From NCBI GenBank assembly GCA_963699545.1, contig CAVOUE010000003.1, positions 32,001 through 96,000 on the forward strand: a stretch of 64,000 bases of DNA, read 5' to 3'. Numbering within the stretch: position 1 is the stretch's first letter; each line of letters starts with the position of its first letter. A program made the position numbers and the translations under genes. The notes under the pieces are model-generated. The model was not told the DNA's origin, searched no databases, and saw only the letters and a list, made by a program, of their open reading frames with translations. This document shows positions 1-64,000 of the stretch, piece by piece. This DNA comes from Nitrospirota bacterium. Lineage in GTDB: Bacteria; Nitrospirota; Thermodesulfovibrionia; Thermodesulfovibrionales; UBA9159.

Positions 1-519
1 TCCGGTCTTTTTCGCCGCTTCCAGAGACTTGTTGTACTGGTCCGGACTTATCTTCCCTGATTCGAGAAGGATTTCGCACACATTGACGTGTTCCTGCTGC
101 GACGCCGGAAGGATCACATCACCTCGTTTAAGGTAGATCCTGTTGATCACGGAACCTGCCTCGATCTCGAGCACCCCGGTCTTTCCCGTCCTCTTCAAAC
201 CAAGGAAGATATCGGATAATCTGTGGAGGCCGAGCATGCCCCTTATGTGCCCTAACAGGCGGATACCTGCCAGGACACCTCCCGAGATGGTCCGTGTCCA
301 TCTTGTCTCCCCATCAGCGTCGACGCCGATATCACTGATGGTGACGTGAACAATGGGAAAGCCGAGATTGGGCGCATCTTTTATGAAAATACCGAGACCG
401 TCGAGAGAGAAATCGAAAAGTCTGGACCTGAATGGCTTCCCAGAAATAATCAGATCAAAGTCCAGGTGTGCCCGGTGTCTCGGGAAGCTTCTCTTGTCCG
501 GATACTCTGGCATGGCCAT
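1..519 (-). CDS. PilZ-domain + DUF4388-like domain protein (runs off the left window edge)
   Basis: Not in the ORF track; translated by hand from ATG 519/513: MAMPEYPDKRSFPRHR...DFSLDGLGI (PilZ RxxxR and DxSxxG motifs), then GMLGLHRLSDIFLGLKRTGKTGVLEIEAGSVINRIYLKRGDVI, typical of DUF4388. The frame is open to position 1. Confidence 0.75.
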   Translation of the reverse strand, partial: MAMPEYPDKRSFPRHRAHLDFDLIISGKPFRSRLFDFSLDGLGIFIKDAPNLGFPIVHVTISDIGVDADGETRWTRTISGGVLAGIRLLGHIRGMLGLHRLSDIFLGLKRTGKTGVLEIEAGSVINRIYLKRGDVILPASQQEHVNVCEILLESGKISPDQYNKSLEAAKKTG

Positions 520-606
520 TCAGGGAATATTACCAATTACGCGAACATGAGGTCAATAAAGAGAACAGGGCTGATCCCGGTACCGGACACTTCACTCCAT
601 GTCCGC

Positions 607-636
607 AAAAAAAAACGAACTTCCCGGTCACCGGGA
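607..636 (-). terminator. possible intrinsic terminator downstream of the 754-933 gene
   Basis: Hairpin TCCCGG-TCA-CCGGGA (622-636), followed on the minus strand by a T9 tract (A run 607-615); the 6-nt gap is atypical. Confidence 0.4.
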
Positions 637-753
637 TACGGCCTGTGCAGGATCTCCGGCACTACAGCAAAGATTGATGCGTACGATAATGGAGATCACC
701 GCACCCCGCCTTCTCGAAGGACGACTGTCACACTGCTGCAGCAAGAGGGTCGC

Positions 754-933
754 TTATTCAATATTGAAAACCGCCACTTCCTTAATGCCGGGGAGATACT
801 GTCCCACCGGAACAAGTTTCTTGCCCTCATCCACACAGCCGATAACGATCGTCCAGAGTTGGTTCAGTTCTTTTTTCTCCCGGTCATTCTCCGGCGTCAT
901 CTTAAGAAGGGTACCTTCAAGTTCGATCCTCAT
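754..933 (-). CDS. small hypothetical protein (59 aa)
   Basis: ORF MRIELEGTLLKMTPEND...VAVFNIE with a GGAGG RBS upstream of ATG 933. Confidence 0.7.
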   Translation of the reverse strand: MRIELEGTLLKMTPENDREKKELNQLWTIVIGCVDEGKKLVPVGQYLPGIKEVAVFNIE

Positions 934-1108
934 AGAGCTTCCTCCCTGCACAGAATTTATAGCTCAAGTTTACTATATTCTTTCCCGTTCGTAAAGTCAG
1001 GCTGAAATCATGGACAGACGGCAGATTTTGAGAAGGGTTTAATGTTATGCTATCAGGTGACAGCGCTTCGCTGTTAGTGAGCACAACAAATCTCTAAGGA
1101 GTTCCTGC

Positions 1109-1417
1109 ATGAAACGAATTTTGATGTTGATCGTGGTTTTGATGCTTGTCTTTTTGGTGTCACAGGTCCTTTACGCCGGTTCCCAGGAGGCATCTCCGAT
1201 TTCAGGCAAAGTGGTTGAGACCATGGACAGCGGAGGATACACCTATGCCCTCGTTGAGAAGAACGGAAATAAGACCTGGGTTGCTGTTCCCCGGATGAAG
1301 ATAGTGAAAGGACAAGACATCTCTTTCCAGTCAGGTGCAGAGATGGAAAATTTCAAGAGTAAGACCCTTAACCGGACATTCGACAAGATCATCTTCTCAG
1401 GCGGCCCGGTCAAATAG
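1109..1417 (+). CDS. exported small beta-rich protein, NrfJ-like
   Basis: AAGGAG RBS, signal peptide, and GKVVETMDSGGYTY...W.A...MENFKSKTLNRTFDKIIF pattern recalled from NrfJ-related proteins. Confidence 0.65.
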   Translation: MKRILMLIVVLMLVFLVSQVLYAGSQEASPISGKVVETMDSGGYTYALVEKNGNKTWVAVPRMKIVKGQDISFQSGAEMENFKSKTLNRTFDKIIFSGGPVK

Positions 1418-1435
1418 TCAGAAGATCAGTGGAAG

Positions 1436-1461
1436 GGGCGGCCTCACCTATGAAGCCGCCC
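1436..1461. terminator. GC-rich hairpin between convergent ORFs
   Basis: GGGCGGC...GCCGCCC stem; no clear U-tract. Confidence 0.35.
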
Positions 1462-1470
1462 TGCTATGCT

Positions 1471-1683
1471 TTATGCTGCAGGAGCTTGCCCCCCGATAAC
1501 CTCAGGTTTCAGCACAAAGAGCTTCTGGAAAGAGTCAAAGGCCCTTTTTAGTGACCGTTCCACCGCGGGATGTCCCCTGGGATAGATGGACACGTTTCGC
1601 CGGGAAATATTCAAATCCATGACGGTCTGGCGGAGCATCCGTGCATTCAAGGCGGGCTTTCCCCTTTGCTCGGTCATGGCCAT
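1471..1683 (-). pseudogene. probable N-terminal remnant of a HEAT-repeat/HD-GYP-associated protein
   Basis: GGAGG upstream. LNISRRNVSIYPRGHPAVERSL resembles the N-terminal Y-P-x-x-H-P motif of much longer proteins, but the ORF stops at 70 aa. Confidence 0.45.
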
Positions 1684-1828
1684 AGTGTATCAAAATCCTG
1701 CCTCCACCGCCACTGACTTTGGACAAGGGCAGAGCATGATCATCGCCGGTGCAACACCCGTATTTTCCGGGAGGCTTTTTGTTTCTCTTGTGGTAAAATA
1801 TGCATATTCTTCGTGAACGGAGGGCGGT

Positions 1829-2293
1829 ATGAAGGTAATCGAAGGTGAATTGCAGGCAAAGGGGTTGAAGGTCGGTATCATTGTCAGCAGGTTTAATGAT
1901 TTCATCACCAGCAAACTGCTGGACGGCGCACTCGACGCGCTCCGCAGGCATGGCGCAGATGAAAAGGATATAGAGGTCGTGAAGGTCCCGGGCTCTTTCG
2001 AGATTCCGCTGGTCGCAAAAAAATTGGCGGCTAAAGGCATATACAGCGCTATCATATGTCTTGGCACAGTGATTCGTGGCGCCACACCGCACTTTGAATA
2101 TGTGTCGGCGGAGGTATCCAAGGGGATCGCTTCTGCATCCATGGAAACGGGCGTCCCCATTGCCTTCGGGATCATCACCTCTGATACCATTGAGCAGGCG
2201 GTGGAGAGGGCCGGAACAAAAAGCGGGAACAAGGGCTGGGACGCGGCCATTACGGCCATTGAGATGGCGCAGGTAATGAAGAAGCTCGCATGA
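1829..2293 (+). CDS. ribH: 6,7-dimethyl-8-ribityllumazine synthase
   Basis: [26 protein letters not shown] and GTKSGNKG motifs; upstream of nusB. Confidence 0.97.
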
Positions 2294-2709
2294 AGCGTCG
2301 GAAGGGAAGGGAATATGCGTTCCAATTTCTCTTTCAATGCGACTTCACCGGCAAGAAACCGGATAAAAAGGATTTTGCTGAGTTCTGGACGGACAGGAAC
2401 GGAGATGCTGATGGCAGGGAGTTCACCGAGGATATTGTCTACGGCACCATTCATCACCGTTCTGAAATAGACGCGGCAATACAGAAAGCGGCAGAGCACT
2501 GGATCCTGCAGAGAATGGCCGCCGTGGACCGCAATATTCTCAGGCTGGCCACCTATGAACTGCTCTACCGCACGGACATCCCTTCCGCGGTCACCATAAA
2601 TGAGGCGATAGAAATAGCAAAAAGATACTCTTCCATCGAATCTGCGGCTTTCATAAACGGCATACTCGACACCATCGCAAAGGGGATAGAAGGCAAAAGG
2701 AAACGATAA
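2290..2709 (+). CDS. nusB: transcription antitermination factor NusB
   Basis: [26 protein letters not shown] and FINGILD motifs; ATGA overlap with ribH. Confidence 0.96.
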
Positions 2710-3435
2710 ATGCATTACGCGGTCATTTCAGATGTCCACGGGAACCTTGAGGCCCTCGAGGCCGTGCTGGATGATGTACGAAGGATAAAAACAGAGGGGA
2801 TCATCTTCCTGGGAGATGCCGTCGGCTATGGACCGAACCCCAACGAATGCGTGACGTTACTGAAAGAAAGCTGCACAATCATGCTGGCAGGAAACCATGA
2901 CCGTGCGGCCGTCGGTCTCACGGATGCAGAACATTTTAATGAGTACGCAAAGGCAGCCATACTCTGGACCCGTGAGGTGCTCACTGACAAAAGCCGGAAG
3001 TATCTCGAAACGCTCCCGGTGAGCAAGAAGATGAGGAAGGAGAATATTCTCTTCGTCCATTCAACACCAAAGGGACCTGAAGAATGGCATTACCTGCGCA
3101 CCCTCTGGGACGCCGAGATCAACTTTCATTACTTCGCCGAGCGGATCTGCGTCCTCGGTCACAGCCACGTCCCTTTCCTCATAGAGAGGTTGCCGTCCGG
3201 CGAGATGGTCACCCACAGGACGAAGGCTGCCCTGGGTGAAAGCAAACGATATATCATAAATGCCGGCAGTGTTGGTCAGCCAAGGGACAGGGACCCCAGA
3301 GCGTGCTACCTGCTTCTGGACAGGGATCAGGCGGAATTTGTCAGGGTCGATTACCGGAGAGAAGAGACCGAGCGTAAGATGCATGAGGCAGGGCTTCCCT
3401 TGCCCCTGATCGAGAGACTTTCACGGGGAACGTAA
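2710..3435 (+). CDS. metallophosphoesterase (calcineurin-like, Metallophos_2)
   Basis: SDVHGN, LGDAVGYGP, GNHD, GHSH and NAGSVGQPRD motifs. Confidence 0.92.
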   Translation: MHYAVISDVHGNLEALEAVLDDVRRIKTEGIIFLGDAVGYGPNPNECVTLLKESCTIMLAGNHDRAAVGLTDAEHFNEYAKAAILWTREVLTDKSRKYLETLPVSKKMRKENILFVHSTPKGPEEWHYLRTLWDAEINFHYFAERICVLGHSHVPFLIERLPSGEMVTHRTKAALGESKRYIINAGSVGQPRDRDPRACYLLLDRDQAEFVRVDYRREETERKMHEAGLPLPLIERLSRGT

Positions 3436-3507
3436 GGAAGATATCACGAGTAAAGGTTTCACAGCTTTGATACTCTGATGCGATGACACTTTCATAAAGG
3501 AGACAAG

Positions 3508-4812
3508 ATGATAACACGGTATACTCGCCCTGAAATGGGCAGGATATGGACTCTGGAGAGCAAATATATGAAGTGGCTTGAAGTGGAGATCGCTGCCTGT
3601 GAGGCGTGGACCGAGAGAGGAGAGATTCCGGTGGCGGTCCTCAAGACGATCAGGAAGAGGGCGCGTTTTGACGCGGACAGAATCGATGAGCTCGAGAAGA
3701 CCGTGAAACACGATGTCATCGCGTTCCTCACCTCGGTGGCGGAGAATGTGGGACCGGAGTCGCGGTTTATCCACAAAGGGCTGACGTCCTCTGACATCGT
3801 TGATACCGCCCTTTCGCTCCTCATGCGGGAGGCCTCTGACGTACTTCTCGGGGATATGCGAGAATTGCTGGATGTCATGAAAAAGCAGGCATTCAGGTTC
3901 AAGAATACGCCTTGCATAGGCCGCAGCCACGGCGTCCATGCCGAACCCATGACCTTTGGACTGAAGTTCGCCCTCTGGTATGAGGACTTCAGGCGGAATC
4001 TGGCAAGGATGAGAAGGGCTAAGGAGATCATCAGTATCGGAAAACTCTCAGGGGCCGTTGGTACGTTCTCGAATATTCCCCCGGCTATCGAAGAACAGGT
4101 ATGCAGGAAGCTCAAGCTCAAACCGGAGACGGTGGCTACGCAGGTGATCCAGAGGGACAGACATGGGGAGTACCTTCTGACCCTCGCTTTAATCGCCGCT
4201 TCTGTCGAAAGGATCGCGGTGGAGATACGGCACCTTCAGAGGACCGAAGTCCTGGAGGCTGAGGAGCCTTTCGAGGCCGGCCAGAAGGGCTCGTCCGCCA
4301 TGCCGCACAAGAGGAATCCCGTGGGCTCTGAAAACCTTTCGGGCCTCGCCAGAGTAGTGAGGGCGAACGCTCTGGCAGCCCTGGAGGATGTTGCATTGTG
4401 GCACGAAAGAGACATATCACATTCGTCAGTCGAGCGGATCATCATCCCTGACAGCTCCATACTTGTCGACTACATGCTCAATCGCCTCAAGAACATTCTG
4501 GATGGTCTTCTCGTATACCCCGAAAGGATGAAAGAGAACATTGACAGGAGTTACGGCCTCTACAACTCCCAGAGGGTCATGCTCGCCCTCACCGAAAAGG
4601 GACTCAGCAGGGAAGATGCCTACGCCATTGTCCAGAGAAACGCCATGAAGAGCTGGAAAGAGGGAAAAGAATTCAAGGGCCTGTTGCTGAAAGACAGGAA
4701 CGTCAGGAAATATCTCACCCCAAGAGCGATGGATGACCTTTTCGATCTGAAGCACTATTTCAGGAATGTGGATTATATCTTCGCCAGAGTCTTCGGAAAG
4801 GAAAAGGCATGA
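3508..4812 (+). CDS. purB: adenylosuccinate lyase
   Basis: HDVIAF, GLTSSD, GRSHGVHAEP and GSSAMPHKRNP signatures. Confidence 0.97.
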   Translation: MITRYTRPEMGRIWTLESKYMKWLEVEIAACEAWTERGEIPVAVLKTIRKRARFDADRIDELEKTVKHDVIAFLTSVAENVGPESRFIHKGLTSSDIVDTALSLLMREASDVLLGDMRELLDVMKKQAFRFKNTPCIGRSHGVHAEPMTFGLKFALWYEDFRRNLARMRRAKEIISIGKLSGAVGTFSNIPPAIEEQVCRKLKLKPETVATQVIQRDRHGEYLLTLALIAASVERIAVEIRHLQRTEVLEAEEPFEAGQKGSSAMPHKRNPVGSENLSGLARVVRANALAALEDVALWHERDISHSSVERIIIPDSSILVDYMLNRLKNILDGLLVYPERMKENIDRSYGLYNSQRVMLALTEKGLSREDAYAIVQRNAMKSWKEGKEFKGLLLKDRNVRKYLTPRAMDDLFDLKHYFRNVDYIFARVFGKEKA

Positions 4813-4994
4813 AGGCCAGCGTGAGGGTCACGCTGAAAACAGGATCCGCTGAGGACGCTCAACGGCTTCTCATGATGGTCTGCGAAGGGCTCGTTGCAAG
4901 CGGCTCTATAGAGGACTACAGTTTCGAGATAGAGACCGACAAAGGCGTGGTCACTGAAAAATGCATCCTTTCAGAAGGCGGGGTCATCGCCTGA
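4809..4994 (+). CDS. internally deleted PurS-like protein (possibly vestigial)
   Basis: N-terminal MKASVRVTLK.G and C-terminal half MVCEGLVASGSIEDYSFEIE match the PurS ends, but the central conserved DP-containing segment is missing. Lies between purB and purL. Confidence 0.55.
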   Translation: MKASVRVTLKTGSAEDAQRLLMMVCEGLVASGSIEDYSFEIETDKGVVTEKCILSEGGVIA

Positions 4995-5105
4995 CGAAGA
5001 TGAGAATGCCGGTCGGCAGAAAAAGATTCTCAGCGCCCGTCCCATCCCGTAATAAGCTGTTATACTATGAACCGCTGTCAGATTTCTTAGCGGGAGGATA
5101 ATAAA

Positions 5106-8100
5106 GTGTCTTTGCTGTACTCTTATCGTAAACCGGTCCTTTCCGAGAGGAAGAAAAGGGACCTCCTGTCCCTGGTGAAGGACAGGGTTGCATCCGGGAT
5201 AGAGGATATCCTGACGGAGTATTGTTTTTATATCGAGGCAAAAGAGCCCCTTAAGCCTGAGGAGATGGGATTGCTCCGATGGCTCCTGCGAGAGACCTTC
5301 GAACCTGACAACTTTTCCGGTGAAAGTTTTCTCAATGGGAACTCCGAACGCCGAACCAGAGACTGTCTTTTGGAGGTCGGTCCCCGGATGAACTTCACCA
5401 CCGCGTGGTCAACCAATGCTGTTTCCGTCTGCCATGCCTGCGGGTTGTCAAAGGTCACGAGGATCGAACGTTCAAGGAGGTACAGGTTGGTCTTCGCAGA
5501 CATGGGTCAGGGGGTCCAAGGGGTGGAAGGTCCTCCACCGGAATCCTTGACCCCTCGACCCCTTGAATCCGTCGCAACAAAAGCATTTCTGGACCTCGTC
5601 CACGACCGGATGACGGAATGCCTCTACCCCGAAAGGCTCCGGACCTTTGATCCGGGAATAAAGCCTGAACGTGTGTCCGAGGTGAAAATCCTGGAAGAAG
5701 GCAAGACAGTCATTGAAAAGGTCAGCCGGGAGCTTGGGCTTGGCCTTGATGAGTGGGATATGGAGTACTATTACAACCTTTTTGCCCGGGACCTCAAGAG
5801 AAATCCAACGAATGTCGAATGCTTTGACCTCGGCCAGTCAAACAGCGAACACTCAAGGCACTGGTTCTTTAGGGGCAGGCTCGTGATCGACGGGGAAGAG
5901 GTGCGCCACACCCTCATGGAGCTCATAAAGGAGCCGTACAAAAAGAATCCGAACAACAGCGTTATCGCCTTCAACGATAACTCCAGCGCCATACAAGGCT
6001 ACAGGATCAGGACCATCATTCCTGAAAGACCCGGCAGGCCGTCACCCTTTGCCGAAAGGGATGTGACGTATCACGTCATATTCACCGCAGAGACCCATAA
6101 CTTCCCCAGCGGGGTAGCTCCTTTCCCGGGCGCAGAGACAGGGACGGGCGGCAGGATCAGAGATGTCCAGGCGGTGGGACGGGGTGGGCTCGTGGTGGCG
6201 GGCACCGCTGCATATTGTGTCGGCAATCTCCTGATCCCCGGGTATGCCCTTCCGTGGGAGGATGAATCGCTTGCGTACCCGGCAAATCTTGCTTCTCCGT
6301 TACAGATAGAGATCGAGGCGAGCAACGGCGCATCAGACTACGGGAACAAGTTCGGAGAGCCCGTGATCCAGGGCTATACGAGATCTTTTGGGCTCAAGCT
6401 CCCCAGTGGAGAGAGAAGAGAGTGGATAAAGCCCATCATGTTCACGGGCGGGATAGGCAATATGGATGAAGGTCATGTGGCCAAAGGGGAACCCGAAAGG
6501 GGTATGCTGGTGGTCAAGATCGGAGGTCCTGCATACCGTATCGGTATCGGAGGGGGCGCGGCATCCAGCATGATACAGGGAGAGAATGTAGAGGAACTGG
6601 ACTTCAATGCCGTTCAGCGCGGAGATGCAGAGATGGAACAGAAGATGAACAGGGTCATCCGTGCCTGCGTCGAGTTGGAAGAGAAGAACCCGATCATAAG
6701 CATCCACGACCAGGGTGCAGGCGGAAACTGTAACGTGATAAAGGAGCTGATCTATCCTGCAGGAGCGAAGATAGAGATCAGAAAAATTCCGCTGGGTGAC
6801 AACACCCTCTCGGTCCTCGAAATATGGGGCGCAGAATATCAGGAGGCCAATGCCCTCTTGATACGCCAAGAGAGCGCGGAAATGTTCGGGGAAATGTGCA
6901 ACAGGGAGAAGGTCCCTTATGCCATTGTGGGGCAGATAACAGGGGATGGATACGTCGTTCTCCATGATGAGAATGATGGAAGTACCCCGGTGAACCTGGA
7001 CCTCAGGAAGGTCTTGGGGGAGATGCCCCGGAAGACCTTCACGTTCAACAGGATCAGACCGGCACTTGCCCCTCTCGGACTGGAAGGGATAGCGGTGAGA
7101 GATGCCCTGGAAAGGGTCCTCAGGCTCGTCTCCGTCGGCTCAAAGAGATTCCTCGTCAATAAAGTGGACAGGTCTGTTACAGGTCTGATCGCAAGGCAAC
7201 AGTGTGCAGGCCCGCTCCAGCTTACGGTATCGGATGTCGCGGTGGTCGGCCAGAGTCATTTCGGAACCACCGGCGCAGCACTCTCCATCGGTGAACAGCC
7301 GGTCAAGGGATTGGTTGATCCTGCTGCCATGGCGAGGATGTCGGTGGCGGAGGCCCTCACCAATATTGTCTGGGCAAAGGTGAGCGGCCTTGAGGATATA
7401 CGGTGTTCGGGGAACTGGATGTGGCCTGCAAAACTCCCGGGAGAAGGGGCGGCCCTTTATGATGCTGCCGTGGCAATGAAGGACATCATGCTTGCCCTGG
7501 GGATCGCGGTGGACGGGGGCAAGGACAGCCTTTCCATGGCAGCGGTAGTGACAAAAAAAGACGGAACAAGAGAGATCGTTAAGGCCCCAGGTACGCTGGT
7601 AGTCTCCGCATATGCTACCTGCCCTGATATCACAAAGGTCATAACCCCGGACATAAAAAGACCTGGCCGGAGCAAACTCCTCCATATCGACCTGGGAGCG
7701 GGGAAACACAGGCTGGGCGGCTCTTCCCTTGCCCATGTGTACGGACAGATCGGGGATGAGTCTCCGGACGTGGAAGATCCCGGACTGCTGAAGCGCTCTT
7801 TTGAGGTTGTACAAACACTCATTGATGAGGGTCTGATCCTTTCGGGGCATGATGTCAGTGACGGCGGGTTGATGGTGACCCTCCTTGAGATGGCCTTTGC
7901 AGGGAACTGCGGCCTTGACGTGAACATTGACGACAGCGCGAAAGTGCGGAAGCCTGGGGGCGCAATCGTCCGCAGTGATTTCCGAACTTCCCGACTTCCG
8001 AACTTCAGCGCTTTCCGTCTTGTTCGCTGAAGAAGCAGGGCTTGTCATGGAGTGTTCCCCTGATGACACGGAAAGGGTCTTCACTGTCCTCAGAAATGCA

Positions 8101-9162
8101 GAGGTACCGTATCAGGTCATCGGAAAAACCATCCCGGAAAGAGAGATATGGATACGGTTTTGCGATGAGCCGGTTCTCCATGAGGGCATGGGGACATTGC
8201 GGTCGATGTGGGAAGAGACGAGCTATCGTCTGGACAGGCTTCAGGCCGATCCCGCATGTGTCGATGAGGAATGGAAGAGCATCTCCGAAAGGACGGGGCC
8301 TCGCTTCGAGCTCACCTTCACCCCGGAACAAACCCCTTCCGATATTCTCGGCAGGAAAGGGAACCCACGGGTCGCGATCATCAGGGAGGAAGGGAGCAAC
8401 GGCGACAGGGAGATGACATCGGCCTTTCACCTTGCAGGCTTCGAGACATGGGATGTTTCGATGGGAGACCTCATCCACGGGGATATGACGTTGGATCGGT
8501 TCATCGGTATCGCCTTCGTGGGCGGTTTCAGTTACGCAGATGTACTGGATTCGGCAAAGGGATGGGGGGGGGTGATACGGTTTCACACAAAGCTCTTCGA
8601 GCAGTTCCAGGGGTTCTATGAGAGGAAGGACACCTTCAGCCTCGGGGTATGCAACGGCTGCCAGCTCATGGCTTTGCTGGGCTGGGTCCCGTGGCAGGGG
8701 ATAGAGGACAGCTTCCAGCCGAGGTTCATTCGCAACCGGTCGGGCCGTTTTGAGTCACGGTTCGCAGCGGTAAAGATCCTCCCCAGTCCCTCCATCATGC
8801 TCGGGGGGATGGAAGGTTCGACACTGGGTATCTGGGTTGCCCACGGAGAGGGCATGGTATATTTCGCGGATGAAGTCACAAGGAAGAAAGTGCTTGACCT
8901 CGGCATTGCACCGGTAAGATATGTGGATGACGCCGGGAGGATTACCGAGTCCTATCCCTTCAACCCCAACGGCTCCCCCGAAGGGATCGCTTCCCTCTGC
9001 ACGCCCGACGGCAGACACCTCGCCATCATGCCCCATCCGGAGAGGACATTTCTGAAATGGCAGTGGCCGTGGATGCCGGAAGAATGGAAGAATACCCTTA
9101 AGGCATCACCCTGGCTCAGGATGTTCCAGAACGCGCGTCAGTGGTGTGATCGGAAAGAGTAA
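5106..9162 (+). CDS. purL: phosphoribosylformylglycinamidine synthase, large fused type (one apparent frameshift near 7935-8010)
   Basis: QSNSEHSRH, ETHNFP, HDQGAGG, GGKDSLSM and HDVSDGG in ORF 5106-8030. The glutaminase domain (GGFSYADVL, GVCNGCQ, AHGEG, MPHPER) is in ORF 7927-9162, in the +1 frame. Confidence 0.93.
5504..5570. repeat. in-frame palindromic mini-insertion in purL built from ~8-nt units
   Basis: Left arm GGGTCCAAGGGGTGGAAGG versus the reverse complement of the right arm GGATTCAAGGGGTCGAGGGG; encodes low-complexity GQGVQGVEGPPPESLTPRPLES. Confidence 0.6.
7935..8012. repeat. second palindromic mini-insertion in purL, overlapping the frameshift
   Basis: Left arm AGCGCGAAAGTGCGGAAG versus the reverse complement of the right arm AGCGCTGAAGTTCGGAAG; internal CTTCCGAA-type 8-nt units. 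Confidence 0.6.
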
Positions 9163-9285
9163 TCCCGGCTTATCTCCTGATACATTCTTCTGCTCGCTGG
9201 TTCAGGGACATATAAAGCAACCTTCCGAAGCAGACATCCCGAGAAGCCATGGACAGAGGGGCCTTCTCTGAGGTAATATTAAAGC

Positions 9286-9966
9286 ATGATGAACGGGACA
9301 CTCCTCGGGAAGATTATGAGGAACATCAATGTGCTGAATGTGCTGCTTCTTGCACTGGTCATTGCTCTTGCCGCTTACATATTGCCTCCGGTCCTTAATG
9401 TAAGCGTTTCCTACACCCTGCCTGCTCAAAAAAAGGTCGCGCAACAGAAGGAAGTAATACCTGCTGTAGTGCAACCGCCGTCTGCTATGGAATACACAGT
9501 CATCAGTGAACAGAATCTCTTCCATCCCGAGAGGAAAATCTCTGCCGAGAAGAAAGACGAAAAGCCCTTGCCGAAACCGGAATTTGTTCTTTACGGTACT
9601 CTCATCACGAGCGATGAAAGCCTTGCCTTCATGGAAGACCGCAAGGCCCCACAGACAACCTCGGGCAGAGGGAAAAGACAGAGGACCCTCGGACTGGGAG
9701 GGACGTTTAGCGGTTATACCCTTAGCCGGATATACGAGGACCGGGTTATCATGGCAAGAGGCGAAGACAAAATTGAGGTAAGGGTCCACGACCTCTCGAA
9801 GACGAGGGGAGTTGCAGATACAACCCCGGGTCCAGATTCCGCGGTAGGAACTCCCGCCGCACCACGGAAACCGTCGGTACGAACACCCGCCACCGCATCA
9901 CGGCAAACTTCGGCGCCGGTTCCCCGCTCCCCCAGAAGGGTGCGACCAACTCCCTCTGAAGATTAA
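9286..9966 (+). CDS. type II secretion GspC-like protein (TM + HR domain, Pro-rich tail, no PDZ)
   Basis: Single N-terminal TM, NLFHPER, FVLYGTLI...AF, and GYTLSRIYEDRVIMARGEDKIEV typical of GspC/PilP-like HR domains. Confidence 0.7.
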   Translation: MMNGTLLGKIMRNINVLNVLLLALVIALAAYILPPVLNVSVSYTLPAQKKVAQQKEVIPAVVQPPSAMEYTVISEQNLFHPERKISAEKKDEKPLPKPEFVLYGTLITSDESLAFMEDRKAPQTTSGRGKRQRTLGLGGTFSGYTLSRIYEDRVIMARGEDKIEVRVHDLSKTRGVADTTPGPDSAVGTPAAPRKPSVRTPATASRQTSAPVPRSPRRVRPTPSED

Positions 9967-10254
9967 CGGTTTAGTGCCTTTTTTTCATAAGTCCCTTAAT
10001 TCCCCTTTGTCAGAGATTGGAGCTAGTGATACTTGCCCTGCAGCACAAAGATCCAATGTGAGAAAGCAAAAAGCCCTTAGAAGTTTATCGAAAGAGATAA
10101 TCTATCTTAACTTGCATCATAGTCTCCCATTTTGCAAAACGCCTTGCTATAGGATATGTCGTTGTGATACTCTACTCCTCAGGTGGATAATTGTCCGCAT
10201 GCTTTATACCCCATCGCAAGTAAAAAAACAGCTTAGAACCGCTTCCCTCTTCAC

Positions 10255-11349
10255 ATGAACTATACGATCGAACTCTTTCGCGGCATCGCAGCCTTCATGG
10301 TTCTGAACTCTCACTATGTCCGTTTCTTGAGCGAACAAAGGAATCTATTACATTTTCTATGGACTGGCGTGGACTTCTTTTTTGTTATCAGCGGGTTTGT
10401 TTTCGCCAGGACAATACTCTACAAAAATGCTCGTTTTATCCCGTATATCACAAGAAGGTTTTTCAGAATATACCCTCTCTATATCTGCTCACTCGCATTG
10501 TATTACTATATCACTCCTGGACATGCAGAAAAAACGACCTTCTTGCTCAAACATATCCTCTTTCTTCAGACCACCAGTTCACTTTCTGAAGCATTTTATT
10601 TCAACCCTGCCTACTGGAGTCTTCCGGTCGAGATGGAGTTCTATTTCTTTGTGCCACTCTTAGGCTGGTTATGCAAAAAATATGGAATTGTAATATTGTG
10701 GAGATCGCTTCCATTACTTCTGGGAATAAAGATCTTCCTGACGCTCAATAGCAATCCCCAGCCTGAGATGTTTAACGTATACAACAGCTTGAATATTCAT
10801 CTGCCCGGAAAGATTGTTGAATTTCTTGTCGGCATCTTCCTCTACAACGCCTTCGAACACTATTATGAAAGAAACCTTAATCCGGGGCAGCTGTTCGTCG
10901 TGTTCATGCTCGGTCTCATGATTATCCTTGGTCTCGGAATGGTCTTTGTAACCTACGGAGATGAGGGGATCAACAAGGTATTCCTTCTCAGAGCGATTCT
11001 TAACATAGCTTGTGCTGTCGGATATGGATTGATATTGTTCAGCTTCCTCTTTTTGTTCAAACAAAACCATCCAAAGATGCAATTAATAAGTACCTTCGCA
11101 GGAAACATAAGTTATGGTGTTTATCTTTTTCATAATTTGCTCCCTCTTGCACTCTTGAAGTTCAATGTCCCCGTGAGCGGGGTGTCCGCCTACTTCTCAT
11201 GCGTTATCGCTGTCATTATCCTTTCGCTTATTTTTCACTATTCCGTCGAGAACCCCTGTCGTCAGTTTGGAAGGTACTTATCAAAGAAGTATGAACTGCA
11301 TGCGGATAAGCAAAGTCGCGGGGACCACGATCATCCGCACCGGACTTAA
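10255..11349 (+). CDS. acyltransferase family 3 (OafA/YrhL-like) O-acyltransferase
   Basis: FRGIAAFMVLNSH, GVDFFFVISGF, RRFFRIYP, WSLPVEMEFY, GNISYGVYLFH and VENP motifs; polytopic membrane protein. Confidence 0.92.
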   Translation: MNYTIELFRGIAAFMVLNSHYVRFLSEQRNLLHFLWTGVDFFFVISGFVFARTILYKNARFIPYITRRFFRIYPLYICSLALYYYITPGHAEKTTFLLKHILFLQTTSSLSEAFYFNPAYWSLPVEMEFYFFVPLLGWLCKKYGIVILWRSLPLLLGIKIFLTLNSNPQPEMFNVYNSLNIHLPGKIVEFLVGIFLYNAFEHYYERNLNPGQLFVVFMLGLMIILGLGMVFVTYGDEGINKVFLLRAILNIACAVGYGLILFSFLFLFKQNHPKMQLISTFAGNISYGVYLFHNLLPLALLKFNVPVSGVSAYFSCVIAVIILSLIFHYSVENPCRQFGRYLSKKYELHADKQSRGDHDHPHRT

Positions 11350-11376
11350 CCCACGGTCGCTGCACCGAGCCCCCTC

Positions 11377-13045
11377 TTAGTAATCTATGGCGCTCCCGCC
11401 GCTCAATGCATCGACGAATTTCCTGAACCATCTGCCGTCTATAAAAAGATAGGTGTCTTCTACCACAACCTCCTTAGGAGGGATGGAGGTCTCTTTCCCC
11501 AGCACCATCATTTTCGGCACATCATAGTTGACCTTGATCTTTACCTCAGCCTCATTCCCCCTTATCTTCACCTCTTCGATGGAGTAACGGTGGTATACCA
11601 TCGGTCCTCTCTGGACGGCGTACACATCAAAGGGCATCTTCGACCTGTAGAACGGGTCATGTATCTCATACGTAACCTTCATGTCCTTTTTCAACATCCC
11701 CTTCCAGTAGGCATTCACCTTCTCTCTCAGTAATGCCTCTTTCTTCCTGAGACTGACACCCTTGTCCTTCCGGGATGCCATCTTCACCGCCTCATCCCAC
11801 TTCACGTGCATCATAATAAGATCAGCGAGATTTCTTTCATCGTTTCTGAACTGATGCCAGGCAAGATGAAAAGTCCCCTTTGTAAAGCCTATTCTCGGCC
11901 TGAGGGCAACAAACTTGCTGCTTGAAACAGCGATATCCCCGTCCATCCAGGTCTTTCCTCTGTCAGGAGAACAGCTTCATCCTTACCCCTGAACGTATGT
12001 CCCTTGAATCTTCCCATACCACTGCCACCTTGCGTCCGTCGACAGCCATCCTCGGAAGCCATGCCCTCGTGTTGTCGAATTCGCTCTTGTCGATCCTCTT
12101 TACGTCCCAGTTCATGCCCGCGTCCTCACTCACGGCAGCATAGATCCTCTGCTTGAACTTCCAGCGGTCCTCACCACTGAAAACAACGAGGACTCTGCCG
12201 TCTTCCCATTCGTGATGATCCATCCTCGCCACATCAAGGCCCTCAGCCTCTTTTACCCTGAAGGCCTTCCATAAGGCATCCTCCTTCACAAAGCCCTCAA
12301 GGGAAAATACCCCCTCGTGAGAGGTCTTGTAGAGCACGACCGGCTTTCCCTTTACGCTCCATCCCTCCATAAAAGAAACTCCTTCCACCTCTTTCAGCAC
12401 CACCGATCCCTTTTGTTCCAAAGAAACGGGGTCGACCGTCGTTGCCCGCACCTGTCCTTTATTTCCTTTCATGGCAAAATAGAAAAGGTGAAGCACGTCG
12501 TCCGTAACCACCACCACAGGATGGTAAAGAGATGACAATTCCTCCAACTGCAAGGGAACCCTTCTGAAGGTCTTCCCTTTGTCGGAAGAGAGATTCAGGA
12601 AGAGCTCAGGCTCTTTGCCGGAAGCATCGATGATGTAGAGATTCTCCTTGCTGTCTGCAAAAATTCTTACATTCGTCGCTTTTATCCCGGACGCCAATTC
12701 CGCGATGTCTCCGAAGGTCCTCCCATTGTCCCGGGACGCAGTGAACAGGACCTTGTTCCCTCCCGGACTCCTCTCTATCCATGCCATAAAGATGGAGGGC
12801 CCCGCAGCCCTGAGGGAAGGGCTCATTATCGTGACGCCCTTGCCTTTGCCTTCCCGCATCCTGAGAGGGTCCTTTCCTGTGCTCCACAGATACAGATCTC
12901 CGTCCTTGACATAGCAGACCCATTGAGAGGAAAGAAGCGGCTCGAGGGTGATATCGACAGAGCCCACCCTGACCTCAGCGGCCAGGGACCCTGCCTGAGA
13001 AAGCAAGAGAAACATGAGAAGAAGAAATCTCATTTGACGGTTCAT
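11377..13045 (-). CDS. exported BNR/Asp-box beta-propeller fused to a C-terminal small alpha/beta domain (frameshift at 11966-11972)
   Basis: Signal peptide and Asp-boxes SRDNGRTF, SSDKGKTF, SEDAGMNW. Removing one base in GGAGAAC joins ORFs 11963-13045 and 11377-11946 and creates a fourth box, SPDRGKTW. The C-terminal part is homologous to lipoprotein 26264-26720. Confidence 0.8.
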
Positions 13046-13232
13046 GGCACTCCCAAACAGTAAGATAATACCACAGGATCGCGTCTGTTATAAAGCCTGT
13101 TCAATGATCGCACTTCTTCCTGTCAGAAGGATGCGCACAGGTGAACAAGGGAAGAACAGTGCATCAAAAAAGGGGAAAAGGAAAATATCCTTCCGGAATC
13201 ATGCTGAGAGAATATGCATGAGGACGAAAGCC

Positions 13233-13283
13233 AAAAAAAAGAGAGGTACGGATTCCCTCTGTATCCAGAGAACCCGTACCTCT
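13233..13283 (-). terminator. rho-independent terminator after the 13316-14296 gene
   Basis: AGAGGTACGG...CTCTG-TATC-CAGAG...CCGTACCTCT stem-loop, followed on the minus strand by T8 (A run 13233-13240). Confidence 0.8.
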
Positions 13284-13315
13284 TAACGCCTTCAAAAATG
13301 CGCTTCTCTCCTCTG

Positions 13316-14296
13316 TTAATCAGCGTTACTCAGGAGGAATGCGTTGTTGTTTGATGCCCCTCCAGGAACAAAGGGTGCACTAAAGGTGAATTCGAGCTTG
13401 TAGATAAGGGCAGGGTCCCCACCAACAACGTCAATCCTCCCCCATCCTCCGGTGGTGGCGAGTGCCGCCTGTGAAGTGGAATCGAGCAGATCTATCAAAT
13501 CCACTCCGGCAGTACACCTCACCAATTGTGTTTTTGTGAAACTATAGACATCACCGGTCCTTCCCTCGATCCCGGCAGTACCATTTGACTGAAATAGCTG
13601 GATAGTAGAAGTGCGGTCGTTACTGAACAGATCAGTTCCAATAGGGGTCACAAAAAATCTCGTGGTCCAGCTGTTGAGATCAAAGAAAGTGAACCGCTTG
13701 CTCTCTCCGGCCCCGGGTACGATCACATTCACGACACTCCCGGCCGGGGTAGCGAAAAAGCTGAAATCTTCTCGAGTCGTATCATTGATCGCCCTGTACC
13801 CCCAGGCTGAGCCCGAGACGACATCCATGATGATCGCCTCACCCCTCAGGGAAATATTAGAACCGACATTCAGCCTCGTTCCGGCGGCGTTAGAATTGGT
13901 GACAAGCAGGTATGCCCTTAGAGGAGTTGTTCCGATGGTATTAAAGGCTCCCCCATAAGTGTCACCATCATTAAAGAGCGCAAGCCCGCCGTTAAATACC
14001 CCGGAGGCATCGAAGCTCACAAGGTCAGGCACAAAAGTAGGCATCGTAAAAGAATCATTTGTGCATCCGCCGGTGTAGTTGGGCAGATCCCCCGAAAACG
14101 TCGGTTTCCAGCTGTAGGTAAACTGGAGGTGATCGCTACCCGGACCCTGATTTGTGACTGAAACAATAGTCGTGACAGCGGGAGGATTCGCTGCGATCAC
14201 AGGAAAAAGGACTGTGTCTGCCATTGCCTGAGCAGCAACTCCAAGGAGCACCACAAGACAAAAACATAGTATGACTGCTTTACCTTTCCCTTTCAT
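13316..14296 (-). CDS. secreted surface protein, S-layer subunit candidate (paralog 1, 326 aa)
   Basis: ATG 14296 with GAAGGGG RBS; Sec signal ending AMA; mature region rich in T/S/G/A/N; colinear motifs shared with 28231-29502; own terminator. The S-layer function is an inference. Confidence 0.6.
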   Translation of the reverse strand: MKGKGKAVILCFCLVVLLGVAAQAMADTVLFPVIAANPPAVTTIVSVTNQGPGSDHLQFTYSWKPTFSGDLPNYTGGCTNDSFTMPTFVPDLVSFDASGVFNGGLALFNDGDTYGGAFNTIGTTPLRAYLLVTNSNAAGTRLNVGSNISLRGEAIIMDVVSGSAWGYRAINDTTREDFSFFATPAGSVVNVIVPGAGESKRFTFFDLNSWTTRFFVTPIGTDLFSNDRTSTIQLFQSNGTAGIEGRTGDVYSFTKTQLVRCTAGVDLIDLLDSTSQAALATTGGWGRIDVVGGDPALIYKLEFTFSAPFVPGGASNNNAFLLSNAD

Positions 14297-14519
14297 TTCG
14301 CACCCCTTCTCACTAAGGTTATTAAGACTGACTTCACATCCCACTCTTCAATCAAATCTTCTCACATTAATAACCACTTGTCAACTTCTCCACTTCCCAT
14401 TTTATACACATTGATTTACGAACCGCCCTATCTCCCTCCTGGGGCTCATCCGCATGGGAGATATCCGCTCTTGTGCGTTCCCCGATTGAGCGGGAAGAAG
14501 GTGAAACTCTGAGCGAGCC

Positions 14520-15239
14520 TTACGCAAACAGAGAAACAAGTCTTGCCGCCAGCGAGGAAGCAGAAGATCCTTTCCCCATGAGAATGAACCCCTCAGCATA
14601 TTTGATGTCCCTCGGCAACGTGGCGGTCCGGAACCTGTTGATCCCTTCGACCTTGGCGATATAATCGTTGTAGTATATCTCGGTAGAATAGGCCGCGATG
14701 GCCCTCTTCTTTTGCTCCATTTCTTCTGTTATGTCAACCAACACATTCGGGAAAAGCGCCATCAGCACCTCATAGAAAGCCAGAGGAATCTCACATTTCT
14801 TCCTCAATTCCCAAGCCAGTCTGAATGATGCCTTATGGTCCGGATGCGCTTCACAGGGAGAGGGCGCATAGAGTATCCCAGGTGAGAACGCCTCAACGAC
14901 GCGAAGCAATCTGTCAGCAGCATCGTGCTCCCTCAGAAAAAGTTCCCTGTCCGGATAGCCAAGGAATTGGTAGTCCGTAACGCCGAGTATCTCCATCGCC
15001 CTTTCAGCGGACTGTCTGCGCATCTTGACATATTCCTTGCCGAATCTTCCCTCGAAATCCCCCTTGTCGCCGTCTGTAAGGAAGACGACCTTTACCCTGC
15101 TTTTCGCTTTGACATGTCTGATAATAGAGCCCGCGCATCCCAGGGATTCGTCATCGGGATGGGGAGCGATGATCAGGGCATCCTCACGGGAAACATCCGT
15201 AACCGTGTAGGGGTAAATGTCAGATTCATTCTTATACAT
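14520..15239 (-). CDS. PIG-L/LmbE family N-deacetylase
   Basis: IAPHPDDESLG, R..E/S and HPDH motifs. Confidence 0.92.
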   Translation of the reverse strand: MYKNESDIYPYTVTDVSREDALIIAPHPDDESLGCAGSIIRHVKAKSRVKVVFLTDGDKGDFEGRFGKEYVKMRRQSAERAMEILGVTDYQFLGYPDRELFLREHDAADRLLRVVEAFSPGILYAPSPCEAHPDHKASFRLAWELRKKCEIPLAFYEVLMALFPNVLVDITEEMEQKKRAIAAYSTEIYYNDYIAKVEGINRFRTATLPRDIKYAEGFILMGKGSSASSLAARLVSLFA

Positions 15240-15247
15240 GGTATAAT
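15239..15247 (+). promoter_or_regulatory. extended -10 promoter candidate for the GNAT gene
   Basis: TG-G-TATAAT about 30 nt upstream of ATG 15279. Confidence 0.45.
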
Positions 15248-15278
15248 TTTAGCATATTTCATTCATCGCATTAACACT

Positions 15279-16226
15279 ATGCAGAGCGCGTCTTATCATA
15301 GGGTGAGAGATTATAAGAAAGGTGATGAGGAAGTCATTGCCGCCCTTTTCCGTGCGGTATTTGGAAAGGAGCTGTCAATAGAACAATGGAACTGGAAGTA
15401 TGCTGTACGCGGCAACGGGAACATTTATTCAAAAGTGGTCGAAGACGAAGTCGGGACGGTTATCGGTCACGCAGGAGCTATCCCCTTACAAGGCGTCATT
15501 GAGAACAGACCAGTTCAGTTTTTCCAGATAGCCGATGTGATGGTTCACCCGAAGGCACGTGGTTTCCTGGGAAAGAAAAATGTATTTGATGCTCTCATAA
15601 AGATATTGTTTGAGGATCTAAAAAGGGGGTTCCCCGACCTTTTCTGCTACGGCTTTCCGGGTGTACGTCCGTTCAGTCTCGGTAAAAGAGTGGGTGTCTA
15701 TGACGAGATCGAGCAGGCGGTTGATTGTACCCGCAATGTGAGACGCTCCCTCTTCACCACTTACCGGATAAAGAAGATGAGCTGGGATGATGCCCGATTG
15801 GACGACCTTTGGGTGAAGCGTTCAGACGATTTTACCCTGTCCCTTGTGAGGGATGGAGCTTATCTTCGCTGGAGGTATGGGACAAGCCCTTTTTTTTCGT
15901 ATCAACTCCTCGGATGCTTTCATTTTCGAAGGCTTACAGGATGGGCGGTAATCAGAGATACCGGGGAAGAAGTCCTTATCATCGACCTGCTTGCCGGAAA
16001 AGCCCGATACCGACATTTATTGAGAGCGCTCGAAAACTCTCTGGCCTCTGCAGGTAAAGAGACAATGCGCCTCTGGCTGCCCGCGAACCTGAGAAAGGGG
16101 CTCATCGGTTATGCAGAAGACAAGACGCAGGTGATCGTAACGAATATGATATGGAAACTCCCAGTCCGGACCTCCTTTGCAAAAGAACGTCTCTTCTATA
16201 CAATGGGCGACGCGGACATCTTTTGA
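15279..16226 (+). CDS. GNAT family N-acyltransferase (tandem GNAT folds)
   Basis: WNWKY..., DVMVHPKARG, YGFPG, VRDGAYLRWRY and terminal YTMGDADIF. The ORF-track start at 14925 overlaps PIG-L and is rejected. Confidence 0.8.
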   Translation: MQSASYHRVRDYKKGDEEVIAALFRAVFGKELSIEQWNWKYAVRGNGNIYSKVVEDEVGTVIGHAGAIPLQGVIENRPVQFFQIADVMVHPKARGFLGKKNVFDALIKILFEDLKRGFPDLFCYGFPGVRPFSLGKRVGVYDEIEQAVDCTRNVRRSLFTTYRIKKMSWDDARLDDLWVKRSDDFTLSLVRDGAYLRWRYGTSPFFSYQLLGCFHFRRLTGWAVIRDTGEEVLIIDLLAGKARYRHLLRALENSLASAGKETMRLWLPANLRKGLIGYAEDKTQVIVTNMIWKLPVRTSFAKERLFYTMGDADIF

Positions 16227-16376
16227 AACGGGCAGTGACTGCATGAGCCATCACGGTGTAGTGGGACTGCGTGGTGAGCCAGCAAAGAGAGAAAGAATGA
16301 TTCCTTGCTTAAGGACCCTGTGGCAAGACCGCCGGGTTCATCATATCTGCTTATGATCGGGCGGTGTTCCTGCGGG

Positions 16377-17544
16377 CTAACGAATTTCCCACCTGTTCTC
16401 AAAATAGCATACTCCAAGCTCTAACGTGTCCTTCACCACCTCGAAGGGGGGGATCACCTTCTCATGATATACCATGAGCCCTTTATCGTCGAAGACTCTC
16501 GCATGTGCATAATAGATACCACCCATAATGGGAGCATGGGGATACTCAATGATCACTTCTCTTCTCTTGCCGCATAAGGCAGGTTTGCCGGTGAGATGGG
16601 TTCCTGTGACATACACCCCTCTCCCGTTATCCATCTTGATCGAAAGTGTTATGTGATAGGGCAATGTATCGCTTACGCATTCCATGAGCAAACGAAACGT
16701 GATATCATCTCCTCTTCTCAGCGGAACTTTGTTCAGCAGCTCAAACTCGCCGATCACTGCAGGGCTGTCAGCGCCCGGAGAGGGGCTCTTGTCACTTCGC
16801 TTCTTTTCACGATCTTTATCGAGCTGGTAGAATTCATATGCAGGCACTACCTGCTCCGTATCCCCCATCATCTGCACCTTCCCGTCTTTTAGCCAGATTG
16901 CCTTATCGCACAAGATAGCCACCTGATAGGTACTGTGGGAGCAGAAGATTATCGTCATCCCTCTGCTCTTAAAGTCCGTGATACGGTCTATGCACTTTTT
17001 CTGGAAATGCATGTCACCGACGGAGAGCGCTTCGTCGACGATCAGGATGTCCGGTTCAAGGGATGAAATGAGAGAAAAGGCAAGTCTCATCTGCATACCC
17101 GTGGAATAGGTTTTGAGCGGTCTGTCAATAAACTCGCCCAGTTCTGAAAACTCGACAACCTCATCAAACTTTGACCGAACAAACGTCCTCGAGAAGCCGA
17201 GCATATCTCCGTAGAAAAAAATGTTATCCCTGCCGGTAAAATCGGGATGGAACCCTATCCCCAATTCCAAAAGAGCAAGAACTCTCCCCTCGACTCTTAT
17301 CTCTCCCGACGTAGGAGAACAGGGTGCCGGCAATAAGCTGAAGCAGGGTGCTCTTGCCGGCTCCGTTTTCGCCTATAATTCCGACCGTCTCGCCTTCGCG
17401 TATCAGAAAGCTCACGCTGTCCAGGGCGGCAAAATTAATATGCCGGTCACCTTTTACAAAAAATTCCTTAAACCGGTCGGCGCTCTTGCTGTAAAGCCTG
17501 TAGACCTTTGATAATCCGTTTACCCTCAGCACTTCCCTTGCCAT
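16377..17544 (-). CDS. wzt: polysaccharide ABC exporter ATPase with C-terminal Wzt_C-like domain (frameshift at 17314-17320)
   Basis: Walker [10 protein letters not shown] in ORF 17224-17544; [23 protein letters not shown] and SH in ORF 16377-17333. Removing one base gives GTLSPTSGEI. Confidence 0.9.
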
Positions 17545-17701
17545 TGCAGCGGTAACTCCTCACTTTCGGTAGACATTTTGGTTCGTTGCCTTGCCTATGG
17601 TTTCAACAACCGATAGAAGACAAAGGGCTCACCGTCCATCCTCTGCCCTATATAGTATATCCGTTCTTTCGCCCTTTTATCTGAAAATCACTGGTTATGC
17701 T

Positions 17702-18859
17702 TCACGTTCTCTCGATTATCCCGGAGAAAAAACGTTCGTATCTTTCCGCCATGGTGTTCACAGAGAACTCCTTCGCCCTCTCAAGGCCCTTCTCCGTTAT
17801 GCGCGCCCTCAGCGTGCTGTCATGCAAGAGGGTGCCGATCGCTTTGGCTAACCCCTCCTTGTCATCCATGGGCACCAGAAGGCCGTTTTTCCCGTGCGTG
17901 ATTATATCTCTCGGCCCGTAAGGACAGTCGGCCGCTATGACAGGGACACCGCACGCCATCGCTTCTATGATGACGTTGGCAAATCCTTCAAAAAGACAGG
18001 TGTGCACAAACAGATCACTTGCTGCCATGAATTTATACGGGTTCGTCTGATATCCTACAAAAAGAACGTCTTCCCCGATCCCGAGATCCTGGGCGAGCCG
18101 CAGGAGATTCTCTCTCTGGGCACCATCCCCTATGACTATGAGCTTCAGCGCATCATGCGTCCTGGCTTCAGAAAAGGCATGGAGCAAAAGGGGTAAATTT
18201 TTTTCGTGCTCGAGTCTTCCCGCAGTGGCAACGATGCGAAACCCGGGGGGGATGTCCAACGACACCCCTTCCTTCGCCTTCATCGCAATATCACCAGGAT
18301 CGACACTGTTCGGAATCACCGCAATATCCATTGGTGCAGCGCGGAAATGTCTTGTGCATTCTTCTTTCATCCCTGCGGAGGCAACTACCAGACCATCGGC
18401 ATGTTTGCAGAAAAATCCGAAGATTCGCTTCAGATATGCTTTTCTGAACACGTTGTGTTCGAAATGCCGTAAGTATTCAATGGACGGCCCCCTCGGACTG
18501 GCCACTACCTTCACATTCAGATTGTGGAATTGCTTTGCAAACACCAAAAGAGCGGCAGGGTAATGCATCATCCCGAAGGCGAGATCAGGTCTTTTCTCCT
18601 TCAGCAAGGCCGCCACCCTGTTCACGTCATGCACAAACCTCCCGATGGTATCAAACCACACGCCCACTCCCAACTCCTCGATCGCGAGAAACTCCTCCAT
18701 GTCCAGGTGCCGGAAATATTGAAACACCTCTCTGGATGTAACAAGACATATCCTGAACCTGCTCCTGTCCACTTCCTGCAAAAGGTTCAGAGAAGTCCGT
18801 TCGGCGCCTCCGAAGGTAAATGTCGGCAATAAATATAAGATCGTATATCTTTGCTTCAC
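17702..18859 (-). CDS. glycosyltransferase family 4
   Basis: GGAER, AGRLEHEKN and EGFANVIIEAMACG (EX7E) motifs. Confidence 0.92.
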   Translation of the reverse strand: MKQRYTILYLLPTFTFGGAERTSLNLLQEVDRSRFRICLVTSREVFQYFRHLDMEEFLAIEELGVGVWFDTIGRFVHDVNRVAALLKEKRPDLAFGMMHYPAALLVFAKQFHNLNVKVVASPRGPSIEYLRHFEHNVFRKAYLKRIFGFFCKHADGLVVASAGMKEECTRHFRAAPMDIAVIPNSVDPGDIAMKAKEGVSLDIPPGFRIVATAGRLEHEKNLPLLLHAFSEARTHDALKLIVIGDGAQRENLLRLAQDLGIGEDVLFVGYQTNPYKFMAASDLFVHTCLFEGFANVIIEAMACGVPVIAADCPYGPRDIITHGKNGLLVPMDDKEGLAKAIGTLLHDSTLRARITEKGLERAKEFSVNTMAERYERFFSGIIERT

Positions 18860-18886
18860 ACCGGATCCCGGGCCTGGCTGATTGAC

Positions 18887-19669
18887 CTACAGTACGTCGG
18901 CGAATCCTTTCTTTAATTTCCTGAACACGTAAATCCCCCCGAACAATGCTGCCGCCGTCACGATAAAGAGATAGATCATGCTCCCCGTTTCAGGAGGCTT
19001 GTTATAAAGAATTGTGCTGTGATACGCCTCCGTCAGGGCAGTCACAGGACTCAACCGAATGAGGGTCGCAAACCTTTCAGGTACTGCTGTCATCGGATAC
19101 AGGATGGTAGACATGTAAAAGATTATCTGAAAGACCACTCCCAAAACCTGAAGGATGTCTCTGAGATAAACAGAGAGCGAAGCTAACAAGAGGGTCAACC
19201 CCGAGGTCAATAACACCTGAAGCGACAGCAGGACCACAATGAAAAATATCTGGAGGACAGAGATCTCTCCCTTCCACACGAAGAAGACGAGAAGAAAGAC
19301 GATGATGCCGACTCCGTGATGAATGAACGAGGACACCACGGAGGACAGAGGAAACAGCTCTGAGGGAAACATCAGTTTCTTGATGATATGTCTCCGCTCG
19401 ATGATCGAAGAGGCCCCCCTTTGCACGCCCTCCTGAAAGGCAAACCACGGGAGAAGTCCCGAGAGGAGAAAGGCGATAAAGGGAACGTCACCCTCTATCC
19501 TGATCTTCATAATGTGGGAAAACACGAACCAATAAAGGGCAATGAACATCAGTGGTTGGAGGAATGTCCAGAAGATTCCCATTACGGAACCCGCGTACCT
19601 CTCGGTGATGTCCCGTGAGAGCAGGGGGGGGAGAAGCCTGAAAAGTTTCTTGAACTTAGCGATCACCAT
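18887..19669 (-). CDS. wzm: polysaccharide ABC-2 exporter permease
   Basis: RDITERYAGSVMGIFWTFLQPL, RDILQV and terminal FADVL; six TM segments; start placed at ATG 19669. Confidence 0.9.
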   Translation of the reverse strand: MVIAKFKKLFRLLPPLLSRDITERYAGSVMGIFWTFLQPLMFIALYWFVFSHIMKIRIEGDVPFIAFLLSGLLPWFAFQEGVQRGASSIIERRHIIKKLMFPSELFPLSSVVSSFIHHGVGIIVFLLVFFVWKGEISVLQIFFIVVLLSLQVLLTSGLTLLLASLSVYLRDILQVLGVVFQIIFYMSTILYPMTAVPERFATLIRLSPVTALTEAYHSTILYNKPPETGSMIYLFIVTAAALFGGIYVFRKLKKGFADVL

Positions 19670-19733
19670 CACACCCTGCTTATTGTGTATCCGCAAACTT
19701 CTAAGCCGGCGGGTAACTTCTTTCTCGTGCTCA

Positions 19734-21770
19734 TTACCATTCCACCCCTCGTGCCTTAAGAATCTGCTGTATCTCCTTATCGCCCAATCGAGCCGCCTTT
19801 TGAAAATCGCGCACCGCCTCCTCTTTCCTGCCAAGCCGATGATACGTTTCTCCCCGCTCAAAATAGGCAGCGCTCCTCTCGGGATCCAGCGCAATCGCTT
19901 TACTTAAGTCCTTCAGCGATTCTTCAAATTGACCCAATTTCCTATAGGCAATTCCCCGAACATTATAAGCCACGGCATTATCAGGATCTATACTGACGGC
20001 CATGGAACAACTCTCGACAGCGTGAGGATAATCGGCCATCATTTTATAGAGCTCGCACGTATTAACGTAGAATCCGACCGATCCGGGCCTCAACTCAATG
20101 GCTTTATTCAGGTCTTCCAGTGCCTTCTGATAATCCCCGAGTCTCACATAAACATCAGCCCGATTGCTATATGCTGCTGCATATACCGGACTCACGTCAA
20201 TCGCTTTCGAGAAAGCCTTTATTGCCGATGGGAGATCGCCCATGCCTTTATAATACATGCCCTGGTTGTTATATGCCTCGTGGTAGCGGGGATTAAGTGT
20301 TATGGCATGGTCCAAATCTCTTATTGTCTCGCGGTACTTGCCCTGAGACGCATTTGCATCAGCCCGACTTACATACGCATCCGGATAATCAGGAAATCTC
20401 TCTATTACCGATGTCCACAGTGTTACACCATCCTTCCAGACCTTTATCTGTTTTATCGTTAATATCCCCAACAAGGAAAATACCATAAAAAGAACGAGGA
20501 AGATGATTCCCCTGTTCGTCCCTTTCACCCTTTCCATTGCGATCGCAACCCCCAGTCCTGCCAAAAGAAATGGCCCTGCACTCGGAATATATGCATACCT
20601 GTCCGCTGCCGCCTGCCCTCCTACCTGAATGATCCCCAGCACAGGCAGCAAGGTCACCACATAAAATGTCCACACAGCAGCGTAGATCTTCTTCCCCTTC
20701 GTCCATGCCAGGATACACCAGAAACTCATACCGATCACCACGAGAAACGGTAGGAGATAGGGAAGACCCAGCAGAGATATCCCTCCTGTCGGATAAGGAT
20801 AAAATGGCGAAAGCCTTACGGGCAACAGCATCTTCTCAAGATAGAAATACAGTCCCCGTACGGCCATTACGATACGATGAGCGAACGGGAAACTCTCAGC
20901 AGACTTTATAGCCTCCCCGCTCCGCTGAGCCATAATCGTCAGTATACCCAAGGCGAGACTGAGGAGAAAAAAAGGAACTTTCTCCATGAGAACTCTCTTC
21001 TGTGAGAGAATGTTTTCCCCCAGGCGAAGCCGCTGAAAAGGATACACATCAAGGATCATGAGCATTACAGGAACGGTCACCGCCATGGGCTTGGACAACA
21101 AGGCGCACAGGAAGAGAACGAGACTCATACGATAGTAGGCCTTGCCAGACCCTCCATCGCTCCCCCGGACAGCGGTATACTTAGCATACGTCGCAATGGT
21201 GAGAAGAACGAAAAATGTCGAGAGGACGTCCTTCCTCTCGGACACCCATGCCACAGACTCTACATGCACCGGGTGTATCCCGAATAACAGCGCGGCAACG
21301 CCGCCCGCGATGAATGCCCTGCGCTCGACACTTTTCGGATATGGGGATTTCCTTCCCCTGTCATTCAGTATCAGGTACGACGTCAGTAACCCAAAGAGCA
21401 AGGTGTTGAGACTGTGCAGTATGACGCTGCTGAGATGATGCCCCAGGGGATTCAACTCCGATATAGTGTAATCTGCAGCATGTGATATCCATGTCAGAGG
21501 GTGCCAGTTGCCCGCATGGAAATCAAAGAATGCCCGTTTAAGGAAATCCGCATCCATGGAGCGAATAAACCTATTTTGGTAGACATACTGGTCGTCATCC
21601 CAGTTCACAAATTGATCGGCAAGGGCAGGCAGATACAGAAGAAGGGTTATCACAGCGGCAATGAGAACGAGAGACTGCACATGGTCGCGGGGAAAAAGGG
21701 GCTTCCCGGTCTGCGGCTTTTCTGTAATTTTACTGATCCCGGGCCTGGACTTTGTTCCCTTCTTTTTCAC
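19734..21770 (-). CDS. TMTC-like GT-C glycosyltransferase with C-terminal TPR repeats (copy 1)
   Basis: FVNWDD, WHPLTWISH, HPVHVESVAWVSERKD, SKPMAV, ADRYAY and WKDGVTLW, followed by multiple TPRs. Confidence 0.85.
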   Translation of the reverse strand: MKKKGTKSRPGISKITEKPQTGKPLFPRDHVQSLVLIAAVITLLLYLPALADQFVNWDDDQYVYQNRFIRSMDADFLKRAFFDFHAGNWHPLTWISHAADYTISELNPLGHHLSSVILHSLNTLLFGLLTSYLILNDRGRKSPYPKSVERRAFIAGGVAALLFGIHPVHVESVAWVSERKDVLSTFFVLLTIATYAKYTAVRGSDGGSGKAYYRMSLVLFLCALLSKPMAVTVPVMLMILDVYPFQRLRLGENILSQKRVLMEKVPFFLLSLALGILTIMAQRSGEAIKSAESFPFAHRIVMAVRGLYFYLEKMLLPVRLSPFYPYPTGGISLLGLPYLLPFLVVIGMSFWCILAWTKGKKIYAAVWTFYVVTLLPVLGIIQVGGQAAADRYAYIPSAGPFLLAGLGVAIAMERVKGTNRGIIFLVLFMVFSLLGILTIKQIKVWKDGVTLWTSVIERFPDYPDAYVSRADANASQGKYRETIRDLDHAITLNPRYHEAYNNQGMYYKGMGDLPSAIKAFSKAIDVSPVYAAAYSNRADVYVRLGDYQKALEDLNKAIELRPGSVGFYVNTCELYKMMADYPHAVESCSMAVSIDPDNAVAYNVRGIAYRKLGQFEESLKDLSKAIALDPERSAAYFERGETYHRLGRKEEAVRDFQKAARLGDKEIQQILKARGVEW

Positions 21771-21774
21771 TTCT

Positions 21775-24033
21775 CTACCAGCGGATTCCCCGCTCCCTGA
21801 GAATTTTTTGTACTTGTTTATCGCCCAATCGGGCAGCCTTTTGAAAATCGCTCATCGCTTCCTCCTTTTTCTTCAACCGGTAATACGCAGCGCCCCGGTT
21901 GTAATATGCCGCTGCATCGTCCGGTGCCAGTCTGATCGCAACCGTGAAGTCCTTGATCGCATTTTCTAATTCACCCAGTTCCCCATAGGTAATTCCTCGA
22001 TCATTATAAACGTTGAACCTGGGATTCAAGTCGACAACTCTCGTAAAATCACGAAGGGCCGCTGAGGGGTCCCCGCTATTCCTGCTGGCGATCCCTCGGA
22101 GATGATATGTTTCATAATCCTTTGAATTGAGGCCGACCGACCTATCATAATCGCGTATCGCTACCTTATAGCTCCCCAGGGCATTATAGGAGAATCCCCG
22201 GTGCTTGTACGCTGAAGCACTATTGGGGTCGAGTTCGATCGCCGTAGAGCACTCTTTGATCGCTCCCTGATAATCACGCATCAAGTTCTTTACTGCACAT
22301 AAGTTCACGCGAGACACAACGTAATTCGGTTCCCCTGTGAGGGTCTTTTCGAGATCCGCCAGTGCCTTACCGTAATTCCCAGTCCGTGCATACACCTCAG
22401 CGCGGTTATTGTATGCCGCCGCATATCCGGGCTTCAGCTCGATCGCCTTCGAAAAATCTCGAATCGCCGTCTCATAATCGCCGATTTCTCTATACGCTGA
22501 ACCCCGATTATTGTACACTTCCTCGTTCCCGGGTATCGCCTCGATCACATGGTCAAAATCCCTTATCGCCTCGCGGTATTTCCCCAGCGTGAAATAGGCG
22601 TTGCCTCGATGAACATATGCCCCGATAAAGCGAGGGGTGCGTTCCACCACCGAATTCCACAGGGTGATGGAGTTCTTCCAGACACCAGTCTGCTTGATGG
22701 TCAATGCCGCCATGAGAAAAAGAACCACTGCAGGAAGCAGGAAAGGGATGAGCCTATTCTTCGCTTTTATCCTCTCCATAGCAACGGCAACCCCGATTCC
22801 CGCGATCAGAAAGGGCCCTATGCTCGCCATATAGGTGTATCGGTCGTGCGCAAAGCTGAAAGAAAATACCTTAACAACAGACACCGGGAGAAGCATAACG
22901 ATATAGTATATCCATACGGCCAGCCAAAGCCTTTTCCCTTTGTGCCACAGAAAAAAGCAGGAAGCGGTCATCGCCGTCATGAATAACAATGAGATGATGT
23001 AATCGGGGGCTGAAAGCGATACCTCATACGGTTCTCCATAAATGAGAGACAGATTGAATGGCCAGACCATTTTCATGAGATAAAAGGCCATAGCCTTGAA
23101 GGCGAGCAGCACACGGTCGTTGAACGGAACCGCCGTCAACGGCACGACGGCACCCATTTTCTCATGTACCCCGATATTGATCAAGGATACTATACCGCTG
23201 ATCACCGCAAAAGGGAGTTTCTCTATGAATATTCCGCGCCAGGTTCGCACACCGGAACGGAAGGTGACCCTCTCAAGAGGATAGAAGTCCAGGAGGATCA
23301 GGACAAGAGGGAAAACAACCGCCGCCGCCTTGCTCATCACCGCCATCATGAAAAACACGAGGGTCAACGAATAATAGAAAGGCCTTCGCCGGTTCTCTGA
23401 GAAGATGCAATAGTGAAGATATGATAAGAGACTTAACAGGAAAAAGAACGCAAAGAGCACGTCCTTCCTCTCGGCCACCCAGGCAACCGATTCCACGCGG
23501 AGAGGATGAATGCCGAAGAGAAGTCCTGTAATGACTCCCGCGATAAGTGCCTTCCTCCGTTCGTTCGCTTCTTCCTCTCCCGCAGGAGGGGGGAGCATTC
23601 TCAGTTTCACACCTTCGAAGAGCCTTACCACAAGAATCACCACAAGAAATGCATTCAGACTGTGGAGTATAACGGAGCTGAGATGGTGTCCGGCGGGATT
23701 GAGCCTCCATATCTTGTAGTCAGCTGCATGTGAAACCCATCTCAACGGCGTCCATTGGTGCTCCCGGTCGGTGAAGGCCCATTTGATAAAATCGGAGTCC
23801 ATGGAGATGATATGCCTATTTTTGACGACAAAGTTCTGGTCGTCATAGTCCACAAAGTCGTTCTTGAGGGACGGCAGAAAGACAACAAAGGTTATCAGGG
23901 CTACAAAGAGCGCGGTGTACCACACCATGGCGCCCGGGGAGAAACCACCCTTCGTCCCTTCCGCTTCCTTGGCCGGTTCCTGGGGAGATTTCCTCCCTTT
24001 TTTATCTCTTATCCTGTCCACGGTCCTTGCCAT
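21775..24033 (-). CDS. TMTC-like GT-C glycosyltransferase with C-terminal TPR repeats (copy 2)
   Basis: FVDYDD, HPLRVESVAWVAERKD, HDRYTY and WKNSITLW; longer TPR array; C-terminus DFQKAARLGDK shared with copy 1. Confidence 0.85.
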   Translation of the reverse strand: MARTVDRIRDKKGRKSPQEPAKEAEGTKGGFSPGAMVWYTALFVALITFVVFLPSLKNDFVDYDDQNFVVKNRHIISMDSDFIKWAFTDREHQWTPLRWVSHAADYKIWRLNPAGHHLSSVILHSLNAFLVVILVVRLFEGVKLRMLPPPAGEEEANERRKALIAGVITGLLFGIHPLRVESVAWVAERKDVLFAFFFLLSLLSYLHYCIFSENRRRPFYYSLTLVFFMMAVMSKAAAVVFPLVLILLDFYPLERVTFRSGVRTWRGIFIEKLPFAVISGIVSLINIGVHEKMGAVVPLTAVPFNDRVLLAFKAMAFYLMKMVWPFNLSLIYGEPYEVSLSAPDYIISLLFMTAMTASCFFLWHKGKRLWLAVWIYYIVMLLPVSVVKVFSFSFAHDRYTYMASIGPFLIAGIGVAVAMERIKAKNRLIPFLLPAVVLFLMAALTIKQTGVWKNSITLWNSVVERTPRFIGAYVHRGNAYFTLGKYREAIRDFDHVIEAIPGNEEVYNNRGSAYREIGDYETAIRDFSKAIELKPGYAAAYNNRAEVYARTGNYGKALADLEKTLTGEPNYVVSRVNLCAVKNLMRDYQGAIKECSTAIELDPNSASAYKHRGFSYNALGSYKVAIRDYDRSVGLNSKDYETYHLRGIASRNSGDPSAALRDFTRVVDLNPRFNVYNDRGITYGELGELENAIKDFTVAIRLAPDDAAAYYNRGAAYYRLKKKEEAMSDFQKAARLGDKQVQKILRERGIRW

Positions 24034-26289
24034 CTACCTCTTCCCTCCCAGCTGTGAAAGTATTCTGTGCGCCGTATTCCTCATGTTCTCAGGGACGTCC
24101 TTCTGGTTCAAGAGCTCCCGCAGGTAGTATGCCTGTTCTTCCCGATCGCCTCTCAGGGAACACGCCCATGCCTTATTGAAAAGGACAAAGTAGGACGGCG
24201 CATTGAGTTCCTGAGCCCTTGCGAAATATCCTCCAGCCCTACCCTCATCCCCCAGACCCCCCAGAATCGTACCCATACTGAGATATGGCTTGTAAAGAGG
24301 AGGGTTCAACGAGACCGCACGCTGCGCGAAAGGCAACGCCTTTTTCGGTCCCTCTCCCTTTATCAGCAAGAGGTTGGCCGTATCATCAAGTGCGCCGATG
24401 TTATAGGGATCGAGCGCGAGGACTCTGCTGAGATAGTGTGACGCGGTGACAAAATCGCCTTTAAGCATAGAGACCTTTGCGAGACCGTGAAGCGCGGCCG
24501 GAAACGCGTAATTCAGCTCCAGCGCCCTTTCATAACTCCTGAACGCCTCATCCACCTGTCCCAGAGACCGGTAGGCATCGCCCATCAGCGTGAACAGCGT
24601 GACCCTTTCTGTTCTCGGCACACGGTCGCTGAAGACCTGAAGATAGGTTTCGACCGCGCCTTCACTATCGTGATTAATAAACCTGTAATACCCCTTCAGA
24701 ATGTTAAGCTTATAAGAACCGGGGGACAGCCTCTCGAATGCATCTATTATCTTGCCAGCCTCTGACCTCTTCTCGAACAAAAGCGCCATGAAACCGAACC
24801 TGAAGAACGCCTCCCTGGCAAAATTGGGAGCTTTCATCTGCTCGGCGAGCCGGATCGCGTTCATATAATAGCCCTCTGCGTTCCTGTAATCAGACAATCC
24901 GTAATAGGCGTTGGCAAGTGCGAGATTTGCTCTTATATTATACGGGGCCTTCTCGACGCTGTCCTTCCAGAATGTCACAGGGTCCCTCCACACAAAATTT
25001 CTCTGGAAGGTCATGAGGCCGAGGAGGGCTGATAAGGCGGCAACGGCGATCCATAGTGTGAATCTCCCGGTAAGTCTCTCCCTGAAAACAACACAGATCT
25101 GGGCGACGATGCCGAACGTAAGACCGGCGAGGGGCAGGTAGTTCCTGTGCTCAAAATAGAAATCAGACCCGACAGCGAGAAAACTCTCAAGCGAGATCGC
25201 AATGAAATACCAGAGGACGCCGAATGACAGAAAGGGGAATCTTCTTAATGAGAAAAACGAAAGGATAACCGCTCCCGACACGAGACAGACCGAAAAAAGA
25301 GTCGTTGCGGGCTCGAAGAGCCCCCCTGAAACAGGGTATCCCCACCAGTCAAAAATGAGATTGTGGGGCAGGGGGAAGAGGAAGACGAATAAATACCTGC
25401 AGAGCACCCTCATTTCTGTGAGGATATGCTCAAGGGGAGTCCAGTATACATCCTGAGCCATCCATGCCTTGAATGCAAGGGGCTTGTTGACCGCAAGGAA
25501 TTCCTTTCCGATGGACAGAGCGCTCCCATAGACGGAGAAGTACCTGTTGACGATCAGGGAAGCGGCGAGGCCTATGCAGAGGATAATGGCAACCTTCTTT
25601 ATGAATGTCTTCGTATCTCCCCGTGAAAAGAAAACATAGTCGTAAAGAAGAATGAGCGGTATCGCCATCACCCCGTTTTCTTTCGAGAGCATTGCGAGGA
25701 TGATGAACACAACGGTCGTCCCATACAGTGCGCCTCTCGAAAGCTTTTTCCCGGCCCTGTGTGCAAATATATAGGTAATCAGCGACAGGAGAACGAAGAG
25801 AGCGGCGAGGGCGGTCCCCCTCTGAATGATATAGGCGACGGCGTTGCCGTTGAGGGGATGAAGGGCAAAGACGGCTCCGCTGATAAGCGCCACCGGGACG
25901 GCAAGCCGTCCGTCACGATCTTCGCGTGCACTCATCCTCACCGTCACAAAGGCGATCGCATAAAGGAGCAGGGAATTCACGACATGGATGAGGATATTGA
26001 AAAGCCTGAAGTTCACCGGACTGTAGGGATCGATCTTCTGATTGAGCAGAAAGGTGAGGCTCGTCACCTTCCTCACGCCGGCCTTTTCGATGACCTGCTC
26101 GATCCCTATGGGCTGGTTGATGAGCACGTCATCCAGCGCCCAGATGCCATGCAGGGAATTCGAATAGGCAAGGAAGGTAATCAGGCATAAGAAGCAAATT
26201 CCGATCAGATGGATGAATCGATTATGTTCCGGAGAGGCTTTCTCACTCCCTGATACTATGTTGCTAATAGCTGGGAGCCCCGGTTGCAT
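24034..26289 (-). CDS. TMTC-like GT-C glycosyltransferase with TPR repeats (copy 3, divergent)
   Basis: WALDD, HPLNGNAVAYIIQR, SKENG, FEHRNYLP and RNFVWRDPVTFW, then TPRs. The start codon is uncertain. Confidence 0.82.
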   Translation of the reverse strand: MQPGLPAISNIVSGSEKASPEHNRFIHLIGICFLCLITFLAYSNSLHGIWALDDVLINQPIGIEQVIEKAGVRKVTSLTFLLNQKIDPYSPVNFRLFNILIHVVNSLLLYAIAFVTVRMSAREDRDGRLAVPVALISGAVFALHPLNGNAVAYIIQRGTALAALFVLLSLITYIFAHRAGKKLSRGALYGTTVVFIILAMLSKENGVMAIPLILLYDYVFFSRGDTKTFIKKVAIILCIGLAASLIVNRYFSVYGSALSIGKEFLAVNKPLAFKAWMAQDVYWTPLEHILTEMRVLCRYLFVFLFPLPHNLIFDWWGYPVSGGLFEPATTLFSVCLVSGAVILSFFSLRRFPFLSFGVLWYFIAISLESFLAVGSDFYFEHRNYLPLAGLTFGIVAQICVVFRERLTGRFTLWIAVAALSALLGLMTFQRNFVWRDPVTFWKDSVEKAPYNIRANLALANAYYGLSDYRNAEGYYMNAIRLAEQMKAPNFAREAFFRFGFMALLFEKRSEAGKIIDAFERLSPGSYKLNILKGYYRFINHDSEGAVETYLQVFSDRVPRTERVTLFTLMGDAYRSLGQVDEAFRSYERALELNYAFPAALHGLAKVSMLKGDFVTASHYLSRVLALDPYNIGALDDTANLLLIKGEGPKKALPFAQRAVSLNPPLYKPYLSMGTILGGLGDEGRAGGYFARAQELNAPSYFVLFNKAWACSLRGDREEQAYYLRELLNQKDVPENMRNTAHRILSQLGGKR

Positions 26290-26720
26290 CTGATGGGAAT
26301 TCTTTGTACCAGCTGCCGTCGACAAAGACCCATTTCTCTTCGAATTCTGCAGGCGTCTCCCGGCTGACTGAACTCCTGACGCTTGACCTTTAGGGGCGGC
26401 ACCGAAAACACGATGCTCACATTCACCAGTCCTATGTTTCCTTCCACCTTCACATCCTTTATCTCAAAGGAATGGTATTTCACCGCTCCACGGCTCCCCA
26501 GGAACTTATACTTGTTAGTTTTCGCCTGGAAGAAGGGGTCGAACAGGTAGAACATCTTCTCGTAATCCGCCTTCACGGCAGCTGTCCAATACTCCTCGGC
26601 CCTCTCTCTGAGGAGGGAGACCTTGGAAGGAGAGTCCATCTCCTCAACCATCCTTCCCCCGGTAGCCGCGCACGCGCTCAGGACAGCGCCCACCAGTAAT
26701 ACCAGCAAGATCCTTTTCAT
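26264..26720 (-). CDS. lipoprotein with small alpha/beta (possibly NTF2-like) domain (frameshift at 26355-26361)
   Basis: Lipobox LSAC. Removing one base gives the C-terminus QPETPAEFEEKWVFVDGSWYKEFPSDATGAPSY*, matching the paralog ending EDTYLFIDGRWFRKF at 11377. Confidence 0.8.
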
Positions 26721-28072
26721 TTCTCTTTCTCTCCTTTATCGAGGGTAAAATCCAACAAGAACAGGTCAGCATTCTCTGCCGCAAGATCGTCGCTCCTCAA
26801 CCTAAAGAGCGGCATATAGTATTTATCCTTCGCCTTGACGATGTTGGCAGTATAAGGGAAGAGCCCTGCATTGAACCGCCCCGGCTCTTCGAGAGGGATA
26901 TCCTTTTCCTGCCACGTCTTCCCGTAATCCTTTGAGTATTGCATGTAGAGGTTGGACCGTATGTTCCGAAAATCCTGCCAGACGGCGATAACGGTGCCGT
27001 CATCTTCAGCCCTGACGATGACATGCTCAGCCTGTGTATGCTTCGAGGAATAGTGGCGCAGAGGGACCATCTCGCTCCAGGTAGTGCCGTTGTCTTCCGA
27101 CCTCACGATGTATACCGTCGCTTTCTCTTCCCCCTTCTTCTTCCCGTCCACAGCCACATAGATATGCCCTTTGGAATCGTTCGCAAATCTCATAACTCCC
27201 AAGGCAAATCCCCTTGTGCTTTCGATAACCGTTGTTTTCCATGTCGCTCCCTCATCATCCGAATACGCCCCCTCGACAACCGGGACGCCTTCGTAGGAGG
27301 TAAGCCAGAGGACGTGCAGTCTGTTTCCGCTCTTCATAGGTTGCATAAAAAGATTTACGACGCCGATCTCCTTAATCTCCACGGGATCGCTCCATGTTTT
27401 ACATCCATCCACAGACTTCCTGAAAAGCATATATTTTTTTGCTGGCATCTGCCCGCGGGGCGAAACAGCATACGAAAAAACATACGTCTTCCTGTCATCA
27501 GAAAGAACGGTCGGGTAAATGGCATACCTGTATCCAAGGGTCAGGTTCTGCGGCTTCGAGAATGTATCGCCGGAGTCACTCGAGCACGCCACATAGAGGT
27601 GATCTTTGTTGCCCTTTATTACTGTCTCGCCATACCACGCGACCGCCACATTACCCTCTTTATCCGAAGCTATCTTTATTCTCGACAGCGGCGCCGTCTT
27701 CCCGTCATCGATAAGGACGGTCTCTGAAAGGGTTTTTCCGTCGCGAACGGCACGGGAAAAAAGCCTCTTTCTATCCCCCTTTTCCCTCCATACAGCAACA
27801 AGATTTCTCCCCTGGACATCAAGGGCGAGACCGGACGCGCCGCTTTTCTCGCTATTGACGGCAAAGTCTTTCCCTCCCTCCACCCCACGGATGTGGAGCA
27901 TGCCCTTCGGGTCGTAATAGGCGCTCCAGATCTCGCCGCCCTGGTCGACTCGGAGAAGGTTCTCCCGGTATCTGTTGATCTCGGCGATGAGCTTTTCCCC
28001 CCCCGACACGGGGCACGGGAGAAGGCACATGACAACCCCCGCAAGGAGAATTCCCTTCCTCAATAATTCCAT
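26717..28072 (-). CDS. exported BNR/Asp-box beta-propeller (sialidase-like fold) protein
   Basis: GGAGGA RBS, signal peptide and five Asp-boxes (SSDSGDTF, SVDGCKTW, SDDEGATW, SEDNGTTW, SKDYGKTW); no obvious FRIP sialidase motif. Confidence 0.82.
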   Translation of the reverse strand: MELLRKGILLAGVVMCLLPCPVSGGEKLIAEINRYRENLLRVDQGGEIWSAYYDPKGMLHIRGVEGGKDFAVNSEKSGASGLALDVQGRNLVAVWREKGDRKRLFSRAVRDGKTLSETVLIDDGKTAPLSRIKIASDKEGNVAVAWYGETVIKGNKDHLYVACSSDSGDTFSKPQNLTLGYRYAIYPTVLSDDRKTYVFSYAVSPRGQMPAKKYMLFRKSVDGCKTWSDPVEIKEIGVVNLFMQPMKSGNRLHVLWLTSYEGVPVVEGAYSDDEGATWKTTVIESTRGFALGVMRFANDSKGHIYVAVDGKKKGEEKATVYIVRSEDNGTTWSEMVPLRHYSSKHTQAEHVIVRAEDDGTVIAVWQDFRNIRSNLYMQYSKDYGKTWQEKDIPLEEPGRFNAGLFPYTANIVKAKDKYYMPLFRLRSDDLAAENADLFLLDFTLDKGEKEK

Positions 28073-28152
28073 AATGTCCTCCTGCTTTTCGGTTATACTA
28101 CCACAAAGTAATTCGGCAGAGCAAACCTCGTTCTGAGCTCTTTCGAAGACAC

Positions 28153-28192
28153 AAAAAGTGGGGGGAACTCCGGGAGTTCCCCCCACTTTTTT
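28153..28192. terminator. strong bidirectional rho-independent terminator after the 28231-29502 gene
   Basis: Perfect inverted repeat AAAAAGTGGGGGGAACTC-CGG-GAGTTCCCCCCACTTTTT. Confidence 0.9.
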
Positions 28193-28230
28193 CAGACTGT
28201 ATTCGTGAGATCTTCTGATTTAGTTACGGT

Positions 28231-29502
28231 TTAGTCGACGCCTCCCGCCTCCAAATCGTTTATACCGTGCTGCAGTATACCAAAACCATCTGTGCTAGCG
28301 CCGTTTCTGATCCAGGTGAAGTTGTTCACCGCATTGGGAATGGCTTTCCCGGCGAGGGTAATGGCGCCTTCGGTATAATCAAGTTTCCCGACAATCGCAT
28401 CGGACTTCACCGATCCCGGGGCGCTTATACCTGCGACAATGCCTGTGGTTCCGGTCATTGCGCGGACACTCGTCCAAGCCTGTCCGCCGGTAACCGTCAG
28501 GTAAGTGACCTGTGCAGAAGTGAGTAACCCGCCGAGTGAGGGGTTCGCATATATATCAAGTCCTCCTGTACATATGAACTCCACGGCGTCGTTCCCAGAC
28601 AGCTCTCCTTCATCGTTGTCCCAGATACCCGGATGGAAGCATGACGGATCTTTCTGAATACCAAGACCGGCACCAACAATGTTCGTTGCTTCACTTGAAT
28701 CGTTAGCATCCGGATCGAGGCAGAACTGGATTCTCGCAGACGCATTACCCGTCCTTTGTCCAACAACATAGTTGGCCGGCGTAACGAACATCGTTGTTTT
28801 GAATCCCTGACCGGGTACGTTAGGATAAATCACGATAGGGGTCGACTCAAGGTCGGAGAAATTCTCACCTACTCTCGGTGAGCGAAGCACCTCGCCCTGC
28901 ATGTCGTTCTCGTCAGAGAAGAACACCGGGCTTATATCCTCGCCCCTCGATCCATTATATGCCACATATCCCCATGCACCGCCCGACGCTGTCTCAATTA
29001 TCAGAGCCTCGCCATAAAGAGATGCCTGAAACTGATCGCCATTGCAGCCCGAGTTGTTATCAACAAGGAGAAACGACCTGCTTGGAATCGGTCCACTAGA
29101 ATTACCAAATGCGTCGGGTGTGTAAGTTGCGTTCCCGTGACGGGCTGGCTGGTCGTTAAAGAGAGAGGATCCCGGGGTTGCTAACGGGTATATCCCACCG
29201 GCGTCAAAGCTGACGATATCGTTCATCGAAGACCCTATCGTAAAATCCTGGTTTACACAGGTCTCGAGCCTGTCGTTGCCAGAGGTCTTCTTATACCAGT
29301 ACTGATAGTGGAGCGACTGGCTGCAGAGAATAGTTTCCGGCGCTGACGTATTCACCACAGAAACCAGACTGAAGACGGTGTTGCTCTTTACCAGCCACGG
29401 AAACAGGATTGTGTCGGCCGATGCCTTTTCCACTGCCACGCCAAAAGAAAAAACTAAGGCGATAGCAAGAAATACGGCAACTGTCAATGTTTTGCTTTTC
29501 AC
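28231..29502 (-). CDS. secreted surface protein, major S-layer subunit candidate (paralog 2, 423 aa)
   Basis: GTG 29502 with AAAGGAGGT RBS; signal peptide ending ASA; mature N-terminus DTILFPW...VSVVNT; G/S/T/N/D-rich; multiple strong promoters and a strong terminator. The S-layer function is an inference. Confidence 0.65.
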   Translation of the reverse strand: MKSKTLTVAVFLAIALVFSFGVAVEKASADTILFPWLVKSNTVFSLVSVVNTSAPETILCSQSLHYQYWYKKTSGNDRLETCVNQDFTIGSSMNDIVSFDAGGIYPLATPGSSLFNDQPARHGNATYTPDAFGNSSGPIPSRSFLLVDNNSGCNGDQFQASLYGEALIIETASGGAWGYVAYNGSRGEDISPVFFSDENDMQGEVLRSPRVGENFSDLESTPIVIYPNVPGQGFKTTMFVTPANYVVGQRTGNASARIQFCLDPDANDSSEATNIVGAGLGIQKDPSCFHPGIWDNDEGELSGNDAVEFICTGGLDIYANPSLGGLLTSAQVTYLTVTGGQAWTSVRAMTGTTGIVAGISAPGSVKSDAIVGKLDYTEGAITLAGKAIPNAVNNFTWIRNGASTDGFGILQHGINDLEAGGVD

Positions 29503-29728
29503 TTTTAAACCTCCTTTACTCTTACAATTACGTTTCAAACTCTTTTCGGCCAAAGGCCAAAAATATGACTCAAACGGAACTTCCGGTCCTTACTCTCCCC
29601 TTTGCGATCACCTCCTTCTCATTCGAAATATTGGTAAGAAGTTCATGAATGCTATCTGACGATAGCTTGAAAAATCTCGAGAGTCTCACCCCCTCCCTTT
29701 CTGATTGATCTCGTATTCCGTTGAGCGA

Positions 29729-29757
29729 ATTATAATTCACGGCATTTCCTTTGTCAA
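29729..29757 (-). promoter_or_regulatory. sigma70 promoter P1 (perfect consensus)
   Basis: TTGACA(29757-29752)-N17-TATAAT(29734-29729). Confidence 0.88.
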
Positions 29758-29779
29758 GCCCATTATCCAAGCTAAATAA

Positions 29780-29808
29780 ATTGTAATGCAAGGTTTCCCC
29801 CTTGTCAA
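29780..29808 (-). promoter_or_regulatory. sigma70 promoter P2
   Basis: TTGACA(29808-29803)-N17-TACAAT(29785-29780), with an A8 tract just upstream (UP-element-like). Confidence 0.82.
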
Positions 29809-29847
29809 GCTTTTTTTTGCCGCTCAAACGTCGTCCTTTTCACAGTC

Positions 29848-29876
29848 AGTATAAACATGCAAGGCGTGGCTGTCAA
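29848..29876 (-). promoter_or_regulatory. sigma70 promoter P3
   Basis: TTGACA(29876-29871)-N17-TATACT(29853-29848). Confidence 0.8.
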
Positions 29877-29907
29877 GCATTTTATGGTTTCCTGAACGCT
29901 AAACAGT

Positions 29908-29923
29908 AGCAAATAACATACCA
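29908..29923 (-). promoter_or_regulatory. sigma54 (-24/-12) promoter candidate
   Basis: TGGTAT-GTTAT-TTGCT with correct GG-N10-GC spacing, pointing toward the 29502 gene. Confidence 0.5.
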
Positions 29924-30090
29924 AGCGGCGTCATCGGGAGATTCTTCGGTCTTTCATACAAAAATCGGGATCACCCGGCGGTTGGCTGTGTTCATTATGC
30001 GTCATCCTGTGTACTTATCTCCACATGTCCCCCTTGAGAAGAGTTCCCCTGCTCCGCCGAATCCGTCACTTCGCCATACGGACAATACCG

Positions 30091-31227
30091 TCACGTCGGC
30101 CTCTCCCGGCCCTCCGTGCTATCTGCGCAGAGACGCAGGACACCCTCAAACTGGACGGCGATATGGTCCCACAGAAACTGAGATGAGAATTCCCTGCCCC
30201 GTTTTCCCATCTCCTCTCTCTTGCCGCCGTCCTCCAATAACACCCTTATGGCTTCCGACAGGGCCTCAGCAGAGCCCGAAGGGAAACTGAGACCGAACCC
30301 TTCTCTCCGCACGAAGTCGAGTTCCGCGATATCACTTACGACCACCGGCTTTCCGCACGCGGCAGCCTCCAGTACGCTCACCGGCGAAGATTCATGGCGC
30401 GATGGCAGGACAATGACCGTCGCCCTGGACAAGAGTCTCTTCTTCCCCTCTCCCGTCACAAACCCCGCATACCCGATCCTCTCCCTGAGGGAAGGAGCGC
30501 AGTCCGATACCAGAGTATCGAACCTGTCGAATTCATACCCGGCGAGGATGAGCCTTATTCTTGGATACTCAGGGGCTATCCTTTTGAATGCCTCAATGAG
30601 GAGGTCGAGACCCTTTGTATACGTATCTATCCTGCTGAAAAAAAGGATATATGCCCCGTCCTCAGGGGTAACCTGCAAGAGCTCTTCGTTGATGCCGTTC
30701 GGTATAACATGGCACTGTATATTCTTCTTCCTGAGCCTCGCCGTCACCTTTTCCTTTGTGATCGGTGAAACGAAGATGAACCTCTCATACAGTCCCGGAT
30801 AGAACCGTTCCACCAGATGCATCGGGATCGCATAGACCGGATGAAACTTTCTGAAGGAATGTTCTTCCATTATGCCCTGCACCTGCAGGAATACGGGTGT
30901 CCTGGTGAACAGTGTTGAAAAAAAAGGGGTCGAGGGAAGGAAGTTTTCGACGATGACGTCGAACCCGCTCCCCTGCTTCCTCACAAAACTCGCCGCCTGA
31001 ACGGTATAGGTGAGGACGCTCCTTGTGAGGCTGCTGCTCCCCGCTCCCACAAAAAGATGCCTCAACCCTTCAATATCACCGTCCCGTGCTCCTGGGTACT
31101 TCATGCAGAGAAGCGTGACCTCATGCCTGTCCTTGAGCCTTCGATAGATCTCATACGCCCTCACACCGGCCCCTCCATATCCGAAGGGACTTCCAGGGCT
31201 TTCATAGATGAGCTGGAGAATCTTCAT
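30091..31227 (-). CDS. glycosyltransferase family 4
   Basis: SRIDTYTKGLD and PSRHESSPVSVLEAAACG motifs; paralog of 36935-38070. Confidence 0.9.
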   Translation of the reverse strand: MKILQLIYESPGSPFGYGGAGVRAYEIYRRLKDRHEVTLLCMKYPGARDGDIEGLRHLFVGAGSSSLTRSVLTYTVQAASFVRKQGSGFDVIVENFLPSTPFFSTLFTRTPVFLQVQGIMEEHSFRKFHPVYAIPMHLVERFYPGLYERFIFVSPITKEKVTARLRKKNIQCHVIPNGINEELLQVTPEDGAYILFFSRIDTYTKGLDLLIEAFKRIAPEYPRIRLILAGYEFDRFDTLVSDCAPSLRERIGYAGFVTGEGKKRLLSRATVIVLPSRHESSPVSVLEAAACGKPVVVSDIAELDFVRREGFGLSFPSGSAEALSEAIRVLLEDGGKREEMGKRGREFSSQFLWDHIAVQFEGVLRLCADSTEGRERPT

Positions 31228-31467
31228 TTCAAATATTGCTGAGGCGGTTCACCCTTTCGTAGACCTCAGGAACGGCAAGAAGTCCCTCGCCATTTTGCCC
31301 CGCACCGTCGGCCCGCGGCAAACCGGATGGGCAACACCTGCCCGCCGTATCGGCCATAGCGTTCTTGACCTCTCGCTCCGACACCGTGGTCAAGAACGAT
31401 TTCCAATTTCCGCCGAAAGAAAATGTTATTTCTTCCCGTCCGTCCTATCGTCTCCGGACATCTCATA

Positions 31468-32578
31468 TCACTTCTTTTCGAGAGTCTTGGTTAAAGCGAC
31501 GAAATGGGGCTGCTTCTTAGCTTTAATGGACCTCCTCATGATTCTGTTTAAGAATAATTTAAGTCTTCTTGCGCGTTTCGGGCGCTTCGTTGAGGGAAGC
31601 ATTCTTCTCACATAATCTTCCAATTTTCCCCTATACTGAGGTATGAGTTGTGTTGCCGTCTCAAATTCTGCCAGGTCTCCTTTTTCGATAGCTCGAATCG
31701 AATCAAAAGCGCCGGTCACGCCTTCGCGAGTCATCTGTCGTATCGGAAGATTGAGCATATCACAGAAAGAGGCCGCCCGGCTGTCGTGAGAAAGGATTAC
31801 CGCCGGTCTCCCATGAGCAAGAGCAAACATTCCGGAATGCAACCTCACAGAAACGACGAAACGCGCAGATAGAAGGCTTTGAACGATGTCCTGTATGTCT
31901 CTTACCGTTTGTTTGCCTTCCAACAAGAGCAAATCAGGATCTGACTGCACTATGTTAATGCCGTCAGGGTATTCTTCAAAGAACCTATCCACTAAGAGGT
32001 GCTGAGCCTTTGAGGCCTCTTCCCCAACCACATGTAACAGGATTTTACTTACGGCCAATACAGGGTTTTGCATCCCGGGGGTAAAACCATCAAAATTCTC
32101 GGGATATGCCAAGACAGGACATCCGATAAGTTCAGCACTGACCCCATGCGATGCCAGCCACGCCCCAGTTCGCGGGTCACGAACGCCTATCCCCTCAGCG
32201 CCCTTTGCCCATATTAGCAAGTCTCGTATCTCGGGAGAGATTGCGGGAACCCCTGAAGCATCCAATGGTCCGCTGTAGCCGACACCAAACAGCCAATAGG
32301 GGATTTTGATCTTCCGGAGTATCTTCTGTTGTCCACCTCCACCCCGGGTATATGTCCTGAAAAATGTTTGTACCTGCAAAGATTGCCGCATCGCAATTAT
32401 TGATACACGCAAGCTCTCTTTTCGTAGGACGATGCAAATATGAGAACTCTTCGACCCTCCCTGTAAAATCGCTGCGCCTGAACAGACGAATGGTCGCATC
32501 GCAAATCAATATGTTGCCAAGGTTATAGGGATAACCAATGACGTGACTTCCTAAGGGTAAAATGAGAGCAACTGTCAT
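31468..32578 (-). CDS. polysaccharide pyruvyl transferase family protein (frameshift near 32316-32322)
   Basis: NLGN..I and AGTNIFQD in ORF 32195-32632; FGVG, GVRD, GCP and RLHSGMFAL in ORF 31468-32499. Removing one base gives TTEDLRKIKIP. Confidence 0.8.
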
Positions 32579-32669
32579 GTCTTCCCTATGTGGTCCAATG
32601 AGCAAAGCAGATTGTGCACTCATCGTGTGCATAGCAACCCGTTTTGGGCTTATCTCTCAGTCTTCGCAT
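32572..32669. repeat. 98-bp direct repeat copy A (orphan duplicate of the radical SAM gene 3' end + RBS + next ATG)
   Basis: 89/98 identical to 35107-35204 by manual alignment. Confidence 0.92.
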
Positions 32670-32682
32670 GACCGTGATAATC

Positions 32683-33750
32683 TTACGAGCCCCCCTTTAG
32701 GTGCAGCATATGATAGTTATAGTTTAGATTCTGCGTGCCGGTGCCGGCGGAATTTTTCCTGGTGTACGTTAAGGCCTGCTGTAAGTTCAGTGTCTCTTCC
32801 CTATACAAAGTTATGGCTTTCTTAAGCGTATTTAATATAGCGTCATCTGTTTCATAATTGAGCATTAATGTTGCAAACTCGTCGTCAACCAATTGATAAT
32901 AATATTTCTCATGTTCAATGTGATATATCTTGCTAAGATTGAAATAAATCGGAAATTGTGTAATTTTTTCAAGTTCCCTGCTCAATTCGCATACTCCTTT
33001 TTGTTCGCAGATGTGAATATCCTCGAAGTACATATTATTGCCGCGTAAAAACCAATTATATCGTTTGGCAAACTCTTTTTTTATGAAATACACGTCTTCG
33101 TAGTACCTTTGCAGTTTGGTGAATCCCCTCTTGTTCGGCTTGATCCTCTTTCTAAAACCGAAGCAGAAAAGTTTCAAGGCATTCTTTCTCAGCTGGTTTA
33201 TTTCCCTCTTCCACAGATAAAACCATGAAAACATTGAATAGTAATTAAATGCCCAATGGCGAGCGTCTTTTATATTCGTATGTTTCAGATATCGGACAAA
33301 TTCCTCTGCGGTTTGAGCGCCCAATAAAGGCTTCATGGCCTCATAGTTCACCTGCGTCCTCATGAGATTCCCGAACATTATGTCGAAATCATTTTTCTCC
33401 AAGACTTTTATTGCATTCTCAACATAATCCACATCCAGGAATTCCTCCGTGTGCAAAGACATGAAATAGTCATTCAGGATATTCCGGTCTAACAAAACAT
33501 TATGGAAGGCATATAAATCCCAGATCGGATATTTCCCCAAGAAATATTCTTTTCCAATAGCAAAGACCTGGTAATCAAAATCCGGTGTGATACTCAGTCT
33601 TGAAAATATTTCCTTCTCACTCATCAGAGTCTGATTGTAGAATATGACATTGAATGCCTTTCTTGTTTGCAAATTTAGTGAGTGAATCAGCGCATTGAGG
33701 ATTGCAATATCTTTGACGGGATCAATGGTAACGATAAAGCTTAATTTCAT
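32683..33750 (-). CDS. hypothetical protein, divergent GT-A/GT2-like
   Basis: MKLSFIVT...LIHSLNLQT..FNVIF resembles a GT2 N-terminus. The DxD position reads HTEEF and there is a late YHIEH motif. AT-rich. Confidence 0.55.
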   Translation of the reverse strand: MKLSFIVTIDPVKDIAILNALIHSLNLQTRKAFNVIFYNQTLMSEKEIFSRLSITPDFDYQVFAIGKEYFLGKYPIWDLYAFHNVLLDRNILNDYFMSLHTEEFLDVDYVENAIKVLEKNDFDIMFGNLMRTQVNYEAMKPLLGAQTAEEFVRYLKHTNIKDARHWAFNYYSMFSWFYLWKREINQLRKNALKLFCFGFRKRIKPNKRGFTKLQRYYEDVYFIKKEFAKRYNWFLRGNNMYFEDIHICEQKGVCELSRELEKITQFPIYFNLSKIYHIEHEKYYYQLVDDEFATLMLNYETDDAILNTLKKAITLYREETLNLQQALTYTRKNSAGTGTQNLNYNYHMLHLKGGS

Positions 33751-33806
33751 TACGTTACCTGCTCAACAATCCTGTAAAAGTCCCGCATTTCAAGCGCAAT
33801 TGTGCC

Positions 33807-34949
33807 TCATGCGGTTTCAATGGCGCCCGTCATTATCGCCGCTGCAATACGCTCAGCGGCATGGCCGTCCCATAGCGGCGGTATCTGTCCCTGTTTCCCA
33901 CCGTCAGTCAGGATCCGCCTGACCTCAAACCGAAGGCGCTCCATATCGTGGCCAACCAGGGTATTCGTTCCCAGGGTCATTGTGACCGGTCGCTCGGTAT
34001 TCTCCCGCAAGGTCAGGCAAGGTACACCCATATAGGTGGTTTCCTCCTGGATACCACCTGAATCCGTAATCACAAAGGTAGCATATCGCTGCAGGGCCAG
34101 GAAATCCAAATAACCGAGAGGGCCGACAAAATACAACTGCGAACCGCCGGTAGTAAATTGCAAACCCTCCAACTTCTGACGCGTACGAGGGTGGAGAGGA
34201 AAGATCAGCGGCACGTCGCGGCTGATGTCGCTCAGGGCATCCATGATCCGGGTGAAGAGAACGGGACTGTCTACGTTAGATGGGCGGTGCAGCGTCACTA
34301 TCCCATAGTGTTTGCACCCGAGATCAAAACATTCGTCTCTCTGAGCTGTATTCAAGACAGAAAGGGTGGCTCCTGAACATTGGATGGGCCAATGTGTCAA
34401 CGCCTTGGGCAATAGGCGCACGAGGGTATCAATCATCACGTTGCCAACGAGATGGATCTTCTCCAGAGCCACTCCTTCACGGAGCAGATTTTCATCGCCG
34501 TCCGTGGACGGAGTGAAAAGCAGGTCTGCGATCCGGTCAGTGACGAGGCGATTGACTTCCTCGGGCATGGCGCGGTCGAAAGAGCGTAGCCCTGCTTCAA
34601 CATGTCCAACGGAGATTAATAGCTTGGCACACACCAACGCAGCCGCCATTGTAGAGTTTACATCGCCGTAAACCAGTACCAGGTCCGGCTTGCGCTCCAA
34701 CACAACCGGTTCAAAGCGGCTCATAATCTCGGCTGTCTGCCGAGCGTGGCTGCCTGACCCAACTGCCAGGTTGACGTCTGGTTGGGGCATGTCCAGTTGC
34801 AGGAGGAAAACGTCAGACATGTCGGCATCGTAGTGCTGGCCGGTTTGGACAAGTGTCTGACGAATGCCGGCGCAGCAGGCCACGGCTTGCATCACCGGAG
34901 CAGCCTTCATGAAGTTGGGGCGAGCTCCCACTACGTGAAGGATATGCAT
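33807..34949 (-). CDS. wecB: UDP-N-acetylglucosamine 2-epimerase (non-hydrolysing)
   Basis: VGARPNFMK, TGQHYD, GDVNST, HVEAGLRS, TLHRPSNVD, TDSGGIQEE and LRENTERP motifs. Confidence 0.95.
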   Translation of the reverse strand: MHILHVVGARPNFMKAAPVMQAVACCAGIRQTLVQTGQHYDADMSDVFLLQLDMPQPDVNLAVGSGSHARQTAEIMSRFEPVVLERKPDLVLVYGDVNSTMAAALVCAKLLISVGHVEAGLRSFDRAMPEEVNRLVTDRIADLLFTPSTDGDENLLREGVALEKIHLVGNVMIDTLVRLLPKALTHWPIQCSGATLSVLNTAQRDECFDLGCKHYGIVTLHRPSNVDSPVLFTRIMDALSDISRDVPLIFPLHPRTRQKLEGLQFTTGGSQLYFVGPLGYLDFLALQRYATFVITDSGGIQEETTYMGVPCLTLRENTERPVTMTLGTNTLVGHDMERLRFEVRRILTDGGKQGQIPPLWDGHAAERIAAAIMTGAIETA

Positions 34950-35106
34950 AGGCAATCTATGAAATCAGGTTCGTTACGATTCACAAACTCACATTCCTCG
35001 GTCTGCTGATTCATTCCCTCTTGCCTGCCGGCCTGTGTGAATACCGCTGCGATGAAATTTTCGGCACACGCCTCTGCCGGCCATCCACTGTGCAAGGCGT
35101 CCAGGC

Positions 35107-35204
35107 CTGTCATGTCTTCCCTATTTGGCCCAATGAGCAAAACAGGTTTTACACTCATCGTGTGCATAGCAACCCGCCTTGAGCTTATCTCTCAGTCTTC
35201 GCAT
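35107..35204. repeat. 98-bp direct repeat copy B (native 3' end of the GT2-radical SAM gene)
   Basis: Matches 32572-32669. Confidence 0.92.
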
Positions 35205-36926
35205 CTCTGGTGAATTAAAAGGGTCTTCTTCCTTGAAAATATTGCCAAAACGAGTATCCGGCTGAATCTTCCTCTGACAACCGCCGATGTTTCCGTCACC
35301 GTCAAGGTTGATGACATCATTATAGGAGTTACAATGTAGTTTGGGGTCATCAAGATCCACATAGTATGGTTTCAATGCGACATACTTTCTGTTCTCACAC
35401 AGCTCATCGATTCTCCCGATAATGTCTCTGTCTTTCACCGTGATGATCTTGCGAGTCTCCTCTTCATTCATGGGGTCATAAACCAGATAATTGAGCAGAT
35501 GGACAAACCGGGGGTTCAGACTGTCACAGACTGACAGTATTTTATCCAGTGACGTGTAAGTCTCTCTATTAACTATATAGCTGAACCCCACATTCTTGTA
35601 CCGCTCTTTTAGTACGATGAAATTACCCATTACCTGATCAAAGACCGGGACACCGCAATAAGCAGCGTAACTCTCATTATCAAACCCATACAAGCTTATG
35701 GAAATATAATCCGGAGCGAACTGCAATGAAAGGAGTTTGTCGAGATGTGTTCCATTGGTTATTATTCCGACGTATTTCATCTTCATTTTCAGGAAATCTA
35801 CGATGCGGACAAAATCAGAACAGAGTGTCGGCTCGCCAAATCCGGCTATACAATAACTGCTCACCGAAGGATATAATGATACCATCCTTTGCACGGTATC
35901 GAGTTTCATTTCCTTCACTCTCTTGACGCCTACCGCCTGCCTGCTGCAGCCGCCGCACCTCAGATTACATGTGTCTGTCATGTATAACGTGCAACTCCGG
36001 GGCGCCGATTTCTTTTGCAGCAGAGCAATGGGATTAAGCAGAGATACCCTGAGGAAATTGAGCAGACCTACTATTTGAAAGAAATAAAGAATACCTTTAT
36101 CGACCATTCTACTCAGAGCACTATCTGCCTGCACCATCTTTCTTGACTGCATAAAGGCCCAGAGCTTCCATTTGCTCTGCAACGTCACACCATGTTTTTC
36201 CTTTATCCGTTCAAATGACCGCTCTATACTGCCAATGTCATATCTCGCCAACACAGCCTTCCTGTCTCCCTCTTGCTTAATCCGCCTGTGCTCATGATAC
36301 AACTCGATATCCCCTATAAGCTTTGCCCTTACAGGTTCCCCCTTGACGATCCCCCTGATCGCAAACTCATAGTCCTCTACCCCGACGAACATCTGATCAT
36401 CATATAACCCGAGACGCTCTAAAAGTCTTCTGTTCACAAATGACGCCCCGCCGGGGAAACTGTTCGTTTCTCCATCAATACTGTCCTTAAACTTGACCTC
36501 ATCGCCTGCAAGGGCGAATGCATGAAAGGTGAGATAGCATTTTTCATGTACGCTGTATACCCTTGGTATAAATGCTTCAACTGTCCCGTTATGCTCTATA
36601 TGCTGCCTTATCCTCTCAACCCAGTCATTTGTTCTGATAGTAATGTCATTATCGACAAAGAGGAGCCACTCCTCCGTGCTTTCAGAGATTATGCGGTTCC
36701 TCCCGACACCGACACCGAGGTTGATAGCTGAATCGATTATCCTCACCTGTCCATACTGAGCACAGAATTCCTGCAACCCCTTTCGTGCAGGCTGTGACGA
36801 ACCATTGTTCAATACGTACAGGGGGACGCCGGAGGGAAGAAAACTGCTGATGCACTCAATGGTCTGTTCGAGTTTCTCATAAAAAAGGATGCATACCGCC
36901 AAATCTATGCCTGATGTGTGCCTCAC
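35121..36926 (-). CDS. GT2 glycosyltransferase fused to a radical SAM + SPASM/twitch-like domain
   Basis: N-terminal GT2 (NNGS, LFVDND, GVED); CNLRCGGC (CxxxCxxC), GFGEPTL and TNG; C-terminal C...GNIGGCQ...GNI...CKTC. Confidence 0.88.
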   Translation of the reverse strand: MRHTSGIDLAVCILFYEKLEQTIECISSFLPSGVPLYVLNNGSSQPARKGLQEFCAQYGQVRIIDSAINLGVGVGRNRIISESTEEWLLFVDNDITIRTNDWVERIRQHIEHNGTVEAFIPRVYSVHEKCYLTFHAFALAGDEVKFKDSIDGETNSFPGGASFVNRRLLERLGLYDDQMFVGVEDYEFAIRGIVKGEPVRAKLIGDIELYHEHRRIKQEGDRKAVLARYDIGSIERSFERIKEKHGVTLQSKWKLWAFMQSRKMVQADSALSRMVDKGILYFFQIVGLLNFLRVSLLNPIALLQKKSAPRSCTLYMTDTCNLRCGGCSRQAVGVKRVKEMKLDTVQRMVSLYPSVSSYCIAGFGEPTLCSDFVRIVDFLKMKMKYVGIITNGTHLDKLLSLQFAPDYISISLYGFDNESYAAYCGVPVFDQVMGNFIVLKERYKNVGFSYIVNRETYTSLDKILSVCDSLNPRFVHLLNYLVYDPMNEEETRKIITVKDRDIIGRIDELCENRKYVALKPYYVDLDDPKLHCNSYNDVINLDGDGNIGGCQRKIQPDTRFGNIFKEEDPFNSPEMRRLRDKLKAGCYAHDECKTCFAHWAK

Positions 36927-36934
36927 CTCAGTTA

Positions 36935-38070
36935 TTATACCTCACCTGATGCATGCTCTTTCCCTCTTTCAGCAACCCCGGTGAGAAATCGTTCATAGTC
37001 TTTCGCGATCCTCTCCCAGGTAAATCCCTGCATGAACTTCTTCCCCCTTCGCCCCATCTCCTTCCGTTCATCGTTTGTCACCAGATCTTTCATGGACCGA
37101 GCCAGGGAAAGGACGTTCTCCCGTCTTGAACGACAACCCTGCACCATTGTCTCTCACAAAACCAAATTCCGGAATATCGCTTACGATGACCGCCTTGCCG
37201 CAGGCCATCGCCTCAAGGGCAGCTAAGGGTTGGACCTCGTGGCGCGAAGGAAATACACAAGCCAGCGCACGTCGTATAACCTCCACCTTCTTCTCGCCCG
37301 TAACCCATCCCAGCAACTCGATGTTCTCCCTTATCTCGTACGGTAATGCCGCACGTTTGGCCTTGAATGCCTCTCTGTCCCTCCCGTCTCCCGCGATGAC
37401 CAAGGTGATTTCCGGGAACGATGCATAAAATTCTTTGTATGCGTCTATGAGAAGATCCAGCCCCTTTCCATACATGTCTATCCTCCCAAGATAAAGGATG
37501 TATTCACCGTCATCAGGGGTCGCATCCAATAATTCATGTGACACACCGTTGGGAATAACCTCAGAGTGTCTTCCGCTTCCCAGAGAGAGTTTCCTTGCAG
37601 TTCTCCGAACTTACGAAGATGAAATGGCGATAGAACCTGGGTCTCAGAAATTCCAGAAGAGAGAGGGCGAACGCATAGAGGAGATTGTATTTTCTAAAAT
37701 ATAACTGTCCCGTGTATCCCTGTATCTGCAAAACGATGGGTTTCTCTGTAAAGGCATGCAAAAACGTCGGGATCGCAGGAGAAAATTCCTCGACGATCAC
37801 ATCATATTCATCACCGTGCCTTTTAACAAATTGTGCTGCATGATAGGCGTATGTGAGCAAGGTTACGGTAAGGTCCCTGCTCTCTTTTCCCACAAATATG
37901 TGTCTTAATCCTTCTCGTTCTCCATCTCTGGCCCCAGGATACTTCTTGCATAAAAGCGTTATGGTATGCCGGTCCTGCAGGTGCTTATAAATCTCGTACG
38001 CCCGTGTGCCGACACCGCCGATTCCAAAATAATCGCCCTCACTCTCATAGAGGAGATGAAGGATCCTCAT
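36935..38070 (-). CDS. glycosyltransferase family 4 (two apparent frameshifts, at 37600-37606 and 37115-37121)
   Basis: Three ORF pieces colinear with paralog 30091-31227. Removing one A from GGAGAAC at each site restores SSETARK...VIPNG and FKTGDVLSLA. Confidence 0.87.
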
Positions 38071-38161
38071 CCCTTTTCCTGCGCCGCCCTTTCACATGAT
38101 TTGATAATGCTCTCCGCTCCCTTCGGTGTTGCCGTAGTGGACCTTTACAGGCAGTGATGTC

Positions 38162-38908
38162 TCACGCGCCCGCTTTCATATCAGATTGCTGTGTCTCGTA
38201 CTCGGAAATGACCTCAGCCGCGTCGCCGATCATCTTTATCGATCCGTGATCCAGCCACAAGACCCTTTTGCAGAGATTCCTCACTTCTTCCATATTATGT
38301 GACACAAAGAGTATGGTAATCCCCCTGTTCCTGAATTCCAATATTCTCTCTTTGCTCTTTTCCTTAAAATGAGCATCTCCCACTGCAAGGACCTCGTCCA
38401 CCATCAGGATATCAGGGTCAATTTCTGTCGCGATGGAAAAGCCCAGGCGAGCGATCATTCCCGACGAATAACTCTTCAGGGGCGAATCAATGAAATCTTC
38501 CAGCTCGGCAAATGTTACGATACTCTCGTATTTGTCGGCAATCTCCCTCCGGGAAAATCCGAGTATGGACGCGTTGAGATAAATATTTTCCCTCCCGGTG
38601 AGCTCATAGTCGAACCCGGCGCTCAGTTCAATCAAGGGGGCTATCTTCCCCTGCACCCTTACGCTCCCCGAAGGCACAATCACTCCTGATATGACCTTCA
38701 GAAGGGTACTTTTGCCGGCGCCATTGTGCCCGATGATTCCCAGCGATTCTCCGTCAGCGATATCCAGCGATATATCCCTCAGTGCCAGGAAGGGCCGGGT
38801 CTGAAGCCGCTTGCCCTTGAGATAACGAATGATATATTCCTGGAACGTGCTTCGCCGCGATTCACTGATGAGCCTATACAGAACCGAAACATCCCGGAGC
38901 GTTATCAT
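38162..38908 (-). CDS. wzt: polysaccharide ABC exporter ATPase, short form without a C-terminal domain
   Basis: GHNGAGKST, YSSGMIARLGF, DEVLAVGD and VSH motifs. Confidence 0.92.
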   Translation of the reverse strand: MITLRDVSVLYRLISESRRSTFQEYIIRYLKGKRLQTRPFLALRDISLDIADGESLGIIGHNGAGKSTLLKVISGVIVPSGSVRVQGKIAPLIELSAGFDYELTGRENIYLNASILGFSRREIADKYESIVTFAELEDFIDSPLKSYSSGMIARLGFSIATEIDPDILMVDEVLAVGDAHFKEKSKERILEFRNRGITILFVSHNMEEVRNLCKRVLWLDHGSIKMIGDAAEVISEYETQQSDMKAGA

Positions 38909-38921
38909 GATCCCGTCATCC

Positions 38922-39707
38922 TCAGAGATAGAAAAGTATTCTGTCCTTATTCCGGTAATAGATACTCCACCCGATCAAGAATGAGGCAACGGCAAAGACA
39001 GCACCCAGAGCAAAATGCTCCGTCTTGGGGAGAGTAGCATCGTAAAGACAGGCCCTGAAGAGGGTTATGTAATGGTACAATGGATTCAACGACATAAAGA
39101 TCTGGACCTTTTGGGGAAGGATGGAGAGTGGATAAAATATCGCTGAGAAGTACATCCACGCCATCAATAAGACATCGTAGATATAGATCACGTCGTGAAA
39201 AAAAACAGCAAGGGTAGAAACGGCCAGGACAATGCCCAGAGCGAACATGAAGATGAGGCCAACAACAAAAGGAAGCCACAGCATGCTATAACTGAGATGC
39301 GTGCCTGAAACGATGATAATGACGGAGAGGGGGATAAGGGCAAACATAAAATGTACGAAGGAAGATGCCACTATAGAGATAGGAAAGATCGATTTGGGGA
39401 GATACAACTTATTGATAAGAGCACGGTTCGAAATAAAGGCTATTGAACCAATCTTGGTCCCTTGAGAAAAAAACTGCCACATGGTGATGCCTGACATAAC
39501 ATACGCAGTATAATTCCCCACACTCGCTCCAAAAAGTCCGGAAAATACAGCATAAAAGATCGTCATCATCAAGAGAGGGTCGAGCATGACCCAGAGGAAG
39601 CCGAGAGCAGATCGTTTATATCTTTTTTTGATATCCATTAAGACAAGGTTCCTTAACAGTTCCTTGTATTGTATGATCTCCCCGGCTTCTTTAAAACTTT
39701 TCACCAT
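38922..39707 (-). CDS. wzm: polysaccharide ABC-2 exporter permease
   Basis: DIKKRYKRSALGFLWVMLDPL, FHDV and LNPL motifs; six TM segments. Confidence 0.92.
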   Translation of the reverse strand: MVKSFKEAGEIIQYKELLRNLVLMDIKKRYKRSALGFLWVMLDPLLMMTIFYAVFSGLFGASVGNYTAYVMSGITMWQFFSQGTKIGSIAFISNRALINKLYLPKSIFPISIVASSFVHFMFALIPLSVIIIVSGTHLSYSMLWLPFVVGLIFMFALGIVLAVSTLAVFFHDVIYIYDVLLMAWMYFSAIFYPLSILPQKVQIFMSLNPLYHYITLFRACLYDATLPKTEHFALGAVFAVASFLIGWSIYYRNKDRILFYL

Positions 39708-39773
39708 GCCCTTTACCTTATCGCATATAAGATACTATAATTAACAATAATTGTAAAAGGACGCCGGAAAGAG

Positions 39774-40475
39774 TTGAAATCTTGCTTGATAATTATCCCT
39801 GCATACAATGAAGAAGGGGATATCGCGAGCGTTATCGGGGATGTGAAAGACAGCAACCCCGGGGCCGATATTCTGGTCGTGAACGACGGCTCCACCGACA
39901 CCACATCCGGGATAGCGAGAAAGGCAGGCGTCATGGTGCTGGACATCCCCTTCAATATAGGGTACGGCGGCGCAGTCCAGACAGGTTTCCGGTTCGCTGT
40001 GGAGCGCGGATATGATTTTGTCATTACCATAGACGGCGATGCCCAGCATGACCCGTACTCCGCACGGAATCTGATAGAGGCCATGGAGCGTGAGCAGGCG
40101 GACGTCGTCATAGGGTCCCGTTTTATTGAAGGAACGTACAGGATGGGTGTTATACGGAAGATCGGCGTGCGGCTGTTTTCCCTGATAGCCCGTCTCTATA
40201 CCGGAACGAACTTTACCGACCCCACATCCGGCTTTCAGCTTCTCAACAAAAGGGTTTTCTCCCATCTCTCCAAGGATGATAACTATCCTCTTGATTATCC
40301 GGATGTGAACATCATCATGGCCCTTCATAAGATGAGGGCGAAGGTGGTAGAGGCTCCAGTTACCATGAAGGAAAAACCACGAGGCAAATCGATGCACGCC
40401 GGACTGCGGCCTGTGATATATATTGTGAGGATGTCCCTGGCAATCATTATGGTCCTGGTGCGTAAGGAGGATTAA
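39774..40475 (+). CDS. DPM1-like GT2, probable polyprenyl-phosphate sugar synthase
   Basis: IPAYNEE, VNDGSTD, IDGDAQHDP, GSRF and DPTSGF motifs. Confidence 0.88.
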   Translation: MKSCLIIIPAYNEEGDIASVIGDVKDSNPGADILVVNDGSTDTTSGIARKAGVMVLDIPFNIGYGGAVQTGFRFAVERGYDFVITIDGDAQHDPYSARNLIEAMEREQADVVIGSRFIEGTYRMGVIRKIGVRLFSLIARLYTGTNFTDPTSGFQLLNKRVFSHLSKDDNYPLDYPDVNIIMALHKMRAKVVEAPVTMKEKPRGKSMHAGLRPVIYIVRMSLAIIMVLVRKED

Positions 40476-40477
40476 GA

Positions 40478-40834
40478 ATGACGTTGAGCATACGGCTGTT
40501 CATTTTTATCATGGGTATTTTTTTGTTCATAACGATCCTTGAACTTGCAAGGAGAAGAAGATTCAGGGAGGAACTTTCCATCGTCTGGCTCCTTACCGGT
40601 CTTGGACTGATTCTCAGTTCCTTTGCTGATCTCATCATAGACCCTCTGGCCTTTAAGCTCGGGTTGAGTTATCCGCCGGCGCTGGTTTTTATGATTACCT
40701 TTTTCCTTTTTGTTCTCGTGATCCTTTATTTTTCAGTTGCGGTGTCGGATCTGAAAAGCAGGAACAAGGAATTAAGCCAGAAGATAGCCTTGATGGAATA
40801 TAAACTCGGCACGCTCTATAAGGAAAAAGAGTGA
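40478..40834 (+). CDS. DUF2304-family small membrane protein
   Basis: Three TM segments, LGLSYPP and C-terminal L.QKIAL; the usual partner directly downstream of a DPM1-like GT2. Confidence 0.82.
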   Translation: MTLSIRLFIFIMGIFLFITILELARRRRFREELSIVWLLTGLGLILSSFADLIIDPLAFKLGLSYPPALVFMITFFLFVLVILYFSVAVSDLKSRNKELSQKIALMEYKLGTLYKEKE

Positions 40835-40901
40835 CCGACCTCTCCTGTCAGTAGTCCATGCGTAATGCGATGTGGGCCGATGTGTCGATCGTCACAAAGG
40901 G

Positions 40902-43051
40902 CTATTCCTTCTTGAAACCACCCTTACCCGAGCCGCCTTCTTTCCCTTTCTGGCTCCTCTCCATGAACTCATCGATCTCTTTGTCCTTGGTATAGCCCTT
41001 ATACTTGTCGACGTAATCGGACGTCACTGAACCGGCATCCTGAACGCTCTTGATGACATGGGGCGTCAGAAGCATGATGAGTTCGGCCCGTGTGGTATTG
41101 TCAGTCGTTGTGCCGAACAGATTTCCCAAAGAGGGATCTTGCTCAGATAAGGGATTCCATCCTTTGCTTTCGTGACATCCTCCCTTATGAGCCCTGCAAT
41201 AACGATCGTCTCACCGTCCTGAGCCACAAGGTTCGTGGTGGCCTCCGTCTTGTTGATCGACGCAAAGGCCTCTCCGGCGATGTTGACGTCCGCCCCCTGA
41301 GATGAAACCTCCTGGGTGACTTCGAGAGAGATCAGCCCGCTGTCATTTATCTGCGGCTTCACTTTCAATATAATCCCTATATCTTTATACTGGATCGTAG
41401 AGGTAGTTGTATTCGTTATTGTAGTACCGCTGGATAATGGCGAGGTCGTAGAGGAAGTTGCAAGGGGGATCTGTTGCCCTACCTGAATCTTCGCCTCACG
41501 GTTATCCAACACCAGGATGTGCGGCGCCGCAAGGATCTTGGCCTTTGACTCCTGAGCAAGGGCTGTGATGACCGCCCTGATCCTGTTCTTTGAGTCGGTC
41601 CCTACGAAGGTAAACCCCTGGGCGGGCAATTTTGTCGTGTCGAGCCCCTGGGGATTGACCGCTATATCTCCTGCAAGATTGATCGGGTTTACAAAAGGCT
41701 TTATGCCCGATATATTCACATCGGTACTGAACGCCCATGAGAACCCGAAGCTCAGGTTGTCGGTGATATCCACCCTGGCAAGCAGGGCCTCGATGACCAC
41801 CTGCCTGGGCAGTACATCGATCTTCTTTATCGTCTCCTCAATGAAGGCATAATCAGCGGGCGTCGAGAGGATCACCAGAGTATTGTTGTTTTCATCGGCA
41901 AAGATGCGGGTATCGGGTGAGACGAGAAATCCGCTTCCTCCGGAAACTGTGGAACCCGTCCTGGCAGGCTGAGGGGCAGGTTGAGATGCAGCCGGAGCCG
42001 TACCTCCGGCCGCTGCCGCTGCCGGCCTTGGCGCTGCTGGCACCGGAGCTGTGGAGACTCCGCCGCCCCCTCCAAGAATGGACTGGAGTATTGACGACAC
42101 AGGGCCTGCCTTGCTGTTCTGGAGGGGATACACCATGACCTTTGGTCTCGCCTCCGCGAACATACCGTCAAATGCTCCCACCCATCTTCTGATGTACTCC
42201 ATCTGTTCTTTTGTTGAGGTAATAGCCAGCAGGGCGTTGAGACGCTGTATGGGCAGTACCTTGACGGTTCCTCCCTGCACATTGAGCCCGATGGCGTTCT
42301 CGATATCCGGCAGGGCTTCCTTAAGATTCACATTCTTGAACGCGAAGAGTTCAAGCGCCACCTTGCCGGGATCCTTGCCCACCTGGGAATATACAAGCTC
42401 CTTGGAAACCTCGGTCAAAGGAACGATCCGGTACATCCCCTTCTCTTCAACAAAGCCTATGCCGTTTATTCTCAGGATCGTTTCCATCACCGGCAGCACT
42501 TCTTCCCTGGGAATAGGCGTGACCGTCCTGAAGTTCACCTTGCCTTTGACCTTGGCGTCGATAAGATAGTTCACCTTGAGGATGTCGCCGAATACCGTCT
42601 GAACTACTTCAAAGATGTCGGCATCATCGAAGAAGAAGCTCACCGGACCGCCTCCCAGCTGCTGGCGGGGCGCCTGCTTCGCCGCCTGTCCCCTTTTGGG
42701 TCCACCAGGTGCCGTCTGCTTTAGCTCAGGCTTCCCCGGTCCTTCCGGTTTGGTTCCCGGCGGGGGTAATTTCTCTGCTGCCGGCGGCGCACCTTCAGAT
42801 GGTCCGGGAGGCATCGCCTCGGCCGGCTTGACCTCATCCGGTTTCATCTCCGGCCTTTCCAAGGGAACTCCCTCTGTCGGAGGGGGAGCCGACTGCTGAG
42901 CCTGAGCAAACAATCCTGCATCCTGGGCGGAAGGCTTCAAAACAGGCTTCACACCGGCGACCGCGTCTGTATCAAGAGAAGGAATGACACATAGTGATGC
43001 AAGGACCGAGGCCAAAAGAAATGCTGTACGCACACCGCGCAACGTCTTCAA
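40902..43051 (-). CDS. gspD: type II secretion secretin GspD (frameshift near 41128)
   Basis: N0 domain (FFDDADI.EV...GKVNF), IDVLPRQVVIEA, APHILVLDNREAKIQVG, QYKDIGIILKVKPQIN and DGETIVIAGLI. Adding one T gives SKIPLLGNLF...ELIMLLTPHVI. Confidence 0.92.
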
Positions 43052-43312
43052 AAATATCTCCTTTAACCTGAAATTACTTAATTTCTAACATACCTTCATT
43101 AACAGAGGATTGTCAAGGCTGGCGGGGTACACACATTATCTGAGAATACGTGAAGCAGTAATTGGCGAATCGGAAAGCAATCCTGTGCATACCGGAGAGC
43201 GGACACTTCAAACAGACCATCAAGGTATCGGTGATCAGGAACCTCGTGAGCGACGGACTAATCAAGGGATACTTCTTGATGAATGAAGTTACTCTATGTC
43301 TCATCGCTGATG

Positions 43313-44521
43313 TCATAACAGGGAATTATATAACCTGAAATGATCCTCGACCATTTCATCAACGGTCTTTAGCCTCTTTCGCGCCTCTGTGACCCTTTCG
43401 TTCAGAAACGTGACGACTTCGGGCTGCCGTCGTATGTCCTCGGTTATTTCGAGAAGCCTCGGCAAGGGATCTTCCACCGGTACAAGAAATCCCACCGTTT
43501 CCCTCGCAACCCTTTCCCTCAATGCACCTCCATCTGTTGCAATGACCGGAACACTGCTCGCAATTGCCTCGGACAGAGTGTAGGAAAAAGTCTCCGGCCA
43601 GTTGGAGAGGAGCAGGATAAGATCAGGGTCGGCTCCGTGTATCTTTTTCACCACATCATTTCTCGTATATCCGCCTATGACGCTAAGATTCTTATAGGAG
43701 GGCACTAAAGAAGGGTCAAAAATATTTCCTATGATGCTAAAAGTAACCTTATCTGAATTCTTATAATGTTTTATGAGTTTCAAAAAGGTCATATTTCCTT
43801 TGTAATGGAGAAAGTTCCCAAGGAAGGCCAAATGCAGTGCGCCATCTCTTTTAGCTGTCGCATGTTCCCTCTCTCCCTTCAGAAGTTCCTTGTCAATTCC
43901 CAGCTCTATAACCAGGCACTTATCTTGCGACAACCCCGCGTACAGGTTTAACAGAACATCTCTCACATAAGAGGACGGCACAATGACCCTTTCAACCAAA
44001 TGGAAAAGATAATCTATATAATTGCGCCTCTCTCTCATGAAACCTTTCTGAACCTTGTAGTCGTTTTTCGTAAGACATTCGTAGCACTTATCTTCATCCC
44101 TTTCAAACCAGCAAAAATTAGGGGCAAGCATGACACAATTTATACACCAGGAATAATATTCGTGAAGCGTTATGAAAACCTTCTTTTTCCTCTCTTTTGC
44201 TATTTCTATGAGTGACAAAGGAAGGGTCCTTATGCTTTGAAAATGAACTATATCCACATCGATGTCATTGAGAACTTTTTCAAACATGAGTTCACTGGTG
44301 GAATCCCGGAGCCTGTGGTCGTCCAGACGGCCGCCCATATACTCGACTTCTTGGATCCTATAATCCGCATATCGCCTCAGTTTCAAACAGTTCGTCTCAG
44401 GAAAGAGTACGTAGACGGGATATCTTTTCCTGACAAAGACATTCAGTATATCCAGAAGGTGGTACTCTATTCCCCCGGGATAACCGTCAGGTTTTTGGTC
44501 TATTACATAGAGTATCTTCAT
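43313..44521 (-). CDS. glycosyltransferase family 4
   Basis: GGIE, TLHEYYSWC, KG and WPETFSYTLSEA motifs. Confidence 0.88.
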   Translation of the reverse strand: MKILYVIDQKPDGYPGGIEYHLLDILNVFVRKRYPVYVLFPETNCLKLRRYADYRIQEVEYMGGRLDDHRLRDSTSELMFEKVLNDIDVDIVHFQSIRTLPLSLIEIAKERKKKVFITLHEYYSWCINCVMLAPNFCWFERDEDKCYECLTKNDYKVQKGFMRERRNYIDYLFHLVERVIVPSSYVRDVLLNLYAGLSQDKCLVIELGIDKELLKGEREHATAKRDGALHLAFLGNFLHYKGNMTFLKLIKHYKNSDKVTFSIIGNIFDPSLVPSYKNLSVIGGYTRNDVVKKIHGADPDLILLLSNWPETFSYTLSEAIASSVPVIATDGGALRERVARETVGFLVPVEDPLPRLLEITEDIRRQPEVVTFLNERVTEARKRLKTVDEMVEDHFRLYNSLL

Positions 44522-46634
44522 CGTTATTCTCCAGCAATCTAATCCTCAAATTGATATATCGGTGAATGGGATCGAGACTATCCCGCAGGGCCTTCTCCAC
44601 AAGATTCGTATATTCTGGATGTAGGGTCTTCAGCGTCTCTAAGTTTCTCTCGATCATCAGGTTCTTCTCTCTTAAAATCTTCGGGTCTTTAATCGATTCG
44701 AATGATACCCCCCCTACATGGTAGATATAGGTTGCGTCGTCAAGCACATGTAAGAACCCCTTTTTCAATGCCCTCATACAGAAATCTGTTTCTTCGGCAT
44801 ACCCTTTTTCAAACCGTGTTTCATCAAAATAGCCGAGTTGTTCCAGAATGTCCCGCTTTATATACATGCAAAACCCGACACCTGCAGGAACTTCAGGATA
44901 ATAGCGCAAAGAAATCTTCTCCACAAACTCTGAAAAGGCTTCCACTTCCATTCCGCCGGGGATGGTGTTGTATCGAAAGGGCTTGGGTATGCCATTGATG
45001 GTTACGTAATTTGACAGGGGAGTTGCGGTAGCAATCCGCAGTTTAGAATATGCAGCCCGCTGAAGTTTCTCCACCCAGTTTCGCGTGACAAGCGTATCCG
45101 AGTTCAGTATTACTACATCCTCCGGTGATAGTTTCATACCCTTGTTTATCGTTTTCACAAAGCCCAGATTATCAGTGTTAAAAAGCATCTCAACCTTCCT
45201 GCCATTGAGCCCTTCTTTGAACCTTTGAAGGTATGCCGTGACCCTCTCGTCAGTGCTTTTGTCGTCTATAATGACGAGTGTATGGGTGGTAAGGTCTGTG
45301 TTGCGAACTATGCTTCCAACACAATCTCTGAGACACTCATATCCATTATATACCGGCATGATGATATGCACCGGCTTCTGAGTAAAGCCGCATACTTCGG
45401 GGATATTTGGCTCTCTCCTGACATTCACCGTCTCGATTCTCTTTAGCTTTCCCTTACATTTCAAGTAACCTATCTTAAAGCGTACCTTTTGGATCTTTCT
45501 TTTTGCCCGATATGAAAGCCCTTTTACCCCTTCTTGCTGGATAACTTTGATACTTTTCAAAAGCATCTCATAAAAGATCCTTCTCTTTGATCCTACCGGG
45601 GCTGCCTTATCTTTAAAGGTTCTGTAGCGTTCTATCAATTTCCAACTAACGCTGTTTGATAGCTCTCTCAGATAATGCTGAAGACCCAATAACTCATCGA
45701 GCAACCTATCTTTTTCGTGCTCGATCTGCTGCTTTTCGGTCCTCATCACCCTATTTTCGCTCTCTATCAACTTAAGTTTTTCTACGAGTCCCTTCATTTC
45801 AGTCGAACTGGCGGATTCTTTTTGTATAAGTTCATTGATGAGCTTCATCCTCTCCGTCGTGCTATTTACGCAGTAGGTATATATCGCTGATGAGGTAATC
45901 TTGTTGATATTTTGATCTAATACCTTCTTGTAGGCCACCTGGCTGAAGTTTTCTGATAAGGCCCTCCTGTTGATTTGAGATTTATCACACCACTGGATAT
46001 AACGCGCCGTCACCATGTTGATGTGTTCAAACCAATATTGTTCAGACAATGTGATGAGGAGCTTCCAGTCTTCAAAGATTTCAAAACTCTCATCAAACCT
46101 TACTTCGTCAAATACCGATCTATCAAAGAGGAAACACATAAGGGGGATATAGTTCTGGATCAAGAGCATCTCACGCGAAAATTCCTGTGAATAGATCACA
46201 TACTTGAACCTCTCGACCATTTCATCTTCTCCCGCCAGGTCAAGAAAGACCACCTCCGCTTCTGTGTAAGCAATCCTTAACGTCGAGTTTTTGAGTTTTG
46301 CCGTGAGAATCTTAAGATGTTCCGGGTAGAATTCATCGTCGTCATCCAGAAATCCAATATATTCACCCCTCGCATGCTCCAAGCCAACATTCCCCGCATG
46401 TGCCCTGCCCGTGTTCTTTTCGAGCCTTCTGTAGTTAAGTGATACATCTCCAAGAATTCCCTTCAGTTCTTCAACGTCGAGTTCACAGCCCCCGTCGTTC
46501 ACAAGGACGACTTCGATGGGCCTGTAGGTCTGCGCTGCAATGCTCTTCAGAGCATTCTTTAGCAGTTTCGGCCGGTCTTTCGTCCTGACGATTATGGAGA
46601 CCAAAGGAGAATGTTCGCTCCGATCAACGCTCAT
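44487..46634 (-). CDS. two-domain GT2 glycosyltransferase with a central coiled coil
   Basis: GT2 (VNDGG, FLDDDD, EDW), a heptad-rich linker ending SVSWKL, and a second GT2 (PVYN, DDKS, LNSD, EETD). Confidence 0.9.
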   Translation of the reverse strand: MSVDRSEHSPLVSIIVRTKDRPKLLKNALKSIAAQTYRPIEVVLVNDGGCELDVEELKGILGDVSLNYRRLEKNTGRAHAGNVGLEHARGEYIGFLDDDDEFYPEHLKILTAKLKNSTLRIAYTEAEVVFLDLAGEDEMVERFKYVIYSQEFSREMLLIQNYIPLMCFLFDRSVFDEVRFDESFEIFEDWKLLITLSEQYWFEHINMVTARYIQWCDKSQINRRALSENFSQVAYKKVLDQNINKITSSAIYTYCVNSTTERMKLINELIQKESASSTEMKGLVEKLKLIESENRVMRTEKQQIEHEKDRLLDELLGLQHYLRELSNSVSWKLIERYRTFKDKAAPVGSKRRIFYEMLLKSIKVIQQEGVKGLSYRAKRKIQKVRFKIGYLKCKGKLKRIETVNVRREPNIPEVCGFTQKPVHIIMPVYNGYECLRDCVGSIVRNTDLTTHTLVIIDDKSTDERVTAYLQRFKEGLNGRKVEMLFNTDNLGFVKTINKGMKLSPEDVVILNSDTLVTRNWVEKLQRAAYSKLRIATATPLSNYVTINGIPKPFRYNTIPGGMEVEAFSEFVEKISLRYYPEVPAGVGFCMYIKRDILEQLGYFDETRFEKGYAEETDFCMRALKKGFLHVLDDATYIYHVGGVSFESIKDPKILREKNLMIERNLETLKTLHPEYTNLVEKALRDSLDPIHRYINLRIRLLENNDEDTLCNRPKT

Positions 46635-46749
46635 TTGGGCATTCGCCACGTCTGAACCCCTTTGTCCTCGAACTGGAAATCGATGACCTGCCCCCCAAGC
46701 TGCTCAAGTCGCTCAGCAACCGTATGTTCTCCTGTCAAACCGGCAGTAA
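46447..46749. repeat. ~300-bp direct repeat copy A (orphan hddA 3' end + GT2 5' end)
   Basis: High identity to 51202-51505 by eye, including about 115 bp of hddA C-terminal coding sequence with no upstream hddA. Confidence 0.92.
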
Positions 46750-46877
46750 GTCACTGCCTCTTTTCTCGTCAGGCCAAGGATTTCTATATATTTTTTCGCA
46801 GTATAAAGGTGGGGAGTGGACTTTCTGATTTGCAATAGTTTTTTGTGAACGCGTTACTGTAACAGTAAAGAATACGT

Positions 46878-49800
46878 TCACTTCCTCGCAAGTGCTTGCC
46901 TTTTATCATTTAGGCCGAAGTAGCTTATCAAATAATCCTTATAAGAGGAAACCTTATCTCTCGCTTCTACCGAAACGTTAAAATTATTCATTACATATTC
47001 CTGCATTCTCATCACTTCATTAAAATGCAGCTCTTTATCTTCTGATTTCGTTACACCCTTGTCATGCCTTCGATGGGAATTTAATGGGTGAGACACATAC
47101 GCAATTCTGCCCTGTCTAAGAAGCCAGACATAGAAAAACCAATCTCCGGCAATCCTGAAGTTAACTATTTCACCTGCAATGGGTGAGATATCGACCTTTT
47201 TGAATACAACGGCAGAAACGTTCGGTATGGAATTCTTGACAGCAAGCGTATCTGATATCTCATGCATGCCGTCTCGTATATAGTCTCTATACCATTTCTC
47301 CCTATCGATGTCGTTCGTATATTCACAATAGTTTCCCGCCAATATCTCTCCGTTCTCATTGATCTGTTTGGATTGACAGTATGCCAACACCACGTCCTTA
47401 TCCTTTTCGAAACAAGACAGGAGTTCTTCAAGAAACGTATTCTCGCACAAGTCGTCCGCCTCTGCAATCCAGAGGTAATCACCCCTGGCCACCTGCATAC
47501 CCATCACCCACTGTTTAAAAGCAGACCCGGAGTTCGTTTGATTCTTTATTAACTGCACATTCAGTGCTCTATCGAGATAGCCTTCGGCGGTTTTTACGCT
47601 GTCGTCGGTCGAGGCATCATCGAGTATGATGATCTCATAGAGAGGGTAAGTCTGATTGAGTACGCTCTCGATCCTTGATTTCAGATACTTCTCATAATTA
47701 TAGTTGGGGATTATCACACTGACCTTCTTAAATTCATGACCTAAGAGGGCAAGAAGTCTGTACACATAATCGGTAAAATTAAATTTTTCTTCGATCAATT
47801 TCTGAGCATGACCCTCCAGAATTTTTCTTCTTTGAGTGTCAGCCAGCAAACTGAGGATTTCTCTTGCCATCGCGGTTACATCCAGGTAGGGAACCAGTGC
47901 CCCGGTATCAGCGTTCACAATATCCTTGAAGCCTCCTGCGTCATTAAATCCTATAACAGGCAGTCCGACATCCATTGCCTCTAAGATGACTGCAGGGAAA
48001 GGGTCTTCCCTGGAAGTTGAGAGAAAGATGTCGGCACCCGCATAAAAGGAATCGACATCCTTCAGAGCACTTTGGAAAATGATATTCCTGTTGGATTTAG
48101 CTTCGCGCTCAACCATCTTTCTCATTTCACCGTGAAGATTGCCCACCCACATAAAATAAACATCATCATGCTCTCTCGTGACCATCTTTGCGACTTCAAC
48201 AAAGAGATCAACCCCTTTCCTGTGATCACCAAATCCCACCCCCAATACGATATGAGCACTTTCCGGCAGGGAAAAACGCTCCCGAAGCTCTTTTCTCGCT
48301 TCATTTTTTCTGCGCCTATACCTGTTACCCTTATATAACCCCTGCGGTAAAATCACTGTCTTTCCGTCCTCCATCTTTGTTATCTCCCTGAATCTCTCTC
48401 TCACAAAAACAGACGGAAATACTACTCTCTCTGAGCACTTGGACAAGAGCCTCGCGTTTTTCTCAAGTCTCATTTTCTTGATGATATCCGGCAATTCATG
48501 CACCAGGGTTATCGTACGTATCCCTTTTTCGTAGAAGAGTTCGGCGAGGTCCCCGCTTGCCACCGTATTACAAATCGCCTCTCGAATACCTGTGTTGTAG
48601 AGATAGTCCACGAGTTCTTCTCTTTCTTTCAGGGTCGCATAATCTCTCTCCAAATTATATACAGGCCCGTACTTTGCGTACTCAGGCTCTAATTCTCCTC
48701 CTGATTTCAACAAGAAATGCACCTCGTAATTGAATTTGATTTTTAGGACCTTCAATATGCTCAGAGAAAGAAGTTGAGCGCCGTGAAAGTGTGCATCATG
48801 ACAAACATAAAGAATTCTCTTCCGCTTCTCTTCGCCGCTGTATTCGATAAGAGCATCCGCAACAGCCTGAAGGTATGCGTACCCATATCTCCTGTCCGGT
48901 TCCAGGTATGCTCCCTCGGCCCATTCGTTCCAGGCATTGATAAAAATTATTCGTTCGTCTGGCTCGAAATTTGTCCGCGTGAAACGGCAAAGAATCTTAA
49001 GCCACTGCTTAAAGATGTCGGGGGTGGAATTCATCAGGACCGTGCCTCTTCCCGGCTTTCTCGCTTCGTTGTCCCAGCTCGGACATATTCCTCGAAACTT
49101 CTTGTACGGGGGTTTAATGTAATTCTTGCTAAACTCGACGGCATTCCTGTAATCCAATAAGACCCCATTAAAGTTCGGATTGGTGATCTTGAACTGATCT
49201 GCAATATCGCTCAGAGGAAAGGTATTCGGCGGGAAGTCTATGACGGCATCAAAGCCGATACCCTCGGGGTCTACGTGCTCGAAAGAATGGGTCGCCATCA
49301 GGTAGATTTCACCAACTCCATTCTTGAGACACCATTCTCTCCATCGCGCAACTGTTTCTTTTGGAGTCGGCAACAAGGCGGGTCTGTAGACAATCAACAG
49401 GGGCCTCGAGTTTATCCTTATGTAATGCTTATTCTTCAAATACACCGAGACGTACTTGATAAATTCGATATCGTCCTCGGGTGAGTGCTTCTGAGCCATC
49501 AAGATCTCGTTCTCTTTGCCATCCCATCTTCTGGTCCAATTCTCATTGGCCCAGTTCAGACAAAAGGGAAAGTCAAAGTTTTCCACGTATTCCTTCAAGG
49601 GCCTTTCAAGCAAGGTTCTCCCGTTGAACCAATAGAAATGAAAACAGAAACCGTAAATACCATACTGTTTCGCCAACTCAACCTGCCGTTTCTGCACTTC
49701 GGGAACCCGTAAATCGTAAAAACCAAGCTCTCCGGGCAGACGCGGTTGATAATGCCCGATGAACTGCGGAACTGCCCTCGCAACATTCGTCCACTCAGTG

Positions 49801-51390
49801 AATCCCTTACCCCACCACTCATCATTTTCCGGGATTGGATGAAACTGCGGAAGATAAAAAGCGATAAGCTTAATGTCGGTCTCCGGTATCGCCGGATATG
49901 CAAGGGGAACATGATCTTCAATTTTATTCGTGTTCATTTCAAACAAAAAGCTGAAATAATCCTTGCTCTCCAGCTTTGCATGAAGGCCAGGCTTGGCTTG
50001 TTTCCTTATAGGGGCCTTCCTGTACGTGACCTCATCAGAGAGTTTTTGTTCTATTTTCTTCCCCAGGGTCAGCGGGTCACTTGTTTTCAGATAATAGAGG
50101 AATTTATTGAAATTTGTCCTTGTAAGGTTTATGAAAACCTCTTTTGGGTTTGCCGTCATTATACGAAGCAATCTCGCAAAGAGTCCTCTCTTTGTTCCCA
50201 CAGGCAACAGCCGCCCTCTCACCCTCACCCACCGATTCGGGAGACTCGGCATGTGACCTGACTGAGAAGACTGGTGAGTTGTTTCCCTCTCCTTCGAATC
50301 ATTTTCAGGCATCGCTGTCCGCTGGTCTCTTTCTCTCACTGAGGACCTGATGTTGTCGTTCTTCTTATTCGGATCCTTCGGGAATCCGCGAGAGTTCTCA
50401 GCGGCAAGAAATAACCGCCCAACAAACCGTCTTCTTCTCGAACTAAGAGGAAGCAGCTTATCCCTTATCCTGTAATAGGCCGATAACGCCTTCCATCCCC
50501 GAGACTGATAGATATCATTTAATACTGCTTCCTTTTCTGCCAAGGCTGCTTCTCTTTCTGCAAGGAGGTCCTCAATGACTTTTATATACAGCCCTTTGTA
50601 CTTATCGGCAAGATGAGAATTATAACTGAGAATCCGTTTTGCGGAAACCTTATTGATATGCTTGGATATCACCTTCATGTAGGCCTGCTCGAGGAAATCG
50701 TGATTCTTATTGCCTTGTGCTATTTGAAGCTCAGCGTCCCACTGATTATAGTTCGCTGTCGTTTGCTTTATGTGATCGAACGCGTGTTTTTCCCCAATCC
50801 GTATGAGAAGGTCCCAGTCTTCATAAATGTCAAGATCGCTGTCAAATCCACCGGAGTTAATCAAGACGTCCCTGTCGAATAACAGACACATAAAGGGAAT
50901 GTAATTTTCGAAAATCAGGTGGTCGTAATTAAAATCCTGAGAAAACACCATTTCTTTCTTAATGTCTACCAATTCTCCTGTTGCCGCATTATGTTCTTTA
51001 TAGGCCATAAAAGAATCGGTATAGGCCACCTTATAATTGCCCTCTTTCAGGAATGAAACGAGAATGGGAACATGCCCGGGATAAAACTCATCATCGTCAT
51101 CCAGGAATCCTATGAATTCACCCCGTGCATTCTCTATTCCCACATTCCCGGCACGGGCCCTCCCTCTGTTCTCTTCAAGTCTCGTATAATTAAGAACCCT
51201 GTCTCCAAGAATTCCTTTCAGTCCTTCGACGTCGAGTTCACAGCCCCCGTCGTTCACAAGGACGACTTCGATGGGCCTGTAGGTCTGCGCTGCAATGCTC
51301 TTTAAAGCATTTCTTAACAGTTTCGGCCTGTCTTTCGTCCTGACGATTATGGAGAACCAAAGGAGAATGTTCGCTCCGATCGACGCTCAT
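46878..51390 (-). CDS. multidomain glycosyltransferase (~1500 aa): GT2 + WbsX/GH99-like + GT4 + GT2 (frameshift at 51351-51357)
   Basis: AFYLPQFHPIPENDEWWGKGFTEW and INAWNEWAEG (WbsX-like); SREDPFP..ILEAM (GT4); terminal IPNYN/DDAS/AEADD (GT2). The true 5' end MSVDRSEHSPLVSII is restored by comparison with the duplicate at 46634. Confidence 0.88.
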
Positions 51391-51505
51391 TTGGGCATTC
51401 GCCACGTCTGAACCCCTTGTTCCTCAAACTGGAAATCGATGATCTGCCCCCCAAGCTGCTCAAGCCGCTCAGCAACCTTATGTTCTCCTGTCAAACCGGC
51501 AGTAA
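51202..51505. repeat. ~300-bp direct repeat copy B (native hddA/GT junction)
   Basis: Matches 46447-46749, with one extra A at 51351-51357. Confidence 0.92.
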
Positions 51506-52401
51506 ATCATCATGAATCCTCCACCGCCTGCCCCGGAAATCTTGCCGCCTATGGCTCCCGCCTTCCTCGCTTCTTCATACATCTCGTCAATGACCGGACT
51601 GCTGATCTTATCGCTCATCTTCTTCTTCTGTTCCCATCCAAAGTTCATGAGCTCACCAAACTCATTCAGCTTACCCGTGAGAAGCGCCTTCTTCATATCT
51701 ATTGCGTTTTGCTTTAACAGGTCCATTGCTTCTATGGTGTCCTTCCTGCCTGAGACGAAGTTCTTCACCTGCGAATCGATTATCCTGGCTGAAAGTCTCG
51801 TGCCGCCGGTATAGCATAACAGCATATTGGACTGAAGCTCGTTTGTTATGTGGAGTTTGATCCTCAGGGGATTGATGATGACCTGCTCTCCTTCAAACTC
51901 CATAAAGTTGAAGCCGCCGAAGGCGGCGGCATATTGGTCCTGCTTCCCCCCTTTTATCCCGATATCCTTGCGCTCTATTTCATAGGCGAGGTGGGCAATA
52001 TCGTAATCCCCCAGAGGAATCTGATGCCATTCTTTAAAGGCACCGATCAGTGAGACGACCATGGTGGATGAGGAACCGAGACCGGAGCCTGCAGGAGCGT
52101 CACTGCGAGTATATAATTCAAAGCCATCGTGGCTCCTCTTAAATCTCTCTATGACCCCTTTTGCCAAATCCATCTCGCCGTCGAATACAAGCTTTTGATC
52201 GACCTTATAATTCGCAACGATATCGTAATCGAGGGAGGTAATGTTTATCTTGTTATCTCTTCTCGGAACCAATGTCGCATAGGCATATTTATTGATTGTA
52301 GCGTTCAGCACCGCGCCTCCCCTGCTATCGGAATAGGGTGAGACATCGGTCCCTCCTCCTGCAAACCCGAGGCGTAAGGGTGCCTTTGAACGGATGATCA
52401 T
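51387..52401 (-). CDS. hddA: D-glycero-alpha-D-manno-heptose-7-phosphate kinase (GHMP family; frameshift at 51482-51488)
   Basis: APLRLGFAGGGTD, PAGSGLGSSS, GGKQDQYAAAFGG and GGKISGAGGGGF. The repaired C-terminus DRRHKVAERLEQLGG...QTWRMPK* overlaps the next ATG. Confidence 0.85.
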
Positions 52402-53120
52402 AACGGCCTCCTCAGAGGTATCTCCCTTTGTGCTTTTTCATAATCCTCCGGAATCCCTATATCAATGAAATATCCTTTTACCGGAAATCCGTAAAGCCCC
52501 TTGCCGACAAGGAACGGAACTATCTCCTTTTCAAGGGAACACACCTCGTTCGCAGGAATGTAATCAAAAACGTCCCTCCTGAAGATATAGGTTCCCCCGT
52601 TGATATATCCGGCACTTCCCTCACCCGTTTTCTCGATAAAAGCTGCAATCTCATTGCCCCTGTCAACGATGATGTTGCCATATCTGCCCGTCCCTTCCTT
52701 GCACGCCAGCGCTATTGTCGCTATAGCTCCATGGGCTCTATGGAAATGAAGCATTTCCCTCAGCTCCACTTCAAAATACGTATCTCCGTTGATAACAAAA
52801 AAGTCATCGGATTCTATAAGCGATTCTGCAAGCTTGACAGCCCCTCCGGTTCCCAGAAGGTCCCTCTCGATGGTATACTTTATCCTCAGTCCCAGCGATG
52901 ATCCGTCCCCGAGATATTCTCTGATCGCATCCGATCCGTAGCCTAGAGATATAATAACATCTCCAAACCCTTGATGGGAAATAAATTTCAAGAGATATTC
53001 GAGAAAGGGCTTGTTCCCGATCGGCGCAAGAGGTTTTGGCAGGGCACCGAGGGTCTCCCTCAGCCTTGTGCCAAGCCCACCTGCAAGAATGAGTACTTTC
53101 ATTGTTCCCGGGCTATTCAT
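52398..53120 (-). CDS. hddC: sugar-1-phosphate nucleotidyltransferase, HddC-like (heptose-1-phosphate guanylyltransferase)
   Basis: LAGGLGTRL...PKP, LGTGGA, NGDT and FIDIGIPEDY motifs; coupled to hddA. Confidence 0.75.
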   Translation of the reverse strand: MNSPGTMKVLILAGGLGTRLRETLGALPKPLAPIGNKPFLEYLLKFISHQGFGDVIISLGYGSDAIREYLGDGSSLGLRIKYTIERDLLGTGGAVKLAESLIESDDFFVINGDTYFEVELREMLHFHRAHGAIATIALACKEGTGRYGNIIVDRGNEIAAFIEKTGEGSAGYINGGTYIFRRDVFDYIPANEVCSLEKEIVPFLVGKGLYGFPVKGYFIDIGIPEDYEKAQREIPLRRPL

Positions 53121-53186
53121 AAGAAATATCCATGAGAAGCAATTACAGAAAGGCTTCTCTATAATTCACTCTATGTTCTCCTTTTA

Positions 53187-54089
53187 TCAGAAGTTTTGAA
53201 TCCATTTCTTTACAATTTTCTTTATCCCTTTCGGTGTTTTTGTCCCAATATTATTCAGGATACCATGTAACTCTTCGGCCCAAAGAGATTGCCTAATGAG
53301 AGGATACATCAGCTTTATGGTTTTCAAGGTGTTGAAATTTTCTTCGACTCCTTCCCACGGTGATATGGTTGCCTTAATGCCTCTCGCAGGTTTGAGGAGC
53401 AGGGTACACCAATTTCTTGACCACATTGGGATGTGTATCAAACCCAGGATATCTGCGATTCTTTCAAATGTTTTCATCGAAAAAATAGAAATATGTCCGC
53501 GCACTGAAGGGTCGATATATCCTTTGTTGTTGTCAGATTCTTTGATGAACTCCAAGGTACCGGTATTTACTAAAATCATGCCTCCGGGCTTTACTATATC
53601 TCTCAGTTTCTGAAAAATGGGAATGATCAAATCCTGCGGAAGATGTTCAACGACTTCGATGCTCATAATTGCATCCAAGCTTTCCGTTTCGAATTTGTCG
53701 GTGGTCAGAACATCCTCTTTCAACAGGTATCGTGTGGGATCAAATTTTCCGTACTTATCTATCCCATAGGCATCTATCGCCAGCTGGGATCTGAGCCAAT
53801 TCACCGTAATCCCCAGGCCGCAGCCAAAATCCAGGAATGTCTTCACAGGAATTTTGCTAAGATAAATCAACTCCAGAGCCCTCATACAACAGTCCTCATT
53901 CTCCCTTCTCACTGCTTCGGGGTATTCCTTTTCCCAATAGTCTTCATCATAACAGACCTTCGAGATATCATCCGGCATGAAGAGAAAATTGCACGAAGGG
54001 CACAGGTAGTAGGGATACCCATCCACGGTTTGATAGAATTGCGCCCCGGAGTGACAGAGAGAACAACGGTAATGCGATACACCTTCCAT
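53187..54089 (-). CDS. class I SAM-dependent methyltransferase with an N-terminal Zn-ribbon
   Basis: CSLC...CPSC, LDFGCGLG, EVVEHL, KPGG and HISIFS motifs. Confidence 0.88.
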   Translation of the reverse strand: MEGVSHYRCSLCHSGAQFYQTVDGYPYYLCPSCNFLFMPDDISKVCYDEDYWEKEYPEAVRRENEDCCMRALELIYLSKIPVKTFLDFGCGLGITVNWLRSQLAIDAYGIDKYGKFDPTRYLLKEDVLTTDKFETESLDAIMSIEVVEHLPQDLIIPIFQKLRDIVKPGGMILVNTGTLEFIKESDNNKGYIDPSVRGHISIFSMKTFERIADILGLIHIPMWSRNWCTLLLKPARGIKATISPWEGVEENFNTLKTIKLMYPLIRQSLWAEELHGILNNIGTKTPKGIKKIVKKWIQNF

Positions 54090-54193
54090 CTGCAAGCTTC
54101 CTTATGTCCGAGTACGCTTTTTCACAAAAGCTCTCTTCCACATGAAGTCGTCATCCTACCCGCGAGATGATCACTATTCATCTTCTCCCGACA

Positions 54194-56093
54194 TCAAGAA
54201 ATTCCTTCCCTGTCAATGTTGATCTTATTCGAGTCTTTCAATTGGTAGAGTTTCCCATATCGATCCTCCGCCAACAAGTCAAAATAGTCCGGAAAGGAGT
54301 TGTCGAACTCAACGGTTAGACCGCGGCCTGTACTGACCAGAAAAAGCTGAATGTTCATCGCGTTCAATCTATTATACAGGTTTCTGCTATCTCCGATGAC
54401 AGCCAGAATGATTGAATACCGTGCAGGCCCATACCAGTCACCTATCATCTTTCCTCGAGAAAAATAAAACGAATCTTCAAACCCTAACTGATAAATCCTG
54501 CCTGAGAGCCTTTCATTTGCCACTTGCAGCAGATGAAATGATTCTATCTTCCTTCTGAGATATTTATCTCGCGTCTCTTGGGTCACCGGGAACGGATCCC
54601 TTGAGACTTCTTTTAGAATGTCGGCATCCAGCCGTAGAACCGGTAATAGTATAAAGAGAACCGCAATTGCACTTATGACCGTTTGTGATGCACGTTTCAC
54701 AATGAGATTGTTCGCGAAAAGCACCCCTACAGGTTTCTTTATGAAATTGCCATACAGATACATGAGGACACTCGCCGCCAAAAGGGCAGCCATCGGAAGA
54801 ACAGGCAGCAGATATCGCAATATCTGGGAAGTAAAAAACCAGATTATTACATTCGCAAATACAAAAATACAGAGTTTCTTGCTAAAGCTGTCAAGTTTTC
54901 TAAACAAAAAAACAGCGGGGAAAACGGCAAAGGCCCCTCGAGATAAGGCCCCTTCCCCAAATTTATCGTAATGGGAATAAAGATTCCAGGGAAGCTTCAG
55001 GAGCGAAATCAGGTCTCTGGATGTGCCGCGAGACGTAAGGAGATCCTTTGTTTGAATAAGCAGATCTTCCTTGTTCCATAACCAATATCCAAATATTTCT
55101 CCTCCGAACGGGGAAACGGGATCCTCCGGAAATAATGAAATTCCTGATATACCAGGGAGCGCCAAAAAAAAACGCCGGTAAAATGAATCTCATGATGGAA
55201 GAAACCTTCCTGCCCTCATACGCGATCCATAATAAGAACATAGGGATATAAAAAAGGCCGCTATATTTGCATCCAGCTGCTATTCCCGCTGCAAATCCTG
55301 CAAGGTATAGCCAGTTTTCATCTTTTTTGACCGACCATACACTTATGCAATAAAAACTCAAGAATACAAAAAGAGTCAGCCCCAGGTCTATGTACGCAGT
55401 TCGCATCAGGTGTGTCACGATGGGGCTTGACAGGAAAATAAATGCAGCTATGGTTCCCACTTTCCTGTCTGCTGTAAAAGATCCAAGACTGTATATGCCC
55501 ACCGCACAGAGAACGGCAGTGGAGGCGTGCATCAAATGGGCCAGTATGTCATCAGAGAAAAGCAGGGAGAGGGCGTAGAGAAGATCGATGTAATGGGCAT
55601 AAAGCGGATATCTGAGGAAAGGATTCACGCTGAGCCCGTTATGCTCGACATAGTATTTCGCATAGGGAAGGTGATAGGAGATCTCATCCCATGCTGTTGG
55701 AGGATAAAGGGGGAAGAAGAGGAACGGTGAAAAGAGGATAAAGACGGACACAATCAAAAGCAGGTTCCTTTTCGAAGACTCCCCGCTGTCGTGAGCTTCA
55801 GGTCTTCTTGGGAGGAAAATGGATACATCTCTTCGAGCAAGATAATACGTTAGAAACAAAAATATGGCCGAGAGTACTGTGATCTTGCTCAACAGCCCGA
55901 AGAGTGAAATAGAGAACAAAAAGACAGTAATCACCCCGATACCCGAAGCAGTATACAAAAAAACCTTTGCAGCGGTTTCCCGGACGGTGTACTTCTTAAG
56001 TGTGACACCCCCTGCGACATAGGAAAGCAAAAGGAATACGCACAAGAAACCATAATGTTGAGCGACAAATCTTAAACTTACAAAAATGTCCAT
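54194..56093 (-). CDS. GT-C (ArnT/PMT-like) integral membrane glycosyltransferase (frameshift at 55121-55127)
   Basis: WDEISYHLP, AYID, CKYSG, PWYIRN and RYLLP. Removing one G gives ISGDPVSPF and joins ORFs 54963-56093 and 54194-55165. Confidence 0.8.
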
Positions 56094-56095
56094 CC

Positions 56096-57166
56096 TTAAT
56101 CTTTATCGTTAAAAACAAATTTATTCATCACTACAAAATTGAAGAGGAACATGGTGAATTCTGCGGCGGGCTTTGCGAGCGCCCGCGAAATATGCAAGAG
56201 ATCCACAAAACAATAAAGCAGCGCTGCGGTGGTCGACATGGAAAACAACACTGCGCCGATATACCGTAATCCCTCCCTCAGTTTCTTTCCTCTTGATCTG
56301 AACACCAGGTACCGGTTGGAGAAGAAATTAAATGTGCCGCTGCACATCCTTGCAATAAGATGCGAAACGAGGTAATAAATTCCAAATAGATAACTCAACG
56401 ATAAGAATACGGAGTAATCGATAAGAAAAGAAGTAAAGGCCACGCCCGTATATTTGGACAGGGGAACGAGTACGCGAAAAGAATCCCGCAGGGGACGAAA
56501 CTTTGAGTTTCTATTTTTGTCCAGATAAAGGGTTTGAATTCCAATATTCCCTATGGTCCGACGTGTCTCGACAGCATACACCAGCATCCTCATTTCGGTC
56601 TCGTACCTGCCGGGGAGAACGTTGGCGACCACGTCCCTGGCAAATTCCGCAGAAAGAACCCTGAACCCTGACTGCGTGTCCACAATAGTCTGCCTGAAGA
56701 GTGCATTAAATAATTTGGCGGTAAATATATTCCCTATTTTGCTTCGTAAGGGCGTTTTCTCTGATACCTCCCTCACGCCAATAACAAGATCGTGCAAACT
56801 ATCAGATGTTGCGATAAACTGCTTGAATCTTGGAATTTCTTCCGGGTCATGCTGTCCGTCACTGTCGATGGTGAAGATGAAATCGGGATCATACTTAAGC
56901 GCTTCTCTTAAGCCCGCGATAAGGGCATGTCCCTTACCCTTATTAGAGGGAAATACGATCAGTTGAACATTTTGTGCAAGAGCACATTCAGCAAGATATT
57001 TTCGGTTCTCAGCGTCTGATCCGTCATCCACGAGAATGACAACATCAACGTTCTTGCTCACATCGGAAACAACTTTCGCGACTGTTTCCCCCGGATTATA
57101 TGCCGGAATGACAGATAAGAACTTATGTTTACCTTCTATATTTTGAAGATCCGTGGACACGATCAT
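56096..57166 (-). CDS. bifunctional GT2 / GtrA-family flippase fusion
   Basis: IPAYNP, DDGS, DSDGQH, DTQSGFR and SKFRP motifs; C-terminal four-TM GtrA-like domain ending NKFVF. Confidence 0.88.
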   Translation of the reverse strand: MIVSTDLQNIEGKHKFLSVIPAYNPGETVAKVVSDVSKNVDVVILVDDGSDAENRKYLAECALAQNVQLIVFPSNKGKGHALIAGLREALKYDPDFIFTIDSDGQHDPEEIPRFKQFIATSDSLHDLVIGVREVSEKTPLRSKIGNIFTAKLFNALFRQTIVDTQSGFRVLSAEFARDVVANVLPGRYETEMRMLVYAVETRRTIGNIGIQTLYLDKNRNSKFRPLRDSFRVLVPLSKYTGVAFTSFLIDYSVFLSLSYLFGIYYLVSHLIARMCSGTFNFFSNRYLVFRSRGKKLREGLRYIGAVLFSMSTTAALLYCFVDLLHISRALAKPAAEFTMFLFNFVVMNKFVFNDKD

Positions 57167-57204
57167 AGTTTCAAAAGACGTTGAAATACGAACCTATGCG
57201 AAAA

Positions 57205-59832
57205 TCATTCCGTCATAATTCTTGGTTCGAGCCATACTGCCCAATCTCCATTCCCGTTCTTTCCCTGATCGTTTGTTGTCGATAATTTAATAACGATGTT
57301 TTCTCCAGCAAATTCATTAAGAGATAGCTTAGCGTCAATAAAACCTTCCTGTGGCATTATATATTCGTTTAGAATCACTCTTGCATATTTTTTTGCAGAC
57401 ACCTCAATCTTCATTCTCAAGCCATCACTGTCCCACTTTCGGGAGAGGGAATGGTATCCCAGCGAGGTTTCTAAAAATACATTTTTCTTGTTCGGGAGTG
57501 TTATCCTGTACTCCACACTTGAATCGGGATGAGCGAAGATTGCCACTTTGTCACCTTCTTCCGGAATTGTTATAACTGCAATTGTTTCTTTCCAAGGAAT
57601 ACTCGCAGGGACATTTCCTACTAGGGCTGCAGTGCGAAACATCTGAGAAAGATCAAACAATACTTCTTCTCTTTCAGCTGACATTTCTTGCTGAGATGGA
57701 TACAGTATAACCCTTTTCTTTGGTGAATAGAGAATGTATCCCATAACAGAAAACTCGTTATTCAACATGTTCTTAAACTCAGAAGAATTGAGAACGCGAT
57801 TTTGAGCATTACCAGTTTGAGGACTACCAGGCATGATGATGAAGTCAAACTTCCTATTTACAAAAATATACTTATACATCTCACTAGCGTCCCTTGATGC
57901 CATAAATAAATCTCTATAATTCTTATAAAAAGCTATCCAATCACCTTCGATATTGAAATCTGCAAAATATAACCCCCACGAATCAATTAATAAGCCGCGT
58001 GATTTCCCCCCATACTTTATTTTTGCAAAATCAAAAACCTTTCTAACTTCATGCCAGTATCCTGCTTTCTCATAAGAGTGTGTCATTGCCTCTCTCAAGG
58101 GATAAGGTGTCGTTATGTTTCCAATAGAGAGTTGACAAACGAAATTAACTACACAAACGATCAAAAATAAAAACAAGATTATGTTTAACTTTATTTTGCT
58201 ATTCTTATTTAATGCGAGCAACCCATCGATTATCAAAGCAATTATAATGGATCCTAAAGGAAGGATATGAATGTAATACCGCATGTATGGATTTGTGATT
58301 TTAAACCATAGATAAATTGCAACAATAAATATAAAAAAAATTATAAAAATTTCTTTTCTTTTTGTTTTATTGAAAAAGAGAATAGGAAAAAATATAAGAA
58401 ATACAAAATATGAAATCCCTAGAGAATAATTAATATTTTCGATATACTTGGCACCCCAAAAGGTCATATCATAGAGAGTCTTCCAATTTAAGGGCTGTTG
58501 CCATCGTTCATCTCTAAAGTTCTCCGGATCATACCATACAGATTTAAAGAACCCATTAAAAAAAGGAAATACTGGATTCTTAGCGATAAGGTAATTGTGT
58601 AAGAGAAAAGGAGATAGAATGACTAAAAAAATAACAATCCCAAAGAATAGAGAAAAGACTAAAGAATAATCGCGGCTTTCAATCACCTTCTTCGTAAAAA
58701 AAACCAAGAGAACAACTACTGCCGGAATAAAGAGAAAGATAAATTGCAACTTACACAGGAAAGCGAATGCGCAGAGCGCGAAAAAAAATGTCATATCCCT
58801 CTTGCTGTCTAAATACTGGAGCAAACGAAAGAGGAAGGCAAAAACTACTACAGAAGCAGTGAACAGAAAGGTATCAATGAATACAACGCCAAATTCCCAT
58901 AGCACGAAAGGGGTAAACATACAAAGCGCTGTGGTAACAACTGCATTCCTTGATCCAAATGTTTTCCGTGTAAAACTCTCCAGTAAAATAGCGCCAGCAA
59001 AAAAAAATGAATACTGCCACATTCTTATGGCATATTCTCCATCACCCATCAAAAAAACGGCAGTATATGAACCATACGGGATAATTGACAAATCGAGTGC
59101 ATGAACAAAATGCGGACTAAAATTCCAAAATCCATTGAGAAAAACATATTTCGGAATATAGAGATGCCGTGCAATATCATCAGCAAGATAATAGGGAACA
59201 AGAGCATAAAAAATAAAAAAAACCCCTAAAACAAATATAATTTTTTGCCCTCCGCTTAATTGGCCAGCACTCAATTTCTCAACAACCTGCTTAATAAAAC
59301 TTCTTACCGACCTTCCAAAGATAAATGCTTCTAACAAAAAGAAAAAATAATAGACAAAAGGAAAATTGATCCTGTAATGCATTGCACCCCAGATTACAAT
59401 GCTGTTGATGCTTACTCCAACAAATAAGGAGTCGATGGCTTTTTCAATATCGAATCTTTGTGATGGATTGAAAAGATTAGACAAAGCTTTTCCTAATCCT
59501 ATACTTGCCAGCAAGAAAAGAGTAATCGCAACTAAAGCTAGCCCTTTCCCCGACAACAGAATAATCAGAGGAATGAAAAGAAGAATATAAGAACCTTGCA
59601 TTCGTTTTCTTTCTAAAATAAGGAAGGAAATCACAATAACCAAAAGAAATATACCGCCATCAATTAAAGACTGCTTGGGAACAAAAAAATAATTGGCCTC
59701 ATGAATTTTAGAGGGATCAAATGTTACATTATGGAAAATTTTCCATATGGAAAAACCAACAAGAAAAGAAAGAACAGTGATGACTCCTGTTTGAGCCAAT
59801 CGGTTTTTATCTAAGATTTCTTTTCTCAGCAT
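57205..59832 (-). CDS. large polytopic GT-C-like membrane protein with a C-terminal extracytoplasmic beta-sandwich (NPCBM-like)
   Basis: DDIARHL, ID, K, NPVFPFFN and MRY pattern of GT-C proteins; C-terminus IFAHP...SDG...DWAVWLEP. Very AT-rich. Confidence 0.65.
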   Translation of the reverse strand: MLRKEILDKNRLAQTGVITVLSFLVGFSIWKIFHNVTFDPSKIHEANYFFVPKQSLIDGGIFLLVIVISFLILERKRMQGSYILLFIPLIILLSGKGLALVAITLFLLASIGLGKALSNLFNPSQRFDIEKAIDSLFVGVSINSIVIWGAMHYRINFPFVYYFFFLLEAFIFGRSVRSFIKQVVEKLSAGQLSGGQKIIFVLGVFFIFYALVPYYLADDIARHLYIPKYVFLNGFWNFSPHFVHALDLSIIPYGSYTAVFLMGDGEYAIRMWQYSFFFAGAILLESFTRKTFGSRNAVVTTALCMFTPFVLWEFGVVFIDTFLFTASVVVFAFLFRLLQYLDSKRDMTFFFALCAFAFLCKLQFIFLFIPAVVVLLVFFTKKVIESRDYSLVFSLFFGIVIFLVILSPFLLHNYLIAKNPVFPFFNGFFKSVWYDPENFRDERWQQPLNWKTLYDMTFWGAKYIENINYSLGISYFVFLIFFPILFFNKTKRKEIFIIFFIFIVAIYLWFKITNPYMRYYIHILPLGSIIIALIIDGLLALNKNSKIKLNIILFLFLIVCVVNFVCQLSIGNITTPYPLREAMTHSYEKAGYWHEVRKVFDFAKIKYGGKSRGLLIDSWGLYFADFNIEGDWIAFYKNYRDLFMASRDASEMYKYIFVNRKFDFIIMPGSPQTGNAQNRVLNSSEFKNMLNNEFSVMGYILYSPKKRVILYPSQQEMSAEREEVLFDLSQMFRTAALVGNVPASIPWKETIAVITIPEEGDKVAIFAHPDSSVEYRITLPNKKNVFLETSLGYHSLSRKWDSDGLRMKIEVSAKKYARVILNEYIMPQEGFIDAKLSLNEFAGENIVIKLSTTNDQGKNGNGDWAVWLEPRIMTE

Positions 59833-60136
59833 TTCTAGACCTACTGTTCACAATCCGAGGCAAGACACTATTCTTCAATTAACCAACCAATGAATAAGAC
59901 TCTCGTCAAGAATCACATCTTCTTCTAATTGTATTGATAACTCGTCGCTTACTTCTTTGTGCCTTATATGATACCCACCTTTACTTGTCATCATATAATA
60001 TAGATGCTTTCTTGCTGATCGAAGAGTCTCGTGCGAGAAATCCCAAGGCTTCGAAGCTGTCTGGATAATCGAATCGCTTTAGCCTTCTCCACATCGCACA
60101 GACACGGTACATCAGCATTATCTAACAAATTCATAT

Positions 60137-60715
60137 TTATTTACTAATAATCTTTGGTTCAAGCCACACTGGCCAGTCACCATCCCCATTCTTACCAGGA
60201 TCATTTGTTGAAGAAAACCTCATTATCACTTTTTTCCCTCCAAATTCGCTGAGAGGAACTTCAACATTTACAAATCCATCTTTGGGCATTACATATTTCT
60301 CTGCAATAACTTTATCGATGTTATCGTTCATTACTTCCACTTTCATCCTAACGCCATCGCTGTTCCACATACGAGCAGCAGGATGAAAGCCAAGTGAAGT
60401 TATAAAGAAGACATTCTTGCCAGAAGGAATTTTCACAGAATATAATAAAACTGAACTGGGAGCAGAAAAAATACCGGCTTTTTTGTTGATACCTTTTTCT
60501 TGTTCAATTTCTATTTTTGCAACAGTTTTCCCCCATGGATTTGCATTCTTCGGCGTGTCTATCAATCCTTGAATTTTTGCGTCTCTGAAATGTTCAATAA
60601 AATCGTAGGATGCTTTATCGCTATCGCAGCTAAATAAAAGAATAGGAAAGAACATGAGAAAAACCAGCAAATAAAATTTCTCATTCTGTAAAAGGTTTTG
60701 CTTGCTGCTGCTCAT
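60137..60715 (-). CDS. putative lipoprotein with an NPCBM-like domain
   Basis: GGAGG RBS and LFSC lipobox; homologous to the C-terminal domain of 57205-59832. Confidence 0.7.
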   Translation of the reverse strand: MSSSKQNLLQNEKFYLLVFLMFFPILLFSCDSDKASYDFIEHFRDAKIQGLIDTPKNANPWGKTVAKIEIEQEKGINKKAGIFSAPSSVLLYSVKIPSGKNVFFITSLGFHPAARMWNSDGVRMKVEVMNDNIDKVIAEKYVMPKDGFVNVEVPLSEFGGKKVIMRFSSTNDPGKNGDGDWPVWLEPKIISK

Positions 60716-60817
60716 TGTCGAACCTCCTGTTAATGGAAAATTATTCTAAACCAAGGCTGCCGTGTTGGCCCCATGTGTCAATGACAGTCTTGGGAATTAA
60801 AAGCTTTTATTATACCT

Positions 60818-61726
60818 TTATCGTTTGCTTTTCATGAAATGATATAATTCGTCAAACCTCCTGTTGATGGAATCGAGAATGATACCCGTGACAAAGAGAA
60901 TTATAGACAATATCATTGTCCCGACAGCAAAGATGGCAAGCGGAACGTGAGTGATATATCTTGTTTCCACAAATTCTGTAATCACAACAGATCCAGAAAC
61001 CAAGGAGATCAGCAGCAGAATTCCAGAAATAACGGAAAAGAATAACAGCGGTTTATAATCCTTAAAGATAATGAAGATTGTCTTCAGTACTAATATACCA
61101 TCATTTATGGTATTCAATTTGGAATAGCTCCCTTGCGGTCTCTCCCTATATGGTACGTCCACCTCTTTTATCACATATCCGTATTTTAATGCCTTTATGC
61201 TCATTTCCGTTTCTATCTCAAAACCCGAGGACACCACGTTTATATTTTTCACAAATAATCTATTCATTACTCTGAATCCTGACATGATATCGGATAACTG
61301 AGCGTTGAATAGTTTATTTATTAGTAATCTCACAAGCTTGTTGCCAAAGGTGTGAAACTTTCTAAACGATTCATCCGTGTAATTCTTCAGCCTGTTCCCG
61401 ACTATCATATCCGCTTTATCATTATTTATCATGGAGATCATGGCATTTACGTTCGTTACGTCATATGTATTATCTCCGTCAACCATAACATATATGTCGG
61501 CATCAACGTTGCTGAACATCGATTGAACAGCAAATCCCTTTCCCTGTCTTTTCTCTCTTATAACTTCGGCTCCCAGTGACCTCGCAATTTCAGCCGTTCT
61601 GTCCGTCGAGTTATTGTCGAAAACATAAATGCTGGCTTCAGGGGTTATATTGTGAAAATCAGTTATCACATTTCCTATTGTGATCTCTTCATTGTAACAA
61701 GGGATAACTACAGCAATGTTTCTCAC
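60818..61726 (-). CDS. GT2, GtrB/DPM-like polyprenyl-phosphate glycosyltransferase with two C-terminal TM helices
   Basis: IPCYNEE, DNNSTD, VDGDNTY, DIMSGFR, GFEIETE and YRERPQGS motifs. Confidence 0.9.
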   Translation of the reverse strand: MRNIAVVIPCYNEEITIGNVITDFHNITPEASIYVFDNNSTDRTAEIARSLGAEVIREKRQGKGFAVQSMFSNVDADIYVMVDGDNTYDVTNVNAMISMINNDKADMIVGNRLKNYTDESFRKFHTFGNKLVRLLINKLFNAQLSDIMSGFRVMNRLFVKNINVVSSGFEIETEMSIKALKYGYVIKEVDVPYRERPQGSYSKLNTINDGILVLKTIFIIFKDYKPLLFFSVISGILLLISLVSGSVVITEFVETRYITHVPLAIFAVGTMILSIILFVTGIILDSINRRFDELYHFMKSKR

Positions 61727-61837
61727 TCTATGGTCACCTCTCTAGCTTTCTAAAATGACTCTCACGAGACAGTTATGCGCGTTCTGAGGAGGAATATAAG
61801 GCCAAAATACTTATAGTATCATGCATTTCAAAGTACC

Positions 61838-62218
61838 TCAAGGTTTCACTAAAAATTTCATTTCATTTGACTTCCGGTTGTTTTTTTTGTCCAGCAAATA
61901 CAAAGGATATTCCCCGGGTTTCTCATAGAGATTCTTCGGGACGAGCGCAGAAACTGCCTTCCCCTCTGATTGCGGGGCGCTTTCCAAAGAAATACCATTG
62001 AGAACAAAAACAGTAGTTGGTGTTGCATTTTCCGTTTCGGCCCAGATCGCACTTTCACCATTGGGTTGCTTATTAAATATTTGCCCAGCTCGTATGTCCT
62101 CGGGACCAAATTTCTTTAACACGAGCGGCTTTGACTCCTGCTTGGCAGAGCATCCCAGAATAAATACAATCACGAATAGTGACAACACTTTGATCGATGC
62201 TGCTTTTCCCCAGATCAT
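61838..62218 (-). CDS. hypothetical lipoprotein
   Basis: GGAGG upstream of MIWGK, ILGC lipobox, small beta-rich domain. Confidence 0.65.
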   Translation of the reverse strand: MIWGKAASIKVLSLFVIVFILGCSAKQESKPLVLKKFGPEDIRAGQIFNKQPNGESAIWAETENATPTTVFVLNGISLESAPQSEGKAVSALVPKNLYEKPGEYPLYLLDKKNNRKSNEMKFLVKP

Positions 62219-62304
62219 TACTTCCTCCTTCTTCATTAAAGAGATTTCGTTCCCACAAACAGTGCGAGCTGCATCCCTCTGTGCGAGCCCGACGATCGCT
62301 CACC

Positions 62305-64000
62305 TCAATTCAGGATTCCCAATTCATGAAACATCTTCGAAAGCTTTGTTTTCGCCACTTCAGGCGTAAAATTCCCTTTCACCCATTCGAAGGAGTTCTT
62401 GGAAACCCTGCGCCATGTTCCCTCGTCTCTGTAAAGTCTGATAACCCTCTCTGCAAATTCTTCCGCGCTGTCGGCGATAAGAGCGTTCGCGTCGTTCTCC
62501 AATCCCAGTCCTTCAGCGCCAATGGTCGTTGTGACGATCGGTAACCCATAACTCATACTATGAATGATCTTCCCTTTCACTCCTGCCCCATATCTGACAG
62601 GTGCCACGCACACCCTCGTTGACTGAAAATAATGTGACACATCGGGGACGTAACCCGTAACAACAACGTTTTCGGAAGAGAGACCCTTGACCTTCTTTGT
62701 CGGGTAGCTGCCAATGATGTAGAACTTGATATCGGGGATCTCCCCTATTATCCTTGGGAGTACCTCCTGCGTAAACCAGCATACACCATCTTCATTGGGC
62801 GGATGTACAAAGCCTCCGATAAACATGATGTCTTTTCTGCCTGAAAAGCCATTCATGGAGATGGTGCCGAGGGGATGAACATGAGGCATGTGATATACCG
62901 CCAGGGAATGATCCTCCTGCAGCATTAACTCCTTCTCATATGGGCTCACCACGATCATGGCATCGCTCATCTTCGCGAGATTAAATTCCCTCTGTTTTAT
63001 TTTATGGATCTCTCCCCGCAACTTGCTGTTATTCTCCACCTCTGCACGCCTTCTTTCCCTTAAGAAAGCAAGGTCATGAGAGTCATAGACGATTTTCGCA
63101 GCTGTGGCCTTCTTAATCTTATTAATGTACTTGATCGCGATATGGGCTCTTGAGAGATACGCTACATCGAAATATTTTCCGACCCCATCAATGTATTTAT
63201 TGAAGTCATTGCAGCCGTAAATCACCTCGATCCCCATTTGCTGCAGCTCTCCGGTATACGGCTCCATTCTTGCCAAATTATCAGGCCAAAAGACTATCTT
63301 AAACCCCATTTCAATAAAGTATCTTCAGATACTCATACATCCTTACAGAACCCGCATCTTTGTCGTGTGTAGGTACATAGTGGTCTATAAACAACATCCT
63401 CTTTTTCTTCTTGTAATTCCGTTCCTTCGCAAGGAAGACATCCGTGCCTGCAGGCACGTGTTCATTCACCAGAACAGTCTTCCACTTTTCAACAAATTTC
63501 TCCCTGTTGATCTCCTGATACTTCTTTATTCCTGTTGAGATGTCCGTTCCCGCGGTTGTCCCTTCGAAGTGGATTACCTCTGCTCTGGGCTGGTATACCG
63601 TCTTGTATCCCAGTGTCCTCAGCGTGAACGCCAGATCAGAGTCCTCGCAAAATGCAGGACTGTATCGAACGTCAAAGCCGTTGACCCTTTCGAACAGGTC
63701 CTTTCTGACAAGGATACACGCACCTGAACAGTAATCGACCTCTCTCTGATAGTTGTATTCGGGTTTTTCGGGATCATCGTTTCTTCCATAGTTCCATGCA
63801 GAGCCATCACTCCACACTATTCCGCCGGCTTCTTGCAATTTCCCGTTCGGATAGATCAGTTTCGCCCCGACAATTCCTATGGAACGGTCTTCCTTTGCCG
63901 GCCCCAATAACGCCTTCAACCACCCCTTTGTCACCTTTGTGTCATTGTTCAAAAAAACTACATAATCTCCTATTGCAGCCCTGGAGCCTATATTACATGC
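62305..64000 (-). CDS. GT2 + GT4 fusion glycosyltransferase (5' end outside the window; frameshift near 63315)
   Basis: FLNNDT, VDYCSGAC and EDSD (GT2); PTHDKDAGS, GGFVHPPN and GAGVKGK (GT4-like). Removing one T gives KILIEMGF. Confidence 0.88.

Follow-up and report, generated by a model that had tools for sequence, protein, structure and literature searches.

A conserved gene pair for a secreted protein and a propeller partner in a Nitrospirota envelope-glycan cluster: a possible new kind of surface coat

The Aeromonas S-layer protein (VapA/AhsA) is exported through the secretin SpsD, and the two-component S-layer of archaea is encoded by adjacent genes for an outer sheet protein (SlaA) and for a membrane-tethered partner that holds the sheet (SlaB). 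The eukaryotic TMTC1-4 proteins are O-mannosyltransferases of the GT-C type. Another surface-layer protein, NpdA of the Comamonadaceae, is described as adjoining 12 gsp genes and as depending on LPS for lattice assembly (PMC10765051, PMC3110197). Work on the ASRT/TM1070 (ASRAH) superfamily predicts sugar binding for these domains and surface polysaccharide binding for their secreted dyads, which it links to glycosyltransferases (PMC2739507).

We analysed a window of 64,000 nt from a Nitrospirota bacterium (GCA_963699545.1, contig CAVOUE010000003.1, positions 32,001-96,000, forward strand), in which a module formed by a gene for a secreted protein (sec) and a gene for a BNR propeller partner is present in two copies, embedded in a very large cluster for a cell-envelope sugar polymer (Table 1). 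By description, sec is like VapA/AhsA and NpdA in being Sec-dependent, in having no conserved domains and in adjoining T2SS genes; however, neither has a propeller partner gene, SpsD is an extra secretin whereas the one encoded here is the only one of its genome, and both are surface-layer proteins whereas sec is a candidate one. The two-gene arrangement of sheet and tether in SlaA/SlaB provides an analogy only, with other folds and in another domain of life, and the tether here would be a propeller with an NTF2-like domain or a lipoprotein. As in slg and O-antigen clusters, an ABC-transporter-dependent Wzm/Wzt glycan set with a Wzt_C domain stands beside the candidate surface protein, but no WsaB/PglL-type O-oligosaccharyltransferase (Wzy_C) was seen among the genes scanned.

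Table 1. Features of the window, with positions counted from its first nucleotide.
Feature	Position	Strand	Evidence and remarks
GspC-like protein, 226 aa, one N-terminal TM segment	9286..9966	+	PF11356 E 1.4e-7, 31.8 bits (cut-off 27)
Acyltransferase_3 family membrane protein	10255..11349	+	PF01757 E 8e-27
Module 1 partner: BNR propeller (BNR1) + C-terminal small domain, single gene	11377..13045	-	1-nt frameshift near 11965-11975
Intrinsic terminator 3' of sec1	13242..13283	-	17-pair stem, 8 GC pairs, then T8
sec1, secreted 326-aa protein (mature 301 aa, 31.8 kDa, pI 4.4)	13316..14296	-	ATG start, GAAGGGG RBS
PIG-L family deacetylase	14520..15239	-	PF02585 E 3e-29; neighbour kept in L020, L022, L023, L024
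GNAT-domain protein	14925..16226	+	PF13527; homologues in L020 and L024
Wzt ABC ATPase with Wzt_C domain, frameshifted	16377..17544	-	Profile matches
GT4 glycosyltransferase	17702..18859	-	50-58% identical homologues directly upstream of sec1-type genes, L020-L023
Wzm ABC-2 permease	18887..19894	-	Profile matches
Three TMTC-like genes (19734-21770, 21775-24033, 24034-26325)	19734..26325	-	N-terminal multi-pass part + C-terminal TPR
small2, separate lipoprotein form of small domain	26256..26720	-	C-terminal part frameshifted
BNR2 propeller	26717..28186	-	BNR_2 E 6e-15; 27% identical to BNR1
Intrinsic terminator 3' of sec2	about 28150..28195	-	Perfect GC-rich hairpin, then TTTTT
sec2, secreted 423-aa paralogue of sec1 (mature 41.6 kDa, pI 4.3)	28231..29502	-	GTG start, AAAGGAGG RBS
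Three tandem near-consensus sigma-70 promoter-like sites upstream of sec2	29729..29876	-	12/12, 11/12, 11/12 matches
GT4, pyruvyl transferase, WecB, GT2-radical SAM, split GT4, Wzt2, Wzm2	30091..40834	-	
DUF2304 gene	within 30091..40834	+	
GspD secretin	41066..43051	-	Secretin, Secretin_N, N0 domains; last secretin-domain part in another frame

Every gene described in the original prediction was found in the window, and the two paralogous secreted T/S/G-rich proteins that it had recognized were confirmed: sec1 and sec2 are 33% identical (E 3e-23), their signal peptides end immediately upstream of a conserved ADT(V/I)LFP motif, and threonine, serine and glycine account for 31% and 29% of their residues, respectively, the share in 12 other proteins of the window being 18%. 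Three multi-pass/TPR genes together with Wzm, GT4 and Wzt genes do lie between them. Each sec gene is also followed by a strong terminator, a BNR propeller and a small domain as proposed, but the last is a separate gene in module 2 only; the candidate gene 'small1' was rejected because a 1-nt frameshift splits the BNR1 reading frame, the relatives of this partner being single ORFs of 553-604 aa and the shifted frame reading LSPDRGKTWMD, which matches the related locus L020. Frameshifts are also present in Wzt, small2, one GT4 and the C-terminus of GspD, and the true start of BNR2 is likely at 28072 (MELLRKG...). The gspC and gspD genes that were said to bracket the region are both there, but gspD does not bound it, as glycan genes run on to base 64000. 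G+C across the region ranges from 44% to 52%. A third sec paralogue elsewhere in the genome is broken and has no adjoining propeller gene. Judged from its nucleotide sequence, sec2 carries strong expression signals in the form of promoter-like sites (tandem copies spaced 51 nt), an RBS and a terminator, and similar terminators lie 3' of sec in 5 gammaproteobacterial loci. sec is an acidic protein exported by the Sec pathway and is probably abundant.

Among 25 related loci from Nitrospirota, Chromatiaceae and Methylococcaceae, with mostly unrelated flanks, a propeller gene lies 3' of sec in 19; five of the remaining six have no propeller gene despite room for it, and in the other one the contig ends too early. 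The small domain comes next in 18 of the 19. It is fused to the propeller in 5 of 5 type-1 loci of Nitrospirota and in those gammaproteobacterial loci that were checked, and it is a separate lipoprotein in all 3 Nitrospirota type-2 modules. Cultured carriers include Thiorhodococcus, Allochromatium, Thiocystis, Lamprobacter, Thiobaca and Imhoffiella. The distance matrices of sec and the propeller gene correlate across 16 loci with a Mantel r of 0.95, a value inflated by shared ancestry and matched by 0 of 5000 permutations. These results support sec and the propeller/small-domain protein as a real, conserved functional pair, and this two-gene module is self-contained and has passed between phyla. 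The proposed neighbourhood is kept as far as this pair is concerned, but not as an ensemble: among the 25 loci just 1 has TMTC-like genes close to the module, and beyond Nitrospirota the pair is isolated, with unrelated genes around it. In L020, L022, L023 and L024 the module is flanked by Wzm, Wzt, GT4 and PIG-L genes, the order Wzt, Wzm, PIG-L, GT4, sec is kept in four Nitrospirota loci, and in the window as well as in L020 and L023 the Wzt/Wzm/PIG-L/GT4 set has both module types at its flanks.

The sec sequence has no match in Pfam, NCBIfam or the PDB, and its structure was modelled on the L020 homologue, which is 58% identical to sec1. The model (pLDDT 90.2) contains two beta-sandwich domains and shows neither an enzyme fold nor an outer-membrane barrel, the two folds incompatible with the original prediction. 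The N-domain superposes on 1nc7 (TM1070, a putative sugar-binding protein) with Z 10.2 and rmsd 3.0 over 106 of 116 residues, and the C-domain matches the CE2 beta-sandwich (Z 6.6), ASRT (Z 6.5) and carbohydrate-binding modules (Z 5-6), all within the Z 5-7 range that the tool rates common. As modelled, the sec domains are beta-sandwiches of the ASRT/TM1070 and carbohydrate-binding-module type, but they differ from the ASRT/TM1070 superfamily in being larger, with insertions, and in lacking its signature of conserved His and Cys; at the sequence level no match was found, 0 of 83 members hitting a shared Pfam family. The partner is an exported BNR propeller with 7 or 8 blades, and the helix-plus-sheet domain after it looks NTF2-like.

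Modelling of the complex gave an ipSAE of 0.86 for sec and its partner (runs 0.86, 0.80 and 0.88) against 0.00 for the best control, with at least 68% of contacts in common between runs and a partner pLDDT of at least 86; 58 of 80 solved complexes attain this ipSAE mark and so do 2 of 110 mismatched pairs, a calibration that is approximate here because own alignments were used. In the model the partner contributes to the interface with its C-terminal domain, with its tail and with two invariant residues of the propeller, D269 and S288, and a sec helix (residues 262-275) covers the conserved face of the propeller, the place that a substrate would occupy. Interface residues are not more conserved than the rest (0.49 vs 0.50 in the propeller protein, 0.49 vs 0.53 in sec). 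Recall of a known complex is unlikely because neither protein has a solved relative by sequence, and the predicted complex supports binding of sec to the propeller/small-domain partner. A terminator separates the two genes, so that sec should be in excess, which fits poorly with a 1:1 clamp.

The GspC-like protein scores far under the cut-offs of the NCBIfam GspC models, and its homologues (40-41% identical) adjoin the module in L024 and L025. GspD reaches 330.9 bits with TIGR02517 (cut-off 351) and is the sole secretin found in a whole-genome search, so the dedicated extra secretin that had been proposed is not borne out. The gspC and gspD of the window are the parts absent from the gspE-M operon on contig C6, the other T2SS genes of the genome being on contigs C6 and C10. 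At 3 of the 25 loci T2SS genes adjoin the module, and of the four T2SS-linked loci three are closely related to one another; in L024 the module abuts a complete operon of gspF-to-M and gspC, in L025 gspC is near it, and in L043, from an unrelated gammaproteobacterium, the order is gspM, gspD, GT41/TPR, sec2-like. The suggested tie to T2SS survives as this recurrence but not as a dedicated export apparatus.

The TMTC-like genes have TPR Pfam matches, 8-11 hydrophobic segments and a DD-containing first loop, and the N-domain of the third shows homology (hhalign 98.9%) to the family that includes the first two. They resemble TMTC1-4 in their multi-pass N-domain, in the DD of the first loop, in an HP.H.E segment and in TPR repeats at the C-terminus that face away from the cytoplasm, but neither the DUF1736 loop nor PMT_2 was matched when sought in them, and they belong to a very large bacterial family. 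A whole-genome search returned 20 matching stretches, mostly on contig C2, which we read as about 16 genes, and at least 5979 homologues are in the database; because of these numbers the adjacency of TMTC-like genes says little. Glycosylation of sec by such enzymes is weakly supported. The product of the cluster could equally well be an LPS O-antigen or a capsule as an S-layer glycan.

These observations can be read in several ways. The full original model, in which sec is an S-layer protein O-glycosylated by TMTC-like enzymes with lipid-phosphate sugars, the glycan comes from Wzm/Wzt, BNR/small-domain proteins act in assembly and a dedicated gspC/gspD serves export, is favoured by the adjacency of all component genes, the first-loop DD motif, an LLFGIHPVHVE segment resembling one of human TMTC3 (PMC7801869), the JGI label 'protein O-mannosyl-transferase' on 6 among 120 homologues listed, a GtrB-like polyprenyl-phosphate sugar synthase at 56096-57166, the Ser/Thr richness of sec, a TMTC-like gene in the L022 cluster and the different TPR glycosyltransferase (GT41) between gspD and the sec2-like gene of L043. 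We nevertheless consider it the least probable reading, given the rarity of TMTC-like genes near the module, the size of their family, the missing DUF1736 match, gammaproteobacterial modules without glycan genes, and a single secretin with the remaining T2SS genes on other contigs. What is left of the single export, assembly and glycosylation pathway is the conserved pair, the recurrence of T2SS genes and the Wzm/Wzt setting in Nitrospirota, while the ensemble, the dedicated secretin and the TMTC-like association fall away. That the placement is a coincidence, with the pair as a mobile accessory island whose function is unrelated and which entered a variable glycan region on two occasions, and with gspC/gspD as scattered housekeeping T2SS genes, is improbable but a step above the full model. 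The sec family is patchily distributed (carried by 8 of the 401 genomes sampled from the phylum and by 0 of 4 from the family of this bacterium), sec identity between Nitrospirota and gammaproteobacteria is 45%, gammaproteobacterial flanks are unrelated genes with integrases, transposase and toxin genes near, an integrase-core gene lies immediately upstream of sec in L024, and regional G+C varies; against it stand the gene order kept in four Nitrospirota loci, the glycan set flanked by both module types in three loci, and the T2SS genes of the unrelated L043.

Somewhat less unlikely is a secreted or periplasmic two-subunit polysaccharide enzyme, with the propeller as hydrolase or lyase and sec as carbohydrate-binding subunit, which would trim the cluster polymer or feed on environmental glycans. 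A trimming enzyme is often encoded in exopolysaccharide clusters, both sec domains resemble carbohydrate-binding or sugar-binding sandwiches, and the best whole-domain Foldseek matches of the propeller include glycan-cleaving enzymes (sialidases, GH145 BT3686 with TM to target 0.60, PL42 and ulvan lyases). However, VIA-align ranks generic protein-binding propellers on top (WD40 domains and BamB, Z 20-23), a sialidase-type catalytic set is not evident in the alignment, where the propeller part has no invariant Tyr and one invariant Arg only, the modelled sec helix occupies the would-be substrate face, three strong tandem promoters and a monocistronic layout better suit a structural protein, and glycan genes are absent from most host loci.

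We favour, at a probability of about 0.4, a tethered, glycan-binding surface coat exported by T2SS. The propeller face and the small domain would clamp one sec molecule, and the complex would be tethered at the outer membrane, across which export would use the single general T2SS of the organism, whose gspC and gspD are in this region. The sec beta-sandwiches may bind an envelope glycan, here the polymer of the adjoining Wzm/Wzt cluster, and glycan-bound sec would then coat the cell surface, possibly as an S-layer. The sec identity between phyla, high for an S-layer protein, counts against this coat reading, as do the rarity of the family, the 5 loci in which sec lacks a propeller gene and the glycan-cleaving enzymes among the Foldseek matches of the propeller, but an S-layer or surface-coat role of sec is plausible, and sec/propeller pairs may represent a surface coat of a new kind.

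The window (G000:C3:32001-96000, on contig C3 of the source genome G000) belongs to a 3.04-Mb genome of 13 contigs that is 87% complete, and its genes were called by open reading frame (ORF) listing and Pfam/NCBIfam scans, which recovered every gene named in the original prediction. The two secreted proteins, sec1 and sec2, share 33% identity (E 3e-23), which makes them paralogs. After the signal peptides, both start with the conserved mature N-terminus ADT(V/I)LFP; the mature forms are acidic (pI 4.4 for sec1 and 4.3 for sec2), and their combined content of threonine, serine and glycine is 29-31% versus 18% in 12 other window proteins. Strong intrinsic terminators lie directly 3' of both genes. 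Upstream of sec2 we found three tandem sigma-70-like sites (29729-29876, minus strand; 12/12, 11/12 and 11/12 positions matched), which are duplicated copies at 51 nt spacing with the near-consensus form TTGACA-N17-TATAAT and are followed by a 5' leader of ~200 nt before the gene. As indirect evidence on whether sec2 could rank with the cell's most abundant proteins, its expression signals comprise these three consensus-like promoters, a strong RBS and the strong terminator. A look-up of sequencing runs that carry 11300-16300 gave four DNA runs with small shares and no RNA run.

Features of the window and of contig C6 of the same genome, with apparent reading-frame breaks
Feature	Location	Strand	Description
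sec1	13316-14296	-	signal peptide; paralog of sec2
sec2	28231-29502	-	signal peptide; paralog of sec1
WbsX + GT4 + two GT2 domains fused	46878-51257		single ORF of 1459 aa
GT2 glycosyltransferase fused to radical SAM domain	35121-36926
GtrB-like GT2 with GtrA membrane domain	54963-59832		includes two flanking PMT_2-type GT-C proteins
BNR1/small1 break	~11965-11975		single-base frameshift; shifted frame restores LSPDRGKTWMD as in relatives
small2 C-terminal part break	~26330-26345		frameshift
Wzt (first) break	~17330-17350		frameshift
GT4 break	37544-37561		frameshift
GspD C-terminus in other frame	~41130		frameshift
gspE break	G000:C6:431964-433115		frameshift or stop codon

The sec family is small, with 196 representative clusters (E <=0.001) among 1.84 billion, and all its named matches are labelled 'hypothetical'. 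None of 83 members matched a shared Pfam family; neither Pfam nor NCBIfam has a model for it, and sequence and profile searches of sec against the PDB gave no match, leaving it without a solved relative. A sec2-type profile returned 39 matches, all unnamed or labelled hypothetical, and NpdA-bearing genera were absent among them. The closest homologs are found in Nitrospirota MAGs of the Thermodesulfovibrionales and Dissulfurispiraceae, and the family is carried by 8 of the 401 sampled genomes of the phylum and by 0 of the 4 from the same family as the host. A third sec paralog of the source genome (G000:C3:666415-667397; L004:10401-11400) has an in-frame TAG and no adjoining propeller gene; the gene beside it encodes an IPTL-CTERM sorting motif, and cas genes (Cas1, Cas4, Cas3, Cas7) are found ~4 kb away.

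Downstream of each sec gene of the window come a BNR propeller gene and then a small domain, the two propellers being 27% and the two small domains 33% identical. Conservation was surveyed in 25 related loci, with 34 window proteins as tblastn queries; the loci had been found from the closer sec alignment, the wider one having no conserved stretch. The original prediction was of a pathway, of ~20 genes; the unit conserved across these loci is one of two genes. The propeller gene is directly 3' of sec in 19 loci, 18 of which also have the small domain, and is absent despite room in 5 (L029, L031, L033, L034, L035), while in L043 the contig ends too early to show any propeller gene. Neighbour conservation, the check proposed originally, held for the propeller; genes of the type II secretion system (T2SS) recur beside the module in 3/25 loci and in the window, three of these four cases being close kin, and a TMTC-like gene is near it in L022 only (1/25).

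Propeller and small domain are both present in each module of the window, BNR1/small1 being one frameshifted gene, and in all 5 Nitrospirota type-1 loci one ORF of 553-604 aa encodes the two domains, as is also the case in the gammaproteobacterial loci checked. Given the density of the breaks in the table, the apparent gene splits tentatively suggest indel errors of assembly rather than gene decay. Nitrospirota type-2 modules encode the small domain as a lipoprotein of its own (3/3: the window, L020 and L023), and in L020 sec, propeller and small domain likewise give adjacent matches. This variation between genomes, from one fused protein to two separate ones, is an argument for physical association of the small domain with the propeller. 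The distance matrices of sec and of its partner (propeller plus small domain) are correlated across 16 loci (Mantel r 0.95, reached by 0 of 5000 permutations), a figure that is inflated by shared ancestry and from which we conclude that the pair moves as a unit. In a Dissulfurispiraceae MAG (L024:8857-9921), the gene immediately upstream of sec is of the integrase-core (rve) type, a hint at mobility of the module.

The modelled sec, the L020 homolog that is 58% identical to sec1 (pLDDT 90.2, pTM 0.87), is all-beta with two beta-sandwich domains, neither an enzyme fold nor an outer-membrane barrel, in keeping with the surface protein originally proposed; with its signal peptide, it is predicted to be an exported, non-enzymatic protein. 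Foldseek returned nothing convincing for this model (TM <=0.21, probability <=0.44). With VIA-align, the N-domain (21-172) superposes on TM1070 (PDB 1nc7) with Z 10.2 and an rmsd of 3.0 over 106 aligned residues, above all other matches, and the C-domain (183-300) matches CE2, CBM-type sandwiches and ASRT at Z 5-6.6, the 6.5 for ASRT being within the common range for this method. By sequence, sec has no match to the ASRAH (ASRT/TM1070) superfamily in Pfam (0/83 members) or in the PDB profile search, and its likeness to this eight-stranded beta-sandwich is that of a superposed model. Passages of one study predict that ASRT/TM1070 domains bind sugars and link secreted dyads of them to glycosyltransferases (PMC2739507).

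The partner model (pLDDT 88.8) has a propeller (22-413), then helices with a four-strand sheet (414-539) and, last, a tail that is disordered. BNR_2 was matched in 18 of 18 partner members by Pfam scan; a PDB sequence search with the propeller protein gave Asp-box matches only, and the C-terminal domain showed a faint SnoaL_2 match in 1 of 18 members (E 0.008). The sec/partner complex was predicted with ESMFold2 using alignments built for this analysis and three controls, and the multimer prediction called for originally gave support for binding: ipSAE values were 0.86, 0.80 and 0.88 (median 0.86) versus 0.00 for the best control. Of the solved complexes, 58 of 80 reach the ipSAE mark, as do 2 of 110 mismatched pairs, counts that are only approximate here. 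The runs had at least 68% of contacts in common, with partner pLDDT of at least 86. In the model, sec helix 262-275 lies against the propeller face at D269 and S288, both invariant, and further contacts to sec come from the small domain and from its C-terminal tail; overall, conservation of the interface residues was no higher. The prediction, a confidently modelled heterodimer, supports binding of sec to its partner but falls short of showing it.

The window gspD carries N0, Secretin_N and Secretin domains and scores 330.9 bits against TIGR02517 (cut-off 351.35), while the GspC-like gene scores 31.8 bits against Pfam T2SSC (cut-off 27) and 22-29 bits against NCBIfam equivalog models (cut-offs 101-200). 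A PF00263 search found this gspD to be the sole secretin of the 87%-complete genome, in which the operon on contig C6, gspE-F-pseudopilin-K-L-M, has neither D nor C, and gspG is alone on C10. With one secretin and an operon that lacks D and C, the window genes are best read as the missing parts of a single general T2SS, so that the idea of a dedicated S-layer secretin of the Aeromonas SpsD type was not borne out. Nor do gspC and gspD bracket the region: gspD delimits nothing, since glycan genes run past it to base 64000. Elsewhere, a gspF-pseudopilin-J-K-L-M-gspC operon, ending in the GspC homolog, converges on the partner gene in L024, and gspC is near the module in L025. A Competibacteraceae MAG (L043:5013-11281) has gspM, gspD, a GT41 (OGT-like) TPR glycosyltransferase and then a sec2-like gene, an order that independently connects a secretin and a TPR glycosyltransferase with the sec family.

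The stretch that separates the modules contains PIG-L, GNAT, Wzt, GT4 and Wzm genes, including a Wzm/Wzt exporter made of an ABC-2 permease and an ATPase with a Wzt_C domain, and three TMTC-like genes; beyond gspD follow the WbsX/GT4/GT2 fusion, a GHMP kinase, a nucleotidyltransferase, two PMT_2 GT-C proteins and a GtrB-like synthase. The GtrB-like and PMT_2 proteins form a set, distinct from the TMTC-like genes, for making and using lipid-phosphate sugars. In this lineage, the sec/partner module is duplicated inside an envelope-glycan supercluster of >50 kb.

The TMTC-like genes have 8, 10 and 11 hydrophobic segments by a crude hydropathy scan, followed by TPR repeats (Pfam), a multi-pass plus TPR layout shared with eukaryotic TMTCs, whose N-domain has 11 TM segments. 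After the first TM segment they carry a DD motif (FVNWDDD, FVDYDDQ and WALDDV); such a motif is described as conserved in the first extracytoplasmic loop of TMTCs, and LLFGIHPVHVE resembles a human TMTC3 stretch quoted in the same source (PMC7801869). DUF1736 (PF08409) was not matched in the N-domains at E up to 10, nor at these genes in a genome-wide scan, and a PDB sequence search with the N-domain gave no match. By hhalign, the third N-domain shows homology to the family formed by the first two (98.9%, E 3.9e-17). Comparison of this N-domain family with the two PMT_2 proteins of the window, for which the templates were single sequences, gave <1% probability, no different from the negative controls. 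Among the matches listed, 6 of 120 homologs bear the JGI name 'protein O-mannosyl-transferase'. The family is greatly expanded in this genome: a whole-genome search gave 20 stretches matching it, which we read as ~16 genes, most of them clustered on C2 (~11-57 kb), with others at C4 185-190 kb and C3 337 kb. The three genes are members of this large paralog family, and because of the ~16 genes in the genome and at least 5979 homologs in the database, their adjacency to sec is weak evidence of a shared pathway.

The best-supported reading of these data is a conserved heterodimeric module in which a secreted double-sandwich protein, probably a glycan binder, is held by a propeller/NTF2-like (lipo)protein. 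Its site of action is probably the cell surface, and the T2SS may be its export route. Two rival explanations bear on this function. The pair could be a two-subunit glycan-processing enzyme, as Foldseek likened the partner propeller to those of sialidases (probability 1.00), sortilin and the GH145 type; it also resembles generic protein-binding propellers (VIA-align), and in an alignment of 18 partner sequences the invariant columns include no Tyr in the propeller and R349 as sole Arg, to be compared with the Arg triad and Tyr/Glu pair of GH33. Alternatively, the placement of the module could be coincidental. Its flanks outside Nitrospirota are unrelated (RecBCD, nrdD, miaB-phoH-ybeY, P-type ATPase, peptidase U32, integrases); within Nitrospirota, Wzt, Wzm, PIG-L and GT4 adjoin sec in L020, L022, L023 and L024.

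Going beyond the heterodimeric module, we tentatively propose, with a probability of roughly one in five, that the pair is a horizontally mobile two-component surface coat of diderms, of an S-layer class that would be new and common to sulfur-cycling Nitrospirota and purple sulfur bacteria. The double-sandwich, lectin-like sec would leave the cell via the T2SS, its conserved helix would dock onto its own propeller/NTF2 (lipo)protein anchor, and sec would also bind the Wzm/Wzt-made glycan of the cell, giving rise to the coat, of which an S-layer is one possible form. A literature search found no description of the sec/propeller pair, and the partner family, like the sec family, is uncharacterised. 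Cultured purple sulfur bacteria are among the carriers of the pair, which makes the prediction directly testable. If the pair is a surface coat, the surface layers of Gram-negative bacteria would gain a new architecture and a new way of anchoring, and this gene pair of sediment Nitrospirota a first function.
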